NCBI GenBank assembly: GCA_963770895.1
Contig: CAVYRF010000002.1
Coordinates: 576,001 to 640,000, forward strand
Length of the DNA: 64,000 bases
From: an uncultured Acidobacteriota bacterium
GTDB taxonomy: Bacteria > Acidobacteriota > Thermoanaerobaculia > Multivoradales > UBA5704
Reading direction: 5' to 3'
How positions within the stretch are numbered: position 1 is the stretch's first letter; every line of letters begins with the position of its first letter. The notes under the pieces are model-generated. The model was not told the origin of the DNA and made no database searches. It was given only the letters and a program-made list of their open reading frames with translations. This document shows, one piece after another, positions 1 through 64,000 of the stretch. The translations under genes were made by a program, and so were the position numbers.

Positions 1-25
1 TGAACTGCTCGTTTTCCTGAGACAT
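1..25 (-). CDS. 5' end of a gene running off the window (MSQENEQF...), possibly a YbdK-like carboxylate-amine ligase
   Basis: ATG at 25 with a GAGGAGG RBS, directly downstream of the ATP-grasp gene. Only 8 codons are visible, so the product is guessed from operon context. Confidence 0.35.
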
Positions 26-77
26 GCCCCCCTCCTCGTCGAACGGTGCGGCGGCGCGGCACCGGCGCGATCTCCCG

Positions 78-1145
78 TCAGCTCTTCAGCTTGTCGTCGT
101 CCACCCAGCGCTCAGCCAGCGGCGACGTCGCCTCCACCGGCGCCACCGGCGCCGTGGCGGCCGAAGCCGGTGCGGTCGCGGTGGCGGCGTTGCCCACCGC
201 GTTGACCAGGAAGCTGCCCCAGGTCAGGTTGCTGCGGCCCGGCTGGTACGCCTGCGCCTTGCGGATCGCCATCTTGGCCGCGGCCTCGACGATCCAGTCG
301 AAGTTATCTTGCCCGATCGAATGCAGGTCGGCATCCGGCGCCGGGTTGCAGAAGTCGATGGCATAGGCGATGCCGTCGCGCACCGCGAACTCCACGGTAT
401 TGAAATCGTAGCCCAGCGCTTCGTTGAGCTTGAGCACCCCGTCGTGCACCTGCTCGAGCAGCGCCGGCGCGACCGGCGGCCCGTTGCGCACGTAGCGCTC
501 GTGGAACGGCGCCTTGGGGTCGTACTGCATGATCCGTACGTCGCGGACGTCGATGCAGTAGCAGCGGAAATACTCCTTGAAGACGATCTCTTCCTGCAGC
601 ATCATCACCAGCTGCCCGGTTTCGTCGTAGGCGCGGAAGAACTCCTCGGCGTTGTTGAGCCGGTAGACGTTCTTCCAACCCCCGCCGGCAAACGGCTTGA
701 AGAAGGCCGGAAAGCCCACGTAGGCGAAGATCGCCTCCCAATCCAGCGGATAGGCCAGGTTGCGCATCGATTTTTCGCCGGTGTCCGGCGGATGCTGCTT
801 GGACGGCAGCAGCACGGTCTTCGGCACCGGCACGCCGATCTTGGTCGCCAGGCAGTTGTTGAAAAACTTTTCGTCGGCGCTCCACCAGAACGGATTGTTC
901 ACCACCGCCGTGCCATTGAGCGCCGCGTTCTTCAGGTAGCCACGGTAAAACGGCACGTCCTGCGAGATGCGATCGACGATCACCGCGTAGCCGGTATCGT
1001 CGCCCTGGATCACCTTTTCGATGCGCACCGGTTCCGCCGTCAAACCTGCTTCGGCGCCTTTGGCGTTGACGCGATCGATAAAAGCCCAGGGAAAGCTGTC
1101 CTCCTGGCCGAAAAGGATGCCGATCTTCGTGTTGGTCGTCGTCAT
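78..1145 (-). CDS. RimK/glutathione-synthetase-like ATP-grasp protein
   Basis: 355-aa ORF with ATP-grasp motifs (DEKF, VPKT, FPAFFKPFAGGGWKNV, MLQEEI, IDFCNP) and a GGAGAG RBS. Confidence 0.85.
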   Translation of the reverse strand: MTTTNTKIGILFGQEDSFPWAFIDRVNAKGAEAGLTAEPVRIEKVIQGDDTGYAVIVDRISQDVPFYRGYLKNAALNGTAVVNNPFWWSADEKFFNNCLATKIGVPVPKTVLLPSKQHPPDTGEKSMRNLAYPLDWEAIFAYVGFPAFFKPFAGGGWKNVYRLNNAEEFFRAYDETGQLVMMLQEEIVFKEYFRCYCIDVRDVRIMQYDPKAPFHERYVRNGPPVAPALLEQVHDGVLKLNEALGYDFNTVEFAVRDGIAYAIDFCNPAPDADLHSIGQDNFDWIVEAAAKMAIRKAQAYQPGRSNLTWGSFLVNAVGNAATATAPASAATAPVAPVEATSPLAERWVDDDKLKS

Positions 1146-1161
1146 GGAGAGCTCTCCCCCC

Positions 1162-1881
1162 TCACAGTTTGGAAAGGTAACGCGGGAACATGTCCCGCCA
1201 AAGCGGCCAGTCGTGCTTGGCCCAGCGCCACAGATCGAACCAGTGCGAGATGCCCTTGCCGTCGAGCAGGCGCGAAAAGCTCTCGTTGGCCGCCAGGCAG
1301 ATGTCCCATTCGCCGGCGCCGAGCACGATGCCCATGTTGCGCAGGTGATGCAGATACCACGGATCGTTCAGCCCCTGCACGTAGTCGACGGGGTTGTTGA
1401 AGTAGGCGTTGTCGTCGTAGTAGCCGCCGAGAAACTGGCGGATGTCGAAAGCGCCGCTCATGCTGAACATCCACCCCACCTGGTCGGGGTGGCGCAGCGC
1501 CACGTTCAAGGCGTGATAGCCGCCGAAGCTGCAGCCGGCGACCGCCACCCGCGGGTGCCCGGTGTCCGCCCGCGCGTGCTCGAACACCTGGTGGACGATG
1601 ACTCGTTCGTACGCCATGTGCGTCCTGATGCGGTCGGCCGGGTGGATGCCCTGGTTGTACCAGCTGTCGCCGTCGATGCCGTCCGGGCAATACAGCTTGA
1701 CCCGCCCGGCCTCCACCAGGCCGCGCGCCGCCTCGATCAGGCGGAAGTCCTTGTATTCGTACCAGCGTCCCTGCGAGGTGGGAAACAGCACCACCGGCAC
1801 GCCGGCGTGACCGAACGCCAGCATGTCGAATCGACGCCCGCCCAGATACGGCGTCTGCCACTGGATGTGCTCTTCTTTCAA
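1162..1881 (-). CDS. alpha/beta-hydrolase fold putative esterase
   Basis: GCSFGG nucleophile elbow and C-terminal HDWPLW. TTG start at 1881 is inferred. Confidence 0.85.
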   Translation of the reverse strand: MKEEHIQWQTPYLGGRRFDMLAFGHAGVPVVLFPTSQGRWYEYKDFRLIEAARGLVEAGRVKLYCPDGIDGDSWYNQGIHPADRIRTHMAYERVIVHQVFEHARADTGHPRVAVAGCSFGGYHALNVALRHPDQVGWMFSMSGAFDIRQFLGGYYDDNAYFNNPVDYVQGLNDPWYLHHLRNMGIVLGAGEWDICLAANESFSRLLDGKGISHWFDLWRWAKHDWPLWRDMFPRYLSKL

Positions 1882-2018
1882 TGGTTTGCGATCCCAACCC
1901 CGGCCTGATTCAGGCACCAGGCGGCACGACGCCGAAAGGTTAGCACACCCCCGTCCTGGGGGCGGCGGAACGCGGCAGGAGCTAGGATTGGGCGCGAACC
2001 CTGCAAGAAGGAGCTGCC

Positions 2019-3386
2019 ATGGCAAAGATCGACAGCGTGAACCCGGCAACCGGCCAGACCCTGGCGAGCTACGACGAGATGAGCGCCAGGCAGGTCGGCG
2101 ACGCGATCGCCGCGGCGCACGCGGCGTTTCTCGACTGGCGCGACACGGACTTCGCGACGCGTGCCGAAGTGCTGCGCACGGCGGCGCGCCTGCTGCGCGA
2201 GCGGCGGCGCGACTATGCCGAGCTGATGAGCCGCGAAATGGGCAAGGTCGTGGCCGGCGGCCTGGGCGAAGTCGACAAGTGCGCCTGGGTCTGCGAGCAC
2301 TACGCCGCGCACGCGGCGACCCTGCTGGCGCCCCAGCCGGTCGAAACCGAGGCCCGCCGCAGCTACGTCGCCTTCGAACCGCTGGGCGTCGTGCTCGCGG
2401 TGATGCCCTGGAACTTCCCCTTCTGGCAGGTCTTCCGCTTTGCCGCGCCGGGCCTGATGGCGGGCAACGCGGGCCTGCTCAAGCACGCCTCCAACGTGCC
2501 GGGGTGCGCCCTGGCGATCGAAGAGGTGCTGCGCGACGCCGGTCTGCCGGCCGGCCTGTTCCGCACCCTGTTGATCCCGTCGCGCGACGTCCCGAGCGTG
2601 ATCGAGCACCCCCTGGTGGTCGCCGTCACGCTGACCGGCAGCACGCCCGCCGGCAAGGCCGTCGCCGCCGCGGCCGGCGGTCAGCTCAAGAAGACCGTGC
2701 TGGAGCTGGGCGGCAGCGATCCCTACCTGATCCTGGACGACGCCGACCTGGACAGCGCCGTCGCCACCTGTGTCGAAAGCCGCCTGATCAACACCGGCCA
2801 GAGCTGCATCGCCGCCAAGCGCTTCCTCATCCCGCGCCGCCACGCCGCCGCGATCGAGCAGCGCTTCGTCGCGGCCATGGCCGCCAAGGTGATGGGCGAC
2901 CCGCTCCAGGACGGCGTCCACCTGGGTCCGCTGGCACGCCGCGACCTGCGCGACGACCTGCACGCCCAGGTCCAGGCCAGCCGCCGCGCCGGCGCCCGCT
3001 GCCTGCTGGGCGGTGAGCTTCCCGACGGCCCAGGAGCCTTTTATCCGCCGACCGTGCTGGCCGACGTCAAGCCGGGCATGCCCGCCTACGACGAAGAGCT
3101 GTTCGGACCGGTCGCGGCGCTGATCGCCGTCGACGGCGAAGACGAAGCCGTGCGCGTCGCCAACGATTCCGTCTTCGGCCTGGGCGCCGCCGTCTTCACC
3201 GCCGACCCCGCCCGCGGCGAAGCGGTAGCCCGCCGCCTGGCCGCCGGCAGCTGCTTCGTCAACGAGCTGGTCAAGTCCGACCCCCGCCTCCCCTTCGGCG
3301 GCATCAAGCAGTCCGGCTACGGCCGCGAGCTGGGCGCCTTCGGCATCCGGGAATTCGTCAACATCAAGACCGTCTACGTAAAATGA
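2019..3386 (+). CDS. gabD: NAD(P)-dependent succinate-semialdehyde dehydrogenase (aldehyde dehydrogenase family)
   Basis: MPWNFP, LTGS, LELGGSDP, GQSCIA, EELFGP and PFGGIKQSGYGRE motifs; AGGAG RBS. Confidence 0.88.
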   Translation: MAKIDSVNPATGQTLASYDEMSARQVGDAIAAAHAAFLDWRDTDFATRAEVLRTAARLLRERRRDYAELMSREMGKVVAGGLGEVDKCAWVCEHYAAHAATLLAPQPVETEARRSYVAFEPLGVVLAVMPWNFPFWQVFRFAAPGLMAGNAGLLKHASNVPGCALAIEEVLRDAGLPAGLFRTLLIPSRDVPSVIEHPLVVAVTLTGSTPAGKAVAAAAGGQLKKTVLELGGSDPYLILDDADLDSAVATCVESRLINTGQSCIAAKRFLIPRRHAAAIEQRFVAAMAAKVMGDPLQDGVHLGPLARRDLRDDLHAQVQASRRAGARCLLGGELPDGPGAFYPPTVLADVKPGMPAYDEELFGPVAALIAVDGEDEAVRVANDSVFGLGAAVFTADPARGEAVARRLAAGSCFVNELVKSDPRLPFGGIKQSGYGRELGAFGIREFVNIKTVYVK

Positions 3387-3387
3387 T

Positions 3388-3433
3388 GCCGGGGGCGATC
3401 TCCGGAGATGATCTCCGGCGGTGATCTCCCGGC
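3388..3433. terminator. long imperfect palindrome between convergent genes (possible bidirectional terminator)
   Basis: gccggg..gatc..ccggagat-g-atctccgg..gatc.cccggc inverted repeat. No U-tract. Confidence 0.4.
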
Positions 3434-3449
3434 GCCGAAGCGAACGGAC

Positions 3450-3626
3450 CTAACAGTTCTTACAGCTCTTCGCCGTCGGGTTCTCGCAGGTGCAGCCGGT
3501 GATCGGGCAGGTGTTGACCACCGAACAGGCGGGAGTCAGCGCCCCGCCCCCCGCCACGCCGGCCAGCGAATCCAGCCGGTAGAGGGATTCGGCCATCAGC
3601 CGCAGCTTCTTCGTGCTCTTCTTCAT
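3450..3626 (-). CDS. RiPP-like precursor peptide 1 (58 aa, double-Gly leader, Cys/Ser/Thr-rich core)
   Basis: MKKSTKKLRLMAESLYRLDSLAGVAGG-GALTPACSVVNTCPITGCTCENPTAKSCKNC; AAAGGAG RBS; leader homologous to two other small ORFs in the window. Confidence 0.8.
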   Translation of the reverse strand: MKKSTKKLRLMAESLYRLDSLAGVAGGGALTPACSVVNTCPITGCTCENPTAKSCKNC

Positions 3627-3722
3627 CGCGTCTCCTTTGGGGTTGCACCGCGCTCGTAATGAGCAGTGCCGCCGCGCCCCAGAATCGGGCCGGCGACGCC
3701 GGATACGCCGGCCGCTGATCGG

Positions 3723-3751
3723 TTGACAAGCGGCTGAGCATCCGGCACCAT
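3723..3751 (+). promoter_or_regulatory. putative sigma70 promoter
   Basis: TTGACA (3723-3728), 17-bp spacer, CACCAT (weak -10). Confidence 0.4.
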
Positions 3752-3877
3752 AGCTACATCGCTCCGCGCGCTCTTTTCGAGAGCGACGCGGCGGCTCCAA
3801 AGAGGCTTGGGCGGCCCACGGAGCTGGGCGGGCTGGGACCTGCCAAATAGGAAGACGCCCAGAAAGGAGGTGGTCCA

Positions 3878-3922
3878 GTGGACTTAGATAAACCCGGTTT
3901 GGTGGAGGTGGCGTCCTCGTAA
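3878..3922 (+). CDS. 14-aa micro-ORF MDLDKPGLVEVASS
   Basis: GTG start immediately after a perfect AAGGAGGTG SD; TAA stop. Confidence 0.45.
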   Translation: MDLDKPGLVEVASS

Positions 3923-4022
3923 GGGGAGATCCTCCTAAGCCTGGCTCTCTGGTTCTGACCAGTGCTGCAGGTCGGCTCCCCTCCAAGCGGGGGGAACCCA
4001 ACGCCACTGAGACCAACCCCTC

Positions 4023-4050
4023 AAGGCCCCGGCTTCGGCCGGGGCCTTTT
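4023..4050 (+). terminator. rho-independent terminator
   Basis: AAGGCCCCGGC-TTCG-GCCGGGGCC-TTTT. Confidence 0.85.
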
Positions 4051-4230
4051 GTGTTTCTGCCCGCCTCGACGCGGAGCCTCTTGATGCCGCCGTTGCCTCG
4101 CGCGCCAGTCCTCCCCTGACTCGCCGCCCCGCCGCAGCCTGGCGCGGCAGATGCATCCCTGCGCCGACAGCGCCGGTTTCGCTGTACGCTGCAGCTGACG
4201 GGCGGTGGTCGACGGGAGGGAGGTTCGCGG

Positions 4231-7200
4231 ATGGGGATCTGGGATCAACTGTCACGCTGGCCGGTCATCCAGCAAATCGCCACGCGGGACCTCAAGGGGC
4301 TGGGCGCCACCGCCGCTTCGGCGCACAGCCGCGGCCTGGCGCCGCGCACGCAGGCGGCGGACCGGGTGGTGCCTTCGGTGTGCCCGTACTGCGCCGTGGG
4401 CTGCGGCCAGCTGGTGTTCGTCAAGGACGAAAAGATCACCGACATCGAAGGCGATCCCGATTCGCCGGTTTCGAACGGCTGCCTCTGTCCCAAGGGGTCG
4501 GCGACGTTCCAGCTGGTCACCGGCGCCCATCGCCTGCAGCAGGTGCTCTACCGCCGGCCGCACGGCACCGAATGGGAAGTGCTGCCGCTCGAAACGGCCA
4601 TGGACATGGTGGCCGAGCGCGTCAAGGCGACCCGCGACGCCACCTTCATGGAGGAGCACCCCGACGGCTTCCCGGTGCGCCACACCCTGGGCATCGCCCA
4701 CCTGGGCGGCGCCACCCTCGACAACGAAGAGAACTACCTGATCAAGAAGCTGTTCAACAACCTGGGGATCGTGCAGATCGAAAACCAGGCCCGGATATGA
4801 CATTCCGCCACGGTCCCCAGTTTGGGGACCTCCTTCGGTAGGGGCGGCGCCACCACCTTCCCGGGCGACCTGCAGAACTCCGACTGCATCGTCATCCAGG
4901 GATCCAACATGGCGGAATGCCACCCGGTGGCGTTCCGCTACGTCATGGAAGCGAAGCGGCGCGGCGCGACGATCATCCACGTCGACCCGCGCTTCACCCG
5001 CACCAGCGCGGTCGCGGACCTGCACGTGCCGATCCGCGCCGGCAGCGACATCGCCTTCCTGGGCGCGGTGGTCAACTACGTCTTCGAGCACGAGCGCTGG
5101 TTCCACGACTACGTGGTCGCCTACACCAACGCGCCCGTCCTGGTGTCGGAAGACTTCCGCGACACCGAGGACCTGGACGGCCTGTTCAGCGGCTGGGACG
5201 CCGAGGGCGCCCGCTACAATCCCAGATCCTGGCAGTACGACGGCACCGAGATGCATCCCGCCGGGGGCCATCGCGAGCTGACCGCCGGCGAGCTCCACTC
5301 GCGGCGCGCCGTCGAAAGCGAGTGCGCCTCGCCGCTGCCGCTCGACCCGACGCTGCAACATCCGCGCTGCGTCTTCCAGGTCCTGAAGCGCCACTTCGCC
5401 CGCTACACGCCCGAGATGGTGGACGCGGTGTGCGGCGTGCCGCGCCACCTGTTCCTGCGCGTCGCCGAAGCGCTGTGCGCCAGCTCGGGGCGCGACCGCA
5501 CCGCCGCCTTCTGCTACGCCGTCGGCTGGACGCAGCACTCGGTGGGCGTGCAGTACATCCGCACCGCGGCGATCATCCAGCTGCTGCTCGGCAACATGGG
5601 CCGCCCCGGCGGCGGCATCCTGGCGCTGCGCGGGCACGCTTCCATCCAGGGCTCGACCGACGTGCCGACGCTGTTCAACCTGCTGCCCGGCTACATGGCG
5701 ATGCCGCAGGCCGGCAAGGACCTGGACTTCGCCACCTACGTCAAGCGCAACACCCCCGCCGGCGGCTGGTGGTCCGAGTTCCCCAAGTACGCGGTGTCGC
5801 TGCTCAAGGCGTGGTACGGCGCCGAAGCGACCGCCGACAACGGCTGGGCCTACGATCACCTGCCCTTCGTCCACGGCGACCATTCGCACATGACGACCGT
5901 CACGGCGATGGCCGACGGGCTGGTCAAGGGCTACTTCCTGATGGGCGAAAACCCCACCGTCGGCTCGATGCACGGCGCCCTGCAGCGCGCCGGGATGCGC
6001 CAGCTGGACTGGCTGGTGGTGCGCGATTTCGCGCTCATCGAAAGCGCCGACTTCTGGCGCCAGGCGCCGGAGATCTCGCGCGGCGAGGTGCGGCCCGAAG
6101 ACATCAAGACCGAGGTGTTCTTCTTCCCCTGCGCCGCGCACACCGAAAAGGACGGCACCTTCACCAACACCCAGCGCCTGTTGCAGTGGCACCACAAGGC
6201 GGTCGAGCCGCCGGGCGATTGCCGCAGCGAGCTGCACTTCGCCTTCCACCTGGGGCGCCGCCTGCGCCAGCTGTACGCCGGATCGCAGGCGCGGCGCGAC
6301 CGGCCGCTGCTGGCGATGACCTGGGACTATCCGACCACGGGGCCGACCGCGGAGCCCAGCGCCGAGGCGGTGCTGGCCGAGATCAACGGCTACAGCATCG
6401 CGCCCGACGGCAGCCGCAAGCCGGTAGGCGGCTTCACCGAGCTCAAAGCCGACGGCTCGACCGCCTGCGGCTGCTGGATCTATGCCGGCTGCCGCAAGGA
6501 CGGCGTGAACCTGACGGCGCGCCGCAAGCCGGCCCGCGAACAGAACTGGGTGGCGCTGGAATGGGCGTGGGCGTGGCCCGCCAACCGCCGCATCCTGTAC
6601 AACCGAGCCTCCGCCGACCCGCAGGGGCGCCCCTGGTCCGAGCGCAAGCGCTGCGTGTGGTGGGACGCGGACGCCAAGCGATGGACGGGCGAAGACGTGC
6701 CCGACTTCATCGCCGACCGGCCGCCGTCCTACTGTCCGCCCGAGGGCGCCACCGGCCTGGCCACCATCGCCGGCGATGCGACCGTTCATGCTGCAAGGCG
6801 ACGGGCGCGGCTGGCTGTTCGCTCCCAACGGCCTGCTGGACGGGCCGCTGCCCGCCCATTACGAGCCCGAAGAGGCGCAGTTCCACAACCCGTTCTACGC
6901 CCAGCAGTGCAACCCCACTCGCCTGGAATGGCGGCGCCGCGACAACCCCTACCATCGCGCCTGGGACGATCCCCGCTATCCGCACGTGATGACCACCTAC
7001 CGGCTGACCGAGCACCACACCGCCGGCGCCATGAGCCGCTGGCTGTCGTGGCTGTCCGAGCTGCAGCCCGAAATGTTCTGCGAGGTGTCGCCGGAGCTGG
7101 CGCGCCAATACGGCCTGGTCAACGGCGGCTGGGCGACGCTGAGCACCGCGCGCGCCGAGATCGAGGCGCGGGTGCTGGTGACCCAGCGCATGCCGCCGCT

Positions 7201-7558
7201 GCGCCTGGGCAGGCGCGTCGTGCACCAGATCGGCGTGCCCTACCATTGGGGCAGCAAGGGGAGGGTGGTGGGCGACGCCGCCAACGAGCTGATCAGCTTC
7301 GTCGGCGACCCCAACGTCTCGATTCAGGAGTCCAAGGCGCTGACCTGCGCCATCCAGCCCGGCCGCCGCAGCCGCGGTCGGCGGGTGGTCACCAGCGGCC
7401 CCCTGGCGGCGGCACTGACGGCGACGCCGGCGCCGGAGTCCGTGGACGGCGAACCGGCGGGCGGCGCCTGGTCCCGCGACCAGCCGCCGGTTTCGGCGCG
7501 TCAGCCCGGCCCGCACGGCATGGTGGCATCGGCGGCACAGCGCAACGAGGAGAGCTGA
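4231..7558 (+). CDS. fdnG: formate dehydrogenase alpha subunit (Mo/W-bisPGD, selenocysteine at TGA 4798-4800), interrupted by a +1 frameshift near 6781
   Basis: CPYCAVGC...C Fe-S motif, NQARI-U-HSAT active site, GSNMAECHP, LRGHASIQG. The C-terminal domain (PFMLQGDG, TTYRLTEHH) is in the next frame; removing 1 nt gives a 1108-aa frame. Confidence 0.9.
4812..4830 (+). promoter_or_regulatory. bacterial SECIS element
   Basis: Hairpin GGTCCCC-AGTTT-GGGGACC starting 11 nt after the in-frame TGA at the Sec position. Confidence 0.8.
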
Positions 7559-7560
7559 GC

Positions 7561-8373
7561 ATGGCCAAGGGGTTCTTCACCGACACCACGCTGTGCATCG
7601 GCTGCAAGGCCTGCGAAGTGGCGTGCAAGCAGTGGAACCAGCTGCCGGACGACGGCCTGCAGTTCACCGCCATGTCGTACGACAACACCGCCGCCCTGGG
7701 AGCCTCCACCTGGCGGCACGTCTCGTTCATCGAACGGCCGGTGCCGCTGTCGGGACAGGAAACGGGGCTGGGCAATTTTTCCTGGCTGCTGATGTCCGAC
7801 GTGTGCAAGCACTGCCACCGCGCCGGCTGCCTGGAAGCCTGCCCCACCGGCGCCATCATCCGCACGGAATTCGACAGCGTCTACGTGCAGCCCGACATCT
7901 GCAACGGCTGCGGGTATTGCGTCGTCTCCTGCCCGTTCGGGGTCATCGACCGCCGCTCCGACGACGGCCGCGCCTGGAAGTGCACGCTGTGCTACGACCG
8001 GCTGCGCGGCGATCTGGAGCCCGCCTGCGCCAAGGCCTGCCCCACCGACTCGATCCTCTTCGGCGAGGTGGAAGAGCTCAAGGTGCACGCCATCGATCGC
8101 GTCCAGCGCCTGCACCGGCACGGCGTCGGCGAAGCCTGGCTGTACGGCGCCGACGAAGCCGGACAGCCCGGCACCGAAGGGCTGAACGCCTTCTTCCTGC
8201 TGCTCGACCGGCCCGAGGTGTACAACCTGCCGCCCAACCCGACGGCTCCCGCCAAGCGCGCCGCCGCCAGCTGGGGCGCCATGGGATTGGCCCTGGCCGG
8301 CCTGGCTGCCGCGGCGCTGGCCGCGGTGCTCTCGACCGCGGGCGACGATCGAGATCGGGACCGGTACGCATGA
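7561..8373 (+). CDS. fdnH: formate dehydrogenase beta (4Fe-4S) subunit
   Basis: DTTLCIGCKACEVAC, CKHC...C...CP, CNGCGYCVVSCP, KCTLC...PACAKACP; C-terminal TM helix; GAGGAG RBS. Confidence 0.9.
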   Translation: MAKGFFTDTTLCIGCKACEVACKQWNQLPDDGLQFTAMSYDNTAALGASTWRHVSFIERPVPLSGQETGLGNFSWLLMSDVCKHCHRAGCLEACPTGAIIRTEFDSVYVQPDICNGCGYCVVSCPFGVIDRRSDDGRAWKCTLCYDRLRGDLEPACAKACPTDSILFGEVEELKVHAIDRVQRLHRHGVGEAWLYGADEAGQPGTEGLNAFFLLLDRPEVYNLPPNPTAPAKRAAASWGAMGLALAGLAAAALAAVLSTAGDDRDRDRYA

Positions 8374-9530
8374 CCGGCAGCGGCGGCGACGGCCGTCACA
8401 TCGATCCGGCGCTGGGCACGCTCGGGGGCAGCGCGGGCGCGCAACAGCGCGTGGCGCCGGATCGCGACGACCCCGGCGGCCAGCACGGCCATGGCGGCAA
8501 CGCCGCCGCGCCGTCGTGGCTCCCCTGGGGCGAGCTGCCGTCCGACTCCTTTGCCGGCGAGCGGCCCACCTACTATGGGCGGCCGCTGCTCAAGGAAGCG
8601 GTCTGGATCTGGTCGATTCCGCTCTACTTCTACGTCGGCGGCACCGCCGGCGCCGCCGCGACGCTGGGCGCCGCGGCGCAGCTCGCCGGCGGCCCCGGCG
8701 CGCGGCCGCTGGTGCGGCGCTGCCGCTGGATCGCGGCGGCGGGGTGCGGTGCCAGCACGGTGCTGCTGATCCACGACCTGGGGCGCCCCGAGCGCTTTTT
8801 GAACATGCTGCGCGTGTTTCGCCCCACCTCGGCGATGAGCGTCGGCTCGTGGGTGCTGGCCGCCGCGGCTCCGGCAGCCATGGGATCGGCGGTGCTCTCC
8901 GGCTGCCGGCGCCCCTGGCTGCGCCGGCTGGGCGACGCGGCCGGCCTGGGCGCCGCGCTCTTCGGCATGCCCCTTGCCGGGTACACCAGCGTCCTGCTGG
9001 CTTCGACCGCGGTGCCGTTGTGGCAGGCGTCGCGCCGCAGCCTGCCGCCGCTGTTCATCGCCTCCGGCATGTCCGGCGCCGCGTCGCTGTTCGGCCTGAT
9101 GCCGCTGGCGCCGCGGGAAGAGCGCATCGTGCACCGCTTCGGCACCGCCGGCAAGATCGCGGACCTGGCCGCGATGGCGGCGGTCGAGCGCGACGCCGGG
9201 CGCGTCCCCCAGGTCGCCCGCCCCCTCCAGGAGGGCCTGTCGGGTACGCTGTGGAAGAGCGCCAAGGCGCTGACCGCCGCCAGCCTGGCGCTGTCGCTGC
9301 TCCCCCTGCCGCGCCGGCGCCGCCGCCTGACGCGCGCCCGCGACGTCGGCATCGGCCTGCTCGGCACCGCCGGCGCCGTCGCCCTGCGCTTCGCCGTCTT
9401 CCACGCCGGCAAGGCCTCGGCGCGCGACCCCCAGGCCACCTTCGACAACCAGCGCGCCGAGCTGCACGCGCAGCAACCGGCGTCCGCACCGCCGCCGGCG
9501 CCAGGCCCAGGCAGCAGCTCCAACCCCTGA
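8370..9530 (+). CDS. NrfD/PsrC-family membrane anchor subunit
   Basis: YYGRPLLK..VW.W.IP.Y, DLGRPERF.NML, TSAMSVGSW; multiple TM helices; ATGA overlap with fdnH. Confidence 0.82.
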   Translation: MTGSGGDGRHIDPALGTLGGSAGAQQRVAPDRDDPGGQHGHGGNAAAPSWLPWGELPSDSFAGERPTYYGRPLLKEAVWIWSIPLYFYVGGTAGAAATLGAAAQLAGGPGARPLVRRCRWIAAAGCGASTVLLIHDLGRPERFLNMLRVFRPTSAMSVGSWVLAAAAPAAMGSAVLSGCRRPWLRRLGDAAGLGAALFGMPLAGYTSVLLASTAVPLWQASRRSLPPLFIASGMSGAASLFGLMPLAPREERIVHRFGTAGKIADLAAMAAVERDAGRVPQVARPLQEGLSGTLWKSAKALTAASLALSLLPLPRRRRRLTRARDVGIGLLGTAGAVALRFAVFHAGKASARDPQATFDNQRAELHAQQPASAPPPAPGPGSSSNP

Positions 9531-9687
9531 TTCGGCGCTTCCCGGCGACGCGACAGCCTTGTTTGTTTCCCACAACCGGCCTTGCCCAGCCTGCCGCTTT
9601 TGCTTCGCGGAACCCGTCGAACCGCTTTGCCAGCCGGACCCGATCTGGCGCTGATCTTGCTTGTGCTTGCGCCCGCGGAGGACCTGC

Positions 9688-10614
9688 TTGCGGCGCTGGC
9701 GACAAATTTTCACCCGGACGATCCTGGCCTGGAACGATCATGACGCGACGACGCAGGGCGCCGCGCTGGCGTTCTACACCATCTTTTCGCTCGCGCCGCT
9801 GCTGATCCTGGTGGTGGCGCTGGCGGGGGCGGCGTTCGGCGCCGAAGCCGTGCGCGGCCAGATCGTGCTCGAGCTGCAGGAGCTGATGGGGCGCGACTCC
9901 GCCAGCTTCGTGCAGTCGATGCTGCGCACCGTCGCCAAGCCCACCGCCAACCGGCTGGCGGGCATCATCGGCATCGCCACCCTGGTCTTCGGCGCCTCGG
10001 GCGTCTTCGTGCAGCTGCAACAGTCGCTGAACCTGGTCTGGGACGTGGCACCGCGGCCCGGCGCCGTCTTCGCCACGCTGGTGCGCAAGCGCATGCTGTC
10101 GTTTGCCGTGGTGGTGGGGATCGGCTTCCTGCTGGTGGTGTCGCTCATCCTGTCCACACTCCTGGCGGCGCTCGGCGGCTACCTGGAAACGCGCTTCGCG
10201 CTGCCGGTCAGCTGGCTCCACATGTCCAACATCGCCCTGTCGTTCGTCGTCGTCACGCTGCTGTTCGGGCTCATCTACAAGCTGCTGCCCGACGTCGCGA
10301 TCGACTGGCGCGACGTGGTGGTGGGGTCGTTGGTGACCGCCGCCCTGTTCGAGATCGGCAAGAACCTGATCGGCATCTACCTGGGACGGTCCGGCGTCGG
10401 CTCGGCATACGGCGCCGCGGGGTCGCTCGTGGTGATCACCTCCTGGGTCTACTACTCGGCGCTGATCTTCCTCTTTGGCGCCGAGCTCACCCACGTGTAC
10501 TCGCTCGACCACCGCGCCCGCCATGGCGCTCCCGCCGCGCCGGTGGAGGCGGGAGCGACGACCCGTACGCCGGCTGCCGCCGGTGCCCCTGCCGTGGAGA
10601 CAACCGCGGATTGA
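9688..10614 (+). CDS. YihY/BrkB-family inner-membrane protein
   Basis: AALAFYTIFSLAP and YGAAGSLV..WVYYS..I.LFGAE motifs. TTG start after a GGAGG RBS is inferred. Confidence 0.85.
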   Translation: MRRWRQIFTRTILAWNDHDATTQGAALAFYTIFSLAPLLILVVALAGAAFGAEAVRGQIVLELQELMGRDSASFVQSMLRTVAKPTANRLAGIIGIATLVFGASGVFVQLQQSLNLVWDVAPRPGAVFATLVRKRMLSFAVVVGIGFLLVVSLILSTLLAALGGYLETRFALPVSWLHMSNIALSFVVVTLLFGLIYKLLPDVAIDWRDVVVGSLVTAALFEIGKNLIGIYLGRSGVGSAYGAAGSLVVITSWVYYSALIFLFGAELTHVYSLDHRARHGAPAAPVEAGATTRTPAAAGAPAVETTAD

Positions 10615-12431
10615 ACGGCGACGGCGCGTCCTTCTCGCAGCGGCGCCGCGCGCCGCGCCGCGCGGCGGCATGGCTGCTGTCCACCGGCCTGGCGGCGATC
10701 ACGGCGATCACGTTGAGCGCGGCGGCAGCGCCGCTCTACGCCGCCGAGTCGCTGCGCGTCGAAGTGGACGGGATCAAGGGCGACCTCAAGAAAAACGTCA
10801 TGGCCACCCTTTCGATCGAAGCCCAGCGCAAGGACAAGGACCTGGACGAATCGCAGATCGAACGCCTGCACGGCAAGGCGCCGGCGGAGATCTCGCAGGC
10901 GTTGCAGCCCTTCGGCTACTACCGCTCCCTGGTCGACGCGTCGCTCGGCCACGACGGCGCCACCTGGGTGGCGCGCTATAAGGTGGACCCCGGGCCGCAG
11001 CTCAAGATCAACGCCCTGGACGTGCAGGTGCTGGGCGCGGGAGCGAGCGACGCGCATTTCGAGCGCCTGGCGCGCGATTTCCCGCTGCACCAGGGCGACC
11101 CGGTTTTGCAGCTGCAGTACGAGTCGGGCAAGAAAGCCTTTGACGACTACGCCGCCGGTCACGGCTACCTGGACGGCAAGTTTGCGGTCAACCAGATCCG
11201 CATCGACCTGGCCGCCTACACCGCGGACGTCGTCGTCCATTACGACAGCGGCCCGCAGTACAAGTACGGTCCGGTGCGCTTCCACCAGAGCTTCCTGCGG
11301 CCGCGCCTGGTCGAAGGCTTCGTGCGCTTCAAGCAGGGCGAGCCGATCTCGGCGGCGCAGCTGCTCCAACTGCAGCAGGCGCTGGCCGACACCAACTATT
11401 TTCAGCGCGTCGAAGTGGTGCCGCAGCGCGCCGAGGCGCAGGGCCTGGAAGTGCCGATCGACGTCAACCTGACGCCGTCGCGGCCGGAGAAGTGGACCGC
11501 CGGCGCCGGCTACGGCACCGACACCGGACCGCGCGGCACCGTCGGCCTGGAGCTGCGCGACATCAACGAATACGGCCACCGCTTCACCTCCGAAGCCGAC
11601 GTGTCGGCGATCAACAAGAGCTTCCGCGCCGACTACCTGATCCCCGACGTCCGCACGCGCACCGACATGCTGGACTTCACCGTCGCCTACGCCGACCTCA
11701 CGCCGGCGACCAGCAAGAGCCTGAACCTGCTCGCCGGCCCCAGCTACAGCAGCCTGCTCGGCCGCTGGCACCAGGTGATCTCGCTCGACTACCAGCGGGA
11801 GAGCTACACCGTCGGCCCGCAGAGCGGCCTTTCCGACCTGGTCATCCCGCAGATCACCTGGTCGCGCGTGTTCGGCAACGACCGCCTCTATCCGACGCGC
11901 GGCGAAAGCTACAACTTCGTCGTCCGCGGCGGCGACAAGGCCCTGCTGTCCGACGACAACTTCGCGCAGGCCCAGGCCACCGCCAAGTTCATCCAGAGCT
12001 TCGGCCAAAAGAAAGTGTTTCGCCTGATCACCCGCGCCACCATCGGCTCGACCTGGACCAGCGACTTCAGCCACCTGCCGCCCAGCGAGCGCTTCTTTGC
12101 CGGCGGCGACCAGAGCGTGCGCGGCTACGGCTTCGAAGGCATCGGCGCCCTCGAAGACGGGCAGGTCATCGGCGGCACCGACCTGCTGGTGGGCAGCGTC
12201 GAGCTGCAATATCGCCTGGCGCGGTGGCAGGCGCTGCAAAAGTTCGGCGTCGCGACGTTTTTCGACGCCGGCGGCGCCGGCTTCTCCTTCGGCGGCGAGC
12301 TCAAGGAGGGCACCGGCCTGGGCATCTTCTGGATCTCGCCGATCGGCCCGGTGCGCGTCTACGTGGCGACCGCGCTCAGCATCCCAGGTCACCCGCTGCG
12401 CCTCCACCTCACCATAGGTCCAGATCTATGA
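10611..12431 (+). CDS. tamA: translocation and assembly module outer-membrane subunit TamA (Omp85 family)
   Basis: Signal peptide, POTRA-type region, GYGTDTG, FFAGGDQSVRGY, SPIGPV and terminal IGPDL. Confidence 0.9.
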   Translation: MNGDGASFSQRRRAPRRAAAWLLSTGLAAITAITLSAAAAPLYAAESLRVEVDGIKGDLKKNVMATLSIEAQRKDKDLDESQIERLHGKAPAEISQALQPFGYYRSLVDASLGHDGATWVARYKVDPGPQLKINALDVQVLGAGASDAHFERLARDFPLHQGDPVLQLQYESGKKAFDDYAAGHGYLDGKFAVNQIRIDLAAYTADVVVHYDSGPQYKYGPVRFHQSFLRPRLVEGFVRFKQGEPISAAQLLQLQQALADTNYFQRVEVVPQRAEAQGLEVPIDVNLTPSRPEKWTAGAGYGTDTGPRGTVGLELRDINEYGHRFTSEADVSAINKSFRADYLIPDVRTRTDMLDFTVAYADLTPATSKSLNLLAGPSYSSLLGRWHQVISLDYQRESYTVGPQSGLSDLVIPQITWSRVFGNDRLYPTRGESYNFVVRGGDKALLSDDNFAQAQATAKFIQSFGQKKVFRLITRATIGSTWTSDFSHLPPSERFFAGGDQSVRGYGFEGIGALEDGQVIGGTDLLVGSVELQYRLARWQALQKFGVATFFDAGGAGFSFGGELKEGTGLGIFWISPIGPVRVYVATALSIPGHPLRLHLTIGPDL

Positions 12432-15400
12432 ACGCCGGACGCCTGTTCCGCCGCCTCGGCCGCATCGCCCTGTGGGTCGCCGCCAGCCTGGCCGGCCTGG
12501 TGGTGCTGCTCGGCATCGCCCTGGCATTTCTGATCGGCACCCAAAGCGGCACCCGCTTTCTCTTCGGCAGGCTGGGCGCGCTCATGCCGGGAAGCTTCCA
12601 GGTGCGCACGGTCACCGGCCGCATCGACAGCCCGCTCACCCTGGAGGGCCTGGTCTACAAACGGCCGACCCTGCAGGTGACGATCGACCGCCTCTACCTG
12701 GAGTGGAACCTCAAGGCCTTGCTGCAACGGCGCCTGGACATCGGCCGCCTGTACGCCGACGGCATCCAGGTGGTGTCGACGCCGGCCCCCAGCCAGCAGC
12801 CCACCCAGCTGCCCGACCTGGACCTGCACTTCAACATCATCGTCCGCGACGCCCGCGTGCGCGGCCTGCGCATCGGCGGCGACGCCGGCGCGGCCGGCGG
12901 CGGCAGCGGTGGGAGCGGCAGCGCCGCGGGCAGCGGAGCCGCGGGCGGGCTGCCACCGATCGACGAGATCGACCTCAAGACCACCGACATCCAAAACCAC
13001 GTCCGCGTGGATCTGCTGTCGGTGCGCTCGGCCCTGCTGGACGCCAACGTCACCGGCACCGTCCAGCCGCAAGGCGATTATCCGGTCGACCTCACCATGC
13101 GCTACACCGTGCGGCCGCCGGCATCGCCGGCACCTGCCACGCCGGTCGCGCCGGCGGGCGCGCCGAAGGCCGCCGGAACGACGGCGGCGGGAGCGAAGGC
13201 CGGCGCGACGGCGACGGGGGCTCCTGGAGCCGCAGCGCCGGCGCCGCTGCCGGCGCTGCCGGCGATCGTCGGCTCCGGCACCCTCACCGGCACCCTGGCG
13301 TCGCTGCACGTCCAGCAGGTGCTGACGGCGCCCTTTGCGGCGCGCTTGCAGGCGGTGCTCGACCAGCCGATGCGCACGCTGCGCTTCGACGGCCAGCTGG
13401 CGTTCAAGGACGTCAACCCGCGGCGCCTGCGGCCCGACCTGCCCGACCTGCCCGCATCGGGAACGGTGGCGGCGCGCGGCACCGTGGACCGCTTCGACAG
13501 CTGGGGCGCCATCGACGGCGCCATGGACCCCGTGGGCCGCTTCCACCTGGACTTCCAGGCGTCCCGCGTGCCGCCAGCCCACACCGGCGACGCCTGGCAG
13601 GTGCAAAAGGCCCAGCTCACCCTGCCCGGCACACCGCTGCAGCTGGCGCTCAGCGGCAAGGTCGAGCTGCCCGCGCCCCCCGCCCAGACCGCAGCCGCGC
13701 CGGCAGCGCCGGCAAAGACCGCGACCCTCGTGGACGCCGACCTGCATGCCACCTGGCGCAACCTGGCCTGGCCGCCGCGCGGCACGGCGTCCTTTGCCAG
13801 CCCCAGCGGCGACGCGCACGTGACCGCGCACATGGGATCGGCAAGCGCGCTGAGCAGCGAGGGCAGCGTGCGGGCGGTGATCGCGTCCGTGGGGCCGCTG
13901 GCCGTCGACTACAAGGTGAGCCAGAACGGCGCCGACTGGCACCTGGAGAAGGTGGAGGTGGCGCTGACCAACACCGCGTCGCACCTTGCCGCCTCCGGGC
14001 AGGTCACCCAGCGCGGCCAGACCTTCGACGTCAACGCGGCGCTCAACTGGCGCGATCTCGCCTGGCCGCTCGCCGGCCCGCCGCAGGTCAAGAGCGCACA
14101 GGGCCAGGCGCGCATCGCCGGCACCCTGGACGACTTCAAGCTCCAGGTCGACGCCGCCCTGGCCGCCGGCGCCGGCGCCGCGGGCACCCTCGGCATGGCC
14201 GGCACCGCGCCGGCGGCAAAGCCGGCGAGCGCCGGTGCGACCAGCACAGCGGCTACAACCACCGCCGCGAACACCTCGCCAGCCGCGGTAAAGGCGCCGG
14301 CGACGACAAACGGCGCCAGTCCAGCGGCGGTCCCGGCGGCATTGCCGGCGGGGCGGTTTTCGCTCTCCGGCAACGGCAGCCGCAACCAGTTTCACATTGC
14401 CAGCCTGGCGGCGGACGTGCTGCAGGGGCACCTGCAAGGGCATGGCGACGTGGCGTGGAGCCCGCAACTGACCTGGAACCTGACGCTCAACGGGCAGGGG
14501 ATCGATCCGGCGGCGATCCGGCCTGATTTTCCCGGCCACCTCAACTTTGCCGTCGCGACGCGCGGCGAAAGCGGCGGCGGCGGGTTGAACGGCACGGTCA
14601 ACCTGCCGCAGCTGTCGGGGACGCTGCGCGACCAGCCGATCTCGGCCAACGTCGCGCTGGGCATCGCCGGGCCCACGTACAACCTGTCGCGCTGCGAGGC
14701 CAGCTGGGGGACGACGCGGGTGCAGGCGTCGGGGCGCATCGGCGATCGCCTGGACCTGGGGTTCGACGTGTCGACAACCAACCTGGGCCTGCTGCTGCAA
14801 GGCGCCACCGGCACGGTCAGCGCCCAGGGGCACGTGTCGGGGCCGATGAAGACGCCGCGCGTCGCGGCGACGGTCAACGCGCACGGTCTGCGCTACGGCA
14901 CCCAGGGGGTCGGCTCGGCGAACCTGCGCGCCGACGTCGACCTGGCGCCGGCCGGCCCCTTCCAGGTCGACCTGGACCTGCACCAGCTGAATGCCGGCGG
15001 CCAGCTGGTCAACCTGGCGACGCTGGCCAGCCGCGGCACCACCGCCAACCACACCCTGACGCTTGCGGCGACCGGGCTTGGCGACAGCAAGGACGCGCAC
15101 CTGGACCTGGGCCTGGCCGGCGGCGTCAGCGGCGCGCTGGGCGCGGATTCGGTGTGGCACGGCCAGATCACCCGCCTGGACGTGCGCTCGTCGCCGGTCG
15201 GCGATTGGGGCCTGCAACAGGCGGCGGCGCTCACCGCCGGCGCCAAGACGATCGAGCTGCGCGACCTCTGCTGGGCCAACACCGGCAAGCCCGCCGGGCC
15301 GACGGCCAGAGCCGGGAGCGGCGCCGGCGGCCGCCTGTGCGCCAGCGCCGCCTGGTCGCAGGCCGGCCCCTGGGCTGGCGACCTGACGGTCACCGCGGTG

Positions 15401-17023
15401 CCGCTCAACCTGTTCAAGCCGTTCCTGCCGGCGGACCTGACGATCACCGGCGACATCAACGGCACCGCCACGGCGCACGGCGGCAGCAAGGGCATCGCCG
15501 CCGCCAACGTCGACCTGTCGCCGGGACCGGGGACGCTCAGCTTCCCGGCCGACAACGGCAAGACGGCCGAGGTGCGCTTCGACCGCGCCACGCTGCGCGC
15601 CCAGGCCGGGCCGGCGGGCGGCGACGCCGACGCGGCGCTTTCGATCGCCGATGCCGGCACCTTCGAAGCCAAGCTCACGCTGCCGCGCCTGACCCAGGGC
15701 ATCGTGCTCAAGGATCAGCCGCTGGCCGGCACGATCACCGCCAACTTCAAAAATCTTGCGTTTGTCGAAGCCTTCGTGCCCACGGTGCGCAAGCTGACCG
15801 GCGGCCTGCTCGCCAACCTGCGGCTGGCCGGCACCGCCGGCGCGCCGCGCGTCGCGGGCGACGCTCACCTGCAAGGCGTCACCGCGCAGATCCCGATCCT
15901 GGGGCTGGACGTCAAGGACGTCCAGCTGAGCGCCACCGGCGACGGCGGCGGCCTGCTCAAGATCGCCGGCAGCGCCAGGTCCGGATCGGGGTCGGTGCAG
16001 CTGGCAGGCACCGCCGGGCTCATGCCCAGCGCGGCGACGCCGATCAAGCTGGAGCTGACCGGCTCGCGGTTCCAGGCGATGAACACCAAGGAGATCCAGA
16101 TCCTGGTGTCGCCCAAGCTGGACCTGGCCTACGACGGGACGTCGGCGCGGGTGACCGGCGACGTGACGATCCCGCAGGCGCTGTTTCACATCGAAAAGGT
16201 TGCCAAGGGCGGCCCGATCGTGCCGTCCAAGGACGTGGTGTTCGTCGGCGGCATGCAGCCGCAGGCCGAGCAGCAGGCGGCATCGCCCCTGAAGCTGCAC
16301 GCCCGCATCCGCCTGGTGCTGCCCAACCCGTCGGTCGAGCTGGACACCTTCGGCCTCAAGGGCCAGCCCTACGGCGAGCTGCTCATCGTCGAAGAGCCCG
16401 GCCGCGACACCAGCGGCAGCGGCGAGCTGGACATCGCCAAGGGCGGCACCTTCCAGGCCTACGGCCAGAACCTGACGATCGAGCGCGGGCGGCTGATCTT
16501 CGGCGGCCCGATCGCCAATCCGGGCCTGGACATCCGCGCCTCGCGCCTGTCGGACGACCAGACCGTCACCGCCGGCATCGAGGCCAAGGGGACGCTCGGC
16601 AAGCCCGAGATCACCGTCTGGTCGACTCCCACCATGGGCGAAAGCGACGCGCTCGCCTACGTCGTCCTTGGCCACGGCCTGAGCACCGCCTCGTCGCAGG
16701 AGGGCAACCGCGTCGCCAACGCCGCCCAATCGCTGGGCCTGGCCGGCGCCGGCATGCTGGCCAACAACATCGCGTCGCGCTTCGGCCTGGAGGAGGCGTC
16801 GATCAGCTCGAGCGGCGGCCTGGACCAAGCCTCGCTGATGCTCGGCAAGTACCTGGCCCCCCACCTCTACGTGGTCTACGGCATCGGCCTGTTCCAGCCG
16901 GTCAGCACCTTCCGCGTGCGCTACATCATCAGCAGCAAGTGGACCCTGCAGGCCGAAAGCAGCACGGAAACCGGCGCCGACATGCTCTACACCCTGGAGC
17001 GCGGCCGCATCAAACGCCACTGA
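12428..17023 (+). CDS. tamB: translocation and assembly module subunit TamB
   Basis: ~1530 aa, N-terminal TM anchor, beta-rich repeats, C-terminal AYGQNLTIERG..F.G...NPGLD and GKYL; follows tamA. Confidence 0.88.
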   Translation: MNAGRLFRRLGRIALWVAASLAGLVVLLGIALAFLIGTQSGTRFLFGRLGALMPGSFQVRTVTGRIDSPLTLEGLVYKRPTLQVTIDRLYLEWNLKALLQRRLDIGRLYADGIQVVSTPAPSQQPTQLPDLDLHFNIIVRDARVRGLRIGGDAGAAGGGSGGSGSAAGSGAAGGLPPIDEIDLKTTDIQNHVRVDLLSVRSALLDANVTGTVQPQGDYPVDLTMRYTVRPPASPAPATPVAPAGAPKAAGTTAAGAKAGATATGAPGAAAPAPLPALPAIVGSGTLTGTLASLHVQQVLTAPFAARLQAVLDQPMRTLRFDGQLAFKDVNPRRLRPDLPDLPASGTVAARGTVDRFDSWGAIDGAMDPVGRFHLDFQASRVPPAHTGDAWQVQKAQLTLPGTPLQLALSGKVELPAPPAQTAAAPAAPAKTATLVDADLHATWRNLAWPPRGTASFASPSGDAHVTAHMGSASALSSEGSVRAVIASVGPLAVDYKVSQNGADWHLEKVEVALTNTASHLAASGQVTQRGQTFDVNAALNWRDLAWPLAGPPQVKSAQGQARIAGTLDDFKLQVDAALAAGAGAAGTLGMAGTAPAAKPASAGATSTAATTTAANTSPAAVKAPATTNGASPAAVPAALPAGRFSLSGNGSRNQFHIASLAADVLQGHLQGHGDVAWSPQLTWNLTLNGQGIDPAAIRPDFPGHLNFAVATRGESGGGGLNGTVNLPQLSGTLRDQPISANVALGIAGPTYNLSRCEASWGTTRVQASGRIGDRLDLGFDVSTTNLGLLLQGATGTVSAQGHVSGPMKTPRVAATVNAHGLRYGTQGVGSANLRADVDLAPAGPFQVDLDLHQLNAGGQLVNLATLASRGTTANHTLTLAATGLGDSKDAHLDLGLAGGVSGALGADSVWHGQITRLDVRSSPVGDWGLQQAAALTAGAKTIELRDLCWANTGKPAGPTARAGSGAGGRLCASAAWSQAGPWAGDLTVTAVPLNLFKPFLPADLTITGDINGTATAHGGSKGIAAANVDLSPGPGTLSFPADNGKTAEVRFDRATLRAQAGPAGGDADAALSIADAGTFEAKLTLPRLTQGIVLKDQPLAGTITANFKNLAFVEAFVPTVRKLTGGLLANLRLAGTAGAPRVAGDAHLQGVTAQIPILGLDVKDVQLSATGDGGGLLKIAGSARSGSGSVQLAGTAGLMPSAATPIKLELTGSRFQAMNTKEIQILVSPKLDLAYDGTSARVTGDVTIPQALFHIEKVAKGGPIVPSKDVVFVGGMQPQAEQQAASPLKLHARIRLVLPNPSVELDTFGLKGQPYGELLIVEEPGRDTSGSGELDIAKGGTFQAYGQNLTIERGRLIFGGPIANPGLDIRASRLSDDQTVTAGIEAKGTLGKPEITVWSTPTMGESDALAYVVLGHGLSTASSQEGNRVANAAQSLGLAGAGMLANNIASRFGLEEASISSSGGLDQASLMLGKYLAPHLYVVYGIGLFQPVSTFRVRYIISSKWTLQAESSTETGADMLYTLERGRIKRH

Positions 17024-17043
17024 CCGGCGGGCCGGCGGGCGGT

Positions 17044-18195
17044 TCAGCGGCGGCCCGCGGCACCCTTGGCGCTGCCCGCCGCCGCACTCTTCGCCGCCTG
17101 CGCCGGCCGCGCCGTCCCCAGCTCGCCCAGCCAGGTCTTGATCGCGGAGTCCATGCGCCGGCGGTCGCGGTGCCGGGCGACGGCGATCGCCACCAGGCGG
17201 TCGACCAGCTGCGGCAGCGGCAGCCCCGAAAGCGCCCACAGGCGCGGATACATCGAGATCGCGGTGAAACCGGGCAGGGTGTTGATCTCGTTGAGGTACA
17301 GATCCGCTTCGCCTTCGAGGAAGAAATCCACCCGCGCCAGGCCGGCGCCGCCGATGGCGACAAACGCGTCGGCGGCCAGGCGGCGCAGGCGGTCGGCGAC
17401 GGCGGCGGGCAGGTCGGCGGGTGCCACCAGCCGGGCGGTGTCCTGCAGGTATTTGTCGGCGTAGTCGTAGAAGGCGTTGCCGGCGACGATCTCACCCACC
17501 GCCGAAGCCTGGATCTGCTCGTAGCCGAGCACCGCGCACTCCAGCTCGCGGCCGGCGGCGGCGCGCTCGACCAGCACGGCGTCGTCGAAGCGCAGGGCGA
17601 AACGCACCGCGTCTTCCAGCCCGTCGCGCTCGTCGACGCGGCGGATGCCGACGCTGGAGCCGCCGTTGCGCGGCTTGACGAAGAGCGGCAGCGGCAGCTG
17701 CTCCAGCCGCCGCAACGCTTCCTGCGGCGCCGCCTGCCAGGCGGCGCGGCCGATCGTCTGGCAGGGCAACACCGGCACCCCCGCCGCGGCGACCAGCTGC
17801 TTGGTCAGCGCCTTGTCCATGGCGGCGGCGCTGGCGGCGACGCCGGGGCCGACATAGGGGAGATCGAGCATTTCGCACAGCCCCTGGAGCGAGCCGTCTT
17901 CGCCCCAGCTGCCGTGCACGATCGGGAAGACCACGTCGACGCCGGCGTCGAGCAGCACGGCAAGGGTCGGCGCGACCGGCACCCCCAGCGGCGGGATGGC
18001 GCGCGCGTCGCCGTCGAGCACCGCAGCCGCCGCCGCGCAATCGATCCAGCATCCGTCCTGGGAGATGCCGAGCGGCGTCACCTGGTGGCCGGCCTCGCGC
18101 AGGCCGCGCGCCACCGTGCGCGCCGAGGCGATCGATACCTGGTGTTCGACGCTCCTGCCGCCAAACACCACTCCCACCTGGAGCGCCTTGGTCAT
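17044..18195 (-). CDS. ddl: D-alanine--D-alanine ligase
   Basis: FGGRSVEHQVS, HGSWGEDG, MDK, KPRNGGSSVG, FYDYADKY, NEINTLPG. Confidence 0.95.
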   Translation of the reverse strand: MTKALQVGVVFGGRSVEHQVSIASARTVARGLREAGHQVTPLGISQDGCWIDCAAAAAVLDGDARAIPPLGVPVAPTLAVLLDAGVDVVFPIVHGSWGEDGSLQGLCEMLDLPYVGPGVAASAAAMDKALTKQLVAAAGVPVLPCQTIGRAAWQAAPQEALRRLEQLPLPLFVKPRNGGSSVGIRRVDERDGLEDAVRFALRFDDAVLVERAAAGRELECAVLGYEQIQASAVGEIVAGNAFYDYADKYLQDTARLVAPADLPAAVADRLRRLAADAFVAIGGAGLARVDFFLEGEADLYLNEINTLPGFTAISMYPRLWALSGLPLPQLVDRLVAIAVARHRDRRRMDSAIKTWLGELGTARPAQAAKSAAAGSAKGAAGRR

Positions 18196-18266
18196 GAGAC
18201 GCCCATTCTAACCCGGCTACGACCGCCGCCGGCACGAGTGCCGGCCTGGGGGGCCGGGGCCGCGCC

Positions 18267-19850
18267 TCATGCGGAGAGGTCGAGCTGATGGGCGCTCAGC
18301 ACCTCGTTGAGCGCCTGCAGGCGGGCGACCACTTCGGGCGCCACCGGCTGGTCCAGGCGCAGCACCGCCAGCGCTTTCTCTTCGCCATCGCGGCGCGCCA
18401 GGTGGATGTCGGCGATGTTGACGCCGGCGACGCCGAGCAGCGTCCCGAGCTTGCCGACGACCCCCGGAACGTCGCGGTTTTCCAGCACCAGCAGCCGCCC
18501 CTGCGGCCGGAACTCCAGCTGGTAGCGGCCGAACCGCACCACGCGCGGGTCGCGCCCGCCGATGAGGGTCCCGCCCAGCTCGACCGTGCGGCCGCCGCCG
18601 GCGAGCGTCACGCCGAGCAGCGGCGCCGGGTCGCCCTGGCTGCTGTGGCTGGCGACCACCAACGCGATGCCCCGCCCGTCCGCCACGTGCTCGGCATTGA
18701 CGTAGTTGACGCCTTCGCCCAGAAACGGCGTCAGCGCCCCCTTGAGCGCCGCCACGGCGATCGGCTGCCGGTATCCTTCGTCGATGCCCCAGGCGTCCAC
18801 CTGCAGGCGCTCCAGCGGCGCGTCCAGCAGCAGGCTCGCCATTCTGCCCAGGCTCTCACCCAGGTGCATGAAGGGCTCCAGCCGGCCGGCGCCGCCGGGA
18901 GCGGCGCGGAACGGCAGGTTGACGGCGGCGATGGAGAGCGAACCGGCCAGCGCCGCCAGTACCATTTCCGCGGTCTCGCGCGAGATGCGCTCCTGCGCTT
19001 CGAACGTCTGCGCCCCCAGGTGCGGCGTCGCCACCACCCGCGGATGCGACGCCAGCGTGCGGTCCTTGGGCGGCTCTTCGGCGAACACGTCCAGGCCCGC
19101 GCCGCCGATCGCACCCGACTCCAGGGCGGCCAGCAGCGCCGCTTCGTCCAGCACGCCGCCGCGGCCGCAGTTGATCACCAGGGCGCCCTTCGGCAGCAGC
19201 GCCAGGCGCTCGTGGTTGAGCAGGTTTTTGGTCTGCTCGGTGAGCGGCGTGTGCAGGGTGACCGCGTCGGAGACTTTCAGCAGCTCTTCGAGCGGCAACA
19301 TCTCCACTTCCAGGCGGCGCGCCGCCGCCGGGTCCAGAAAGGGATCGTAGGCCACCACCTTCATCTCGAAGCCGCGCGCCCGCGCCGCGACGCGCTGGCC
19401 GATGCGGCCGAACCCGATCACGCCCAGCGTCTTGCCGTACAGCTCGACGCCGGTCAGCTTGCGGTTCCAGCCGCCGGCCTTGGTGGAGGCGTCGGCTTCG
19501 GGCACCCGCCGCGCCACCGCCAGGAGCAGCGCAAAGGTGTGCTCGGTGGCCGACATCAGGTTGGCGGTCGGCGCGTTGACGACCAGGATGCCCAGCTCGG
19601 TCGCCGCCGCCACGTCCACGTTGTCGACGCCGATGCCGGCGCGGCCCACCACCTTGAGGTGGCGTCCGGCGCGCAGCAGCTCGGCGGTCACCTTGGTGGC
19701 GCTGCGCACGACCAGCGCGTCGCAGTCGGCGATGAGCTCGGCGATGCGGGGCCGGTCGGCCTCTTGCATCTGCACCAGCTCGGCGCCCGACGCGGTGAGC
19801 AGCGTCAGGCCCGAAGGGTCGAGGGAATCCGCGATCAGGATGCGCGGCAT
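18267..19850 (-). CDS. serA: D-3-phosphoglycerate dehydrogenase
   Basis: VRSATKV, GRAGIGVDNVD, GFGRIG, TPHLGA and a C-terminal ACT domain. Confidence 0.93.
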   Translation of the reverse strand: MPRILIADSLDPSGLTLLTASGAELVQMQEADRPRIAELIADCDALVVRSATKVTAELLRAGRHLKVVGRAGIGVDNVDVAAATELGILVVNAPTANLMSATEHTFALLLAVARRVPEADASTKAGGWNRKLTGVELYGKTLGVIGFGRIGQRVAARARGFEMKVVAYDPFLDPAAARRLEVEMLPLEELLKVSDAVTLHTPLTEQTKNLLNHERLALLPKGALVINCGRGGVLDEAALLAALESGAIGGAGLDVFAEEPPKDRTLASHPRVVATPHLGAQTFEAQERISRETAEMVLAALAGSLSIAAVNLPFRAAPGGAGRLEPFMHLGESLGRMASLLLDAPLERLQVDAWGIDEGYRQPIAVAALKGALTPFLGEGVNYVNAEHVADGRGIALVVASHSSQGDPAPLLGVTLAGGGRTVELGGTLIGGRDPRVVRFGRYQLEFRPQGRLLVLENRDVPGVVGKLGTLLGVAGVNIADIHLARRDGEEKALAVLRLDQPVAPEVVARLQALNEVLSAHQLDLSA

Positions 19851-19854
19851 GGCG

Positions 19855-20982
19855 TCACGACTCCGCGCGCGCCGGCTGAGCCGCCGCGCCCGCTCCCTGG
19901 GCCGCGCCGGCGAGCCCCGCCAGCACGTCGTCGATCTGGGCGAGCAGCTCGGTCAAGTCGCTTTCGCGCACCTCGCCCATGTGGCCGATGCGGAACGTCG
20001 TGGGCTTCCAGTCGCCGTAGCCGCCGCCGATGGTCCAGCCGCGCGCCAGCAGCTGCTTGACCAGCGCCTGCGGGTCGACGCCCTGCGGCGGGCGCAGGCA
20101 CGACACGGTGTGCGAATGCGCTCCCGCCGCCGCCACGTAGGTGCAGCCGCGCGTCGCCGCCCATGCGGCGGTCTGGCGGTAGAGCCGTTCGTGGCGCTGC
20201 CAGCGCGCCTCCATGCCTTCCGCCAGGATGCGGTCCAGCTGGCGCTCCAGGGCGTAGAACAGCGGGATCGCCGGCGTGGTGATGGCGCCGCCCTCGCGGT
20301 GCTTGTCGCGGTAGCGCAGCAGGTCGGTGTAAAAGCCGCGGCGCTCGACCTTGGCGGCGCGCAGGGCGGCGCGGTCGGAAAGCGTGAACACGGTCAGACC
20401 GGGGGGCAGCGCCAGCGCCTTTTGCGTGCCGGCCAGCACCACGTCCAGCCCCCAGGCGTCGGATTCGACCGGCGCACCGCCGAGCGACGACACGGCGTCG
20501 ACCAGGATCATGGCGTCGCTCTCTTCGCGGATGGCGCGCGCGATCTCGGCCAGCGGGTTCATCACCCCGGTCGAGGTCTCGTTGTGCACCAGGGTCACGG
20601 CGTCGTAGCGCTTGCGGCGCAAGGTGGCGCGCACCGCGTCGGGATCGATCGCTTCGCCCCACGGCACCGACACGCGGTCGGCGGCCTTGCCGACGCTGCG
20701 GGTGATCGAATGCCAGCGTTCCGAAAAGGCGCCGCAGGTCAGGTTCAGCACATCGGCGGCGGCGGTCGAGATCACCGCGCTCTCCATGATCAACGTGGAG
20801 CTGCCGGTGGCGATGAGCGCGTCGCCGGCGGTGCGCAGCACGGCGGGCAGGCGGCTTGCCAGGTTGTTGTAAAAGGCACGGAAACCCGCCGACCGGTGGC
20901 CGACGACGGGAGCCGCCATGGCCTGGCGGGCATCCTCGGGCACATAGGTGGGACCGGGCAGAAAAAACTGGATCTTTTCCAT
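19855..20982 (-). CDS. class V PLP aminotransferase (serine-pyruvate/phosphoserine aminotransferase-like)
   Basis: PGP, VHNETSTG, DAVSS, GTQKAL, FRIGHMG; directly upstream of serA. Confidence 0.88.
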   Translation of the reverse strand: MEKIQFFLPGPTYVPEDARQAMAAPVVGHRSAGFRAFYNNLASRLPAVLRTAGDALIATGSSTLIMESAVISTAAADVLNLTCGAFSERWHSITRSVGKAADRVSVPWGEAIDPDAVRATLRRKRYDAVTLVHNETSTGVMNPLAEIARAIREESDAMILVDAVSSLGGAPVESDAWGLDVVLAGTQKALALPPGLTVFTLSDRAALRAAKVERRGFYTDLLRYRDKHREGGAITTPAIPLFYALERQLDRILAEGMEARWQRHERLYRQTAAWAATRGCTYVAAAGAHSHTVSCLRPPQGVDPQALVKQLLARGWTIGGGYGDWKPTTFRIGHMGEVRESDLTELLAQIDDVLAGLAGAAQGAGAAAQPARAES

Positions 20983-21101
20983 GATGGAGGACCTTTGCTT
21001 TGATTTGCCAACGGGCGGAATCCGCGCGCACTGTGCGGTCCGAATGCCGCATTGTGGCAAATGCGCCGGCCAGCCGCAACCCGCCCGCGGCCGGCGGGAG
21101 G

Positions 21102-21623
21102 CTAGGCCGGACTGTCGCCCTGCCGCGCTTTTCCAGCGCTGGCGGGCTTCGACCAGGGGTACGGGCGGCGCAGGTGGGCCACCAGGCTGGCGGTATCGAG
21201 ATGCCGCACCGCGTCAACGCTTGGGTCGCCGGCGGCGCTTTTGACCGCCCAGGCGTCGCTATCGTGGGGCGCCAGCAGCGGCATCTCCCAATCGTCCGGC
21301 GGCATCGCCGCCGCGCTGCTCCCCGACACCAGGACCAGCACCACGGCGCAGCCGGCGAAGTGCTCCCGCAACAGGTCGCGCAGCACCGGGGCCCCCGCCA
21401 TCGCCTTGACCGCCATGCTGTGACTGCCGCCCACCGCCACCGCCCGCCCGACGCCCGTCGCCACCGCGTCGGCCAGGCTGGGCGCCATCGCTTCCGGCGG
21501 CCGCAGCTCCAGCCAGCCGGTGCGCATGCCGGCGGCGGCGAGCGCCTGAACCAGCGGCGCGAAGACCGCCGCCGGCTCGACCACCGCCAGCAGGTGCGGT
21601 GCGCGGCGACCGCGGCGCGTCAT
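21102..21623 (-). CDS. hypothetical protein, degenerate MobB-like
   Basis: ATGA overlap with the upstream gene. The sequence pattern resembles MobB but has no Walker A; lies in the moaC operon. Confidence 0.5.
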   Translation of the reverse strand: MTRRGRRAPHLLAVVEPAAVFAPLVQALAAAGMRTGWLELRPPEAMAPSLADAVATGVGRAVAVGGSHSMAVKAMAGAPVLRDLLREHFAGCAVVLVLVSGSSAAAMPPDDWEMPLLAPHDSDAWAVKSAAGDPSVDAVRHLDTASLVAHLRRPYPWSKPASAGKARQGDSPA

Positions 21624-22891
21624 GCCGGGTCCCGTGGCGGCAAGGCCGGCGACTCGGGGTACAGCAGGATCTCCCGCCGCTCGGCGCGGAAGCTGGCTTC
21701 GTCCGCCGCCCACGTCGCCATCCAGGCGTCGAGCGCGCCGTCGTCGCCGCGATCCAGGGCGGTGCGGCACTCGCTGCCGCCGGTCAGCAGATCGATCGCC
21801 GGCCGGTCGGTGACAAATTCGTAAGCGGCCCGCCGCCAGCCGAACGCCCGCGGCGCGATCCGCGCAAACGCCCGCAGCAGCTCGACGCCGGTGCGATACG
21901 AGCGAAACGCCGCCGGCTCCGTCACCTCCAGCTGGACGCCGCCGCACACTTGGCCGCGGTGCTTCTGGAACTGCGGCCGGAAGTAGACCGGCAGAAAGAC
22001 GCAGCCGGCAGCGGCGCCCGCCTTGCCCGCGGCGCCCGCGGTGCCCGCACGCATGGCGCCGTGGGCGTTGAGCGCGTCGGCCAGGGCGGCGGGATCGACG
22101 CCGGGGGCGCCGGCCAGGTGAAACGGGCGCGTCGTGCCGCGGCCTTCCGACAGCTCGGTCGCTTCGATCAAACAGCCGCCGGGATAGATCAGCGCCGTGG
22201 CGGCGGTCGGCATGTTGGGCGACGGCGCGATCCAGGCAAGGCCGGTTTCGGACCACGACATCGCGCGCCGCCAGCCGTCCAGGGTCCACACCCGCGGCGC
22301 CTGCCGCCAGCCGCGGCGGCGCGCCTCCAGCAGCATCAGCTCGCCCAGCGTCAGCGCGTGCCGCACCGGCAGGCGGAAGGCGCCGACGAAGGATTCGCAG
22401 CCCGGCGCCGGCAGGTTGCCTTCGATCACCTCGCCGCCCAGCGGATTGGGGCGATCCAGCACCCACACTTCGCAACCGGCGGCGAGAGCGGCTTCGGCCG
22501 CCCACACCGCGGTGGCGGCGTAGGTGTAGTAGCGCGAACCGACGTCCTGCAGATCGATGATCAGCAGGTCCAGCGCCAGCCTGGTAAAGGTTTCGGGCCG
22601 CGGCGCCAGCGTCTCCGCCGCGTCGCCGTAGAGCGATTCGATCGGCGCGCCGGTCCACGGATCGCGGCCGCCCGCCGCCGCCACCATGTCCTGTTCGATG
22701 CCGTAGAAGCCGTGCTCGGGGCCGAACAGGGCATGCGGCGGGCCGGCGGCGCTGGCGGCCAGCGCGCGGTGGATGGGACGCAGGTCGCCGGTCACCGCGG
22801 CGCCGTGCGCCAGCAAGCCGTAGCGCGTGCCGGCCAGTTCGCGCAGGCGGTCCGGCGCCGCCAGCAGCCGGTCGAGCCCGGTCTGGATCAT
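21620..22891 (-). CDS. DUF1343 / exo-beta-N-acetylmuramidase NamZ family
   Basis: LFGPEHG, DLQDVGSRYYTY, LDRPNPLGG, PSPNMPT, SEGRGTT.PF. Confidence 0.88.
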   Translation of the reverse strand: MIQTGLDRLLAAPDRLRELAGTRYGLLAHGAAVTGDLRPIHRALAASAAGPPHALFGPEHGFYGIEQDMVAAAGGRDPWTGAPIESLYGDAAETLAPRPETFTRLALDLLIIDLQDVGSRYYTYAATAVWAAEAALAAGCEVWVLDRPNPLGGEVIEGNLPAPGCESFVGAFRLPVRHALTLGELMLLEARRRGWRQAPRVWTLDGWRRAMSWSETGLAWIAPSPNMPTAATALIYPGGCLIEATELSEGRGTTRPFHLAGAPGVDPAALADALNAHGAMRAGTAGAAGKAGAAAGCVFLPVYFRPQFQKHRGQVCGGVQLEVTEPAAFRSYRTGVELLRAFARIAPRAFGWRRAAYEFVTDRPAIDLLTGGSECRTALDRGDDGALDAWMATWAADEASFRAERREILLYPESPALPPRDPA

Positions 22892-23364
22892 GTCCGCTGG
22901 TAGGAGCCGCGCTGGCCGCCGCTCTTGGCTTCGAGCCGCAGATCGGTGATCACCGCGTCGCGCTGGACGGCTTTCACCATGTCGTAGAGCGCCAGCGCCG
23001 CCGTCGAACAGGCGACCAGCGCTTCCATCTCGGCGCCGGTGCGCGCCGTCGCCACCACGCGGCTGCGGATCTCGACGCCTTGCGGAATGGGCAGCACGGT
23101 GACCTCCACCTGGTCGAGCGGCAGCGGATGCGCCAGCGGGATCAGCTCGGCGGTGCGCTTGGCGCCCTGGATCCCCGCCAGGCGCGCAACCGCAAAGGCG
23201 TCGCCCTTGGGCAGATTGGCCAGGGCGGCGACGGTGGATGCGGCGAGCAGCACGCGGCAGGAGGCTTCGGCGATGCGCCGGGTGATCGGTTTCTGGGAAA
23301 CGTCCACCATGTGCGCCGAGCCCTGCTCGTCGAGGTGGCTGAAGGGAGGAGCCGGATCGGTCAT
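22888..23364 (-). CDS. moaC: cyclic pyranopterin monophosphate synthase
   Basis: SHLD...AHMVDVS.K, KGD, AKRT..LIP..HP, EMEAL, YDMVKA, KSGG. Confidence 0.95.
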   Translation of the reverse strand: MTDPAPPFSHLDEQGSAHMVDVSQKPITRRIAEASCRVLLAASTVAALANLPKGDAFAVARLAGIQGAKRTAELIPLAHPLPLDQVEVTVLPIPQGVEIRSRVVATARTGAEMEALVACSTAALALYDMVKAVQRDAVITDLRLEAKSGGQRGSYQRT

Positions 23365-23438
23365 CGGAGCGGCTCAAGGAGTGAGCAGGCGGGTACGGCG
23401 GCGCGCGGCGCGCCGCCGGTTCGCCGATCCGTTCGGTG

Positions 23439-23732
23439 TTACTTGCGGCGCTTCTTGTTTACCGATTCCTTCAGTTCCTTGCCAGGCTTGAAACGCACGC
23501 TCTTGCTGGCCTTGATCGTGATGGATTCGCCGGTGGCGGGGTTGCGGCCCTTCCGCGACGCCCGCTCGGAAAGCGTGAAGCTGCCGAAGGACGGCACCTT
23601 GGCGGACTCACCCGCCTTGACCGCCTCGGTGATCGCAGCAAACACCGCTTCGAAGGCCTCGGTGGCCTGCCTGCGCGTGAGCCCCTCCACAGAGTCCACA
23701 ATGCTATTAATCAAGTCAGCTTTACCAGCCAT
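23439..23732 (-). CDS. hup: HU-family DNA-binding protein
   Basis: FGSF, R.GRNPATGE.I.I, F.PGK.LK; GGAGGAG RBS. Confidence 0.93.
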   Translation of the reverse strand: MAGKADLINSIVDSVEGLTRRQATEAFEAVFAAITEAVKAGESAKVPSFGSFTLSERASRKGRNPATGESITIKASKSVRFKPGKELKESVNKKRRK

Positions 23733-23837
23733 CTCTCCTCCTCCTTGGATTCCGTTTTTCCGGCGCAGAAAACTAGGAAAAGACGATAAGCCAACGGCCA
23801 GGGGCTGTCAATGCCTCGTAAGCGCCGCCGGAGCCCT

Positions 23838-25244
23838 TCAGGGCGCGGTTTTCGCGAGCACCGAGACGGAGAAGCCGTCGTGATCGTCGCCGGTCAGCAG
23901 CCGCCATGCGCCCGGTCCCGCGATCGCCGCGCCCAGCTGGGGATCGAGGCGACCCGCCAGGTCGAGCGGCTTGAAGTCCGAGCGCACGGCCAGGAAGCTG
24001 TCCACAACCTGTTCGTTTTCCTCCATTTCGAGCGAACAGGTGATGGCGACGATGCAACCGCCCGGCCGCACCAGGGGCGCCACGCCGCCGAGCAGACGCA
24101 GCGCCTGGCGCGCCAGGCGGCCGATCTCCCCCGGGCTGATGCGCCACTTGAGCTCGGGATGGCGGCGCAAGGTGCCGGTGCCGCTGCACGGCAGGTCGAG
24201 AATGATGCGGTCGAAGCTGCGCGCAAACGGCGGCGCGCCGGCGTCCGCCACCAGCGCCGGCAGCCGTCTGCCGAGCCGGTTCAGGTTCTGGCGCACCAGC
24301 AGCAGGCGATCGAGCGACACGTCGGCGAGCACCGGCCGCACCGACGGCTCGCGGGCGAGCAGCGAAAAGCTCTTGCCGCCTGGCGCCGCGGCGGCGTCCA
24401 GCACGCGCTCGCCCGGGCGCGGCGGCGGCACCAGCGCCGCCGCCTGGCTGGCTTCGTCCTGCACGTACAGGTCGCCGCGCGCGAACGCCGGCGAAGCCAG
24501 CGGATCGCCGTGACGCACCGTGAGCCCCATGGGCGCGAGCGACGACGGTTCCACGTCGACGCCGCAGTCGATCAGCGCCTCGGCCAGCAGCTCGCGCCCG
24601 CCACGGTCGCGAAACGCCAGCAGCTGCAGCGGTTTGCCGCGATTGTTGGCGGCCAGCAGCGCCGCCGTGCGGCGGTGGCCGAAGCGCGCCAGCCAGCGTT
24701 CGACAAGGAAGTCGGGATGGCTCATTTCGAGCGCCAGCCGGCGCGTCGGATCGCTCTCCCGCACCGGCCAGCTGGCCAGCTGCGGCGCGCGGGCGATGCG
24801 CCGCAGCACGCCGTTGACAAAGCTGGCGCCGCCGCGATGCGTCACCTGGTGCGCCTGCTCGACCGCCTCGTAGACCGCGGCATGCGGCGGGATGCGATCC
24901 AGAAACAGCAGCTGGTAGGCGGCGATGCGCAGCGGCGAGCGCAGCGCCGGCTCGATGTCGTCGAAACGGCGATGGCTGGCGTCGGCCAGGATCTGGTCCA
25001 GCCGCCGCAGCCAGCGCAGGCTCCCCATCACCAGCTCCACCAGCAGTCCCTGGTCGCGCTCGTCGAAGCGCCCGAGCGCGCTGTCGAGGAACGAATCGAC
25101 CGGCGCCATCGAAGCGAGCGTGCGGTCCAGCACCCAGCTCGCCGCCACCCGCACGTTGTCCTGCGGCGTGCGGCGCGGCGTCAGCCGGCGGTTGCGCGGG
25201 GAGCTGGCAGGCGCCGGCGGGCCGGCGCCGCGGCTGCGGGTCAG
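23838..25244 (-). CDS. rsmB: 16S rRNA m5C967 methyltransferase RsmB/Sun (start approximate)
   Basis: NusB-like N-terminal domain, QDEASQ, DAAAAPGGK, DLPCSGTG..RRHPE, TCS....EN; follows fmt. Confidence 0.9.
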   Translation of the reverse strand: MTRSRGAGPPAPASSPRNRRLTPRRTPQDNVRVAASWVLDRTLASMAPVDSFLDSALGRFDERDQGLLVELVMGSLRWLRRLDQILADASHRRFDDIEPALRSPLRIAAYQLLFLDRIPPHAAVYEAVEQAHQVTHRGGASFVNGVLRRIARAPQLASWPVRESDPTRRLALEMSHPDFLVERWLARFGHRRTAALLAANNRGKPLQLLAFRDRGGRELLAEALIDCGVDVEPSSLAPMGLTVRHGDPLASPAFARGDLYVQDEASQAAALVPPPRPGERVLDAAAAPGGKSFSLLAREPSVRPVLADVSLDRLLLVRQNLNRLGRRLPALVADAGAPPFARSFDRIILDLPCSGTGTLRRHPELKWRISPGEIGRLARQALRLLGGVAPLVRPGGCIVAITCSLEMEENEQVVDSFLAVRSDFKPLDLAGRLDPQLGAAIAGPGAWRLLTGDDHDGFSVSVLAKTAP

Positions 25245-26332
25245 GAAAACCTCTCGCCCGCGCGCAGGCGCTCGCCGTTGACAAAATCCGCGCCGCGCAG
25301 CGCCCGCTTGCCGGGCCGTTGCAGCTCGGCAACCACCAGCCGCGTATCGTCCCCCGCCGCAATCAGCAAGCCCTGCGGCGTCAGCCCCAGAAAGCTCCCA
25401 GGGGTGGCGGCGGACGGACCGTCTTGCGCCGGCGAGGCGGGTGACGGCACCGCCGATGCCTGCGCCGCCGGCATTTGCGCCGCCAAAGGCTGCGCCGGTG
25501 GCGCTTGCGCTGCCGGCGCCTCCGCTTGCGCAGGCTGGGGTGCCGGCGTTTGCGCCGCCGCGGGCTGGTCCTGGGCGTGCGCGCGCACCAGCTTGACGGG
25601 AGTGCCGCGCAGGTCGGCGGTGAGGCCCGGCCATGGCGTCCAGGCGCGCAGGCGGTTGGCGATCTGCGCCGCCGGCAGGCTCCAATCGACGCGCCCGCCC
25701 TCGCGGGTGAGCCGCGGCGCGTAGGTGGCGAGCGCGGCGTCCTGCGGCTGCTGCGGCAGGTCGCCGCGATCCAGGCGGTCGAGCGCCTGCAGGATCAGTT
25801 GCGCTCCCAGCGCGGCAAGCCGCGGCGCCAGCTCGCCCGCGGTTTCGCTGGGACCGATCGCGATCGGCGCCTGGAGCAGGATGGGACCGGTGTCGAGCCC
25901 CGCTTCCATGCGCATGACGGTGACGCCGGTGCGCGCCTCGCCGGCGGCGATGGCCGCCTGGATCGGCGAGGCGCCGCGCCAGGCCGGCAGCAGCGACGCG
26001 TGCAGGTTGAGGCAGCCCAGCGCCGGCAGCGCCAGCAGCTCGGCGGGAAAGATCTGGCCAAAGGCCACCACCACGGCGATCGCCGGCGCCAGCGGCCGCA
26101 GCTCGGCCAGGAAGTCCGGCGAGCGCACGCGTTCGGGTTGCAGCACCGGCAGGCCATGCTCCAGCGCCCAGCGGGCGACCGGCGGCTGGCGCAGCTGCTG
26201 ACCGCGGCCGGCGGGGCGCGGCGGTTGCGTCACCACTCGCAGCGGCGCGCGCCCGGCCGCCACCAGCGCCTGCAGTGCCGGCACCGCAAGCTCCGGCGTG
26301 CCAAAGAAAAGGAGCGGATGGGTCGGCGGCAT
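25241..26332 (-). CDS. fmt: methionyl-tRNA formyltransferase (with Ala/Pro/Gln-rich insertion)
   Basis: FFGTP, VVTQP, NLHASLLP.WRGA.P, GLDTGP, PWPG. Confidence 0.93.
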   Translation of the reverse strand: MPPTHPLLFFGTPELAVPALQALVAAGRAPLRVVTQPPRPAGRGQQLRQPPVARWALEHGLPVLQPERVRSPDFLAELRPLAPAIAVVVAFGQIFPAELLALPALGCLNLHASLLPAWRGASPIQAAIAAGEARTGVTVMRMEAGLDTGPILLQAPIAIGPSETAGELAPRLAALGAQLILQALDRLDRGDLPQQPQDAALATYAPRLTREGGRVDWSLPAAQIANRLRAWTPWPGLTADLRGTPVKLVRAHAQDQPAAAQTPAPQPAQAEAPAAQAPPAQPLAAQMPAAQASAVPSPASPAQDGPSAATPGSFLGLTPQGLLIAAGDDTRLVVAELQRPGKRALRGADFVNGERLRAGERFS

Positions 26333-26567
26333 GGCGGCGATGCTACCACCCGCTCCACCTGGCCTGGCGCACGTGCGGCGCGCTCCGATGGCAAACGATC
26401 CTTGGCAGCACGGCTGCGCGCAACCCGGACCGATGGCTGGCTTGGGTTGGCGCTGCCGCGATGGGCTACGGCGATGGGCGACGGACGGCGGGAGCGACAG
26501 CCGGTAGAGACAGCGAACCCCGGGAGGTGACCCTGCCCGGGGCTGGTGCTGCGACGATGCGGCTGGC

Positions 26568-27869
26568 TCAGGGGATCGGATTTTCGACGGTCATCGGGAT
26601 CTTGCCGATGAACGTGTAGACGCCGTTGGAGTCCACCACCTGTGCCGACAGCTCGTGCACACCGTTGGACAGCTGGGTGGTGTCGATGTAGGAGTACCAG
26701 CCTGACGTGGCGGAGGTGGGATAGTTGGGATATTCGGAGAAGATGTCGGGCCGGGCCAAGCCGTAGTAGGCGAAGTTGTAAAGGTTGCCGTCGACGTAGA
26801 CCAGCACCGCGTTGACGCCTTCGTAATCGAGCGCCCAGCCGGACGCGATCACGTTGCCGCCGAACAGCAGGCCCGGAACCGGATTGTCGATACCGCCGAT
26901 TCCCAGGTCCTGGTTGGTGAAGTCGAAGCAGGTGAAGAACACCGCGATCGAGGCGATGTCGGTGACGTTGCCGGCGATGTCGCCGACGCGGATATCAATC
27001 TGGTGACTGCCGGGTGCGTACTGCGCCGGAATCACCGTGCCGTCGCCGCTCGGATCGCTGTGCGCACTCATCAGGTCGCCGATGTCGAGCGCGAAACGAA
27101 AGCCCGCGTTGGGCGTGTCCTTGAGGCCGGGATAGATCTGCAGCAGGTCCGGCCGGTAGAGACCGTAGCAGTTGGTGTAGCCGCCGGCTTCGGGCAGGTA
27201 TTCACAACCCGCCTTGCTGTTGTAGCTGCCCAGGTCGAAGTTGAAGTCGTCGAACAGGTTGGCGCCGTCCAGCAGCAGCTCGACATAGCCGATGCCGGTC
27301 TCTTCGTTCTGCACGTTCACGCCCAGGGCATAGCCCTGCACGATGTTGTAGTTGCGGCTGTCGCGATTGGACGGGGCCCAGGGCGTGCAGGTGCCGTACA
27401 GCTGGGCGCCCAGGTTCGGGAACTCGATTTTGCCGAAAGGCAGGAGGTCCGCTTCGGTGTTGGTGAATTGCAGCCGGATCCTGTTCAGATAGGCGACTTC
27501 ACCGGTGCGGCTTTCCACCCTGGCCGACACGAAGTGCATGCCGTTGAGGAACTTGGTGGTATCCAGCTCGTAGCCGAAACCGGCGGCCGCCGAATCGGGA
27601 TAGTGGGGATATTCCTTGGTCACCAGCGGGCGGCTGCGGCCGTAGTTGGACCGGCCGACGATCGCGCCATCGACCACGATGTCGACGGCGAAGACGCCGG
27701 AATCCGCCAGCGCCCAGCCCGCGATCGGCACGACACCGTTACCGGAATTGCCGCCGTCCACCAGGCCGGTGAAAAATCCAAAAGGCGCCGCGGCCCAGGC
27801 GGCAGGCGCCCCGAGGCACAGCGTCAGCAAGAGCATCCACGTCGCAAGAGAAGCCTTTCGCCACATCAT
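26568..27869 (-). CDS. secreted protein with three tandem Ig-like repeats
   Basis: Signal peptide (AAWAA); three repeats of G(W/Y)AL...VDG...YG..RP....YP....G....D. Confidence 0.75.
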   Translation of the reverse strand: MMWRKASLATWMLLLTLCLGAPAAWAAAPFGFFTGLVDGGNSGNGVVPIAGWALADSGVFAVDIVVDGAIVGRSNYGRSRPLVTKEYPHYPDSAAAGFGYELDTTKFLNGMHFVSARVESRTGEVAYLNRIRLQFTNTEADLLPFGKIEFPNLGAQLYGTCTPWAPSNRDSRNYNIVQGYALGVNVQNEETGIGYVELLLDGANLFDDFNFDLGSYNSKAGCEYLPEAGGYTNCYGLYRPDLLQIYPGLKDTPNAGFRFALDIGDLMSAHSDPSGDGTVIPAQYAPGSHQIDIRVGDIAGNVTDIASIAVFFTCFDFTNQDLGIGGIDNPVPGLLFGGNVIASGWALDYEGVNAVLVYVDGNLYNFAYYGLARPDIFSEYPNYPTSATSGWYSYIDTTQLSNGVHELSAQVVDSNGVYTFIGKIPMTVENPIP

Positions 27870-28169
27870 CACTCCGACCTCCGCTGCGCCGGCCCGGCCC
27901 CCACGTTGCAAATCGTGAAAGCGCCTTTACGACGCAGGCATCACCGGCCTTCTTTCAAGTGATACGTTAACTTTCGGCGATTCTAAGCCCGCGATAGCCG
28001 GAAGTCAATGAGTTAAATCGCGGTGGCATATGGATTTACCCCAGACGGCAAGGCAGGCGGCCAAGAACGGCGCCAAGCTACAACCGGTAGGCCGCACCGC
28101 CGCTAAAACCACAACATGTCGGGTAGTTCGACCGGCGCGCCAGTGGCGCCCGCCGCCGGGGCGCGTTCT

Positions 28170-29216
28170 TCAGCCGCCGGCGAGCGCCTGCAGGTGCGCC
28201 GCGACCAGGTCGGGGAGGCTCGCGATGTCGTAGCCGCCTTCCAGGACGGCGACGACGCGGCCGTCGCAGACCTCCGCGGCCAGCTGGCGCAGCCACTCCC
28301 CCCAGCGCGCGAAGCCGTCCTGGGTGACCGCCATGCCAGCCAGGGGATCGCGCATCCAGGCGTCGAAGCCGGCCGAGATGAGCAGCACCTCCGGCGCGAA
28401 CCGGCGCAGCGCCGGCAGCACGTGGTCCTGGATCGCCTCGGCGTAGCCGGCGTCGCCGGTGCCGGCGGGGAGCGGCAGGTTGAGCGTCGCGCCGGCCCCT
28501 TCGCCCAACCCGGTTTCGTCGGCCGCACCGGTGCCGGGATAGAACGGATACTGGTGGGTGCTGGCGAAAAACACGTCGGCGCGCGTTTCGAACAGGTGCT
28601 GGGTGCCGTTGCCGTGGTGCACGTCAAAATCGAAGATGGCGACGCGCGAAACGCCGTGCCGTTGCCGCAGGTGCTGGGCGGCAACGGCGACGTTGTTGAA
28701 GAAGCAGAAACCCATCGCCGTCGCCGCTTCGGCGTGGTGACCCGGCGGCCGCACGGCGGCGAAGCCGGTGCGGTCACGCCCGCCGGCCACCCAGTCGGCG
28801 GCGGCGAGAGCTGCCTGCACGCCACCCCAGGCGGCGTCCCACGCTCCCGCCGACAGCGGGTTGTCGGACGAATCGAGCAGGCCGTCGCCGCGTTCCACCG
28901 CGCGTGCGAACCGCTCGATGTAGCTTTCCTGGTGGAGCGCGCTGACCGCCGCCAGCGCCTCGGCCGGCGGCGTCGACAGGCCGTCCGGCTCCGCGGCCTC
29001 CGGCTTTGACGGCACAGATGACGGCCGTGACGGCGACGAGGGCGACGAGGCGTCCACCGCCGGCGGCGCCGGGTGGAGGTCGTGGATCTCCAGACCGGCC
29101 GTGCGCAGGCGCTCCAACACCCGCGCCAGGCGCCGCGGCTGCTCGGGGTAGCTGGGCGGCACGACGTGGCCGAGGCAGCGCGAATCGGTAAAGACGCGGA
29201 TCACAAGGCGGATCAT
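28170..29216 (-). CDS. histone deacetylase / AcuC-family deacylase
   Basis: RPPGHHA, GFCFFNN, DFDVHHGNGT, SAGFD, LEGGY. Confidence 0.92.
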   Translation of the reverse strand: MIRLVIRVFTDSRCLGHVVPPSYPEQPRRLARVLERLRTAGLEIHDLHPAPPAVDASSPSSPSRPSSVPSKPEAAEPDGLSTPPAEALAAVSALHQESYIERFARAVERGDGLLDSSDNPLSAGAWDAAWGGVQAALAAADWVAGGRDRTGFAAVRPPGHHAEAATAMGFCFFNNVAVAAQHLRQRHGVSRVAIFDFDVHHGNGTQHLFETRADVFFASTHQYPFYPGTGAADETGLGEGAGATLNLPLPAGTGDAGYAEAIQDHVLPALRRFAPEVLLISAGFDAWMRDPLAGMAVTQDGFARWGEWLRQLAAEVCDGRVVAVLEGGYDIASLPDLVAAHLQALAGG

Positions 29217-29219
29217 AGA

Positions 29220-29888
29220 TCATGGCCGCACCCCGCCGCCCTCGGCCACCAGAAATCGCAGATCTGGCACATCCAGGCTGGCAGCGGCGGCCCTGCCATG
29301 CGCCGCGACGTCGCGGCGCACCCGCGGCAGCAGCCCTTCGACGCAGCGCGCGGTCAGGCCGCTGCCCAGGGCAGCGGCGATCTCTTCGCTGGTCCAGCCC
29401 GACGCCGACATCACCAGGATCCTGGCATTGCGGCGGCAGTGGCGGCGCCCGGCGAGCGCCCCGCACGTTTCCAGAAACATCCTCACCCGCTCGTGGCCCA
29501 GCACCCGCTCTTCGGGATTGGCCCGCGGGTCCTCCACCAGCTTCTCGGCGGCGTCGGAGGCCGGCTGCTCCCTGCCACGCTTGAGCGCGCGCGCCGCGCG
29601 CAGCTGGTCGAGCACCACCCGCTCCGCCACCTTGCCCAGGAACGCCGCGACCTGCGGGTCGTTGATCGCGCGGCAGCTGTAGATGCGCCGGCCGCCGCCG
29701 TCCAGCAAGCGGCAGTACACCTCCTGCACCAACTCTTCGACCTGCTCGCGACGCGGCCGCACGCCGGCCTGCCGCAACACCCGCCCCACCCGCGCCCGCA
29801 GCCCCGGCCCAAAGCGGCGGATCAGCTCCTCCCAGGCCGACTCCGGCCCGGCCGCCGACGCAAAGCACAGCTCTGCCAATCGTTGCAT
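29220..29888 (-). CDS. ECF-like RNA polymerase sigma factor
   Basis: AWEELIRRF, EELVQEVY.RL, LD.LR region 2; G.T.EEIA..LG HTH region 4. Confidence 0.65.
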   Translation of the reverse strand: MQRLAELCFASAAGPESAWEELIRRFGPGLRARVGRVLRQAGVRPRREQVEELVQEVYCRLLDGGGRRIYSCRAINDPQVAAFLGKVAERVVLDQLRAARALKRGREQPASDAAEKLVEDPRANPEERVLGHERVRMFLETCGALAGRRHCRRNARILVMSASGWTSEEIAAALGSGLTARCVEGLLPRVRRDVAAHGRAAAASLDVPDLRFLVAEGGGVRP

Positions 29889-30269
29889 CGCACCGCTCCC
29901 CCTTCGCCATGAAGGGGGGCGGCGGCTGCCAGGGGATTTGAGGGCACGCGGCCAGGGAACGCAGGAGCGTCCGGCGGCGACAGGGACGCTTTTTATAACA
30001 TGCACAAGCGACGCAGGCAACTGCCATCTTTGGGCGGTTGGGGCGGCGGCGTTGGCCGGTTGGGCGGCGGCGCGCTTTGGCCCCACGATCCTTCAAGTCA
30101 AGAGGCAGGCGTCAGAGCAGCCGGCGACAGACCTTCCGCGGCCCTGGGCTACAATGCTCGCTCCGAGGCCGCCGTGCGCCAACGCTCCCCGTCTCACAAG
30201 TCCAAACCCCAGCAGCCTACGGACCGGCCCATCAACAGGGCTGGGGCAGGCACGCCTGGCGCCAAGGCG

Positions 30270-31802
30270 GTGCATGGCGCGCAAGGGGCGTTCGCCACGC
30301 TGGGGGGGGCCGGCGCCAGGGCGGCAGTCGGCGCCAGGGCGGCGGTCGGCGCCAGGGCGGCGGTCGGCGCGATCGCCGCGGTCGCCGCGGTCGCCTTGCT
30401 CGGCGCGCTGGCCGCGCTGGGCCTGGTGGCGGCCGGTTGCAGGGGCGGCGCGGCCGGGACGGGAGCCGGCCCGGCGGCGGGGCGGGGGCTGGCTGGAGCG
30501 GCGCGGGGCTGGAACGTGCTGCTGCTGACGATCGACACGCTGCGGTCGGATCGGCTGGGGGTGTACGGCTACCGGCGCCGCGCGACGTCGCCGCACCTGG
30601 ACGGCGAGCTGGGGGCGGGAATCGTCTTCGACAGCGCGTTTTCGCAACGGGCCGCGACCTGGCCGTCGCTGGCTTCAGTGCTCAGCGGGCTCTATCCGAG
30701 CGGCCACGGGGTGGACGAAAACGGCTACGGGTTCCCGGACGACCTGCCGACCCTGCCCAAGCTGCTGCACGGCGCGGGGTACCGCACCGCGGCGTTCCTG
30801 AGCAACATGTGCGACGCCAACCACCTGGGCTGGGACGATCGCACCTGCATGGGCGGCAAGGACGGCAAGACGGTGCAGGAGGCGCTGGACTGGGCCGCCG
30901 GCCCCGAACCGACCCCGCGGCGCCCGTTCCTGATGTGGGTGCACCTGTTCGGCGCCCATCCGCCCTACTACAACGGCGGCGACCTGGCGAACCAGCTCGA
31001 CCCCGGCTACGAAGGGGAGCTGGGCCCCAAGAAGTGGCGCCTGGATGAGGTGATGACGCAGCACCTGCGCCTGGACGCGGCGGACCTTCGCCACCTGGAC
31101 GCGCTGTACGACGGCGCGGTCATCGGCAGCGACCGGCTGGCGGGCGCGCTGCTCGACGGCCTGCGCCAGGCCGGCAAGCTGGATCACACGCTGGTGGTGA
31201 TCGCCGCCGACCACGGCGAAGAGCTGTACGCGCACAACGCCTATCTCTACCATGCCTGCTCCGTCTACCAGACGACGCTGCACGTGCCGCTCGCCTTCGC
31301 CGCGCCGGGGCTGCTGCGCGCCGGCGCCCGCGTGCCGCAGGCGGTCGAGCTCATCGACGTGCTGCCGACGCTGCTCGAGCTGCTCGCCGTGGCGCCGCCG
31401 GCGCGCCTGGACGGCCGCTCGCTGGTGCCCTACCTGGAGCGCCCCGGCGAGGGCGGCGCCGGCAAGCCGGCGTTCTCCGAATACGGCGCCAGCCACCTGC
31501 ACACCGTCATCCAGGGCGGCTGGAAGCTGGTCGACAACCCGGACGACCTGCAGCCCGCGTGCATCCCCGGTCTGGCCGGCAAGCCGCCGCTGCACTATGC
31601 GATCGGCCGCTCCGAGCTGTACGACCTGGCCCACGATCCCGGCGAAACCGTCAACCTGGCCGCCACCCACCCGGTGGAGCAAGCCGCCCTGGCGCGCCTG
31701 ATCGTCCAGCGCTTCAGCCACCTGGCCACCCGCGCCCACCCCCAGCAGGTGCCTGAAAAGCTGCGCAAAGAGCTGACCGACCTGGGCTACGTCGCGCCGT
31801 AG
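30270..31802 (+). CDS. sulfatase-like hydrolase/alkaline-phosphatase superfamily lipoprotein (start approximate)
   Basis: NVLLLTIDTLR.D, ADHGE, HVPL, ID.LPT, ELYDL..DPGE..NL, L..LGY; lipobox-like LVAAGC. Confidence 0.85.
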   Translation: MHGAQGAFATLGGAGARAAVGARAAVGARAAVGAIAAVAAVALLGALAALGLVAAGCRGGAAGTGAGPAAGRGLAGAARGWNVLLLTIDTLRSDRLGVYGYRRRATSPHLDGELGAGIVFDSAFSQRAATWPSLASVLSGLYPSGHGVDENGYGFPDDLPTLPKLLHGAGYRTAAFLSNMCDANHLGWDDRTCMGGKDGKTVQEALDWAAGPEPTPRRPFLMWVHLFGAHPPYYNGGDLANQLDPGYEGELGPKKWRLDEVMTQHLRLDAADLRHLDALYDGAVIGSDRLAGALLDGLRQAGKLDHTLVVIAADHGEELYAHNAYLYHACSVYQTTLHVPLAFAAPGLLRAGARVPQAVELIDVLPTLLELLAVAPPARLDGRSLVPYLERPGEGGAGKPAFSEYGASHLHTVIQGGWKLVDNPDDLQPACIPGLAGKPPLHYAIGRSELYDLAHDPGETVNLAATHPVEQAALARLIVQRFSHLATRAHPQQVPEKLRKELTDLGYVAP

Positions 31803-31878
31803 CGCTCCCCGCCGGAAGCCCGTAGGGCTAGCTACCAGCACCACGCCGGTGCAGCCGGGCCACCGCGCTGCCGTGAAG

Positions 31879-32085
31879 CTAGTGTCCCGAGTCAGAAGTT
31901 TCACACCATAATTCGGCGGCCGCCCACGCCCCTGGCGGCGTTGCGACCTGCCGGAAGTGCCGGGACAGGCGGCAGCCCCGGCCGCCGCCTCGACATAGTC
32001 TCGACTATGCCTGCGGCGGCGTGCCTGGCCAGGAGCGCGGATGACTCGCCGACTTATGCCGCGAATTTCTGACTCGGGACACTAG
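31879..32085. mobile_element. MITE/palindromic element A (207 bp)
   Basis: Perfect 19-bp terminal inverted repeat CTAGTGTCCCGAGTCAGAA / TTCTGACTCGGGACACTAG, extending imperfectly to ~40 bp; central hairpin; no transposase. Confidence 0.75.
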
Positions 32086-32105
32086 TAATGGCCTGTATCA
32101 GGCCA

Positions 32106-32253
32106 CTAGTACTACTGTGTCACGCCAGCAGAAAAAGCCTGCCAGCGTTGAATTCCACGAAATTTTCAGAAGTATTCAATTGAAATACGCAAAGTACTGA
32201 GACAGAACAACTTGCACGGCAGCCTGTGCGAGTTTGTGACACTGTAGTACTAG
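32106..32253. mobile_element. MITE-like element B (148 bp, AT-rich interior)
   Basis: 18-bp TIR with 1 mismatch, CTAGTACTACTGTGTCAC / GTGACACTGTAGTACTAG. Confidence 0.7.
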
Positions 32254-32365
32254 CCGCGCGCCGCCGCCAGCGCCGCCGGTAGCCGGTTGCGGCTGTTTGC
32301 CGCACCTCCCATGATGCGGGCGATTCCGAGTTACCATCTGGCAGCTTCCTCGGGACGGAACGACC

Positions 32366-35300
32366 ATGAGCGATCTGTTAAGGATCACCGACCGGTACCA
32401 GCTCGACAAGCTGGTGCATGCGAGCGACGCCGCCAGCGTCTTTCGCGCCGTCGACCTGCACTCGCGCCGCGTGGTGGCGCTCAAGCTGATGCGCCCGCCT
32501 GCCGGCCAGCCGGCCGGCGGTGGCGCGCCCGGCGAGCAGGCCCGTTTCGCCGACGCCTGCCGGGCCTTGCAGCAGTGCAACCATCCCAGCGTGCCGCCGC
32601 TGCTGGATTTTGGTTTTGCCGGCAGCGGCGAAGCCTTTCTTGCGGTCGAGTACCTGCTGGGCGCCACCTTCGATCTGCTGGCGGGGTCGCCCGCGACGCG
32701 CGTGCTGCCGCTGCTGCTGCCGGTGCTCGACGCGCTCGAGGAGCTGGACCGCCACGGCCTCGCTCATGGCAACCTGCGCGCCGACAACCTCCTGGTGGTG
32801 CCGCGCGGCGGCAGCGAGGAGGAAATCAAGCTTCTCGGCTGGGGCAGCGCCGTCGCCGGAACCGGCGACGAGGGGCGGCGCAACGACCTGCGCGCCTTCG
32901 CCGAGGTCGCCTGCACGGCGATCGCGGCGCGCGTCGAGCGCGGCCCTTCACCGGTCGTCAGCCTGCGCCCCGAAGACGAATCGCAGCTGGCCGACGCCTC
33001 CGAGCTGGCCATCCTGCTGTCGCTGCTGCTGCAGCCCGGCGGCGCGATGCCCGCCAGCCTCTCCTCGGAGCTCCGCCGGGCCTTCCGCCAGGCGCTCCAC
33101 GGCGACGCGGCAGGCGGCGCGCCGCTCGACCTGGACAGCGCCGTGCGCGCCGACATCACCATGGCCGTCCCCCGCGACCGGCTCCTCGCCGGCACCGCCC
33201 TACCGGCCGGCGCCGCCGCCGCTGCCGGATTAGCGGCCGGCGCCGGCGCCCAGGCAGCGGCTTCGCCAGCGGCACCCGAAGCGGCCGGCGTGCGTACCGA
33301 AACTCTTCCCAGCTTTCGACCCGAAGACCTGAGCTCCACCCGGCCCGGCATCGCGACCATCGCCGCGATCATTGCGGAAGACAAGCCCGCACCCGCACCC
33401 AGGGCGTCCCGCGCCGAGCGGCGCACCCCGCGGCGCGGCACCCCGTACATCGCGTCCGCGGCGCCCGCCGCTGCGGCCACGGCCGCGTCTCCGGCAGTCG
33501 ATGCCGGCGGTCCACCGGTGCCCGTCGCCGATGCGCGATCCACCGGACGCCACTCCGCGGCGGGCGGCGCGGCGCACCTGCCGGCCGAACCTGCCCTGCC
33601 GCCGCCTGAAGCAGAAGCGTGGATGTCTCCCCAACCGTCCTGGATGGTGACCCGGCTCGTGCCGCCCTCCGACGCCGCCGGCAAGCCGCAGACGGAAGCG
33701 CCGCCTGCCGCTGGCGCCGCGCCACGCGCCGACTCCGCCTCCGTCCTGCCGTTCCCCGCTCCACCAGCCCCACCGCAGGCCGCCGCCCAGGCGGCCGACG
33801 CGGCCCGCCCGCTCAGCCCGGCAGCCGCCGGCAACTCGGCAAGCGCCGGCAACTCGCCAGAGCCCTCCGCTCCAGGCAGCTACGACCCGGCTACGGCGGC
33901 AGGCACGGCCCGTACAGGAAGCCCGGCAGACGCTGGCAACCTGGCAGGCGCCGACAGCCAGGCCAATGTCGGCACCTTGCCACAGACCTCTGCCCTGGGC
34001 AGCTACGATCCGGCCGAGGCGGCAGGCGCGGCCCGTATGGGTAGCCCGGTCGCCTCTGGCAACCTGGCAGGCGCTGGCGGCCAGGCCAACATCGGCAACT
34101 TGCAAGAGCCCACTACCCTGGGCAGCTACGATCCGGCAACGGCGGCAGGCGCGGCCGGCGCGGGCAGGACCGCTGGGCTCGCTGTGCCGGGCGGCGGCAC
34201 CACTGCCGCTCCTGCGCGCACCGCGACGGGCTCGGCTGGTCTGGCAGCTCGCCAGATCACCGATCCGACAACCGCGCCAGCCGCGGCAGCCGCAGCGGCG
34301 GCGCTGTCGCAGGCGGAGCGCGATCAGCTTGACCGCGGCGCCGCCGCTCGGCAGCCGTCGCCCCCCCTGCCCCACCGTCAGCCGGTGCATCCACCCGCAG
34401 CGGAGCCCCAGCCATCGCCTGGTGCCATGCCGGCTCTTACGGCGGCGGCGGCGCAGACGGCGGGGCGGCCGAGCGCCCCGCGCGGGCGCCGGGGCGGACT
34501 GCGGGCCTGGATTGCCGGCGGCGCGATCGTGCTGTTGGCAGCGGCGCTTGCGGTTGTCGCGGCGATCGCCATGCACCAGCGCCGGCCGGAGACGTCGGCG
34601 GCGGTGGCACCGCCTGCGGCCCGCGGCGCGGGCACCACGGCGGTACACCCCGCTCCGGGGGCCCCGCCAGGACCGGCGGCTCCGGCCGCGCCGGGCGGCG
34701 CGCTCACCACCGCCGTCCCCGGCGCGAACCCCTCGGCACCGCCGGGGGTGGCGCCGCCGCCCGCGGACCCGCAGCTCGCCGCGGTCGAGGAGCGGCTGGC
34801 GGCCGGCGACCTGGCGGGCGCCCGCCGCGCTCTGACGCAGATCTCTCCCGCGCAGCAGGCGGCGTTCGGCGAAGCGGATCGCGCCACCTGGGCTCGTCTC
34901 AACGAGACGGTGGCAACCGACGTGCGCGGGCGCATCGCCGGCGACCTGGCCGCGGGCTTCTCTCGCGGCGACATGCGCCGGCTTGGCTCGGCGCTGGCGG
35001 CGGCAAAGCGGGAGCAGGGCCTGCCGGTCGTCTTGCGGCGCGACCTGGACCGCGCCCGCCAGGCGGTGGACCTGGACGCGCGGCTGCGCCAGCCCGATCC
35101 GCCCGAGGGACAGCCCGAAGCGCTGCGCGACGCGACCGACCTGCTCGCCCTGCTGCCGCGCTACGGCCGCGCCGCGGAGCTGCGGGAGGCGGCGGCGAAA
35201 AAGGTGGAGGAGCAGGCCGACGCGGCCGTCGCCGCCGGCGACTTCGACCGCGCCACCCAGCGGCTGGCCGCGCTACGCGACAAGTGGCCCGACCGCGCGG

Positions 35301-35863
35301 GTCTGCAGGACCGCGCCGACCGGCTGGAGGCGCAGCGGCGCGGCGACGAACGCCTGACCGCGGCGCTGGCGGCGGCCGAGCGGGCGGAGGCCGCGGGCCA
35401 GCCGCTGCAAGGGCTGGAAGCGCTCGCCGCGGCCAACCCCGGCGCCCGCTTCCGCGACCGCTTCCGGCAGGAGCGCGATCGCCTCAACCAGCTGCTCGCC
35501 AAGCTGGACGCCAACCCGCCGGTCGTCTCCCTGCGCGGCGGCGCCAAGCTGGAGTACGACAAAGGCAAGGGCATCGTCGTGCCGCTGCACGTCACCGACG
35601 ATTTCGCGGTCAAGACCGTCGAATGCTTCTTCCGCGCCGAAGGCGACCCCGCCTACCGGCAGATCGCCGTGCGCCACCTCGCCGGCGCCGACTACGAGGT
35701 CGCCATCCCCGCCGACGCCCACCAAAACCGCAACATCGAGATCTACGTCGCCGCCACCGACCCCTCCGGTCACCAGACCCTGCTCGGCACCCGCGACCAG
35801 CCGCTCAAGGTCAAGCGCCGCAACTGGCTCGAAAAGATCTTCGTCGGCAAGGAAGGCCAGTAG
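32366..35863 (+). CDS. membrane-anchored Hanks-type kinase-like protein (probable pseudokinase) with long disordered linker
   Basis: DRYQL..., VALKLM, HP.VP.LLDFG; catalytic loop HGNLRADN; GWG instead of DFG; TM helix near aa 715-740; helical plus beta-sandwich C-terminus. Confidence 0.75.
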   Translation: MSDLLRITDRYQLDKLVHASDAASVFRAVDLHSRRVVALKLMRPPAGQPAGGGAPGEQARFADACRALQQCNHPSVPPLLDFGFAGSGEAFLAVEYLLGATFDLLAGSPATRVLPLLLPVLDALEELDRHGLAHGNLRADNLLVVPRGGSEEEIKLLGWGSAVAGTGDEGRRNDLRAFAEVACTAIAARVERGPSPVVSLRPEDESQLADASELAILLSLLLQPGGAMPASLSSELRRAFRQALHGDAAGGAPLDLDSAVRADITMAVPRDRLLAGTALPAGAAAAAGLAAGAGAQAAASPAAPEAAGVRTETLPSFRPEDLSSTRPGIATIAAIIAEDKPAPAPRASRAERRTPRRGTPYIASAAPAAAATAASPAVDAGGPPVPVADARSTGRHSAAGGAAHLPAEPALPPPEAEAWMSPQPSWMVTRLVPPSDAAGKPQTEAPPAAGAAPRADSASVLPFPAPPAPPQAAAQAADAARPLSPAAAGNSASAGNSPEPSAPGSYDPATAAGTARTGSPADAGNLAGADSQANVGTLPQTSALGSYDPAEAAGAARMGSPVASGNLAGAGGQANIGNLQEPTTLGSYDPATAAGAAGAGRTAGLAVPGGGTTAAPARTATGSAGLAARQITDPTTAPAAAAAAAALSQAERDQLDRGAAARQPSPPLPHRQPVHPPAAEPQPSPGAMPALTAAAAQTAGRPSAPRGRRGGLRAWIAGGAIVLLAAALAVVAAIAMHQRRPETSAAVAPPAARGAGTTAVHPAPGAPPGPAAPAAPGGALTTAVPGANPSAPPGVAPPPADPQLAAVEERLAAGDLAGARRALTQISPAQQAAFGEADRATWARLNETVATDVRGRIAGDLAAGFSRGDMRRLGSALAAAKREQGLPVVLRRDLDRARQAVDLDARLRQPDPPEGQPEALRDATDLLALLPRYGRAAELREAAAKKVEEQADAAVAAGDFDRATQRLAALRDKWPDRAGLQDRADRLEAQRRGDERLTAALAAAERAEAAGQPLQGLEALAAANPGARFRDRFRQERDRLNQLLAKLDANPPVVSLRGGAKLEYDKGKGIVVPLHVTDDFAVKTVECFFRAEGDPAYRQIAVRHLAGADYEVAIPADAHQNRNIEIYVAATDPSGHQTLLGTRDQPLKVKRRNWLEKIFVGKEGQ
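33830..34160 (+). repeat. 123-bp (41-aa) coding tandem repeat, ~2.7 copies
   Basis: GGCAGCTACGA(C/T)CCGG recurs at 33875, 33998 and 34121 (GSYDP). Confidence 0.85.
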
Positions 35864-35989
35864 CCAGGTCCACGCTCACGAACAGGTCGCACCGCCGCCA
35901 TGCTGGTCGTGGTGTCGCGGCGCGGTTGACTCTTCTCCCCGCACTCGTTGAGGTATAGCCCGCCAGAGCGGGAGGAGGAGAGCAAGCCC

Positions 35990-36178
35990 ATGAAAAAGAG
36001 GGGGAAGGTCCTGCTGCATCGCGAGACGCTGCGCAACCTGTCCAACAGCACGATCTCCAGGGTCGTCGGCGGCGCCCTCAACTCGAAGGTAGCGCCCAGC
36101 ATTTGCGGGTCGGCCTGCCTCACCGACTGCTACGGCACCGTCTGCTCCATCGGCACCGGCTGCGGAGGCACCGAGTAG
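35990..36178 (+). CDS. RiPP-like precursor peptide 2 (62 aa)
   Basis: MKKRGKVLLHRETLRNLSNSTISRVVGG-ALNSKVAPSICGSACLTDCYGTVCSIGTGCGGTE; GGAGGAGG RBS. Confidence 0.8.
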   Translation: MKKRGKVLLHRETLRNLSNSTISRVVGGALNSKVAPSICGSACLTDCYGTVCSIGTGCGGTE

Positions 36179-36389
36179 CCTTCGTCGAGCAGCCCGTGGT
36201 GGAGCTGCGCATCACCGCGGTCGAGGCGGCACCGTTTTTCGATGAAGTCCCGCATCGCCTGCGGCGCGGCGCCTGGCAGTCCGACCCTCCGGTGCTCGCA
36301 ACCGCCGCAACGGCCTTGCGCCACTGGCGCCACGGCGGAAGTTGACTTGCAGGGGGGCTTTTGGGTTAGGATGCGGGTCCTTTGGCGGC

Positions 36390-36464
36390 GGGAGGTTAGC
36401 TCAGCGGTAGAGCACCTGCCTTACACGCAGGGGGTCGCGGGTTCGAATCCCCCACCTCCCACCA
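36390..36464 (+). tRNA. tRNA-Val(TAC)
   Basis: Acceptor GGGAGGT/ACCTCCC, anticodon loop CTTACAC, TTCGAAT, encoded CCA. Confidence 0.93.
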
Positions 36465-36495
36465 AAAGTGGGGGGCAAACGCCGATCATTTTTGC

Positions 36496-36572
36496 GGGGT
36501 CGTAGTTCAGCTGGTTAGAATGCCGGCCTGTCACGCCGGAGGTCGCGGGTTCGAGTCCCGTCGGCCCCGCCA
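36496..36572 (+). tRNA. tRNA-Asp(GTC)
   Basis: Acceptor GGGGTCG/CGGCCCC, loop CTGTCAC, G discriminator, CCA. Confidence 0.95.
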
Positions 36573-36608
36573 TTCACCCGTCGCGGGCACCAAGAAGGAA
36601 GGTCGACG

Positions 36609-36764
36609 ATGCGCGAAAAGATCAAGCTGGTTTCGTCCGAAGGCACCGGCTACTTCTATACCACCACCAAGAACAAGAAGCTGTCGACCGAAAAGCTGCG
36701 CATGAAGAAGTACGACCCCAAGGTGCGCAAGCACGTCGAGTTCGTCGAAGAGAAGCTCCGCTAG
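36609..36764 (+). CDS. rpmG: 50S ribosomal protein L33 (zinc-free type)
   Basis: [51 protein letters not shown]. Below the ORF-track cutoff; translated by hand. Confidence 0.95.
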
Positions 36765-37245
36765 GGGCTCCCGACTCAGACATTCGCGGCCTACGCCGGC
36801 GCGTCCGCGCTCTTCGCCAGGCACGCCGACCCGTCAAGCCGCAGCACCACCCCGGTTCCGCTTCTTCGGCACCGGCTCCCCGTCCGGCCGCTTCCCGCCC
36901 GCTTCAAGTGCCAGTCCAGCCATGGCGCCGGGCGTGGCGTTCCGCCCCGTTCCGATCCCTGGCATCGCCTGTGACGCCGCGGCGACTTTGGTACCTGCCG
37001 CCGGTCTTTCGTGCCACAATCAAACGCCGTGCCGGCTCCCCGGAGCGGCGCCGCCGCATCTAACGCCGGTCTGCAGAACGATGCGGTGGCGCGTGCCCGC
37101 GCGCCGGCAGGTTGGCGAAGCAGCAGCCGTCGTGGCAGTCGGCGCCGGGTGTGCCGGCCGGCGGCTTGCGCGCCGTTCCCGACGCAGCGCTGGTCGCGGC
37201 GGGGATCGCCGGCTCAATCAACGGACATCATCAAGGGAGGTCGCG

Positions 37246-37857
37246 ATGTTTCAGGTACCCGCTCTGCCCTATTCATTCGAAGCACTGGAGCCCCATATCG
37301 ACGCGCGCACCATGGAGATCCACCACGACAAGCATCACGCCGCGTACGTCACCAACCTCAACAAGGCGCTGGAACCCCACCAGGATCTGCAGCACAAGTC
37401 GGTCGAAGACCTGCTGCGCGGCATCCACGACCTGCCCGAATCGATCCGCACCGCGGTGCGCAACCATGGCGGCGGCCACGCCAACCACAGTCTCTTCTGG
37501 CAGATCATGGGGCCCGGCGGCGGCGGCACGCCGAGCGGCGACCTGGCCGCGGCGATCGACCGTGACCTCGGTGGCTTTGACACCTTCAAAGAGAAGCTGA
37601 CCAACGCCGCCGCAGCACAGTTCGGGTCCGGCTGGGGCTGGCTCGCGCTGTCAGACGGCAAGCTCGAGGTCATCGCCCGCCCCAACCAGGACAGCCCGCT
37701 GATGGAGGGCAAACACCCCATCCTGGGAGTCGACGTGTGGGAGCACGCCTACTACCTGCTGTATCAAAACCGCCGCCCGGACTACCTGAAGGCCTGGTGG
37801 AACACCATCGACTGGCAGAAGGCGGGAGCCGTCTACACCCAGGCTCACAACGCCTGA
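37246..37857 (+). CDS. sodA: Mn/Fe superoxide dismutase (Mn-type signature)
   Basis: [36 protein letters not shown]; GGGAGG RBS. Confidence 0.95.
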
Positions 37858-38208
37858 AGCTGTTGAAAACAGAGGTCCCGGCGCAGGACAGCCGGAGACC
37901 GGATCCGCGGCGCCTGGACCTGTGAAGACAAGGCACAGGCGCCTGAGTGCCCCGCACTAGCGGGCGGCCGCCACGCAGACCGCAGCACCTGAACCTGTTG
38001 CAGCCAAGTCCTCGCGGCGCAACAGAGGGCGGCCGTCCGTCAGCACCGCAGGACCTGAACCCGTGGCAAAATAGGGCCCCGGAGTAGGGGGGACGGCCGT
38101 CGTGCTGCCACGACAACACCTTTGCCCGTTGAAGATGGGCGCATTGACGCAGCAGCGAGAGGCGTCCGCAGCCGGCGCCACAATGCCTGAACCCCTTGAA
38201 AACAGGGC
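37845..38208. repeat. degenerate intergenic array, 6 copies of a ~25-bp motif with ~60-75-bp period
   Basis: CCTGAA.C.GTTG.A-like motif at 37853, 37913, 37988, 38054, 38119 and 38186. Confidence 0.6.
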
Positions 38209-38444
38209 TTCGGCAGCCCTGGGACCCTATTCCCCCCTCGCTGACCACTCTTGCGTCTCTAAATTTTGTTTATAGAGAAGTTTGCACCTGTCTGCTCATT
38301 TAGTGGGCGGTCACCCCTCGCAACATGGGCGCCATTTCAAGTTTATGCCAAGGTTCCTCTCCTTACAATTGCGAACGTGAAGAGCGGCTACTGAAGCGAG
38401 AAACGGGGCCTTCAGCCATCCGCCTTCCGGGGGGAGGAACCAAA

Positions 38445-38771
38445 ATGGCCAACATCGACCGTGTGACCCAGGACTTCCGGAGAGAAGAGCGGCACCTCAC
38501 CAAGGTGTTCAAGGCTCTCTCGGACGGCACTCGCCAAGAGATCCTGCGCCTGCTGGAAGGCCAGCAGCGCACCGTGGGCGAGATCGTCGGCAACTTCAAT
38601 CTCTCGCAGCCCACCATCTCTCGCCACCTGTCCGTGCTCAAAGAGGCAGACCTGGTGGTCGATCAGCGCCAGGGCCAGAACGTCATCTACCGCCTCAACG
38701 ACGACGCCCTGTCGACGTCGATGCAAGAGTTCTTCGGCCAGTTCCGCAGCTGCCAGGGCGTCATGCGGTAG
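38445..38771 (+). CDS. ArsR/SmtB-family transcriptional regulator
   Basis: FKALSD.TR..IL, SQPTISRHL.VLK.A.LV, R.G....Y; GGAGG RBS. Confidence 0.9.
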   Translation: MANIDRVTQDFRREERHLTKVFKALSDGTRQEILRLLEGQQRTVGEIVGNFNLSQPTISRHLSVLKEADLVVDQRQGQNVIYRLNDDALSTSMQEFFGQFRSCQGVMR

Positions 38772-38791
38772 GACCGCGGCCAGGCGGCAAC

Positions 38792-39103
38792 CAGTGCCCG
38801 CGACCAGCCGGCGCGCCCCGGCTGCCATCGGACACTCGCTGCCGCCGTCGCCGCCAGCCCGTCCAAGCCGGCGGCAGTGCCCGCGACCAGCCGGCGCGCC
38901 CCGGCTGCCATCGGACACTCGCTGCCGCCGTCGCCGCCAGCCCGTCCAAGCCGGCGGCAGTGCCCGCAACCGGCCGGCGCGCCCCGCCTGCCATCGGGCA
39001 CTTGCTGCCGCCGCCATCACCAGCTCGCCGCCGGCCCGTCCAAGCCGGAGGCAGTGTCCGTAACCAGCCGGCGCGTTCCGGCTGTCATCGGGCACTTGCC
39101 GTC
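38792..39103. repeat. 83-bp intergenic tandem repeat, ~3.6 copies
   Basis: Units start at 38792, 38875, 38958 and 39052. The first two are identical, the third has an 11-bp insertion and the fourth is partial. Confidence 0.9.
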
Positions 39104-39585
39104 GACACACCCGAGTTGGCGGCACGGCGGCGCAGCCAGTCGCTTGCACCGCGCGGCGCCGTCAAGGCCTGACACCTGAGCACCGCTTTCAGCCGTCCAT
39201 CCGGCCGGCGCCGGCCGCACTCACGGCGATCGCTCACGTCTAATTTTCGGCAAGACGGCGCCGCTCGCCCCCCGGCCCGATCGCGACGCGCCGCAGGCGC
39301 GCCGCGGTCGGGGCAACCCCGGGGGGGCACAACCGCGGCACACCCCGCCCAGAATCGATGCGCGCCTACGTGATCTCGAGCAGCGCCACGCTCTTGCTCC
39401 TGGCGATCACCAGCGCCGCCCGATCGCCAACCCAGCATGAGCTGCGGCCAGGCCGACGCCCAACCAAGGCCACGATTCCGGCGCACTGAAAGGGCCGGTG
39501 CGCACAGATGCTATTGAGCAGCCTGCCGCGCGGCGTACTGCGCGGCCACCGTTCAACAGCTACGCCAGCAAGAGGAGCCACCCCG

Positions 39586-39741
39586 ATGAAGAAGCAAGCC
39601 AGAAACCTGACCCTCTGCCGCGAGACCCTGCATCACCTGGTCACCCTGGAGCCGCTGCGAGACGCATTGGGAGGCGTCTCGGGACCGCGTACCTGCACCC
39701 TGTTCAACACCTGCACCAACTGCAACTACTGCACGATCTGA
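39586..39741 (+). CDS. RiPP-like precursor peptide 3 (51 aa)
   Basis: MKKQARNLTLCRETLHHLVTLEPLRDALGG-VSGPRTCTLFNTCTNCNYCTI; AAGAGGAG RBS. Confidence 0.8.
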   Translation: MKKQARNLTLCRETLHHLVTLEPLRDALGGVSGPRTCTLFNTCTNCNYCTI

Positions 39742-40086
39742 CACCGGCGCCGAGCGTCCCGACAGCACCCGGCGCCGAGGCTGACTCGGGTCTGGCAAAG
39801 CGATGCCGATCCTGCCGCAGCTGGAGCGGTCGATGGTGGGCTACTGCTCGTTGAACTGCGCGCGCTGCAACCTTGGGACTTTTCCCGATGCCTGCCAGGC
39901 GCGCGGCCTCGGGAGCTGCAACCAGGATTGCGCATAGGCTGGTAAGGCGCGGACCCGCCGGGCCGCTGAGTCGCGCCGTCCGGCAGCTGCGGACGGATAG
40001 CGACGGCTGCCGGCGATGAGCGGCGTCAGGTAGCGCTCTCCGGTAGTGCCCTCACTCGTCGCTGGGGATGCGAGCGGCCCCGGTCA

Positions 40087-40116
40087 TTGGCGCTCGTCCG
40101 TGAGGCGCTGTATACT
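40087..40116 (+). promoter_or_regulatory. putative sigma70 promoter of tRNA-Met-tilS
   Basis: TTGGCG-18 bp-TATACT followed by a GC-rich discriminator. Confidence 0.45.
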
Positions 40117-40175
40117 TTTCGCCCGCGGGGCGGTGGGCTGCCCCTGGTTGGGCTATCGTTCTTCCTTGCTTCCAA

Positions 40176-40252
40176 GGCGGTGTAGCTCAGTTGGTTAGAG
40201 CAAGCGGCTCATATCCGCTGTGTCAGGGGTTCAAGTCCCTTCACCGCCACCA
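40176..40252 (+). tRNA. tRNA with CAT anticodon, probably elongator tRNA-Met
   Basis: Acceptor GGCGGTG/CACCGCC, loop CTCATAT, CCA. G1:C72 is paired, so it is not the initiator. Confidence 0.9.
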
Positions 40253-40267
40253 TCCCGCGCCTCACCC

Positions 40268-42487
40268 ATGCACCTTCTGACCGCCCTCGAGGCGTTCTGC
40301 GATTCGGCCTGCATCGGCCGCGGCGAGCGCCTGGTGGTTGCCTTTTCAGGCGGCGGCGACTCCACGGCGCTGCTGTGGGGGCTGTCGCGCGTCGCACCGG
40401 CCCGCCGCATCGACCTGGTTGCGGCCCACCTCGACCACGGCATGGACAGCGGCTCCGCGGAGCGCGCGGAGCGCGCGGCCCTGCTGGCCCGCCGCATCGG
40501 CGTGCCGCTGGTGGCGGCGCGGCGCCCGCTCGCGCAGTGGCGCGCCACCGGCGAGAGCGCCGAAGCCGCCGCCCGCCGCATCCGCTACCGCTTCCTCGAT
40601 GACGTCCGCCGCGACGGCTTGGCGCGCTCGGTGGTCACCGCCCACACCCTTGACGACCAGGCCGAAACCGTCCTGCTGCGTCTGCGTTTCGGCACCACCC
40701 TGGCCGGCCTGGCCGGCATCCGGCCCGCGGCCGGCCACGTGCTTCGCCCCCTGCTGCACGCGCCGCGCACCACACTGCGAGCGGCCCTCGCCGCCGCCGG
40801 CCTGCAGCCCATCGAAGATCCCGGCAACGCCGACCTCCGCCAGCCCCGCAGCCTGGTCCGCCACCGCATCCTGCCCGCCCTCGCCCAAGCCGAGCGCCCG
40901 GCCGCCGCCGGCGCCCCAGCCACCCCAGGCACCCCAGGCACCCCAGGCACCCCAGGCACACCAGTGCTTGGCGATCGCTGCGGTTCGTCGCCAGGTGACG
41001 CGGCCACGCCAGGGCACGCAACCGGCGGCGCTCGCAGCTCCGCTCCCAATGCCGGAGCGGCCCGCGCCGAGCTGGTCGACCTGCTCGCCAGCGTAGCGCA
41101 CCGGACGCTGCGGTCGCTCCCGGTTCTGGACCGGCGGTTGAGCGCGGCGATCGGCCTCCAGGTGGCAGGGGGCGACCGCCGGTCAGGGCTCGCCAACCAT
41201 GGCGATCTGCCGCCGGCCTCCGGCCAGGTGCCGATGGGCGCTCTGCCGTTCACCGGCCACCCGCCGATCGGCGATTCGCAGCTTACGGGCGGGCTGCCGC
41301 CGGCAGGCAACCTGGCGCCAACTGGCGACCTGCTTCCCGTCGACGATCCGCTGTCAACCGGCGATCTGCCACTGAAAGGCCACCTGCCGCCAGGCGATCT
41401 GCCGCCGGGCGCCTTGTCACCAACTGGCGGCTTGGCACTTGCGGTGCGACCGGTGGGCGAGACATTGCAGGTTTCCGCCGATGGCGCCCGCCTTGCGGCT
41501 CTGCCCGAGTCCCTGCTGCCCCATGCCCTTGGGCTGCTCCACCGCCGCGCTGGCGCTGTCTATCCAGCCAGCCGCGCGGCGATTGCCGAGCTGCGCCGTC
41601 AACTCTTGCGGCGAGCGCCGGACACCCGGGCGCCGACGTCAGGCACCGAAACGCCGCTCCAGATGGGTGATGCTATCCAGGCTGCCTATGGCACGGCGTC
41701 TCAAACCTGGCGCTGCGGATGGCAAGACGGTCCGGCGGGTTCCGCGAAGCAAGAGCGGTGCGCTGGGCAAGAGCGGTTGTGGGAAAAACAAAGCAGAGGC
41801 GCCGAGTCGAAGCTGAACGCGGGCGACCGCCTCCAGAGGGCTGGCGGCGGCCGGTCTAGACGGCAAGGGGGCGACCGGCTCCAGGGGGCCGGCTGTGGCG
41901 GGGCGCGGTTGGCTTGCGACTGCGGCGGCGGGTGGAAGTGGGTGCTGCGGGTCGGCCGGCTGTACCTGGAGCGCGGCGGGGAGCGGGCAGGGCGGGAGAG
42001 CTGGGACAGGCGGAATCCGGGGTGGCGGCAAGATCAGGAGGAGACGGCGGCGTCCTTCGAATATACTTTGGAGGGTCCGGGGGTGCTTGCCATCCCGGAG
42101 GTTGCGGTTGCCGTCAGGGTGAGCTTGCAGCCGGTGGCACCCTGGATGCTGCGCGGGGACCGCCAGCGAGTGGGTCTGGCGCTGCCGTCGGCGGGATCTT
42201 TGGCAGCCCTGGGCGGCGGGCGCCTTTCGGTGCGCAACCGCAGAGCCGGCGATCGTTTGCGGCCGCTGGGCGCGCCGGGCAGCCGCAAGCTGAAAGAGGT
42301 GCTGATCGACCGTGGGATTCCGCGAAGCCAACGCGATCGGCTGCCGCTGGTCTGCTGGGCTGGACAGATCGCGTGGGTGCCCGGCGTTGCCATCGACCAC
42401 CGCTTTCGGCTGCGCGGACAGGCGACGGCGTGGGTGGTCGAGCTGCTGGCATGGCCGTCCTTGGCCGGGCGGGAATCCGCACCGTGA
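40268..42487 (+). CDS. tilS: tRNA(Ile)-lysidine synthase with large low-complexity insertions
   Basis: SGGGDS PP-loop, E.AAR..RY, AH..DDQAET, RPLL; C-terminal R..GD......RKLK....D..IP...R; upstream of ftsH. Confidence 0.9.
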   Translation: MHLLTALEAFCDSACIGRGERLVVAFSGGGDSTALLWGLSRVAPARRIDLVAAHLDHGMDSGSAERAERAALLARRIGVPLVAARRPLAQWRATGESAEAAARRIRYRFLDDVRRDGLARSVVTAHTLDDQAETVLLRLRFGTTLAGLAGIRPAAGHVLRPLLHAPRTTLRAALAAAGLQPIEDPGNADLRQPRSLVRHRILPALAQAERPAAAGAPATPGTPGTPGTPGTPVLGDRCGSSPGDAATPGHATGGARSSAPNAGAARAELVDLLASVAHRTLRSLPVLDRRLSAAIGLQVAGGDRRSGLANHGDLPPASGQVPMGALPFTGHPPIGDSQLTGGLPPAGNLAPTGDLLPVDDPLSTGDLPLKGHLPPGDLPPGALSPTGGLALAVRPVGETLQVSADGARLAALPESLLPHALGLLHRRAGAVYPASRAAIAELRRQLLRRAPDTRAPTSGTETPLQMGDAIQAAYGTASQTWRCGWQDGPAGSAKQERCAGQERLWEKQSRGAESKLNAGDRLQRAGGGRSRRQGGDRLQGAGCGGARLACDCGGGWKWVLRVGRLYLERGGERAGRESWDRRNPGWRQDQEETAASFEYTLEGPGVLAIPEVAVAVRVSLQPVAPWMLRGDRQRVGLALPSAGSLAALGGGRLSVRNRRAGDRLRPLGAPGSRKLKEVLIDRGIPRSQRDRLPLVCWAGQIAWVPGVAIDHRFRLRGQATAWVVELLAWPSLAGRESAP

Positions 42488-42575
42488 GTGCGCGGTTGAG
42501 GTGTTGGTAGGGATGTTCCATCCCGCCCGCGCAAGGCTGTTTGAGCTGTGCAAGGAATTGTGAGGTAGCCGAGCT

Positions 42576-44669
<2,094 letters not shown>

Positions 44670-44706
44670 CAGGGACCCTCTCCGCATCCCGCGGCGCGCC
44701 CTGGAC

Positions 44707-45648
44707 ATGGAGACTGCCAGCCTGCCCGGAGCCGCCGCCCACCGCACCCCCTCTCGTTGGACGCTGAAGCTGCCGGGCGGCCGTCGCCTGCCGCTCGGCG
44801 GCGGCAGGCCCCTGGTGATGGGCATCCTCAACGTGACGCCCGATTCGTTCAGCGATGGCGGCTTGTGGAGCGACCCGCCGCGCGCCGTCGACCGCGCCCT
44901 GGCGATGCTGGACCAGGGGGCCGACATGGTGGATCTCGGCGCCGAATCGACCCGCCCCGGCGGCGGCGTCTACGGCGCGGGAGCGCGGACCGTGCCCGCC
45001 GACGAGGAGGCCGCCCGCCTGCTGCCGGTGCTGGCGGCGCTGCGGCGCGCCACCTCGGCGCCGCTGTCGGTGGATACCCGCAAGGGCGAGGTGGCGCGCC
45101 GCGCTCTCGCGCTCGGGGCGGACCTGATCAACGACGTCGGCGCCCTGAGCGACCCCGACCTGGGCGTCGCGGTGGCCGAGGCAGGGTGCCCGCTGGTGCT
45201 GATGCACAGCCGCGGCGAGCTGGCCACGATGCAGCGCGGCATCGCCTTCCGCGACCTGCTGGGCGACGTGCGCGGCGAGCTGAGCGCCGCCGCCCAGCGC
45301 GCGGTCGACACCGGGGTCGACGCCCAGCAGCTGATCCTCGACCCCGGCCTCGGCTTCGGCAAGACCTACCAGCAGGACCTGGCCCTGCTGCGGCATCTGC
45401 CGGCGCTGGCCGAGCTCGGGCGGCCGCTGCTGGTGGGGGCGAGCCGCAAGAGCTTTCTCGGCACCGCCGCCAGGACGGTCGCCGACTCCGATGGCGCGAT
45501 CGCGCCGCCCACCAACCGCCTGCCGGGGAGCCTGGCGGCGCTCGCCTGGGCTGCCGCCGGACGCGCTGCCATCGTGCGCGTGCACGACGTCGTCGAGTCG
45601 GTGCGCTTCCTGGCGGTGTGGCGCGCCATCGCCGAGGCACGCACTTGA
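44707..45648 (+). CDS. folP: dihydropteroate synthase
   Basis: MGILNVTPDSFSDGG, GAESTRPG, DPGLGFGK, SRKS, VRVHDV. Confidence 0.95.
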   Translation: METASLPGAAAHRTPSRWTLKLPGGRRLPLGGGRPLVMGILNVTPDSFSDGGLWSDPPRAVDRALAMLDQGADMVDLGAESTRPGGGVYGAGARTVPADEEAARLLPVLAALRRATSAPLSVDTRKGEVARRALALGADLINDVGALSDPDLGVAVAEAGCPLVLMHSRGELATMQRGIAFRDLLGDVRGELSAAAQRAVDTGVDAQQLILDPGLGFGKTYQQDLALLRHLPALAELGRPLLVGASRKSFLGTAARTVADSDGAIAPPTNRLPGSLAALAWAAAGRAAIVRVHDVVESVRFLAVWRAIAEART

Positions 45649-46439
45649 GCTGGACGCGCTGGGAGCCGTTTTTCGGCCTGCTCACCTGGCACGACGCCGT
45701 CGACATCCTTGCCGTCGCCCTGGTCGTCTACAACCTGCTGCTGCTCATCCGCGGCACCCGCGCGGTGCAGGTGCTGCTGGGGATCGTCTTCGTCGGGCTG
45801 GTCTATTACGGCGCCCGGCTCGCCGACCTGGTGACGCTCCAGGCCATCCTGGAGAGCCTGCTGATCGCCCTGCCGTTTGCCATCATCGTCCTCTTCCAGC
45901 AGGAGATGCGGCGCGGCCTGGCCAACTTCGGCCGCAACCCGCTGTGGGGGTTTTCGAAGCAGCAACAGCTGGCGTCGGGGTTCGGCGACATCGTGCTGGC
46001 CGCCACCACCCTTTCGGCCCGCCAGATCGGCGGCCTGATCGTCATCGAACGGCTGCAGGGCCTGCGCACCTACATCGAAAACGGCATCGCCCTGGACGCC
46101 CGGCTGTCGTTCGACCTGCTGATCAACATCTTCACCCCCGACACACCGCTCCACGACGGCGCGGTGATCGTGCAGGAGAACCGCATCGCCGCCGCGGCCT
46201 GCTTCCTGCCGCTCACCGCCAATCCCAACCTGTCCAAGGAGCTGGGCACGCGCCATCGCGCGGCGCTCGGGATCACCGAGGAGACCGACGCCGTGACGGT
46301 CGTCATCTCCGAGGAGACGGGGGCGATCTCGCTCGCCTGTGACGGCGCCATGGTGCGGGAGCTGGACGGCAAGAGCCTGCGCAATGCGCTGTACAAGTAC
46401 CTGATCAGCGAACCCCACCCGCGGGGTCTGGGCCGTTGA
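45645..46439 (+). CDS. cdaA: diadenylate cyclase CdaA
   Basis: 3 TM helices, PLHDGA, GTRHRAA, SEETG; TTGA overlap with folP. Confidence 0.92.
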   Translation: MSWTRWEPFFGLLTWHDAVDILAVALVVYNLLLLIRGTRAVQVLLGIVFVGLVYYGARLADLVTLQAILESLLIALPFAIIVLFQQEMRRGLANFGRNPLWGFSKQQQLASGFGDIVLAATTLSARQIGGLIVIERLQGLRTYIENGIALDARLSFDLLINIFTPDTPLHDGAVIVQENRIAAAACFLPLTANPNLSKELGTRHRAALGITEETDAVTVVISEETGAISLACDGAMVRELDGKSLRNALYKYLISEPHPRGLGR

Positions 46440-47143
46440 GCGAACGCGAACGGCGCACCCAGATCTGGGGGCTGCGGCTGCTCGCCGTCGGCATCGCCGT
46501 CGGGCTGTGGTTCAACTTCTCCTTCGAGGCGCGCGAGGCGCCGTCGGAGCGGGTGATCGAGGCGAGCGTCAGCTACAATCGCCCGCGCGGCTTCATCGTG
46601 CTGGACCAGATCCCGAGCGTCAACGTGCGCCTGCGCGGCAGCAGCAAGGCCGTCCGCCGGCTGAGCCCCTTCCAGGTCAACGTGCAGGTCGACCTGGCCC
46701 ACTATCGCGAGGGCACCTGGACGGTGAATCTCGGCAGCGAAAACGTCCTGATGCCCGAAAACATGGAAGTGGTGGGGATCGAGCCCGCGAGCATCCGCGT
46801 CGAGCTGGAAAAGGAAGTCAGCCAGAGCCTGCCGGTCGTGCCCAAGCTGACCGGCGAACCCGCCGGCGGCGCCACCATGGAGGAGCCCGAGGTGCTGCCC
46901 AGCCAGGTGCTGGTCACCGGTCCGCAGTCGCGGATCGTGCGTGCCGCCAGCCTTTCGACCGAACCGATCAACCTGGACGGGCACGCCCTGCCGTTCGACG
47001 CGATCGTCGACGTGATCTCGCCCGACCCGCTCATCCAGATCATCCAGCCCTTCAAGGTGCAGGTGCGGGTCCTGCTGCAGCCGCCGCAGGCGAGCACGCC
47101 CGCGGACCAGGCGCCAAAACGCACGCCGCGAGGCAAGCATTGA
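46436..47143 (+). CDS. cdaR: CdaR/YbbR-like regulator
   Basis: N-terminal TM and YbbR-like V.V.L.G / P..V.VTGP repeats; lies between cdaA and glmM. Confidence 0.8.
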   Translation: MSERERRTQIWGLRLLAVGIAVGLWFNFSFEAREAPSERVIEASVSYNRPRGFIVLDQIPSVNVRLRGSSKAVRRLSPFQVNVQVDLAHYREGTWTVNLGSENVLMPENMEVVGIEPASIRVELEKEVSQSLPVVPKLTGEPAGGATMEEPEVLPSQVLVTGPQSRIVRAASLSTEPINLDGHALPFDAIVDVISPDPLIQIIQPFKVQVRVLLQPPQASTPADQAPKRTPRGKH

Positions 47144-48666
47144 GCGCGCCGGCCGGCATCGCCGGCCCCACGCCAGCGACGCCGACGCCCACATCGACAC
47201 CGCCACCGACGCGGCTGTTCGGCACCGACGGGGTGCGCGGGCGGTTCGGCGAGCCACCGCTGGACCGGCAGACGGTCACCGCCCTGGCGCGCCAGATCGC
47301 CGCCACCCTGGCCGAGCGCCGCGGGGGGCCGGATGGGGCGGCTGGATCGGCGGCGGCCCCGGTGGTGATTCTGGGGGGCGACACCCGCGAAAGCACGCCC
47401 GAAATCTGCCGCTGGCTGGCCGCCGGGCTGGCCGCCGGCGGCGTCCAGGTGCGCGATGCCGGCGTCATCTCCACGCCGGGCATCGCCTTTCTGGCCCAGG
47501 CGCTGGGCGCCGACGCCGGCATCGCCGTCTCCGCCAGCCACAACCCCTATCCCGACAACGGCATCAAGCTCCTCGACGGCAACGGCTTCAAATGGACCGA
47601 AGACGCCGAGCTGGCGCTGGCGGCCAGGCTGGACGCCGCCGGTGAGGCGGCGGCCACCGCGGCCGCCGACGCGGCGCCGCACGCCGAGCTGCCGGCCGTG
47701 GACGCAAGCCTTCGCGATCGCTACCTGACGCACCTTGCCGCGGAAGTCGCCCGATTGACCAGCGGTCCCCAGGTCCTGCCGCTCGCCGGCCTGCGCATCG
47801 TCGCGGATGCCGGCAACGGCGCCGCGTCAGGCTATGCGGGCGAGATCTTCGGCCGCCTGGGCGCCGAGGTGACGCTGCTGTGCGCCGCGCCGGACGGCCG
47901 CAACGTGAACCTGGGCTGCGGCTCGACCGCGCCGGAAGCGATGGCGGCAGCGGTCGTCGCGGCGGGCGCGCACCTTGGGGTGGCGTTCGACGGCGACGCC
48001 GACCGCTGCATCGTCGCCGACGAGTGCGGCCAGGTGCGCGACGGCGACGCCATCCTGTACCTCCTGGCGACCAGCCTGCAGGCCGCAGGCCGCCTGGTCC
48101 CGCCCCAGGTCGTCGCCACCTCGATGAGCAACCTGGGCCTGGAGCGCGCCCTGGCGCGCCAGGGCATCGGCGTGGTGCGCTGCGACGTCGGCGACCGCTG
48201 GGTGGTCGAAGCCATGCGCCGCGACGGCATCCGCCTGGGCGGCGAGCAGTCGGGCCACATCGTCTGGCTGGACGCCGCCACCACCGGCGACGGCCTGCTC
48301 ACCGCCCTCGCCATCGCCGCGCGCCTGCGCCGTTCAGGCCAGCCGCTGTCCGCGCTCCTGGCCCCCTTCCGCCGCTATCCCCAGATCCTGCTCAACGTCC
48401 GCGTGGCGCGCAAACCCGACCTGTCCACCCTGCCCGCCATCGCCGCCGCCGTCCGCGCCGTCGAAACCGACCTGGGCGAAGACGGCCGCCTGGTCCTGCG
48501 CTACAGCGGCACCGAACCCCTCGCCCGCGTCATGATCGAAGGCCCCGACCAGACCACCATCGACACCCTCGCCACCCACCTCGCCACCCTCCTCGCCGCC
48601 GAGCTCGGCCCCCCACCCGCCCCTGCCCCTGCCGACCCAGCGCCGGCGCCCCTGGTGGTGAGTTGA
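47140..48666 (+). CDS. glmM: phosphoglucosamine mutase
   Basis: FGTDGVRG, SASHNP..DNGIK, FDGDADR, GGEQSGH, RYSGTEP. Confidence 0.95.
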   Translation: MSAPAGIAGPTPATPTPTSTPPPTRLFGTDGVRGRFGEPPLDRQTVTALARQIAATLAERRGGPDGAAGSAAAPVVILGGDTRESTPEICRWLAAGLAAGGVQVRDAGVISTPGIAFLAQALGADAGIAVSASHNPYPDNGIKLLDGNGFKWTEDAELALAARLDAAGEAAATAAADAAPHAELPAVDASLRDRYLTHLAAEVARLTSGPQVLPLAGLRIVADAGNGAASGYAGEIFGRLGAEVTLLCAAPDGRNVNLGCGSTAPEAMAAAVVAAGAHLGVAFDGDADRCIVADECGQVRDGDAILYLLATSLQAAGRLVPPQVVATSMSNLGLERALARQGIGVVRCDVGDRWVVEAMRRDGIRLGGEQSGHIVWLDAATTGDGLLTALAIAARLRRSGQPLSALLAPFRRYPQILLNVRVARKPDLSTLPAIAAAVRAVETDLGEDGRLVLRYSGTEPLARVMIEGPDQTTIDTLATHLATLLAAELGPPPAPAPADPAPAPLVVS

Positions 48667-48801
48667 TCTCCGCCTGAAGCCCCGCTCCTACAGCTTGAGG
48701 CCGACCGCCGCGCCCCGGTCGGCCAAAGTACCAGCCTCTGCTGCAGTTCCCTTGCAACGCCACATCAGGGCCTCCATAATGGAGGAAGATCGGAGGATTC
48801 A

Positions 48802-49035
48802 GTGGCGACGCTCAACCTCAAGAACTTCCCTGACGCTCTCTACGAGCACCTTCGGGCGCGTGCCCTGCAAGAGCGGAGATCGATCGCGCAAGAGGTGATT
48901 CATCTCCTGGCGCAAGCGATCGAACCCGAAGCTCCGCGCTCGATCATGGAGCTCCAAGGGCTGGGCAAAGAGTGCTGGCAGGGACTGGATCCGGTCGCGT
49001 ACGTCCGGGCTGAGCGCGACTCGTGGGACTCCTGA
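48802..49035 (+). CDS. ribbon-helix-helix antitoxin (FitA/Arc-like)
   Basis: MATLNLKN.PD.LY..L..RA....RS; C-terminal ER.SW; overlaps the PIN gene. Confidence 0.8.
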   Translation: MATLNLKNFPDALYEHLRARALQERRSIAQEVIHLLAQAIEPEAPRSIMELQGLGKECWQGLDPVAYVRAERDSWDS

Positions 49036-49472
49036 GCGACCTTGGCCAAGGTCCGGTCGCCCTGGACAGCTCCATCTTCATCTATTTCATCGAAGAGCAT
49101 CGGCGCTACCTGCCGGTCGTGAAGCCGGTCTTCTCCTCGGTCGCGGCACACGATGTCGCGGCAGTCACGTCGTCCATCACGCTCCTCGAAGTCCTCGTCC
49201 GTCCGCTGCGCGCAAACCAGCCCGCATTAGCTGCCGAGTACGAGCAGATCCTGACCCGCAGCTCCGGGATCACGCTTGTCGCTCTCGATCTACCACTTCT
49301 CCGCCTTGCGTCTCATCTCCGCGCAAACTGGGGATTGAAAACCCCCGACGCGCTGCAACTGGCCGCCGCCCTCCAATCGAGTTGCACCGTGTTCCTCACG
49401 AACGACGAACGAATTCCCCAACTGCCAGGCCTTCGCGTCCTGCAAGCACAGGACTACCTGGAGCCGGAGTAA
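49023..49472 (+). CDS. vapC: PIN-domain VapC toxin
   Basis: LDSSIFIY, T..E.L, LKTPDA.QLA.A, FLTND acidic tetrad. Confidence 0.88.
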   Translation: MGLLSDLGQGPVALDSSIFIYFIEEHRRYLPVVKPVFSSVAAHDVAAVTSSITLLEVLVRPLRANQPALAAEYEQILTRSSGITLVALDLPLLRLASHLRANWGLKTPDALQLAAALQSSCTVFLTNDERIPQLPGLRVLQAQDYLEPE

Positions 49473-49708
49473 GGTCCCTCGAGCGGCCTTCGCCGATCAC
49501 AAGACCCCCGACGTTGCTGAAGGCGGTTGGGAAGCGCTGCGTTCAGACGCGCAGCCATCGTGAGCCTCCCATCCTGTCACGCTGTCGGCAGACCCAGCCC
49601 ACCCCACTCCCGCGCACCCTAAAGAGATTCATCTACCTTATCCCACCTAATCCCTCCCCGCGAGCGCTATCCTCCAACTGGCGGCTCAATCCGCTGATCG
49701 CCTGATCC

Positions 49709-52147
49709 CTACTCCTGCCGCAGGGCGGTGAAGGGTTCCAGGTGGGCGGCGCGGTGGGCGGGGAGGTAGCAGGCCAGGAGGGCGACGGCGGCTAGCAGGG
49801 TGGCGACCAGGGCGAAGATGGCGGGGTCCAGGGGGCTGACCTGGTAAAGGATGGATTGCAGATAGCGGGTGACGGCGGCGGCGGCCAGGATGCCGGCGGC
49901 GATGCCTCCCAGGGCCAGGCGCAGGCCCTGGGCCAGGACCATGCGCAGGACCTGGGCGCGGTCGGCTCCCAGGGCCATGCGGATGCCGATTTCGCGCGGG
50001 CGGCGGCCGACAAAGTAGGACATGACGCCGAAGAGGCCGACGGCGGCCAGGACGGCGGCGAGCAGGCCCAAACCGCCCAGCAGCTGGGCGGCCATGCGTT
50101 CGACGAACAGCGAGCGGCCCAGGCGCTGGGCGCCGCTCATCACGCCGGTCGCGGCCAGACCGGGATCGAGGGCGACGCGTTCGCGCTCCACCGCCGGCAG
50201 CATGGCGAGCGGCTCGCCCACGGTGCGCACCACCAGCGTCATCTGCGAGCGGTAGTCCTGGAAGAAGGGCACGAAGAGCTCCGGATCGCCGGGGTCTTCG
50301 GCCAGCCGCCGGTACTTGTAGTCGCCCATCACGCCGACGACTTCGCGGTCGACGCCGCCCACCTTGCAGTGACGGCCGAGCGGCGACCCGCCGGACAGAA
50401 AGCGCTTGGCGAAGGCCTGGTTGACGATCAGGACGCCGGGGGCGCCTTCGCGGTCCCGCTCGCCGAACTCCCTGCCGGCGACCAGGGCGATGCCCATGGT
50501 GCGCAGGTACCCCGGCCCGACGGCGTCGGTTACGAAGGAGGTTTCGTCGGCGCTCCGCACCACGCGGCCGGGCACGTCCACCCGCTCCATGTTGCCGCCG
50601 CCGGAGGAGCCCAGCGGCGCGTAGTCGGTCAGGCTGACCGCCCGCACTCCCGGCAGCGCCGCCACCCGCGCCAGCAGCCGGCGGTCGAAGTCGCTGCCGC
50701 GCCGGCTGTCGTAGCCGCCCAGGAACAGGTCGTAGGAGGCGACCAGCAGGTGGTCGGGCGCAAAGCCCGGCCGCCGGTCGAGCGACCGCACCAGGCTCTT
50801 GCCGACCAGGCCGGCGGCGACCAGCGTCGCCAGCGACAGGCCGAGCTGGGCGATCACCAGACCGGTGCGCCAGGCGGCGTGCCGGCGCCCGCCGATCGCC
50901 GCGGCGCTGTCGTCGCGCAGGGCGCCGGCGGGCGACAGGCGCGCGCCGGTGAGCGCCGGCGCCAGACCGAAGATCAGCACGGTGGCGGCGGCCGTGGCGG
51001 CACACCACAGCAGGACCCGCGCGTCGAGCGTCAGGTTGAGGCCAAGCGGCACGTCCAGCGGCGGCAGCAGCGCCGGCAGGGCCTTGGCCCCCACCGCCGC
51101 CAGCGCGATCCCGGCGCCGCCGCCGAGCGCCGCCAGCAGCACGCTTTCGATCAGCAGCTGCCGCAGCAGGCGCCCACGTCCGGCGCCCACCGCCAGGCGG
51201 ATGTGGATCTCCCGCCGCCGCGCCAGGGCGCGCGCCAGCAGCAGGTTGGCGACGTTGAGGCAGGCGATGACCAGCACGATGGCGACGACCGCCATCAGCA
51301 CCTCGACCGCCGGCACCAGGCTGCTGGTCAGGCCGCGCTGCGATTGCGCCAGCGTGTAGGCGACCTCGTGCCAGCCGGCGCGGCTGGCCGGGCGCAGCGG
51401 CGCCAGCTGGCGCGCCAGCACGTCGAGCTCCGCCTGCGCCGCCGCCTGGGTGACGCCCGGCCGCAGCCGCGCGGTGATCTGCACCGGATAGGACCCGGCC
51501 GACACTTGGTCGCCGCCGGCCGCCAGCTGCGGCTGCTGGCCGACCGGCACCCAAAGGTCCTGGGCGATGCCGCCGTAGCTGCCCAGAAAGGCGGCCGGGG
51601 CGACGCCGATGACGACGTAGGCGTTGCGGTTGAGCGACACGCTGCGGCCGACGATCGCGGGATCGGCGCCGAAGCGCCGCCGCCACAGCGAGTTGGACAG
51701 CACCGCCACGGCATGGGCGCCGGCGCCCGCGGCTTCATCGGCGCGAAAACCGCGCCCCAGGGCGGGATGGACGCCCAGCACCGTGAAGTAGTCGGCGGTG
51801 ACCAGCCCGGCAAGGGCGATCTCCGGCCGGCCGCCGGCGGCCAGGTCCACCGGCGCCAGCTCGTAGGCGGTCATCCCCGCGAAGCCGCGCGCGTGCTCGC
51901 GGTAGAAGAGATAGTCGCGATAGGGCGTCGAATAGCCGCCGCTGTCGCCGCGCGAGTTGGAGAGGGTGACCAGGCGGGCGCCGTCCGCCACTCCGGGGAG
52001 CGGTTCGAGGAGCACCGATTTGAGCCAGGTGAAGACCGTCGTGTTGACCCCGACTCCCAGACCGAGGGCCAGCACCGCCGCGGCCGTGAAGGCCGGATTC
52101 TGGCGCAGCGACCGCACACCGTAGCGAACGTCCTGGATCCAGCTCAT
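49709..52147 (-). CDS. ADOP-family (duplicated MacB/FtsX-type orphan) ABC permease
   Basis: QDVRY..R.L...P.FT...L.LG.G.NT, IAC.NVANLLLAR, REIGIRMALGA, PA.RA; no adjacent ATPase. Confidence 0.9.
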   Translation of the reverse strand: MSWIQDVRYGVRSLRQNPAFTAAAVLALGLGVGVNTTVFTWLKSVLLEPLPGVADGARLVTLSNSRGDSGGYSTPYRDYLFYREHARGFAGMTAYELAPVDLAAGGRPEIALAGLVTADYFTVLGVHPALGRGFRADEAAGAGAHAVAVLSNSLWRRRFGADPAIVGRSVSLNRNAYVVIGVAPAAFLGSYGGIAQDLWVPVGQQPQLAAGGDQVSAGSYPVQITARLRPGVTQAAAQAELDVLARQLAPLRPASRAGWHEVAYTLAQSQRGLTSSLVPAVEVLMAVVAIVLVIACLNVANLLLARALARRREIHIRLAVGAGRGRLLRQLLIESVLLAALGGGAGIALAAVGAKALPALLPPLDVPLGLNLTLDARVLLWCAATAAATVLIFGLAPALTGARLSPAGALRDDSAAAIGGRRHAAWRTGLVIAQLGLSLATLVAAGLVGKSLVRSLDRRPGFAPDHLLVASYDLFLGGYDSRRGSDFDRRLLARVAALPGVRAVSLTDYAPLGSSGGGNMERVDVPGRVVRSADETSFVTDAVGPGYLRTMGIALVAGREFGERDREGAPGVLIVNQAFAKRFLSGGSPLGRHCKVGGVDREVVGVMGDYKYRRLAEDPGDPELFVPFFQDYRSQMTLVVRTVGEPLAMLPAVERERVALDPGLAATGVMSGAQRLGRSLFVERMAAQLLGGLGLLAAVLAAVGLFGVMSYFVGRRPREIGIRMALGADRAQVLRMVLAQGLRLALGGIAAGILAAAAVTRYLQSILYQVSPLDPAIFALVATLLAAVALLACYLPAHRAAHLEPFTALRQE

Positions 52148-52298
52148 GAGCGGCTCCCGCGCACGGCGCCAGCGCTCCTGCCCGGCGCGGGAGGGCGGCC
52201 GGCCGCGGCTTCCGTGCAACCTGTAGAGCCTTACGGCAACGGGCCGGTGTTTGTTACGCGGGGCGCCGCCGCCGGCGCGCTGGTACGGCGCGCCGGCG

Positions 52299-52514
52299 TC
52301 AGCGCTCGATCTCGTGGTTGGCGTTGAGCATCTCTTCGGGCTCGCGGGCGATCAGCACGGTGGCGCCGATCGGAAAGAGCGTGCGGTGGGCGCGCTCGCC
52401 GAAGATGCAGTTGATCTCGTAGTAGCCGTCCGAGCTCACCTGGATGAGCGTGCCCTTGCCGCCCTTGACGCCCAGGATCTCGTTGTGGATCAGCACTTCG
52501 GCCGGTAGCTCCAT
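52299..52514 (-). CDS. small hypothetical protein (71 aa, beta-rich)
   Basis: Protein-like composition with GC3 bias; GAGGGA RBS; downstream of the sigma54 regulator. Confidence 0.65.
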   Translation of the reverse strand: MELPAEVLIHNEILGVKGGKGTLIQVSSDGYYEINCIFGERAHRTLFPIGATVLIAREPEEMLNANHEIER

Positions 52515-52540
52515 GCCTGTCCCTCGCCGTCTCGTCGTCG

Positions 52541-53944
<1,404 letters not shown>

Positions 53945-53982
53945 TTTGGCACATTGGCGGCAAGTCTCGATAGGATGGGGGC

Positions 53983-56235
53983 GTGCAGCCCACCGCGGAA
54001 GCCGCCGACCCGGCGGCGGAGCTCGAAGGCACCCTGGAACGGGTGGTCTTCGCCAACGAAGAAAACGCCTTCAGCGTCGTGCGCCTGGCGGTCGCCGGCG
54101 CCCGCGAACCGGTCACCGCGGTCGGCAACCTGCTGGGCGTGCAACCTGGCGAGAGCCTGCGGCTCACCGGCAGCTGGATCGTGGACCCCCGCCACGGACG
54201 CCAGTTCCGGGTCGCTTCGTATACGACGGTGATGCCGGCGACCGTCGCGGGGATCGAGCGCTACCTGGGCTCGGGCCTGATCCACGGCATCGGCAAGGTG
54301 ATGGCGGCGCGGCTGGTCGCCGCCTTCGGCGCCGAAACGCTGGAGGTCATCGAAAAGAAGCCGCATCGCCTGCAGGAGGTCGGCGGGATCGGCCGCAAGC
54401 GCAGCGCCGACATCCTGCGCGCCTGGCACGAGCAGCGCGACATCAAGGAGGTGATGATCTTCCTCCAGTCGCACGGCATCTCGACCAGCTACGCGATCAA
54501 GATCTACAAGAGCTACGGCAGCCTGGCCGGCGCCTGGGTGCGGGACAACCCCTACCGGCTGGCGGTCGACATCCACGGCATCGGCTTCGCCACCGCCGAC
54601 CGCATCGCCGCCTCGCTGGGCATCTCGCGCCAGGCGCCGCAGCGGCTGGAGGCCGGCGCGCTGCACGTCCTGGGCGAGGCCGCCAGCCGCGGCCACCTGT
54701 TCCTGCCGCGGGCGCGCCTGATCGAAGAGGCGGACCGCCTGCTCGGCGACGTCGGCGCCCAGGCGGTGGGCATCGCCGTCGCGGCGCTCGCCGAGGCGGG
54801 CACGGCGGTGATCGACGAGGGGGGCGGCGACGCTGCCGATGCCGCCCATCCCGCCGATCCCGCGGTCTACCTGCGGCCGCTGCACACCGCCGAAACCGGC
54901 GTCGCCGGGCGCGTCCGGGCGCTCTTGGCGCAGCCGCCGCTGCCGTTCGAAATCGACCTGGGGCGCGCCCTGGAATGGTTCGAACGCGGCGAGCGCCTGA
55001 GCCTGGCGCCGCAGCAGCGGGCGGCGATCCGCGCCGGGCTGACCGCCAAGGTGCTGGTGATCACCGGCGGGCCGGGCACCGGCAAGACGACGCTGGTGCG
55101 GGGGCTGGTCAAGATCCTGCTGCGCAAGGGGCAGCGCGTGCTGCTCGCGGCGCCCACCGGCAGGGCGGCCAAACGCCTGTCGGAGGCGACCGGCGCCGAG
55201 GCCAGCACCGTCCACCGGCTGCTCGAGCTCAACCCGCGCACCCACGGCTTCGACCGCAACCAGGACCGGCCGCTGGCCTGCGACCTGCTGATCGTCGACG
55301 AGGCGTCGATGCTCGACACGGTGCTGGCCCACCACCTGCTGCGGGCGGTGCCGGACGGCGGGCGGCTGGTCCTGGTGGGCGACGTCGACCAGCTGCCGTC
55401 CGTCGGCCCCGGCCAGGTGCTGGCGGACCTGATCGCCTCGGCGGCGGTCGAGGTGGTGCGCCTGACCGCCATCTTCCGCCAGGCCGAGCGCAGCCTGATC
55501 GTGGTCAACGCCCACCGCGTGCAGCGCGGCGAAATGCCGGTGCTCGAATCGCTCGACAAGGACGGCGACTTTTTCTTTGTCGAGCGCCGCGACCCCGAGG
55601 AGGCGCTGCGCGTCGTCACCCAGCTGGTGGCGCGGCGCATTCCGGCGCGCTTCGGCCTGGATCCGATCGAGCAGATCCAGGTGCTGACGCCGATGAAGCG
55701 CGGCCAGCTGGGCTCCGCCAACCTCAATACCGTCCTGCGCGAAGCGCTCAACCCCCACGGCCAAAGCTTGACCCGCGGCAGCCACAGCCTGCGGATCGGC
55801 GACAAGGTGATGCAGGTCCGCAACAACTACGACCTGGAGGTGTGGAACGGCGACATCGGCAGGGTCACCGCGATCGACCAGGACGAGCAGCAGCTGGTCG
55901 TCACCTTCGACGGCCGCGAAGTCCTGTACGAGGCGGCGGCGCTCGACGAGCTGGCCCTGGCATACGCCTGCTCCATCCACAAGGCGCAGGGCAGCGAATA
56001 CCCTTGCGTCGTCATCCCGCTGCACACCCAGCACTACGTCATGCTGCAGCGCAACCTGCTGTACACCGGCATCACCCGCGCCAAGCGCCTGGCGGTGCTG
56101 GTCGGGGAGACCAAGGCGCTGGCGGCGGCGGTGGGCACCCACCGCCTCAGCCAGCGCTTCAGCCGGCTGGCCGACCGCCTGCGCGGCGCCGGCGGGGGCG
56201 GCGCTGGCAGGAGCGGCGGCGGCGACCCGGATTGA
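53983..56235 (+). CDS. recD2: ATP-dependent RecD2-like DNA helicase
   Basis: YLGSG.I.GIG HhH region, TGGPGTGKTT, DEASM, GD.DQL, HKAQGSE, LYT.ITRA. Confidence 0.92.
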   Translation: MQPTAEAADPAAELEGTLERVVFANEENAFSVVRLAVAGAREPVTAVGNLLGVQPGESLRLTGSWIVDPRHGRQFRVASYTTVMPATVAGIERYLGSGLIHGIGKVMAARLVAAFGAETLEVIEKKPHRLQEVGGIGRKRSADILRAWHEQRDIKEVMIFLQSHGISTSYAIKIYKSYGSLAGAWVRDNPYRLAVDIHGIGFATADRIAASLGISRQAPQRLEAGALHVLGEAASRGHLFLPRARLIEEADRLLGDVGAQAVGIAVAALAEAGTAVIDEGGGDAADAAHPADPAVYLRPLHTAETGVAGRVRALLAQPPLPFEIDLGRALEWFERGERLSLAPQQRAAIRAGLTAKVLVITGGPGTGKTTLVRGLVKILLRKGQRVLLAAPTGRAAKRLSEATGAEASTVHRLLELNPRTHGFDRNQDRPLACDLLIVDEASMLDTVLAHHLLRAVPDGGRLVLVGDVDQLPSVGPGQVLADLIASAAVEVVRLTAIFRQAERSLIVVNAHRVQRGEMPVLESLDKDGDFFFVERRDPEEALRVVTQLVARRIPARFGLDPIEQIQVLTPMKRGQLGSANLNTVLREALNPHGQSLTRGSHSLRIGDKVMQVRNNYDLEVWNGDIGRVTAIDQDEQQLVVTFDGREVLYEAAALDELALAYACSIHKAQGSEYPCVVIPLHTQHYVMLQRNLLYTGITRAKRLAVLVGETKALAAAVGTHRLSQRFSRLADRLRGAGGGGAGRSGGGDPD

Positions 56236-56275
56236 TCGGGCCGCCGCGGCGCGCGCGGGCCTGGCGGGGTGCTGA

Positions 56276-58081
56276 TTACGGCAGGCCGCCGCTCGATCCG
56301 GTCGGCGGGGCGGGCGGGGGGGGCGGCGGGAAGTCGCGGACTCCGGTGGTCGCGGCGGGCGGCGGCGGCACCACCACCGGCACCGCCGGCGCAGCGTACG
56401 GCATCGGAGCGACGGGCGCGGGCACGAAGGCGGGCGCGCGCCGCAGCCGCTGCGGCCGATTGGCGAAGGCGGTCAGGATCGCCGCGCCGAAGCCCATGGT
56501 CCAGGCGACGTAGCGCACCACCAGGCCGCACACCAGGAACATCGCCGACACCAGGTGCAGCACGCTGCCGCCGATGGCCAGGATATGGCCGATGACCGAC
56601 AGCGCCTCGATCGCCAGGACGCCGACGATGGTGGTCAGGTAGGGACCGCCGACGCGGCTGTCGAAGCGCTGCTCCAGCAGGCGCCCCACCTGGTAGGCGA
56701 CGCCGGCAAAGCCGACCACCGCGGCGATCGCCAGCGCCAGCAGGACGAAGGGGATCAGCAGCAGCAGCACGCAGCCGACCACCGTGATGATGAGCACCAC
56801 CACCACCGCGCCCAGCGTCGGTCCGGCCAGGACCTGGCCCGCCAGACCCGCCACCGCGACGGTGCCGGGCTCGCTCGCGACGCGCGCCCGCACCTGCTCC
56901 AGGGCGCCGCCGCCCAGCAGCACCACCAGCGATACCGCCAGCAGCAGCAGCAGCAGCGAGGCCATGACCCAGAACATGTGCAGCGAGTGACCGAGCGGCG
57001 CCAACACCAGCGAGCCGGCGTCCAGATCGTCGTCGTGGTCGCGGCTGCTGAACAGCGTCGGCAGGATCGATCCCACGTCGGAAAGGCTGCCGTGCACCAC
57101 CGCTCCGGGCTCGCGGATGACGGTGCCGCCGATCGAAGCGACGTCGCCCATCACTTCGGCGTGCGAACCCAGGTGGACGCTGCCGCCGACCGCCAGCACC
57201 TGTCCGCCGACGCGGCCGTTGACGCGCACCGACCCCCCCACCGCCTGCACGTCGCGGATCACCTCGCCGTCGATGTGCACCGAGCCGCCGACCGCCACCA
57301 CGCCCTCCGCCACCTCGTTGCGCTCGACCGTGATCGGGCCGCCGAAGCGCACGCGGCTGCCGGTGTTGACCGGCATGGTCGTCGGCATCGGCGGCGGCGA
57401 CGGCGGCGCCGTCTGCGGCAGCGGCGTCATCGGGGGCAGCGGCGGCACGGCCGGCGCCTGCGGCACCCTTGACGGCTCGTCCTGGTCGTCGGAGGCGGCC
57501 GGCGGCGCCGGCGCAACGCCCTCGGCGGGGGGCGCGGCGGGAGGACTGGGAGGCGAAACCTGGCCGGCGCCGGATGCGACGGTATCCGCCACGTCGCGGT
57601 GGAGGTCGAACAGCGCCTGGCGGTCCGCCGGCGGCACTGCCAGCAGCGCCAGCAGCGGCGTCGCGTCGGCGTCGCCAAGCCAGGAGCGGAGCACCTCGGG
57701 GCTGACCCGCGCACCGTTGACCGACACCCCGTCGCCGCTCACCTCGACTTCGTGCACGCCCATCTTGGCGGCGCGGGGGCGCAGCAGGACGCCGTTGTGC
57801 ACGCCGGATACCTGGTACTGGCGCTCGATGTCCTGGCGCAGGTCGCGCCGGGCAGTGGCGGAGAGGGCTGGCGGAGACGCCGGCGGCGCCGCCGCCGGCG
57901 CATACGATGCCGCGGCGGCGGCGCTGCGGGCCGCCGGCGCCAGCAACGCCGCCGCCACCGCCAGCGCCAGGGTGAGGGACCGGATACCGGCGGACCCGGC
58001 GGCGCTGCCGCCGCGCCGCCAAGCAGGTCCAGCGGGTGCGACGGGTGCGGCGTCGGCAATAAGATCAGATGGGGTCTGCAT
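56276..58081 (-). CDS. exported/membrane protein with bactofilin-like (polymer-forming) beta-helix repeats and C-terminal TM bundle
   Basis: Signal peptide; V.A.GG.V.I.G.V repeats; about 5 TM helices; Pro-rich tail. Confidence 0.72.
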   Translation of the reverse strand: MQTPSDLIADAAPVAPAGPAWRRGGSAAGSAGIRSLTLALAVAAALLAPAARSAAAAASYAPAAAPPASPPALSATARRDLRQDIERQYQVSGVHNGVLLRPRAAKMGVHEVEVSGDGVSVNGARVSPEVLRSWLGDADATPLLALLAVPPADRQALFDLHRDVADTVASGAGQVSPPSPPAAPPAEGVAPAPPAASDDQDEPSRVPQAPAVPPLPPMTPLPQTAPPSPPPMPTTMPVNTGSRVRFGGPITVERNEVAEGVVAVGGSVHIDGEVIRDVQAVGGSVRVNGRVGGQVLAVGGSVHLGSHAEVMGDVASIGGTVIREPGAVVHGSLSDVGSILPTLFSSRDHDDDLDAGSLVLAPLGHSLHMFWVMASLLLLLLAVSLVVLLGGGALEQVRARVASEPGTVAVAGLAGQVLAGPTLGAVVVVLIITVVGCVLLLLIPFVLLALAIAAVVGFAGVAYQVGRLLEQRFDSRVGGPYLTTIVGVLAIEALSVIGHILAIGGSVLHLVSAMFLVCGLVVRYVAWTMGFGAAILTAFANRPQRLRRAPAFVPAPVAPMPYAAPAVPVVVPPPPAATTGVRDFPPPPPPAPPTGSSGGLP

Positions 58082-58829
58082 AGACCCACCTCCTGTCGCG
58101 TTGAATGGCATCGTGCAGGTAGCGTACTGCAAGGGCCGCCAGCAGCAGGCAGGCCAGGACGACCGCCGCCGTCAGCGGCGTCGCCAGCGGCTCGATCACG
58201 GCGCGGACCACCATCGCCAGGGTGCTGGCCACGGAGGCCAGCCCGGCAATCCATTGGGCGAGGCTGCCGGCGGCGCCGATCATCGCCTGCAACACGGCGG
58301 CGACGCTGTCGGCGCCGGCGACGTGGCGGAGCACCGATGGCAGCCACTGCGGCGCGGTGCGCGCCGCGGCAAGCGCGGCGACGACGATCATCGCGGCCGC
58401 CGGCACCGCCACCGCCATGCCCAGACGGGCGAGCGACCGCCGCCGCCGGGCCACCGCCGGCGACGGCGCCACCGCCGCCCTCACCTGCAATGGCGGGGGG
58501 GCCAGGGCGGCGGCAGGGGCGGTGGCGATGGCTGCCATCACCCGATCGGCGAAGCCGCTGGCCGGCGCCGGCCGGTCGAGCGCCGCGAGCAGCTGCACCA
58601 GCGCCGCCTCGGCGTCGGCATCGGCGGCGTCGGCAGCACCGGCGGCGGCGTCAGAGCCGCTGGCGCCGACGCGCTCGGCGGCAAGCCACCGCGCCAGCGC
58701 CGCCGCCGACAGCTCGGGCACCGGCGCCGGCGCCGCCGCTCGCGGCGAAACCGCCGGTTGCGGGGCTGCCTGCGGCAGCGGGGTGGCGTCGGGTGGCGGC
58801 TGCGGGGTCATCGGTTCGCTCTCCTGCAC
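58065..58829 (-). CDS. putative membrane anti-sigma factor
   Basis: P...FADRVMA motif typical of anti-sigma N-terminal regions, followed by TM helices; directly downstream of the ECF sigma. Confidence 0.6.
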   Translation of the reverse strand: MQESEPMTPQPPPDATPLPQAAPQPAVSPRAAAPAPVPELSAAALARWLAAERVGASGSDAAAGAADAADADAEAALVQLLAALDRPAPASGFADRVMAAIATAPAAALAPPPLQVRAAVAPSPAVARRRRSLARLGMAVAVPAAAMIVVAALAAARTAPQWLPSVLRHVAGADSVAAVLQAMIGAAGSLAQWIAGLASVASTLAMVVRAVIEPLATPLTAAVVLACLLLAALAVRYLHDAIQRDRRWVYADPI

Positions 58830-58837
58830 AGCCCACC

Positions 58838-59479
58838 CTACGGCTCGGCGGCCTCCCCGGTTTCGGCCGCCGCCCCCGGCCCCCAGCCCGCCGCGCTCAT
58901 CGCCGCCGCCAGGAGCTTGCGCGCGCGGTGCAGATTGGTTTTGAGCGTGCCCATGGGCACCTCCAGCGCCTCGCAGGTCTCCTGGTACGACAGCCCCTCG
59001 ACATAGCGCAGCATCACCGCCTCGCGGTACTCCGGCCGCAGCGTGGCGATCGCCCGTTCCAGCGCCCGCGCCATGGCGTGGCGCTCGACCGCCGCCCCCG
59101 GACTTTCGGTGGCGGTGTCGGCGAGCACCGCCAGCAGGCCGCCGCCGCCGTCCTCCCCCGCCGCCTCGCCGGCCATGGGCGCCAGCGGCACGGTATCGAG
59201 ATCGGCGCGGCGCAGGTGGTCGATCGTGGTGTTGTGGGCGATCTTGAACAGCCAGCTGGCGAACTTGCGCTGTGGGTCATAGGTTGCCAGGTGCCGGTAC
59301 GCCTTGAGGAACACCTCCTGCGCCAGGTCTTCCGCCGTCGCCGCGTCGTGGACCATGCGCAGGACCAGGGTATACACCGGGCGCTCGAAGCGCACCACCA
59401 GGTCCCGGAACGCCTCCTGCGATCCGGTGAGGGCGCTTGCCACCAGCTCGGCGTCGCTCGGCATCATTTCAGATTTCAC
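58838..59479 (-). CDS. ECF sigma factor (SigW/RpoE-like)
   Basis: AEDLAQEVFLKAY, FASWLFKIA.N...D.LR, LSY.E....L....GT.K..LHRAR. Confidence 0.92.
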   Translation of the reverse strand: MKSEMMPSDAELVASALTGSQEAFRDLVVRFERPVYTLVLRMVHDAATAEDLAQEVFLKAYRHLATYDPQRKFASWLFKIAHNTTIDHLRRADLDTVPLAPMAGEAAGEDGGGGLLAVLADTATESPGAAVERHAMARALERAIATLRPEYREAVMLRYVEGLSYQETCEALEVPMGTLKTNLHRARKLLAAAMSAAGWGPGAAAETGEAAEP

Positions 59480-59629
59480 GTCCGCGCCTCGCGCCCCCCA
59501 GACCGTACCCGGAACCTTGAGTAGGAAGATACGCGCGGCCGGGGCCGGGGTTTGGCTGCCGGCCCGCGGCGGTTTCCGCTACACTGCGGCACGGCCTGAA
59601 ACCAGACCACCCTACCCACGGGAGGACTT

Positions 59630-60205
59630 GTGATGCGAAAGCTGCTGCTGCCCGGCGCTCTGTGGCTCTGCTGCGCGCTTGCCCCGGCGATGCCCGCCGG
59701 CGCCGCGACGCTCGCCGACGTCTCGCTGCCCGACAGGATCGAGGCCGCGGGCCAGCCCCTGGTGCTCAACGGCCTTGGGTTGCGCAAGAAGCTCTTCATC
59801 AAAGTATACGTCGGCGCGCTCTATCTGCCGGCGCCGCAGAAGTCCGCCGCCGCCGTGCTGGCCGGCGACACCGTCCGCCGCATGGTGCTGCATTTCCTCT
59901 ACAGCGTCAGCCCGGCGCAGATGTGCGACGCCTGGAACGAGGGACTGGCGGACAACACCCCCAACGCCTCGGCCGAGGTCAAGGCCGGCTTCAGCGCCCT
60001 CTGCGCCGCCATGGAGAAGATCCCGAGCGGCACCGAGCTGGTGCTGACCTACACGCCGGGCAAGGGGACGCTGGTCGAGATCGCCAGCAAGATGAAGGGC
60101 ACCATCCCGGGCAAGGCGACGTCGGACGCCATCCTCAACACCTGGATCGGCCCCCATCCGGCACCCGGCGACGACTTCAAGAAAGCCGTCCTGGGCGGCC
60201 ACTGA
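59630..60205 (+). CDS. chalcone-isomerase-like secreted protein
   Basis: Signal peptide; LVLNG.GLR.K....VYV..LY; W.G..P....K..LG. Confidence 0.82.
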   Translation: MMRKLLLPGALWLCCALAPAMPAGAATLADVSLPDRIEAAGQPLVLNGLGLRKKLFIKVYVGALYLPAPQKSAAAVLAGDTVRRMVLHFLYSVSPAQMCDAWNEGLADNTPNASAEVKAGFSALCAAMEKIPSGTELVLTYTPGKGTLVEIASKMKGTIPGKATSDAILNTWIGPHPAPGDDFKKAVLGGH

Positions 60206-60284
60206 TCCGCGGCAGGCCGGCCGGTGCGGAGAGCGGCCGGCCGGCGCGCGGCAACCGGCCGCCGCCAGCCGGCACATGCGGCAC

Positions 60285-60354
60285 AAAAAAAGAGGAGCGC
60301 TTGGCAGCGCTCCTGTTTGGGAGGGATGAGAGGAGGAGCGTTGCCTCCCCGCGA
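60285..60354 (-). ncRNA. candidate ~70-nt sRNA with CU-rich anti-SD motifs
   Basis: Minus strand reads GGGGAGGCAACGCTCCTCCTCTCATCCCTCCC, then terminator AGGAGCGC-TGCCAA-GCGCTCCT-CTTTTTTT; promoter upstream. Confidence 0.6.
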
Positions 60355-60359
60355 CTATT

Positions 60360-60389
60360 AAGTTAGCTCAAGATATTGATGCTTGTCAA
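60360..60389 (-). promoter_or_regulatory. sigma70 promoter for the candidate sRNA
   Basis: TTGACA (60389-60384), 18-bp spacer, TAACTT (60365-60360), in an AT-rich patch. Confidence 0.6.
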
Positions 60390-60502
60390 TATGGAAAAGC
60401 GCATCCGCCAGCAAGGCCCAAACGCCCCCCACGACGCCCCCCGCAAGGCCCGCGCCGCCCACGCCGCTCGATGGCGGCCCTCCTCCCACCGCTCGTCCGG
60501 CC

Positions 60503-61312
60503 TCAGCCCTTGACCAGCAGCGCGACCACGATGACCGCCGCCAGCGCCAGCCGGTAGATCGCGAAGACCGCCAGCCGCCGCCGGCGCACCCACCCCAGCA
60601 GCCAGCCGATCACCAGGTATCCCACGGCGCCCGACACCACGACGGCGATGAGGATCGGCGCCATGTCGTGGCGCAGGGCGCCGCTGCGCCACAGCTTCAG
60701 CAGGTCGTGGCCGCCAGCCAGCACGCCCACCGGGATGAACAGCAGAAAGGCGAACCGCGCTGCCGCCTCGCGGCTGAAACCGAGCAGCAGCGCCGCGGTG
60801 ATGGTGATGCCCGACCGCGAGGTGCCGGGCACCAGCGCCAGCGCCTGGGCCAGGCCGATGATGGCGGCGGCGCGCAGGCCCAGGTCGGCCAGCGGATGCT
60901 CCTCGCGGGCCACGCGATCGGCCAGCAGCAGCAGCAGGCCGTAGAACGCCGTGGTCCCCGCGATCAGCAGCGGCGAGCGCAGGTTCTCTTCGATCTTCGC
61001 CGCAAAGGCCAGGCCGGCCAGGGCCGCCGGGATGGTGCCGACGATCAGCGCCCAGCCCAGCCGGCGCGGCGCGAAGTCATAGCGTCCGGCGGCGCCGGTG
61101 AAGAAGCCGCCCACCAGGTCCACCAGCTCGCGGCGGAAGTAGGCGATGACGGCAAGCGCGGTGCCGAAATGGGCGGCGACGTCGAACGCCAGCCCCTGGT
61201 CGGGCCAGCCCAGGAAGTACGGCACCAGGATGAGATGGCCGGAGGAGCTGATCGGCAGGAATTCGGTGACTGCCTGGATCAGCGACAGCACCACGGCATG
61301 CAATGGGCTCAA
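60503..61312 (-). CDS. uppP: undecaprenyl-diphosphate phosphatase
   Basis: Q..TEFLPISSSGHL, Q..A..PG.SRSG.T; TTG start with GGGGGA RBS. Confidence 0.93.
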   Translation of the reverse strand: MSPLHAVVLSLIQAVTEFLPISSSGHLILVPYFLGWPDQGLAFDVAAHFGTALAVIAYFRRELVDLVGGFFTGAAGRYDFAPRRLGWALIVGTIPAALAGLAFAAKIEENLRSPLLIAGTTAFYGLLLLLADRVAREEHPLADLGLRAAAIIGLAQALALVPGTSRSGITITAALLLGFSREAAARFAFLLFIPVGVLAGGHDLLKLWRSGALRHDMAPILIAVVVSGAVGYLVIGWLLGWVRRRRLAVFAIYRLALAAVIVVALLVKG

Positions 61313-61450
61313 GGTATCTCCCCCGTCGGCAGGCGGCGGCCCCGCCAGGTGGGGCCGGCCGGCGGGGATTGTATATACTTCCAGCGGTAAAGCCGCGTGT
61401 GCCGGCGCCGGCACGCAAACCCCAATCCTCGGACCTCCAGGGCACCCCTC

Positions 61451-62548
61451 ATGCAGACCCTTCTCGTTACCGGCGGCGCCGGGTTCATCGGCTGCAATTT
61501 CGTGCGGCTGGCCCTGGCCCAGACGGATTTTCAGGTTGTCGTGTTCGACAAGCTCACCTACGCCGGCAGCCGCGAAAACCTCGCCGACGTGGCACACGAC
61601 CCCCGCTTCGACTTCGTCACCGGCGACATCGCCGATCGCGCCGCGGTGCGCCGCGTCTACGCCGAGCGCCGTCCCGCCGCGGTGGTCAACTTCGCCGCCG
61701 AAAGCCACGTGGACCGCTCGATCGACGACGCCAGCGCGTTTATCCAGACCAACATCGTCGGCGCTTTCGAGCTGCTCGAAGGGGCGCGCCAATATCTTGC
61801 GGGGCTGGCGGGGCCGGCGGCGGCCCAGGAGCGCGAGCGCTTCCGCTTTCTGCACGTCTCGACCGACGAGGTGTACGGCAGTCTGGGCCCGCAGGGCGCC
61901 TTCAGCGAAACCACCGCCTACGCTCCCAACTCGCCTTACGCCGCCTCCAAGGCGAGCGCCGACCACCTGGTGCGCGCCTACCGCGAAACCCACGGCCTGC
62001 CGGCGCTGCTCACCAACTGCTCCAACAACTACGGCCCCTACCAGTACCCGGAAAAGCTGATCCCGCTGATGGTGATGAACGCCGTCGAAGGCCGCTCGCT
62101 CCCCATCTACGGCGACGGCGGCAACGTGCGCGACTGGCTGTACGTCGACGACCACTGCCGCGGCCTGCTGGCGGTGCTGCAAAACGGCAAGCCCGGCGAA
62201 AAGTACAACCTGGGCGGACGCAGCGAGCGCACCAACCTGCAGATCGTCGACACGCTGTGCGACGTGCTCGAGCGCGAGCTGCCGGCCGCCGCCAATCCCG
62301 CCCTCGCGGCGCGCGGCGCGTCGTCCTATCGCGATCTGAAGACCTTCGTCGCCGACCGGCCCGGACACGACCGGCGCTACGCCATCGACGACGACAAGGT
62401 GCGGCGCGAACTGGCCTGGCAGCCGCGCCACGACTTCGAGAACGGCATCGCCGCCACCGTCCGCTGGTACCTCGATCACCGCGACTGGTGCACCGCCGTG
62501 CAGGCGGACCGCTATCGCCGCGAGCGGCTCGGCCTGGGGGCGGCATGA
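61451..62548 (+). CDS. rfbB: dTDP-glucose 4,6-dehydratase
   Basis: TGGAGFIG, DKLTYAG, AAESHVDRS, STDEVYG, PY.ASK, DRPGHD.RY. Confidence 0.96.
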   Translation: MQTLLVTGGAGFIGCNFVRLALAQTDFQVVVFDKLTYAGSRENLADVAHDPRFDFVTGDIADRAAVRRVYAERRPAAVVNFAAESHVDRSIDDASAFIQTNIVGAFELLEGARQYLAGLAGPAAAQERERFRFLHVSTDEVYGSLGPQGAFSETTAYAPNSPYAASKASADHLVRAYRETHGLPALLTNCSNNYGPYQYPEKLIPLMVMNAVEGRSLPIYGDGGNVRDWLYVDDHCRGLLAVLQNGKPGEKYNLGGRSERTNLQIVDTLCDVLERELPAAANPALAARGASSYRDLKTFVADRPGHDRRYAIDDDKVRRELAWQPRHDFENGIAATVRWYLDHRDWCTAVQADRYRRERLGLGAA

Positions 62549-63114
62549 AGTTCACCGCCACCGCGATCCCCGGCGTCGTCCTGGTGGAGACGCCGGTCTT
62601 CCGCGACGCCCGCGGCTTCTTCCTGCAGACCTACCACACCGAAAGGTTCGCGCAGGCCGGCCTGCCGCCCGTCTTCGTCCAGGACAACCATTCGTATTCG
62701 GCGCGGCAGGGCATCGTGCGCGGCATGCACGCGCAGCTCAACCGGCCGCAGGGCAAGCTGGTGCGGGCGGTGACGGGACAAGTCTTCGACGTCGCCGTCG
62801 ATCTGCGGCCCGACTCGCCGGCCTTCGGCACCTGGGTCGGGGAGGTGCTGTCGGGCGACAACTTCCGCCAGCTCTACGTGCCGCCCGGCTGCGCCCACGG
62901 CTTCTTCGTGATCAGCGACACCGCCCACGTCGAGTACAAGTGCACCGACCTGTACGCCCCCGAAGACGAGATCGGCCTGCTGTGGAACGACCCCGAAGTC
63001 GGCATCCGCTGGCCCGGCCAGGACGCCCACCTGAACGACCGCGACCGCACCTGGCCGCGGCTGAGCGAGCTCGCGCCGCGGCTGGCGCCGTACCGCGGGC
63101 TCATGGATCGATGA
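62545..63114 (+). CDS. rfbC: dTDP-4-dehydrorhamnose 3,5-epimerase
   Basis: F.D.RGFF, QDNHS, RG.H, QGKLVR, DVAVDLR, PG.AHGF, WNDP. Confidence 0.95.
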   Translation: MKFTATAIPGVVLVETPVFRDARGFFLQTYHTERFAQAGLPPVFVQDNHSYSARQGIVRGMHAQLNRPQGKLVRAVTGQVFDVAVDLRPDSPAFGTWVGEVLSGDNFRQLYVPPGCAHGFFVISDTAHVEYKCTDLYAPEDEIGLLWNDPEVGIRWPGQDAHLNDRDRTWPRLSELAPRLAPYRGLMDR

Positions 63115-64000
63115 GCGAGCCGCACCCCTTCACCGCCGAAGACCACCGCCAGATGGAGCGGCTGGGGGTGGCGCCCGACCAGGCGCGGCGCCACCTGGAG
63201 CTGTTGCGCAACCCACCGCCCTTCACCCGCGTGCTGCGGCCGTGCGGCGCCGGCGACGGCATCCTTGAGGTCGCGCCCGATCAGGAGCGCGCCCTGGCCG
63301 CCCGCTTCGACGCCGCCGCCGGCGGCGGCCGCATCCACAAGCTGGTGCCGGCGTCGGGCGCGGCGTCGCGGATGTTCAAGCCGCTGCAAAGCTATCTCGA
63401 CCAGCTGGTGCGCGACGGCCATGCTCCCGGCACGCCTGGCGCATCCGCCGGCCACCGCGGCGGGGCGGCGGCGCCGCCGCCCGCCGCTCCCAGCGCCGAC
63501 GCACGTACGTTCTTCGGCGCGCTGCCGCAGATGCCCTTCTTTGCCGAGCTGGCCAGGGCCGCCGCCACCCTCGGCATCCGCCTGGCGCCCGGCCGCACCA
63601 GCCTCGCCGACCTGAGCGCTTCCGAGCAGGTGATGGTCCTGTCGTGCCTGCTGGCGGCGCCTGGCCCGGCGTGCCCGCACGGCCTTGGCATGAGCGAGCG
63701 GCCCAAGGGGCTCATCCCCTTTCACCGCTACCGCGAAGGCGAGCGCACGCCGTTCGAAGAGCACCTGGTGGAGGCCGCCGAAACCACGCGCGACAGCGAC
63801 GGCGTGTGCCGCGTGCACCTCACCGTGTCGCACCATCACGAAGCGGGCTTCCGCGCGGTGCTGAACGGGCGCGGCGCCGCCCTGGCCAACCGCCTGCGCT
63901 GCAGCTTCCAGGTCGAGCTGTCGCACCAGAGCCGCTCGACCGACACCCTGGCAGTCGATCCCGACCATCGCCCGTTCCGGCTGGCCGACGGCTCGCTGCT
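63111..64000 (+). CDS. DUF4301-family protein (partial, runs off the window)
   Basis: Hand translation MSEPHPFTAEDHRQMERLG...GDGI...KLVPASGAASRMFK...PKGLIPFH.Y....TPFEEHLVE; ATGA overlap with rfbC. Confidence 0.8.
   Translation, partial: MSEPHPFTAEDHRQMERLGVAPDQARRHLELLRNPPPFTRVLRPCGAGDGILEVAPDQERALAARFDAAAGGGRIHKLVPASGAASRMFKPLQSYLDQLVRDGHAPGTPGASAGHRGGAAAPPPAAPSADARTFFGALPQMPFFAELARAAATLGIRLAPGRTSLADLSASEQVMVLSCLLAAPGPACPHGLGMSERPKGLIPFHRYREGERTPFEEHLVEAAETTRDSDGVCRVHLTVSHHHEAGFRAVLNGRGAALANRLRCSFQVELSHQSRSTDTLAVDPDHRPFRLADGSL

Follow-up and report, generated by a model that had tools for sequence, protein, structure and literature searches.

Three short, unlinked genes in one contig of a soil lineage of Thermoanaerobaculia (Acidobacteriota), encode peptides with similar leaders and Cys-rich cores that differ from gene to gene. 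Each gene lies alone among housekeeping genes. How such peptides could be matured, and by which enzymes, is the question raised by the window, by which we mean the whole 64,000-nucleotide stretch that was analysed (C2:576001-640000). The genes and their ribosome-binding sites (RBSs), in window positions, are as follows.

3450 to 3626, minus strand: precursor 1, 58 amino acids (aa); family HMM E-value 1e-07; leader ends in GG
3632 to 3637, minus strand: RBS AAGGAG of precursor 1, ending 5 nt before the ATG
About 35971 to 35980, plus strand: RBS GGAGGAGGAG, upstream of precursor 2
35990 to 36178, plus strand: precursor 2, 62 aa; family HMM member; NF038153 match at E 0.015, 15.4 bits (cut-off 22)
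39570 to 39577, plus strand: RBS AAGAGGAG, upstream of precursor 3
39586 to 39741, plus strand: precursor 3, 51 aa; family HMM E-value 3e-10

The preliminary description of this DNA had reported three ORFs with strong RBSs and alignable leaders. We confirmed their positions, strands and lengths, and all three have an ATG start with a GGAG-type site 6-10 nt upstream. The leaders align on the translations, and our recount of residues after the GG agrees with the earlier one: 6 Cys and 7 Ser/Thr in precursor 1 (whose last residue is Cys), 5 and 8 in precursor 2, and 4 and 6 in precursor 3. The neighbours are indeed housekeeping genes, including those for an aldehyde dehydrogenase, a molybdopterin oxidoreductase, ribosomal protein L33 and an Fe/Mn superoxide dismutase; an ArsR regulator, FtsH and tRNA-Val, -Asp and -Met are also nearby. 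The reported lack of a maturase in the 64 kb held for the families searched, with zero matches to PF05147, PF04738, PF14028, PF13575, PF03412, PF02624 and TIGR04085. The label “orphan” is apt only at the scale of the window. LanB is encoded elsewhere in the genome, 4.5 Mb from the window genes.

Many more copies had been predicted, and the leader scan suggested at the time found them. An HMM seeded with the three window leaders and iterated to convergence over all stop-to-stop frames of the 8.16 Mb genome recovered 93 family members with a start codon. The same HMM reached a best E-value of 0.31 against reversed frames, and the family match is far beyond chance. A second search, with a profile from a 43-member alignment, gave 96 genome matches. 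Almost all HMM matches (93/94) are intact frames with a start codon, which is ATG in 86/93. Over the 5158 codons of the family, GC at codon positions 1, 2 and 3 is 0.54, 0.54 and 0.84 in a genome of 71% GC, which is a coding signature.

All three window genes sit in short intergenic segments that are missing from the syntenic sites of congeners (strand does not apply):

3398 to 3718: 321-bp segment with precursor 1; the syntenic site is 42 bp in G003 and 75 bp in G008
35854 to 36366: 513-bp segment with precursor 2, ending 24 bp from tRNA-Val; the syntenic site is 51 bp in G003 and 60 bp in G001
38768 to 40158: 1391-bp segment with precursor 3, ending 18 bp from tRNA-Met; syntenic gaps measure 198 (G003), 218 (G001), 259 (G002) and 87 bp (G009)

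The segment with precursor 3 also carries an 83-bp tandem repeat and a dispersed repeat of ~90 bp.

The absence of all three genes at these sites indicates fast turnover. A profile search of relatives showed that genomes of a single genus carry anywhere from 1 to at least 69-96 copies, and a search upstream of family members for a common promoter motif found none. These observations are what one would expect if only the members next to LanC genes worked and most scattered copies were short-lived duplicates or relics, unexpressed or unprocessed. We consider this improbable, given the intact frames, the strong RBSs that are usual in the family and the GC bias at third codon positions. Moreover, large families recur, in 20/24 genomes of the host's taxonomic family and in a second lineage. 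The leaders are also conserved while the cores differ. Their mean pairwise identity is 0.39 (0.19 when shuffled) versus 0.22 for cores (0.20 when shuffled), and only 4 of 4278 pairs share at least 50% core identity. Such a contrast suggests that recognition of the leader is under selection and that the genes are not decaying.

The leader follows the consensus KLxLxRETLRxL and continues in a spacer that mostly ends in GG (51/93 members). The preliminary description had likened it to class I lanthipeptide leaders, and this likeness was borne out: NF038153 (lant_leader_L1a) is the top NCBIfam family, matched by 26/43 members at E ≤ 1 (best E-value 5.9e-4), and NCBI labels two close homologues “class I lanthipeptide.” Wherever scores are shown, members fall below the curated cut-off of 22 bits, so the family resembles NF038153 yet stays mostly under its threshold. 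Among the window peptides, precursor 2 scores highest and the other two have no match. Nif11/NHLP leader matches were absent from the window peptides and the 43 members searched.

Cores consist of 15.7% Cys, 14.8% Thr and 8.2% Ser, with a median of 4 Cys and 6 Ser+Thr, and two of the 93 are Cys-free. Judged by composition, they fit thioether chemistry, with Ser+Thr equal to or exceeding Cys in 93/93. A GG at the leader end would equally suit secreted peptides that are disulfide-rich or metal-binding (bacteriocin-like or signalling) and are exported by a C39 ABC transporter without thioethers. Disulfides have no need of such Ser and Thr contents, however, and Thr is enriched like Cys. Furthermore, PF10439, the double-glycine leader of class II bacteriocins, matched none of the three window peptides at E ≤ 10 and one homologue at E 0.16.

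The earlier proposal of maturation in trans presupposed an enzyme elsewhere in the genome, and candidates are present: one full-length LanB and nine stand-alone LanC or LanC-like genes, the components of a class I system. With these genes and the 93 members, the outcome that the preliminary description had named as refuting its idea did not arise. The sole full-length LanB (C2:5180050-5183583, 1177 aa) has both the glutamylation and the elimination domain (PF04738, 550 bits; PF14028, 236 bits). A LanC gene (112 bits) runs towards it in convergent orientation, with WCYGD and CHG zinc-site motifs readable in its product, and the pair is flanked by RNase II, chorismate synthase and an M14 peptidase. 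Genome-wide we counted 14 matches to PF05147, two each to PF04738, PF14028 and PF13575, one to PF02624, nine to PF03412 (three of them strong) and five to TIGR04085.

The family member nearest to LanB is 16 kb away, and none of the window genes lies beside LanB or LanC. Besides the LanB neighbour there are eight other stand-alone LanC(-like) genes. Six of the nine, spread over five loci, share an operon with a family member or lie no more than 300 bp from one; by our own arithmetic, about 2% per gene is expected by chance. About 87 of the 93 members have no lanthipeptide enzyme alongside, and their link to LanB thus consists of leader homology and co-occurrence only. This scarcity of adjacent enzymes and the PF03412 matches would also fit the disulfide or metal-binding peptides considered above, against which the adjacency to six of nine LanC genes speaks. 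Two to three members are Cys-free or lie beside LanC paralogues without zinc ligands, and some members cannot be standard lanthipeptides.

Another class of enzyme could act in trans instead, namely the two LanM proteins, the two kinase-LanC fusions (class III/IV-like) or a radical SAM/SPASM protein. One member is 3.5 kb from a LanM, three lie some 13 kb away from a gene for a kinase-LanC fusion and one is 2.3 kb from a SPASM gene. The leader also recalls that of TIGR04149 (GG_sam_targ_CFB) peptides, which are radical SAM targets of Bacteroidota with a similar Lys-rich K-L-x-L-x-K-E-T leader ending in GG, and 4/43 members match this family weakly (E ≤ 1). Against this, precursor 2 scores 12.1 bits, far under the TIGR04149 cut-off of 25, the genome has only five SPASM matches with a single one of the 93 members within 3 kb of one, and a scan of member neighbourhoods in the genome found no recurrent radical SAM partner. 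LanM is excluded as the maturase of the family at large: next to each of the two LanM genes lies a precursor of its own whose leader is unrelated, and four relatives with 28-47 members (G010, G018, G019 and G022) have LanC matches only in frames of about 420-840 aa, none of them LanM-sized. Conversely, G034 and G036 have LanM-type matches yet zero members. We regard maturation by any of these other enzymes as very unlikely.

Across 41 related genomes the family tracks LanB. It occurs in 25, all of which have a LanB match (E < 1e-100 in 22), versus a strong LanB in one of the 16 family-free relatives. As relatives are not independent samples, this co-occurrence overstates the support. The correspondence also has loose ends: G029 has a strong LanB and zero members detected, G002, of the same genus, has LanB and one member only, and G024 has 27 members and an orthologous LanB in pieces across several frames (best E-value 5e-30). 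Weaker or split LanB matches occur in G005 and G020, whose assemblies are fragmented. In the second lineage, one strong LanB was present in all five family-positive genomes tested, and one closed-contig genome holds at least 16 dispersed precursors.

Outside the host's own family, precursors with this leader share an operon with the orthologous LanB in three further families of the same order. The gene order is precursor-LanC-LanB in G030 and G027 and LanB-precursor-precursor-LanC-LanC in G025, and these LanBs share 47-50% identity with the host LanB along 95% or more of its length. In public genomes, a precursor of this type lies within 8 kb of LanB at 32/80 LanB loci, which include Holophagales, Archangium, Cystobacter and Acidobacteriaceae. 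Peptides bearing only disulfides or metals would not be expected to track LanB across the 41 relatives as closely as observed, and we hold them to be an unlikely explanation. It is just as doubtful that the co-occurrence merely records shared leader ancestry in place of current processing.

A predicted complex of leader and host LanB scored 0.57 (0.66, 0.56 and 0.57 in individual runs), versus 0.00 for the best of three controls; the runs share at least 44% of contacts, with a partner pLDDT of at least 44. The score passes a mark reached by 58/80 solved complexes and 2/110 mismatched pairs, with only 7/80 solved complexes, plus both mismatches, reaching it at scores of 0.60 or less. The model lends weak support to leader-LanB binding, and its pass may reflect likeness to solved LanB-leader complexes.

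In combination, we infer that the three window genes belong to a set of about 93 scattered class I precursors of the “L1a” type that are matured in trans by a distant LanB/LanC set, and we put the probability of this reading at roughly 70%. Judging from the protein families involved, the sole full-length LanB would bind the conserved leader, glutamylate Ser and Thr of the variable cores and eliminate the glutamate to give dehydroamino acids. The LanC next to LanB, other zinc-site LanC paralogues, or both would then add core Cys to form thioether rings. The leader would be cut at GG or AG, with export perhaps through a C39-peptidase ABC transporter. The maturase genes would form a stable pair with housekeeping neighbours, and the precursors would be short, independently translated genes that come and go from one species to the next. 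The outcome would be a species-specific library of dozens of different polycyclic peptides from one enzyme set.

The closest known chemistry is that of Gram-negative class I systems, in which stand-alone LanB/LanC pairs modify precursors with double-glycine leaders, as one report describes for VdsCB with VdsA1/A2 (PMC9680876). Pinensin, Ped15.1/15.2, the thalassomonasins and the viridisins (VdsA1-3 with VdsCB) likewise combine separate LanB and LanC with Lys-rich GG leaders, Cys/Ser/Thr-rich cores and several precursors per leader. However, one to three precursors adjoin LanB/LanC in those systems, whereas those reported here are dispersed over the genome, and no window peptide attains the NF038153 cut-off.

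The genomic arrangement recalls the prochlorosins and synechococsins, in which ProcM and SyncM act on dozens of remote precursors whose leaders are conserved and whose cores are hypervariable. In a 2025 review, 29 prochlorosin precursors and 79 for SyncM are given, and SyncM is called the most substrate-flexible enzyme reported (PMC12328550). Those systems belong to marine picocyanobacteria and rely on a single bifunctional LanM and Nif11/NHLP leaders. Here, a soil acidobacterium has a tRNA-dependent LanB with separate LanC proteins, and its two LanMs have precursors of their own. By analogy, the family would parallel the prochlorosins with class I enzymes in place of class II. Within Thermoanaerobaculia itself, the tha/the clusters encode a class II synthetase (ThaM) and a GMC oxidoreductase (ThaO), and in their precursors (ThaA/TheA), too, a Cys-rich core is joined to an N-terminal leader (Nature 2026, PMC13083261). 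By that paper's description, they differ from the present family in being clustered class II systems that form a thiazole at a Gly-Cys motif.

A wider reading, for which as a whole we see about even odds, extends to Thermoanaerobaculia and the independent second acidobacterial lineage. In both, one tRNA-dependent LanB and a few LanCs would process roughly 30-100 mini-genes per genome, with LanC paralogues among them that no longer have a zinc site and adjoin Cys-free peptides. The mini-genes would be inserted singly into intergenic DNA and replaced so fast that congeners share few. This poses the evolutionary question of how genes of about 200 bp enter intergenic DNA one by one.

Our literature search found no paper describing this family, nor a one-enzyme, many-peptide library for class I enzymes, Acidobacteriota or soil. 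Mining tools that look only near LanB/LanC would, if the inference holds, miss most precursors in these genomes, and Walker et al. state such a limitation for their own method (PMC7268733). Should the wider reading prove correct, the natural substrate set would exceed that of every other lanthipeptide enzyme known and would be without precedent for a LanB/LanC pair. Such pairs could then match ProcM in substrate tolerance, and enzyme engineers would have a candidate for a naturally promiscuous class I toolkit. For the organisms themselves, it would mean that a soil lineage both abundant and uncultured produces an extensive, fast-changing repertoire of polycyclic peptides.

The three small ORFs that the preliminary description had placed in the window, each behind a strong ribosome binding site, were all recovered on the reported strands:

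3450-3626, minus strand: precursor 1, 58 residues, ATG start, GGAG-type ribosome-binding site
35990-36178, plus strand: precursor 2, 62 residues, ATG start, GGAG-type ribosome-binding site
39586-39741, plus strand: precursor 3, 51 residues, ATG start, GGAG-type ribosome-binding site

Recounting on the translations returned the described 6, 5 and 4 Cys and 7, 8 and 6 Ser+Thr past the Gly-Gly. The surroundings are housekeeping genes, as had been noted (aldehyde dehydrogenase, molybdopterin oxidoreductase, ribosomal protein L33, Fe/Mn superoxide dismutase, an ArsR regulator and FtsH), and tRNA-Val, tRNA-Asp and tRNA-Met are also among the flanking genes. In the families searched, the window is indeed without a maturase: we found no match to LanC (the class I cyclase), to either domain of LanB (the class I dehydratase), to the dehydratase domain of LanM (the class II synthetase), or to peptidase C39, YcaO or SPASM.

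The stretch from the ArsR gene to precursor 3 contains an 83-bp tandem repeat (38792-39099); TRF reports 2.7 copies with 96% match at 38792-39013, and blastn carries the repeat on to 39099. A GC-rich dispersed repeat of ~75-90 bp (39240-39330), with 46 copies in the genome, adjoins precursor 3. Upstream of precursor 2, a 1165-aa ORF (32366-35863, plus strand) encodes long low-complexity runs rich in Ala and Pro and ends 127 bp short of the precursor gene. The N-terminus of this protein looks kinase-like by eye, and a Pfam search returned no match at E<=1e-4. Contigs of four DNA runs (two studies) hold pieces that match precursors 2 and 3 with 0-2 differences; these show that the sequences are present and no more, and the source sample may itself be the best holder. 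Two joints, with sides of 21 nt, were disregarded. No RNA data sets covering window positions 34000-41000 were listed.

Many more copies had been predicted elsewhere in the genome, and this proved correct. An HMM built from the three leaders was iterated four times over all stop-to-stop frames of at least 30 codons in the source genome (G000; 8.16 Mb, three contigs, 71% GC), where the window is C2:576001-640000. Frames at E<=0.001 numbered 26, 72, 82 and 85 over the four iterations, and the final HMM found 94 frames at E<=0.01, 93 of which begin with a start codon where one is expected and are treated here as family members. The best E-value among reversed frames was 0.31 with the same HMM, and a separate profile search, based on an alignment of 43 members, returned 96 matches in this genome. 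Most members start with ATG (86 of 93), GGAG-like sites are usual, and GC at codon positions 1, 2 and 3 (0.54, 0.54 and 0.84 over 5158 codons) is the coding signature expected for this genome. The peptides have 42-75 residues (median 54) and a K-L-x-L-x-R-E-T-L-R-x-L leader motif, with a GG leader end in 51 of 93. The median core has 26 residues, 4 Cys and 6 Ser+Thr; Ser+Thr equals or exceeds Cys in all 93, and 40 cores have a C-terminal Cys. Conservation is limited to the leader, where pairwise identity averages 0.39 (0.19 when shuffled); among cores it averages 0.22 (0.20 when shuffled), and only 4 of 4278 core pairs are at least 50% identical.

The NCBIfam family matched most often was NF038153, the class I lanthipeptide leader L1a (26 of 43 members at E<=1, best E 5.9e-4), and four of the 43 matched TIGR04149, a radical-SAM-target GG leader. 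Among the window peptides precursor 2 alone matched NF038153, with 15.4 bits where the cut-off is 22, and none of the three had a Pfam match. A large protein collection contains 376 homologues at E<=0.001, mostly unnamed or "hypothetical." Two homologues carry the NCBI name "class I lanthipeptide [Thermoanaerobaculia bacterium]," and PF28317 is a precomputed domain listed for two homologues.

The source genome encodes one full-length LanB, paired with a LanC among genes for RNase II, chorismate synthase, an M14 peptidase and a carbamoyltransferase. The closest family member is 16 kb from LanB.

C2:5180050-5183583, minus strand: LanB, full-length, 1177 aa (PF04738 550 bits, PF14028 236 bits)
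C2:5178405-5180015, convergent with LanB: LanC

Other enzymes are eight further stand-alone LanC or LanC-like genes, two LanM, two kinase-LanC fusions, one LanB-N-only protein and one LanB-C-only protein; mutual identity among seven LanC proteins is 31-70%. At five loci, which cover six of the nine stand-alone LanC genes, a family member shares the operon or is no more than 300 bp away; with one member per ~88 kb, we estimate a chance expectation of ~2% per LanC gene. These members are:

C2:3323047-3265: before a LanC-LanC tandem
C1:1568272-8463: within 300 bp of LanC or in the same operon
C1:1579906-80058: within 300 bp of LanC or in the same operon
C2:2709152-9301: within 300 bp of LanC or in the same operon
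C1:1011293-1451: within 300 bp of LanC or in the same operon

Few ORFs around the precursor-LanC-LanC operon (C2:3312000-3332000) reach the GC3 of at least 0.82 that most genes of this genome reach, and the region may be foreign or recently acquired DNA. Two LanC paralogues that are 70% identical to each other (C1:1580170-1581435 and C2:2707653-2709035) have lost the usual zinc ligands, with WAYAD for WCYGD and GFGP or GYGP for CHG. Each is followed by a member with a Cys-free core (C1:1579906-1580058 and C2:2709152-2709301), and a third, similar leader is found at C2:5020187-5020345; these zinc-less proteins and Cys-free members may represent a different chemistry. A divergent stand-alone LanC-like gene (C1:1567036-1568262) begins directly after a member's stop codon and has C-C-G where LanC has C-H-G, a motif described for ProcM-type cyclase domains (PMC12328550). 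We considered whether it encodes a general promiscuous cyclase and rejected this, as clear orthologues (E<1e-80) were confined to 5 of the 41 genomes, G000 included, and were missing from several with large families. Because many cores end in Cys, we also searched for LanD-type flavoproteins (PF02441); the three matches, one of them 1.3 kb from a member, may be housekeeping CoaBC.

Maturation by LanM, the class II route of the prochlorosins, was considered as an alternative. Each LanM of the source genome has its own adjacent precursor (C2:4307447-7653 and C2:276212-6460) with an unrelated leader of A-W-[RK]-D type and a P-A-x-P-A motif. Thus, the family is not the cognate substrate of the LanMs, and the genome holds at least two separate lanthipeptide leader systems. 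LanM is not needed for the family: in four genomes with at least 28-47 members (G010, G018, G019 and G022), the LanC matches listed are in open frames of ~420-840 aa. LanM-type matches occur in two relatives without members (G034 and G036).

LanB tracks the family across relatives. Members are present in 25 of 41 genomes (G000 and relatives): in all nine congeners, with 1 to at least 69 copies, in 20 of 24 genomes of the same family and in 5 of 16 from other families of the order, copy numbers outside G000 being lower bounds because the scoring covered up to 150 candidates per genome. All 25 have a LanB match, at E<1e-100 in 22; the weaker ones are G005 (1.9e-67), G020 (two adjacent pieces, 7.8e-84 and 3.7e-76) and G024. 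In the last, the LanB orthologue is in pieces in several frames (C3:1392860-1394854, best 5.2e-30), perhaps because the gene is a pseudogene or the assembly is faulty; this genome has at least 27 members. Of the 16 family-negative genomes, one (G029) has a LanB at E<1e-100, and G011 has one at 2e-75. As in G000, LanB and LanC are within 4 kb on one contig in at least seven of nine congeners. In one congener, G002, a single member was found, 2 kb from its LanC-LanB pair; the others have at least 18-69, and with the 96 matches in G000 copy number differs ~100-fold within one genus.

In other families of the order, operon-borne LanB orthologues are 47-50% identical to the G000 LanB over at least 95% of its length, and precursors in those operons carry the family leader. 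The gene order is precursor-LanC-LanB in G030 and G027, and LanB-precursor-precursor-LanC-LanC in G025. Such a precursor is in the flanks, within 8 kb, of 32 of 80 LanB loci of public genomes, many of them on short contigs, including Holophagales, Archangium, Cystobacter, Kofleriaceae and Acidobacteriaceae. Loci labelled Thermoanaerobaculia or Thermoanaerobaculaceae have it in 10 of 27 cases, directly adjacent in five. A sample of the phylum, with up to 26 candidates scored per genome, gave a match in 13 of 251 genomes, including the unpublished G182, with large sets only in G000, G018 and G025 (at least 26 each), G150 (at least 16) and G252 (at least 24). G150 and G252, from a separate genus in another family, have 3.5-3.8 Mb, dispersed members with a related leader and one LanB each; their set looks like an independent expansion. 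All five family-positive genomes tested from this side have one strong LanB.

The three window genes have turned over among congeners. The DNA around each is missing at the syntenic sites. Where G000 has the precursor 1 segment (3398-3718, 321 bp), G003 has 42 bp and G008 has 75 bp; for precursor 2 (35854-36366, 513 bp) the gap is 51 bp long in G003 and 60 bp long in G001, and for precursor 3 (38768-40158, 1391 bp) it is 198, 218, 259 and 87 bp long in G003, G001, G002 and G009. The flanking genes align with congeners at 72-88% identity. Compared as DNA with other member loci, the three segments share short leader-coding matches only, and we rejected a shared cassette. Given this and the missing segments, the genes are gained or lost singly; the DNA comparison of syntenic sites and member loci revealed no mechanism.

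Two candidate routes of insertion were rejected. Two of the three window precursors are just upstream of tRNA genes, and no other member comes within 600 bp of one of the 69 tRNAs; the three member-tRNA pairs, against ~1.1 expected, do not make tRNA-targeted insertion a rule. Three of the 46 copies of the ~90-bp dispersed repeat are within 500 bp of a member (0.65 expected), which is unconvincing because repeat and members are both intergenic.

Within 4 kb of members we counted 13 sigma-54 activator/histidine-kinase ORFs, 10 MacB/FtsX permeases (a duplicated type), 6 ABC transporters, 6 NRPS, 5 Vgb-lyase family proteins, 5 HTH-TPR proteins and 3 M16 peptidases, as plain counts; no maturase recurred in this range. 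Six very large ORFs, C1:1818527-1830367 and five like it, are in these neighbourhoods; a domain scan of one showed an NRPS, with domains for condensation, AMP-binding and PP-binding. As sigma-54 activators recur, we searched for sigma-54 promoters upstream of members and dismissed them, with a loose match in only 4 of 93. A rough test of 6-mer enrichment against 1088 other gene starts, a background that included within-operon sequence, gave no common upstream motif or regulon signal, the best words occurring in only 7-12 of 93 members. Promoter and terminator consensus scans at the three window loci gave nothing informative.

The data best support a class I lanthipeptide system whose maturase pair and precursors have come apart. 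The leader would be the recognition element for LanB, the cores would be dehydrated and then cyclised by LanC proteins, and the GG site would be cut on export. Complex prediction for precursor 3 and LanB residues 1-800 lends weak support to the leader-LanB link (score 0.57, best control 0.00; contact agreement at least 44%, partner pLDDT at least 44). Calibration put 58 of 80 solved complexes at the mark, against 2 of 110 mismatches; scores of 0.60 or under account for only 7 of the 80 and for both mismatches. The pass could reflect solved LanB-leader complexes. Points against the class I reading are the sub-threshold HMM scores, a few members without Cys, the fragmented LanB of G024 and the LanB of G029 without a detected member.

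Stand-alone LanB/LanC pairs modify double-glycine-leader precursors in Gram-negative bacteria (PMC9680876), and class II systems in which one enzyme serves dozens of remote precursors are known for prochlorosins (29) and SyncM (79) (PMC12328550). Neighbourhood-limited mining overlooks such remote precursors, according to Walker et al. (PMC7268733). For Thermoanaerobaculia, a 2026 paper describes clustered class II systems with a thiazole-forming oxidoreductase (PMC13083261). In a literature search with subscription journals mostly outside its coverage, we found no published account of a class I family with dispersed precursors, nor of this family from Acidobacteriota. In combination, the computational results support the preliminary interpretation of a peptide library matured in trans, and the reality of the three genes. 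The arrangement is like that of the prochlorosins, with peptides that are probably class I lanthipeptides.

What the first reader, a model, noticed from the sequence alone, without database searches (positions are those of the whole stretch)
3723..4050. Stand-alone structured transcript with an 18-nt complement of the 16S rRNA 3' end, a 14-codon ORF and tandem SD sites
Seen: a TTGACA promoter candidate, a 5' hairpin (CGCTCT-TTTCG-AGAGCG region), then AGAAAGGAGGTGGTCCAG (3861-3878) running into a GTG start. The ORF MDLDKPGLVEVASS contains a second GGAGGTG (3904-3910). A CCTCCT anti-SD follows at 3931-3936, then more hairpins and a strong terminator. Established: the typical 16S 3' end reads CUGGAUCACCUCCUUUCU, so this tract can pair over ~18 nt with one G:U, far beyond a normal SD and into helix 45. 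Inference: a ribosome-trapping/sponging RNA or a dual-function sRNA with a micropeptide. Alternatively it is a translation-coupled attenuator for the downstream fdh operon. I cannot assign it to a named RNA family.
Basis: partly seen in the sequence, partly recalled or inferred. Interest (0 to 1): 0.8.

Follow-up and report, generated by a model that had tools for sequence, protein, structure and literature searches.

The report
Ribosome-binding small RNA with micro-ORF
This is a stand-alone, roughly 295-base structured RNA gene whose 18-base stretch pairs with the tail of the ribosome's 16S RNA and starts a 14-codon reading frame, a larger variant, from a different bacterial group, of the little-studied 'rre' small mRNAs whose function is still unknown.

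Summary
AGAAAGGAGGTGGTCCAG (3861-3878) complements this genome's own 16S 3' end over 18 nt with one G:U. It runs into a GTG start, a 14-codon ORF, a second GGAGGTG, a CCTCCT and a strong terminator.

It is not unassigned. It matches the published 'rre' class (rreB/rreR, Hahn et al. 2016, PMC5711450): small mRNAs with a 16-17-nt complement of the 16S 3' end that includes the G of a GTG start, plus a 14-18-codon ORF. For rreB the paper shows 30S binding and weak translation, and calls the function elusive. Rfam's CC2171 (RF01867) carries the same motif, but the window scores 21.6 bits against a cut-off of 75.

This version differs from rreB:
- It is about 295 nt, not 165.
- A conserved roughly 100-nt 5' domain appears to form a pseudoknot.
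- A covarying long-range helix locks ORF codons 10-13 to the 3' domain.
- The closest named records carrying it are titled Acidobacteria/Acidobacteriota, not Alphaproteobacteria.

The ORF frame is kept in 35 of 35 homologues, but the peptide shows no codon-position signature. The fdh gene lies downstream only in this genome (1 of 35 loci), so the element is not an fdh attenuator. Contigs from soil RNA libraries cover only the element.

Verdict: new variant of a known kind; moderate interest.

The parts
3723..3728 (+). -35 box TTGACA
   Evidence: Sequence. By eye, TTGAC is kept in 29 of 30 aligned loci and TCGAC in 1. The consensus scan did not call it.
3746..3751 (+). -10-like box CACCAT, 17 nt after the -35
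   Evidence: An nAnnAT pattern is kept at this spacing across the 30 loci (by eye). The start site at about 3757 is inferred from it.
3757..4052 (+). Predicted transcript, about 295 nt
   Evidence: Bounded by the promoter and terminator. RNA-library contigs cover 3766/3771/3781 to 4016/4017/4051 and nothing in 3500-3742 or 4067-4300.
3764..3791 (+). P1: stem CCGCG/CGCGG enclosing the variable hairpin CGCTCT-TTTCG-AGAGCG
   Evidence: A1 columns 8-12 with 36-40: 92.9% of cells paired, 3 of 5 pairs changed on both sides.
3792..3826 (+). P2: CGGCTCC (3792-3798) with GGAGCTG (3820-3826)
   Evidence: 99.6% of cells paired, 5 of 7 pairs changed on both sides.
3807..3862 (+). Proposed pseudoknot: TTGGGCG (3807-3813, in the P2 loop) with CGCCCAG (3856-3862, abutting the 16S-complementary tract)
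   Evidence: 92.4% of cells paired. Two pairs show a compensatory change, each in a single sequence (L023, L035). Weaker support than P1-P3.
3827..3844 (+). P3 hairpin GGCGGG-CTGGGA-CCTGCC
   Evidence: 97.1% of cells paired, 3 of 6 pairs changed on both sides. One position shows G-C, G-U and A-U.
3861..3878 (+). 18-nt complement of the 16S rRNA 3' end (extended SD), one G:U
   Evidence: Among 35 homologues, 30 pair at 18 of 18 and 5 have one mismatch.
3878..3922 (+). Micro-ORF: GTG start, 14 codons (MDLDKPGLVEVASS), TAA stop
   Evidence: An in-frame ORF of 13-16 codons is kept in 35 of 35 loci, and all length changes are multiples of 3. There is no excess of third-position variation.
3904..3910 (+). 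Second SD-like GGAGGTG inside the ORF (encodes E-V)
   Evidence: GGAGGT is present in 35 of 35 loci, in register with the start codon.
3907..3914 (+). 5' strand of the long-range helix (GGTGGCGT, ORF codons 10-13)
   Evidence: Pairs with 4001-4008. 96.6% of cells paired; compensatory G-C to A-U in 2 sequences and U-A to G-C in 5.
3915..3926 (+). Hairpin CCTC-GTAA-GGGG holding the stop codon in its loop
   Evidence: 76.5% of cells paired in this register, and the register shifts in some lineages. The stop stays in frame regardless.
3931..3936 (+). CCTCCT, anti-SD-like element after the ORF
   Evidence: CCTCC-like in most homologues. Its partner differs between lineages: the first or second SD-like tract, or a downstream GGAGG. 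Unresolved.
4001..4008 (+). 3' strand of the long-range helix (ACGCCACT) within the conserved AACCCAACGCCAC
4022..4052 (+). Intrinsic terminator: GC-rich stem plus T-run
   Evidence: 11 pairs, 9 G-C. 95.9% of cells paired, with 8 of 10 pairs changed on both sides among homologues.

Best explanation
The region is an independent gene for a roughly 295-nt structured small RNA or mRNA of the 'rre' kind.

Proposed course of events:
1. It is transcribed from its own TTGACA/CACCAT promoter and ends at its own terminator.
2. A compact 5' domain (P1, P2, P3 and a probable pseudoknot) presents an 18-nt tract that pairs with the whole single-stranded 3' tail of 16S rRNA, up to and including the G of a GTG start codon.
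3. Folding predicts that the first five bases (AGAAA) are unpaired. They could seed 30S binding, after which the long duplex holds the subunit and keeps initiation inefficient.
4. When a ribosome does translate the 13-16-codon frame, it must open the long-range helix joining ORF codons 10-13 to the 3' domain. It then terminates in a hairpin loop. Ribosome occupancy would thereby be coupled to the RNA's fold and stability.

Shown here:
- the anatomy and the conservation;
- covariation in the helices;
- preservation of the reading frame;
- independence from fdh;
- the element, without its flanks, in contigs of RNA libraries.

Taken from the rreB experiments by analogy: 30S binding, weak translation and start-codon-dependent turnover.

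Inferred only: the seed step, the remodelling step and the cellular role. The act of translation, rather than the peptide, looks like the selected feature.
For: Motif and 16S match.

Selection for pairing with 16S:
- 30 of 35 homologues pair at 18 of 18.
- Variation is A-to-G opposite U at five different positions.
- Five relatives tested have the same 16S tail.

Independent, conserved gene:
- Matches in 45 of 61 related genomes, 30 of 36 in the same family.
- Matches in 39 of 401 genomes sampled across the phylum.
- Single copy in this genome.

Structure:
- 94.0% of cells paired, against 38-52% with partners slid.
- 28 pairs changed on both sides, against 9.0 +/- 1.9 in shuffles, 0 of 500 reaching it.

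Reading frame:
- Kept in 35 of 35 loci.
- The GTG-to-second-GGAGGT distance is 23, 26, 29 or 32 nt.
- Frames +1 and +2 mostly meet stops within 0-3 codons.
- The frame is also kept in more distant relatives with a TTG start or motif variants.

Seed: the median unpaired probability is at least 0.99 for AGAAA.

RNA libraries, 4 runs from 3 studies:
- One contig at 100% identity spans 3771-4017, with what I recognise from recall as Illumina adapter on both ends.
- Other contigs span 3766-4016 and 3781-4051.
- No cover of the flanks.

Published mechanism for the analogous rreB: PMC5711450, abstract and sections 13, 18, 19.
Against: - No experiment exists on this RNA or in this lineage. 30S binding is by analogy only.
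- Contigs from RNA libraries cannot prove transcription, strand or ends, and the tool says such libraries can hold DNA.
- Apart from AGAAA, the motif is predicted to be paired, with partners that differ between lineages, so its accessibility is uncertain. That folding ignores the pseudoknot.
- The pseudoknot rests on two single-sequence compensatory changes.
- The shuffle control keeps column make-up but not relatedness, so it overstates support for related sequences (tool note).
- rreB overproduction had no growth effect (PMC5711450, section 19), so the biological role is open.
- Homology to the alphaproteobacterial rre RNAs beyond the motif was not detected. The shared design could be convergent.
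Confidence: 0.75

Rival explanations
1. A purely non-coding regulatory or protein-binding sRNA. The ORF is incidental, and the SD-like and CCUCC tracts serve intramolecular folding or pairing with target mRNAs.
For: - The RNA structure covaries strongly.
- The conserved C-terminal 'EVAS' codons are exactly the bases locked in the long-range helix.
- There is no third-position excess in the ORF: mean entropies 0.98, 1.15 and 0.83 for codons 2-9.
- TAA or TAG sits in a GNRA-like loop in many sequences.
Against: - The frame is kept in 35 of 35 loci, with indels of -3, +3 and +6 only.
- The stop stays in frame even where the hairpin register or position changes (L018, L035, L057, L118).
- The other two frames are rich in stops.
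- The motif ends exactly on a start codon at standard SD spacing.
- Variation in the motif tracks pairing with 16S rather than with any fixed internal partner.
Confidence: 0.12
2. An ordinary small-protein gene. The 14-residue peptide is the effector, and the long SD only sets its expression level.
For: - The ORF is kept in all homologues.
- Gly at codon 7 and the E-V-A-S tail are conserved.
- Hahn et al. treat RreB and RreR as conserved small proteins (PMC5711450, sections 13, 18).
Against: - Residues 2-6 and 8-9 vary freely with no synonymous bias.
- The conserved residues coincide with RNA helices.
- About 250 of the roughly 295 nt are conserved non-coding structure, which a peptide gene does not need.
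- The synthetic RreB and RreR peptides were unstructured, and presumed RreB overproduction did not affect growth (PMC5711450, sections 13, 18, 19).
Confidence: 0.08
3. A cis-acting leader or translation-coupled attenuator of the downstream selenocysteine formate dehydrogenase operon.
For: In this window it lies upstream of, and on the same strand as, a molybdopterin oxidoreductase gene with a TAT-like signal and an in-frame TGA. It also has a short ORF followed by a terminator.
Against: - FDH is downstream in 1 of 35 loci, the window itself, and in 0 of 7 other loci of the same genus. Flanks were about 1.5 kb, and shorter in L015, L025 and L146.
- The element has its own conserved promoter.
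- The terminator ends about 170 nt before the fdh start.
- RNA-library contigs stop at the terminator.
Confidence: 0.02
4. A decayed, inverted fragment of a 16S rRNA gene.
For: 18 nt are the reverse complement of the 16S 3' end.
Against: Similarity to the 16S locus does not extend beyond those 18 nt. The next-best matches are 9-10 nt at chance level. The element is also conserved as a unit with its own structure.
Confidence: 0.01

Closest known systems
rreB of Bradyrhizobium japonicum / Bradyrhizobiaceae (Hahn et al., RNA Biol 2017;14:1353, PMC5711450; abstract and sections 13, 18, 19 read)
   Same: - A stand-alone small transcript with its own promoter and terminator.
- A 17-nt complement of the 16S 3' end that includes the first base of a GTG start.
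- A 14-codon ORF.
- Only the first roughly 5 nt of the tract are predicted to be single-stranded.
- Function unknown.
   Different: - rreB is 165 nt; this RNA is about 295 nt, with a conserved roughly 100-nt 5' domain ahead of the tract.
- The peptides are unrelated: MSxxKRCHLAGIAR in 6 rreB-type loci against M-x5-G-x2-EVASS here.
- No sequence similarity was found beyond the motif.
- The lineage differs.
- 30S binding has been shown for rreB, not here.
rreR of the Rhodobacter/Roseobacter clade (same paper, section 18)
   Same: - The extended SD ends on a GTG.
- The micro-ORF is conserved (18 codons).
- There is a second SD-like GAGAGGTG inside the ORF and a CACCUCC-like element further 3' (seen in loci).
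- A terminator follows.
   Different: - The peptide is unrelated (MSRxxLERGVGT...).
- The promoter sits about 50 nt upstream of the motif, so there is no long 5' domain.
- It is found in Alphaproteobacteria only.
Rfam RF01867, Caulobacter sRNA CC2171 (Northern-validated in Methylorubrum; bioRxiv 10.1101/2022.01.24.477521, passages read)
   Same: The family consensus starts with GAAAGGAGGUGAUCCAGUG. The window gives a full-length but weak match at 3854-3999. It is an sRNA of unknown function.
   Different: - The score is 21.6 bits against a gathering score of 75.
- 0 of 151 genomes of this class pass the cut-off.
- The alignment is confident only over the motif.
- The CC2171-type ORF begins MSHC... 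and has 21-27 codons.
- That CC2171 is an rre RNA is my inference. The rre paper has no occurrence of 'Rfam' or 'CC2171'.
Dual-function sRNAs and leader-peptide attenuators in general (recalled classes such as SgrS/SgrT and trpL)
   Same: A short ORF is embedded in a structured regulatory RNA. Translation could remodel the RNA.
   Different: - No downstream gene is controlled.
- No target-pairing seed was identified.
- The defining feature here is pairing with the ribosome's own RNA.

Membership tests
rre small mRNAs (Hahn et al. 2016) | At least 16 nt complementary to the 3' end of the organism's 16S rRNA | tested here: met
   18 nt with one G:U (17 Watson-Crick pairs) against this genome's own 16S.
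rre small mRNAs (Hahn et al. 2016) | The last base of the complementary tract is the first base of a GTG start codon | tested here: met
   G3878 is both. The same holds in the 35 homologues.
rre small mRNAs (Hahn et al. 2016) | A short ORF (14-18 codons) conserved within the clade | tested here: met
   13-16 codons, in frame in 35 of 35 loci. The peptide is only partly conserved.
rre small mRNAs (Hahn et al. 2016) | A discrete small transcript with its own promoter and terminator | tested here: inconclusive
   The promoter and terminator are conserved. RNA-library contigs are confined to the element. There is no Northern blot or RACE, and contigs cannot prove transcript ends.
rre small mRNAs (Hahn et al. 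2016) | Strong association with 30S subunits and weak translation | not testable with these tools
   Shown for rreB only (PMC5711450).
rre small mRNAs (Hahn et al. 2016) | Occurrence in Alphaproteobacteria (the range reported in the paper) | tested here: not met
   - Records that carry this RNA type are titled Acidobacteria/Acidobacteriota (L146, L149), Krumholzibacteriia (L118) and Fibrobacteraceae (L057).
- The element in L149 reads the same as that of a same-family relative, L017.
- This is a range, not a mechanism, so it makes the window a new lineage rather than a non-member.
Rfam RF01867 (CC2171) | Score at or above the curated gathering threshold (75 bits) | tested here: not met
   21.6 bits, E = 0.022. 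No hit at gathering level. Relatives score 23-34 bits.
Transcription or translation attenuator of the downstream operon | Conserved linkage to the regulated gene | tested here: not met
   FDH is downstream in 1 of 35 loci.

The most novel reading that the evidence does not exclude
Extended-SD micro-ORF RNAs are not an alphaproteobacterial curiosity. They may be a class of dedicated 30S ligands that spans phyla and possibly arose more than once.

In this lineage the pseudoknotted 5' domain and the 18-nt tract would together dock on the platform of the small subunit and read the state of the 16S 3' tail: free, mature, or occupied. Abundance of idle or newly made 30S subunits would then be coupled to the RNA's own translation, fold and decay, giving a ribosome-status sensor or checkpoint rather than a sponge or a peptide gene.

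Distinct families with the same design appear in records titled Planctomycetota/Phycisphaerae and Terriglobia/Acidiferrales.
Probability: 0.15. Interest if true: 0.8.

Novelty: new variant of a known kind. Interest (0 to 1): 0.45.

Why it matters
RNAs built to pair with the entire 3' tail of 16S rRNA are conserved, but their purpose is unexplained. The only experimental paper found calls the function 'elusive'.

This window shows that the design exists outside the Alphaproteobacteria, in a much more elaborate RNA that appears in contigs of several soil RNA libraries. It also yields features that can be tested:
- a covarying 5' domain;
- a helix that a translating ribosome must open;
- a reading frame kept without selection on the peptide.

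These could separate the 30S-ligand, regulatory-ORF and micropeptide explanations. The link to Rfam CC2171 joins two literatures that do not cite each other. Practically, a covariance model of this family would annotate a conserved gene that current pipelines miss.

Tried and rejected
- Rfam at gathering thresholds found only three tRNAs in the window. In E-value mode the only relevant hit was CC2171, below threshold. The other hits were terminator-hairpin look-alikes.
- The 1-mismatch genomic match on contig C1 lies inside a coding region on the other strand and was set aside as chance.
- ARAGORN found no tmRNA or tRNA at the site.
- The Atlas search with the upstream aldehyde dehydrogenase, meant to place the organism, gave mixed phyla and was uninformative.
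- A first flank-clustering attempt was swamped by spurious high-GC ORFs. It was replaced by tblastn with the window's own flanking proteins. Three of those five translations were in the wrong frame and are not relied on: fdhA_N, up1 and the small peptide. The FDH result rests on the C-terminal query and the aldehyde dehydrogenase query.
- RNAalifold proposed a local hairpin pairing CGCCC with GGAGGUG (A1 columns 106-110 with 118-123). It has no compensatory change and competes with the pseudoknot, so I preferred the pseudoknot. I did not count the alternative on its own.
- The idea that CUGGGCG (3824-3830) pairs with CGCCCAG was dropped, because most sequences have C opposite A there (by eye).
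- I could not fix a single partner for the CCUCC element. The candidates differ by lineage.
- In genus-level relatives the 16S-complementary tract is predicted to pair with the 3' region CCACUGAGACC. Other genera do not keep this.
- No paper on rre RNAs beyond Hahn et al. turned up in these searches: 'rreB' or 'rreR', 'extended Shine-Dalgarno' with small protein or sORF, and the four-term search. No paper was seen that reports such RNAs outside Alphaproteobacteria. The library lacks most subscription journals, and the supplements of PMC5711450 (Fig. S1 and others) were closed and may list further taxa.
- I built no covariance model, because a roughly 290-position model would probably exceed the time limit. 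No protein structure or complex job was sent, because the peptide is under 30 residues.
- Phylum-wide absence cannot be claimed. BLAST with a 146-nt query misses divergent copies.
This call is the same report with that field added.
Full report
**The observation.** TTGACA lies at 3723-3728. The hairpin CGCTCT/TTTCG/AGAGCG spans 3769-3785. AGAAAGGAGGTGGTCCAG lies at 3861-3878 and ends on the G of a GTG. The 14-codon ORF (MDLDKPGLVEVASS) stops at TAA 3920-3922. A second GGAGGTG lies at 3904-3910 and CCTCCT at 3931-3936. An 11-pair terminator stem at 4023-4048 is followed by a T-run.

The genome holds one 16S gene, and its 3' end reads GGCTGGATCACCTCCTTTCTAAGG. The tract therefore pairs with it over 18 nt with a single G:U. 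Chance is excluded: 0.01 matches are expected in the window even with three mismatches allowed. The only other near-match in 8.16 Mb, apart from the 16S gene itself, lies inside a coding region. Similarity to the 16S locus stops at the 18 nt, so this is not a decayed rRNA fragment.

**Conservation.** BLAST with 3720-4060 found the element in 45 of 61 related genomes, including 30 of 36 in the same family and several other families of the order. Identity was 72-86% over the core. A 146-nt core query found it in 39 of 401 genomes sampled across the phylum. The window's own genome has a single copy.

The alignment shows these conserved blocks:
- a TTGAC -35 box, and an nAnnAT -10 box 17 nt further on;
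- a roughly 100-nt 5' domain;
- the 16S-complementary tract;
- a variable stretch of about 20 nt;
- GGAGGTGGCG;
- a hairpin holding the stop codon;
- a CCTCC element;
- AACCCAACGCCAC;
- a terminator.

**Taxon.** Four named records from the genome-contig scan carry this RNA type. Two are titled Acidobacteria/Acidobacteriota (L146, L149), one Krumholzibacteriia (L118) and one Fibrobacteraceae (L057). L149's element reads the same as that of a same-family relative, L017. RF01867, which is common in Alphaproteobacteria and rang in the Caulobacter control, passed its cut-off in 0 of 151 genomes of this class. I conclude that the organism is probably an acidobacterium and not an alphaproteobacterium. 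This rests on record titles, not on a phylogeny.

**Structure.** I aligned 34 of the 35 sequences of this type (A1); L010 was left out as a near-duplicate of L009. RNAalifold and pair counting support the following helices:
- P1: 3764-3768 with 3787-3791.
- P2: 3792-3798 with 3820-3826.
- P3: 3827-3832 with 3839-3844.
- A long-range helix between ORF bases 3907-3914 (GGTGGCGT) and 4001-4008 (ACGCCACT).
- A small hairpin: 3938-3940 with 3964-3966.
- The terminator.

I added a pseudoknot between the P2 loop (3807-3813) and the bases abutting the tract (3856-3862). It has two compensatory changes, each in a single sequence.

Overall, 94.0% of cells pair, against 38-52% when partners are slid. 28 pairs change on both sides, against 9.0 +/- 1.9 in shuffles, with 0 of 500 shuffles reaching that value. 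The shuffle control ignores relatedness and overstates support. The slid control is the fairer of the two.

**The 16S-complementary tract.** Among 35 homologues there are 11 variants. 30 of 35 pair with the 16S tail at all 18 positions. Their differences are A-to-G changes opposite U, at five different positions. Five sequences have one true mismatch. Five relatives that I checked have the same 16S tail. More distant members show U:G or G:U replacements and, in one case, a TTG start. This pattern points to selection for pairing with 16S rather than with a fixed internal partner.

Partition-function folding (nested structures only) gives a median unpaired probability of at least 0.99 for the first five bases, AGAAA. 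The rest of the tract is mostly paired, but with different partners in different lineages.

**The ORF.** All 35 sequences keep an in-frame ORF of 13 (1 locus), 14 (23), 15 (7) or 16 (4) codons. The distance from the GTG to the second GGAGGT is 23, 26, 29 or 32 nt, always the same modulo 3. Frames +1 and +2 usually meet a stop within 0-3 codons. The stop stays in frame where the hairpin register shifts (L018 group), where no hairpin is evident (L035), and where it moves by one codon (L057, L118).

However, codons 2-9 show no third-position excess: mean entropies are 0.98, 1.15 and 0.83. The conserved E-V-A-S codons are the bases of the long-range helix. The frame therefore looks selected, while the peptide sequence does not.

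**Context.** The downstream gene is a molybdopterin oxidoreductase with an Fe4S4 domain, a TAT-like N-terminus and an in-frame TGA at the position expected for the selenocysteine of formate dehydrogenases. That position is from recall; the domains are. But tblastn finds FDH downstream only in the window's own locus: 1 of 35 overall, and 0 of 7 other loci of the same genus. An aldehyde dehydrogenase lies upstream in 4 loci of the genus. The element is therefore not an fdh leader.

**Expression.** Twenty public runs hold part of the stretch, nine of them recorded as RNA. I laid the contigs of four soil or rhizosphere RNA libraries from three studies.
- X6: one 288-nt contig, identical to the window over 3771-4017, with what I recognise from recall as Illumina adapter at both ends.
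- X9: a 252-nt contig that is entirely 3766-4016.
- X10: a contig covering 3781-4051 at a depth figure of 1277.
- X14: pieces within 3781-4018.

None covers 3500-3742 or 4067-4300. Contigs cannot prove transcription, strand or true ends, and such libraries can hold DNA. The coincidence of contig limits with the predicted transcript in three studies is a hint of a discrete, abundant RNA and no more.

- rreB of Bradyrhizobium is a 165-nt mRNA with a 17-nt perfect complement of the 16S 3' end that includes the G of its GTG start, and a 14-codon ORF.
- It sits mainly in the ribosomal fraction and co-sediments with 30S.
- It is translated weakly, because of both the extension and the GTG.
- It is stabilised when the start codon is replaced by a stop.
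- Overproduction did not change growth.
- Analogues are reported in Caulobacterales, Rhizobiales, Rhodobacterales (rreR, 18 codons) and Rhodospirillales.
- The authors call the function elusive.

The window's element meets the sequence-level criteria of this class. Rfam's CC2171 consensus begins with the same motif and gave the window a 21.6-bit match. I infer that CC2171 is the Caulobacter/Rhizobiales rre RNA. The rre paper has no occurrence of 'Rfam' or 'CC2171', and a preprint on CC2171 says that no condition affecting it is known.

**Differences from rreB.** The RNA here is nearly twice as long. It has a conserved, probably pseudoknotted 5' domain upstream of the tract, and a covarying helix that ties the ORF to the 3' domain. 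Its peptide is unrelated, and it comes from another phylum. A profile built from this family hit none of the alphaproteobacterial loci at E < 1e-3, so common descent is not shown.

- 62 loci form one rreR/CC2171-type cluster, nearly all from records titled as alphaproteobacterial taxa. By eye, about a dozen further CC2171-type (MSHC...) loci lie outside it.
- 6 loci are of the rreB type.
- Separate families come from records titled Phycisphaerae/Planctomycetota (6 loci, 10-12 codons) and Terriglobia/Acidiferrales (5 loci, 6 codons, MRYxLR).
- There are several smaller groups.
- About ten hits lie in long coding regions and look like chance.

By my arithmetic, about 280 chance matches to the 17-mer are expected in 596 Gb. 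Only groups with conserved flanks should therefore be counted.

**Verdict.** This is a real, conserved, independent RNA gene of the rre kind, and a new variant in a new lineage. The most likely mode of action is capture of the 30S subunit by the extended SD, with rare translation of a frame-conserved micro-ORF that remodels the RNA. The cellular role is unknown. The fdh-attenuator and 16S-relic readings are rejected. The added value is the wider distribution, the elaborate structure and the link to CC2171.

Noticed in passing
window 3450-3626, minus strand: A 58-residue ORF, MKKSTKKLRLMAESLYRLDSLAGVAGGG/ALTPACSVVNTCPITGCTCENPTAKSCKNC, preceded by GGAGA. It has a leader-like N-terminal half, a Gly run and a core rich in Cys, Thr and Ser, which resembles a ribosomally made modified-peptide precursor. 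No Pfam hit. Its start lies about 100 nt from the -35 box of the RNA gene, and the two are divergently oriented.
   Followed up: partly
window 4231-8373, plus strand: A formate-dehydrogenase-like alpha subunit with an in-frame TGA at 4798-4800. Read in one frame with TGA=U, it gives 1380 residues. The molybdopterin match ends near residue 600, a low-complexity Arg/Ala stretch follows, and a 4Fe-4S subunit begins at about residue 1120. The alpha subunit's C-terminal part seems to lie in another frame, so there may be a frameshift, an assembly error or a gene boundary that I misread.
   Followed up: no
L047, L066, L089, L156, L159 (records titled Acidobacteriota / Acidiferrales): A separate conserved family. 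AAGGAGGTGATCCAGTG is followed by a 6-codon ORF (MRY-x-L/K-R/P/S) and a GC-rich hairpin, with conserved upstream sequence.
   Followed up: partly
L063, L067, L091, L100, L102, L111; also L046/L090 and L069/L120 (records titled Phycisphaerae / Planctomycetota): Further groups with the same 17-nt motif on a GTG, 10-16-codon ORFs rich in Cys and Gly, and T-runs 100-140 nt downstream. The sections of the rre paper that I read do not report them.
   Followed up: partly
L070, L132, L138, L081 (records titled Acidobacteria / Terriglobales / Terriglobia / Polarisedimenticolia): ORFs of 15-19 codons that also carry E-V (GAGGTG) three to four residues before the stop, as in the window's family. A second SD-like tract late in the ORF may be a recurrent design.
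   Followed up: no
G009, G012, G022: Some relatives have two BLAST matches to the element, for example a second 80-nt match at 88% identity in G009. These may be second copies.
   Followed up: no
L094, L109 (records titled Burkholderiales / Bordetella MAGs): The motif is followed by 24-26-codon ORFs starting MRD, with T-runs at about 128 nt. This may be a betaproteobacterial type. There are only two loci, and they did not cluster together.
   Followed up: no
window 3881-3896 and homologues: The 'variable' start of the ORF keeps a nucleotide pattern, R-G/A-T-A-R-A-C (GATAAAC, GGTAAAC, AGTAGAC). This places TAG or TAA in the two unused frames. The reason is unknown.
   Followed up: no
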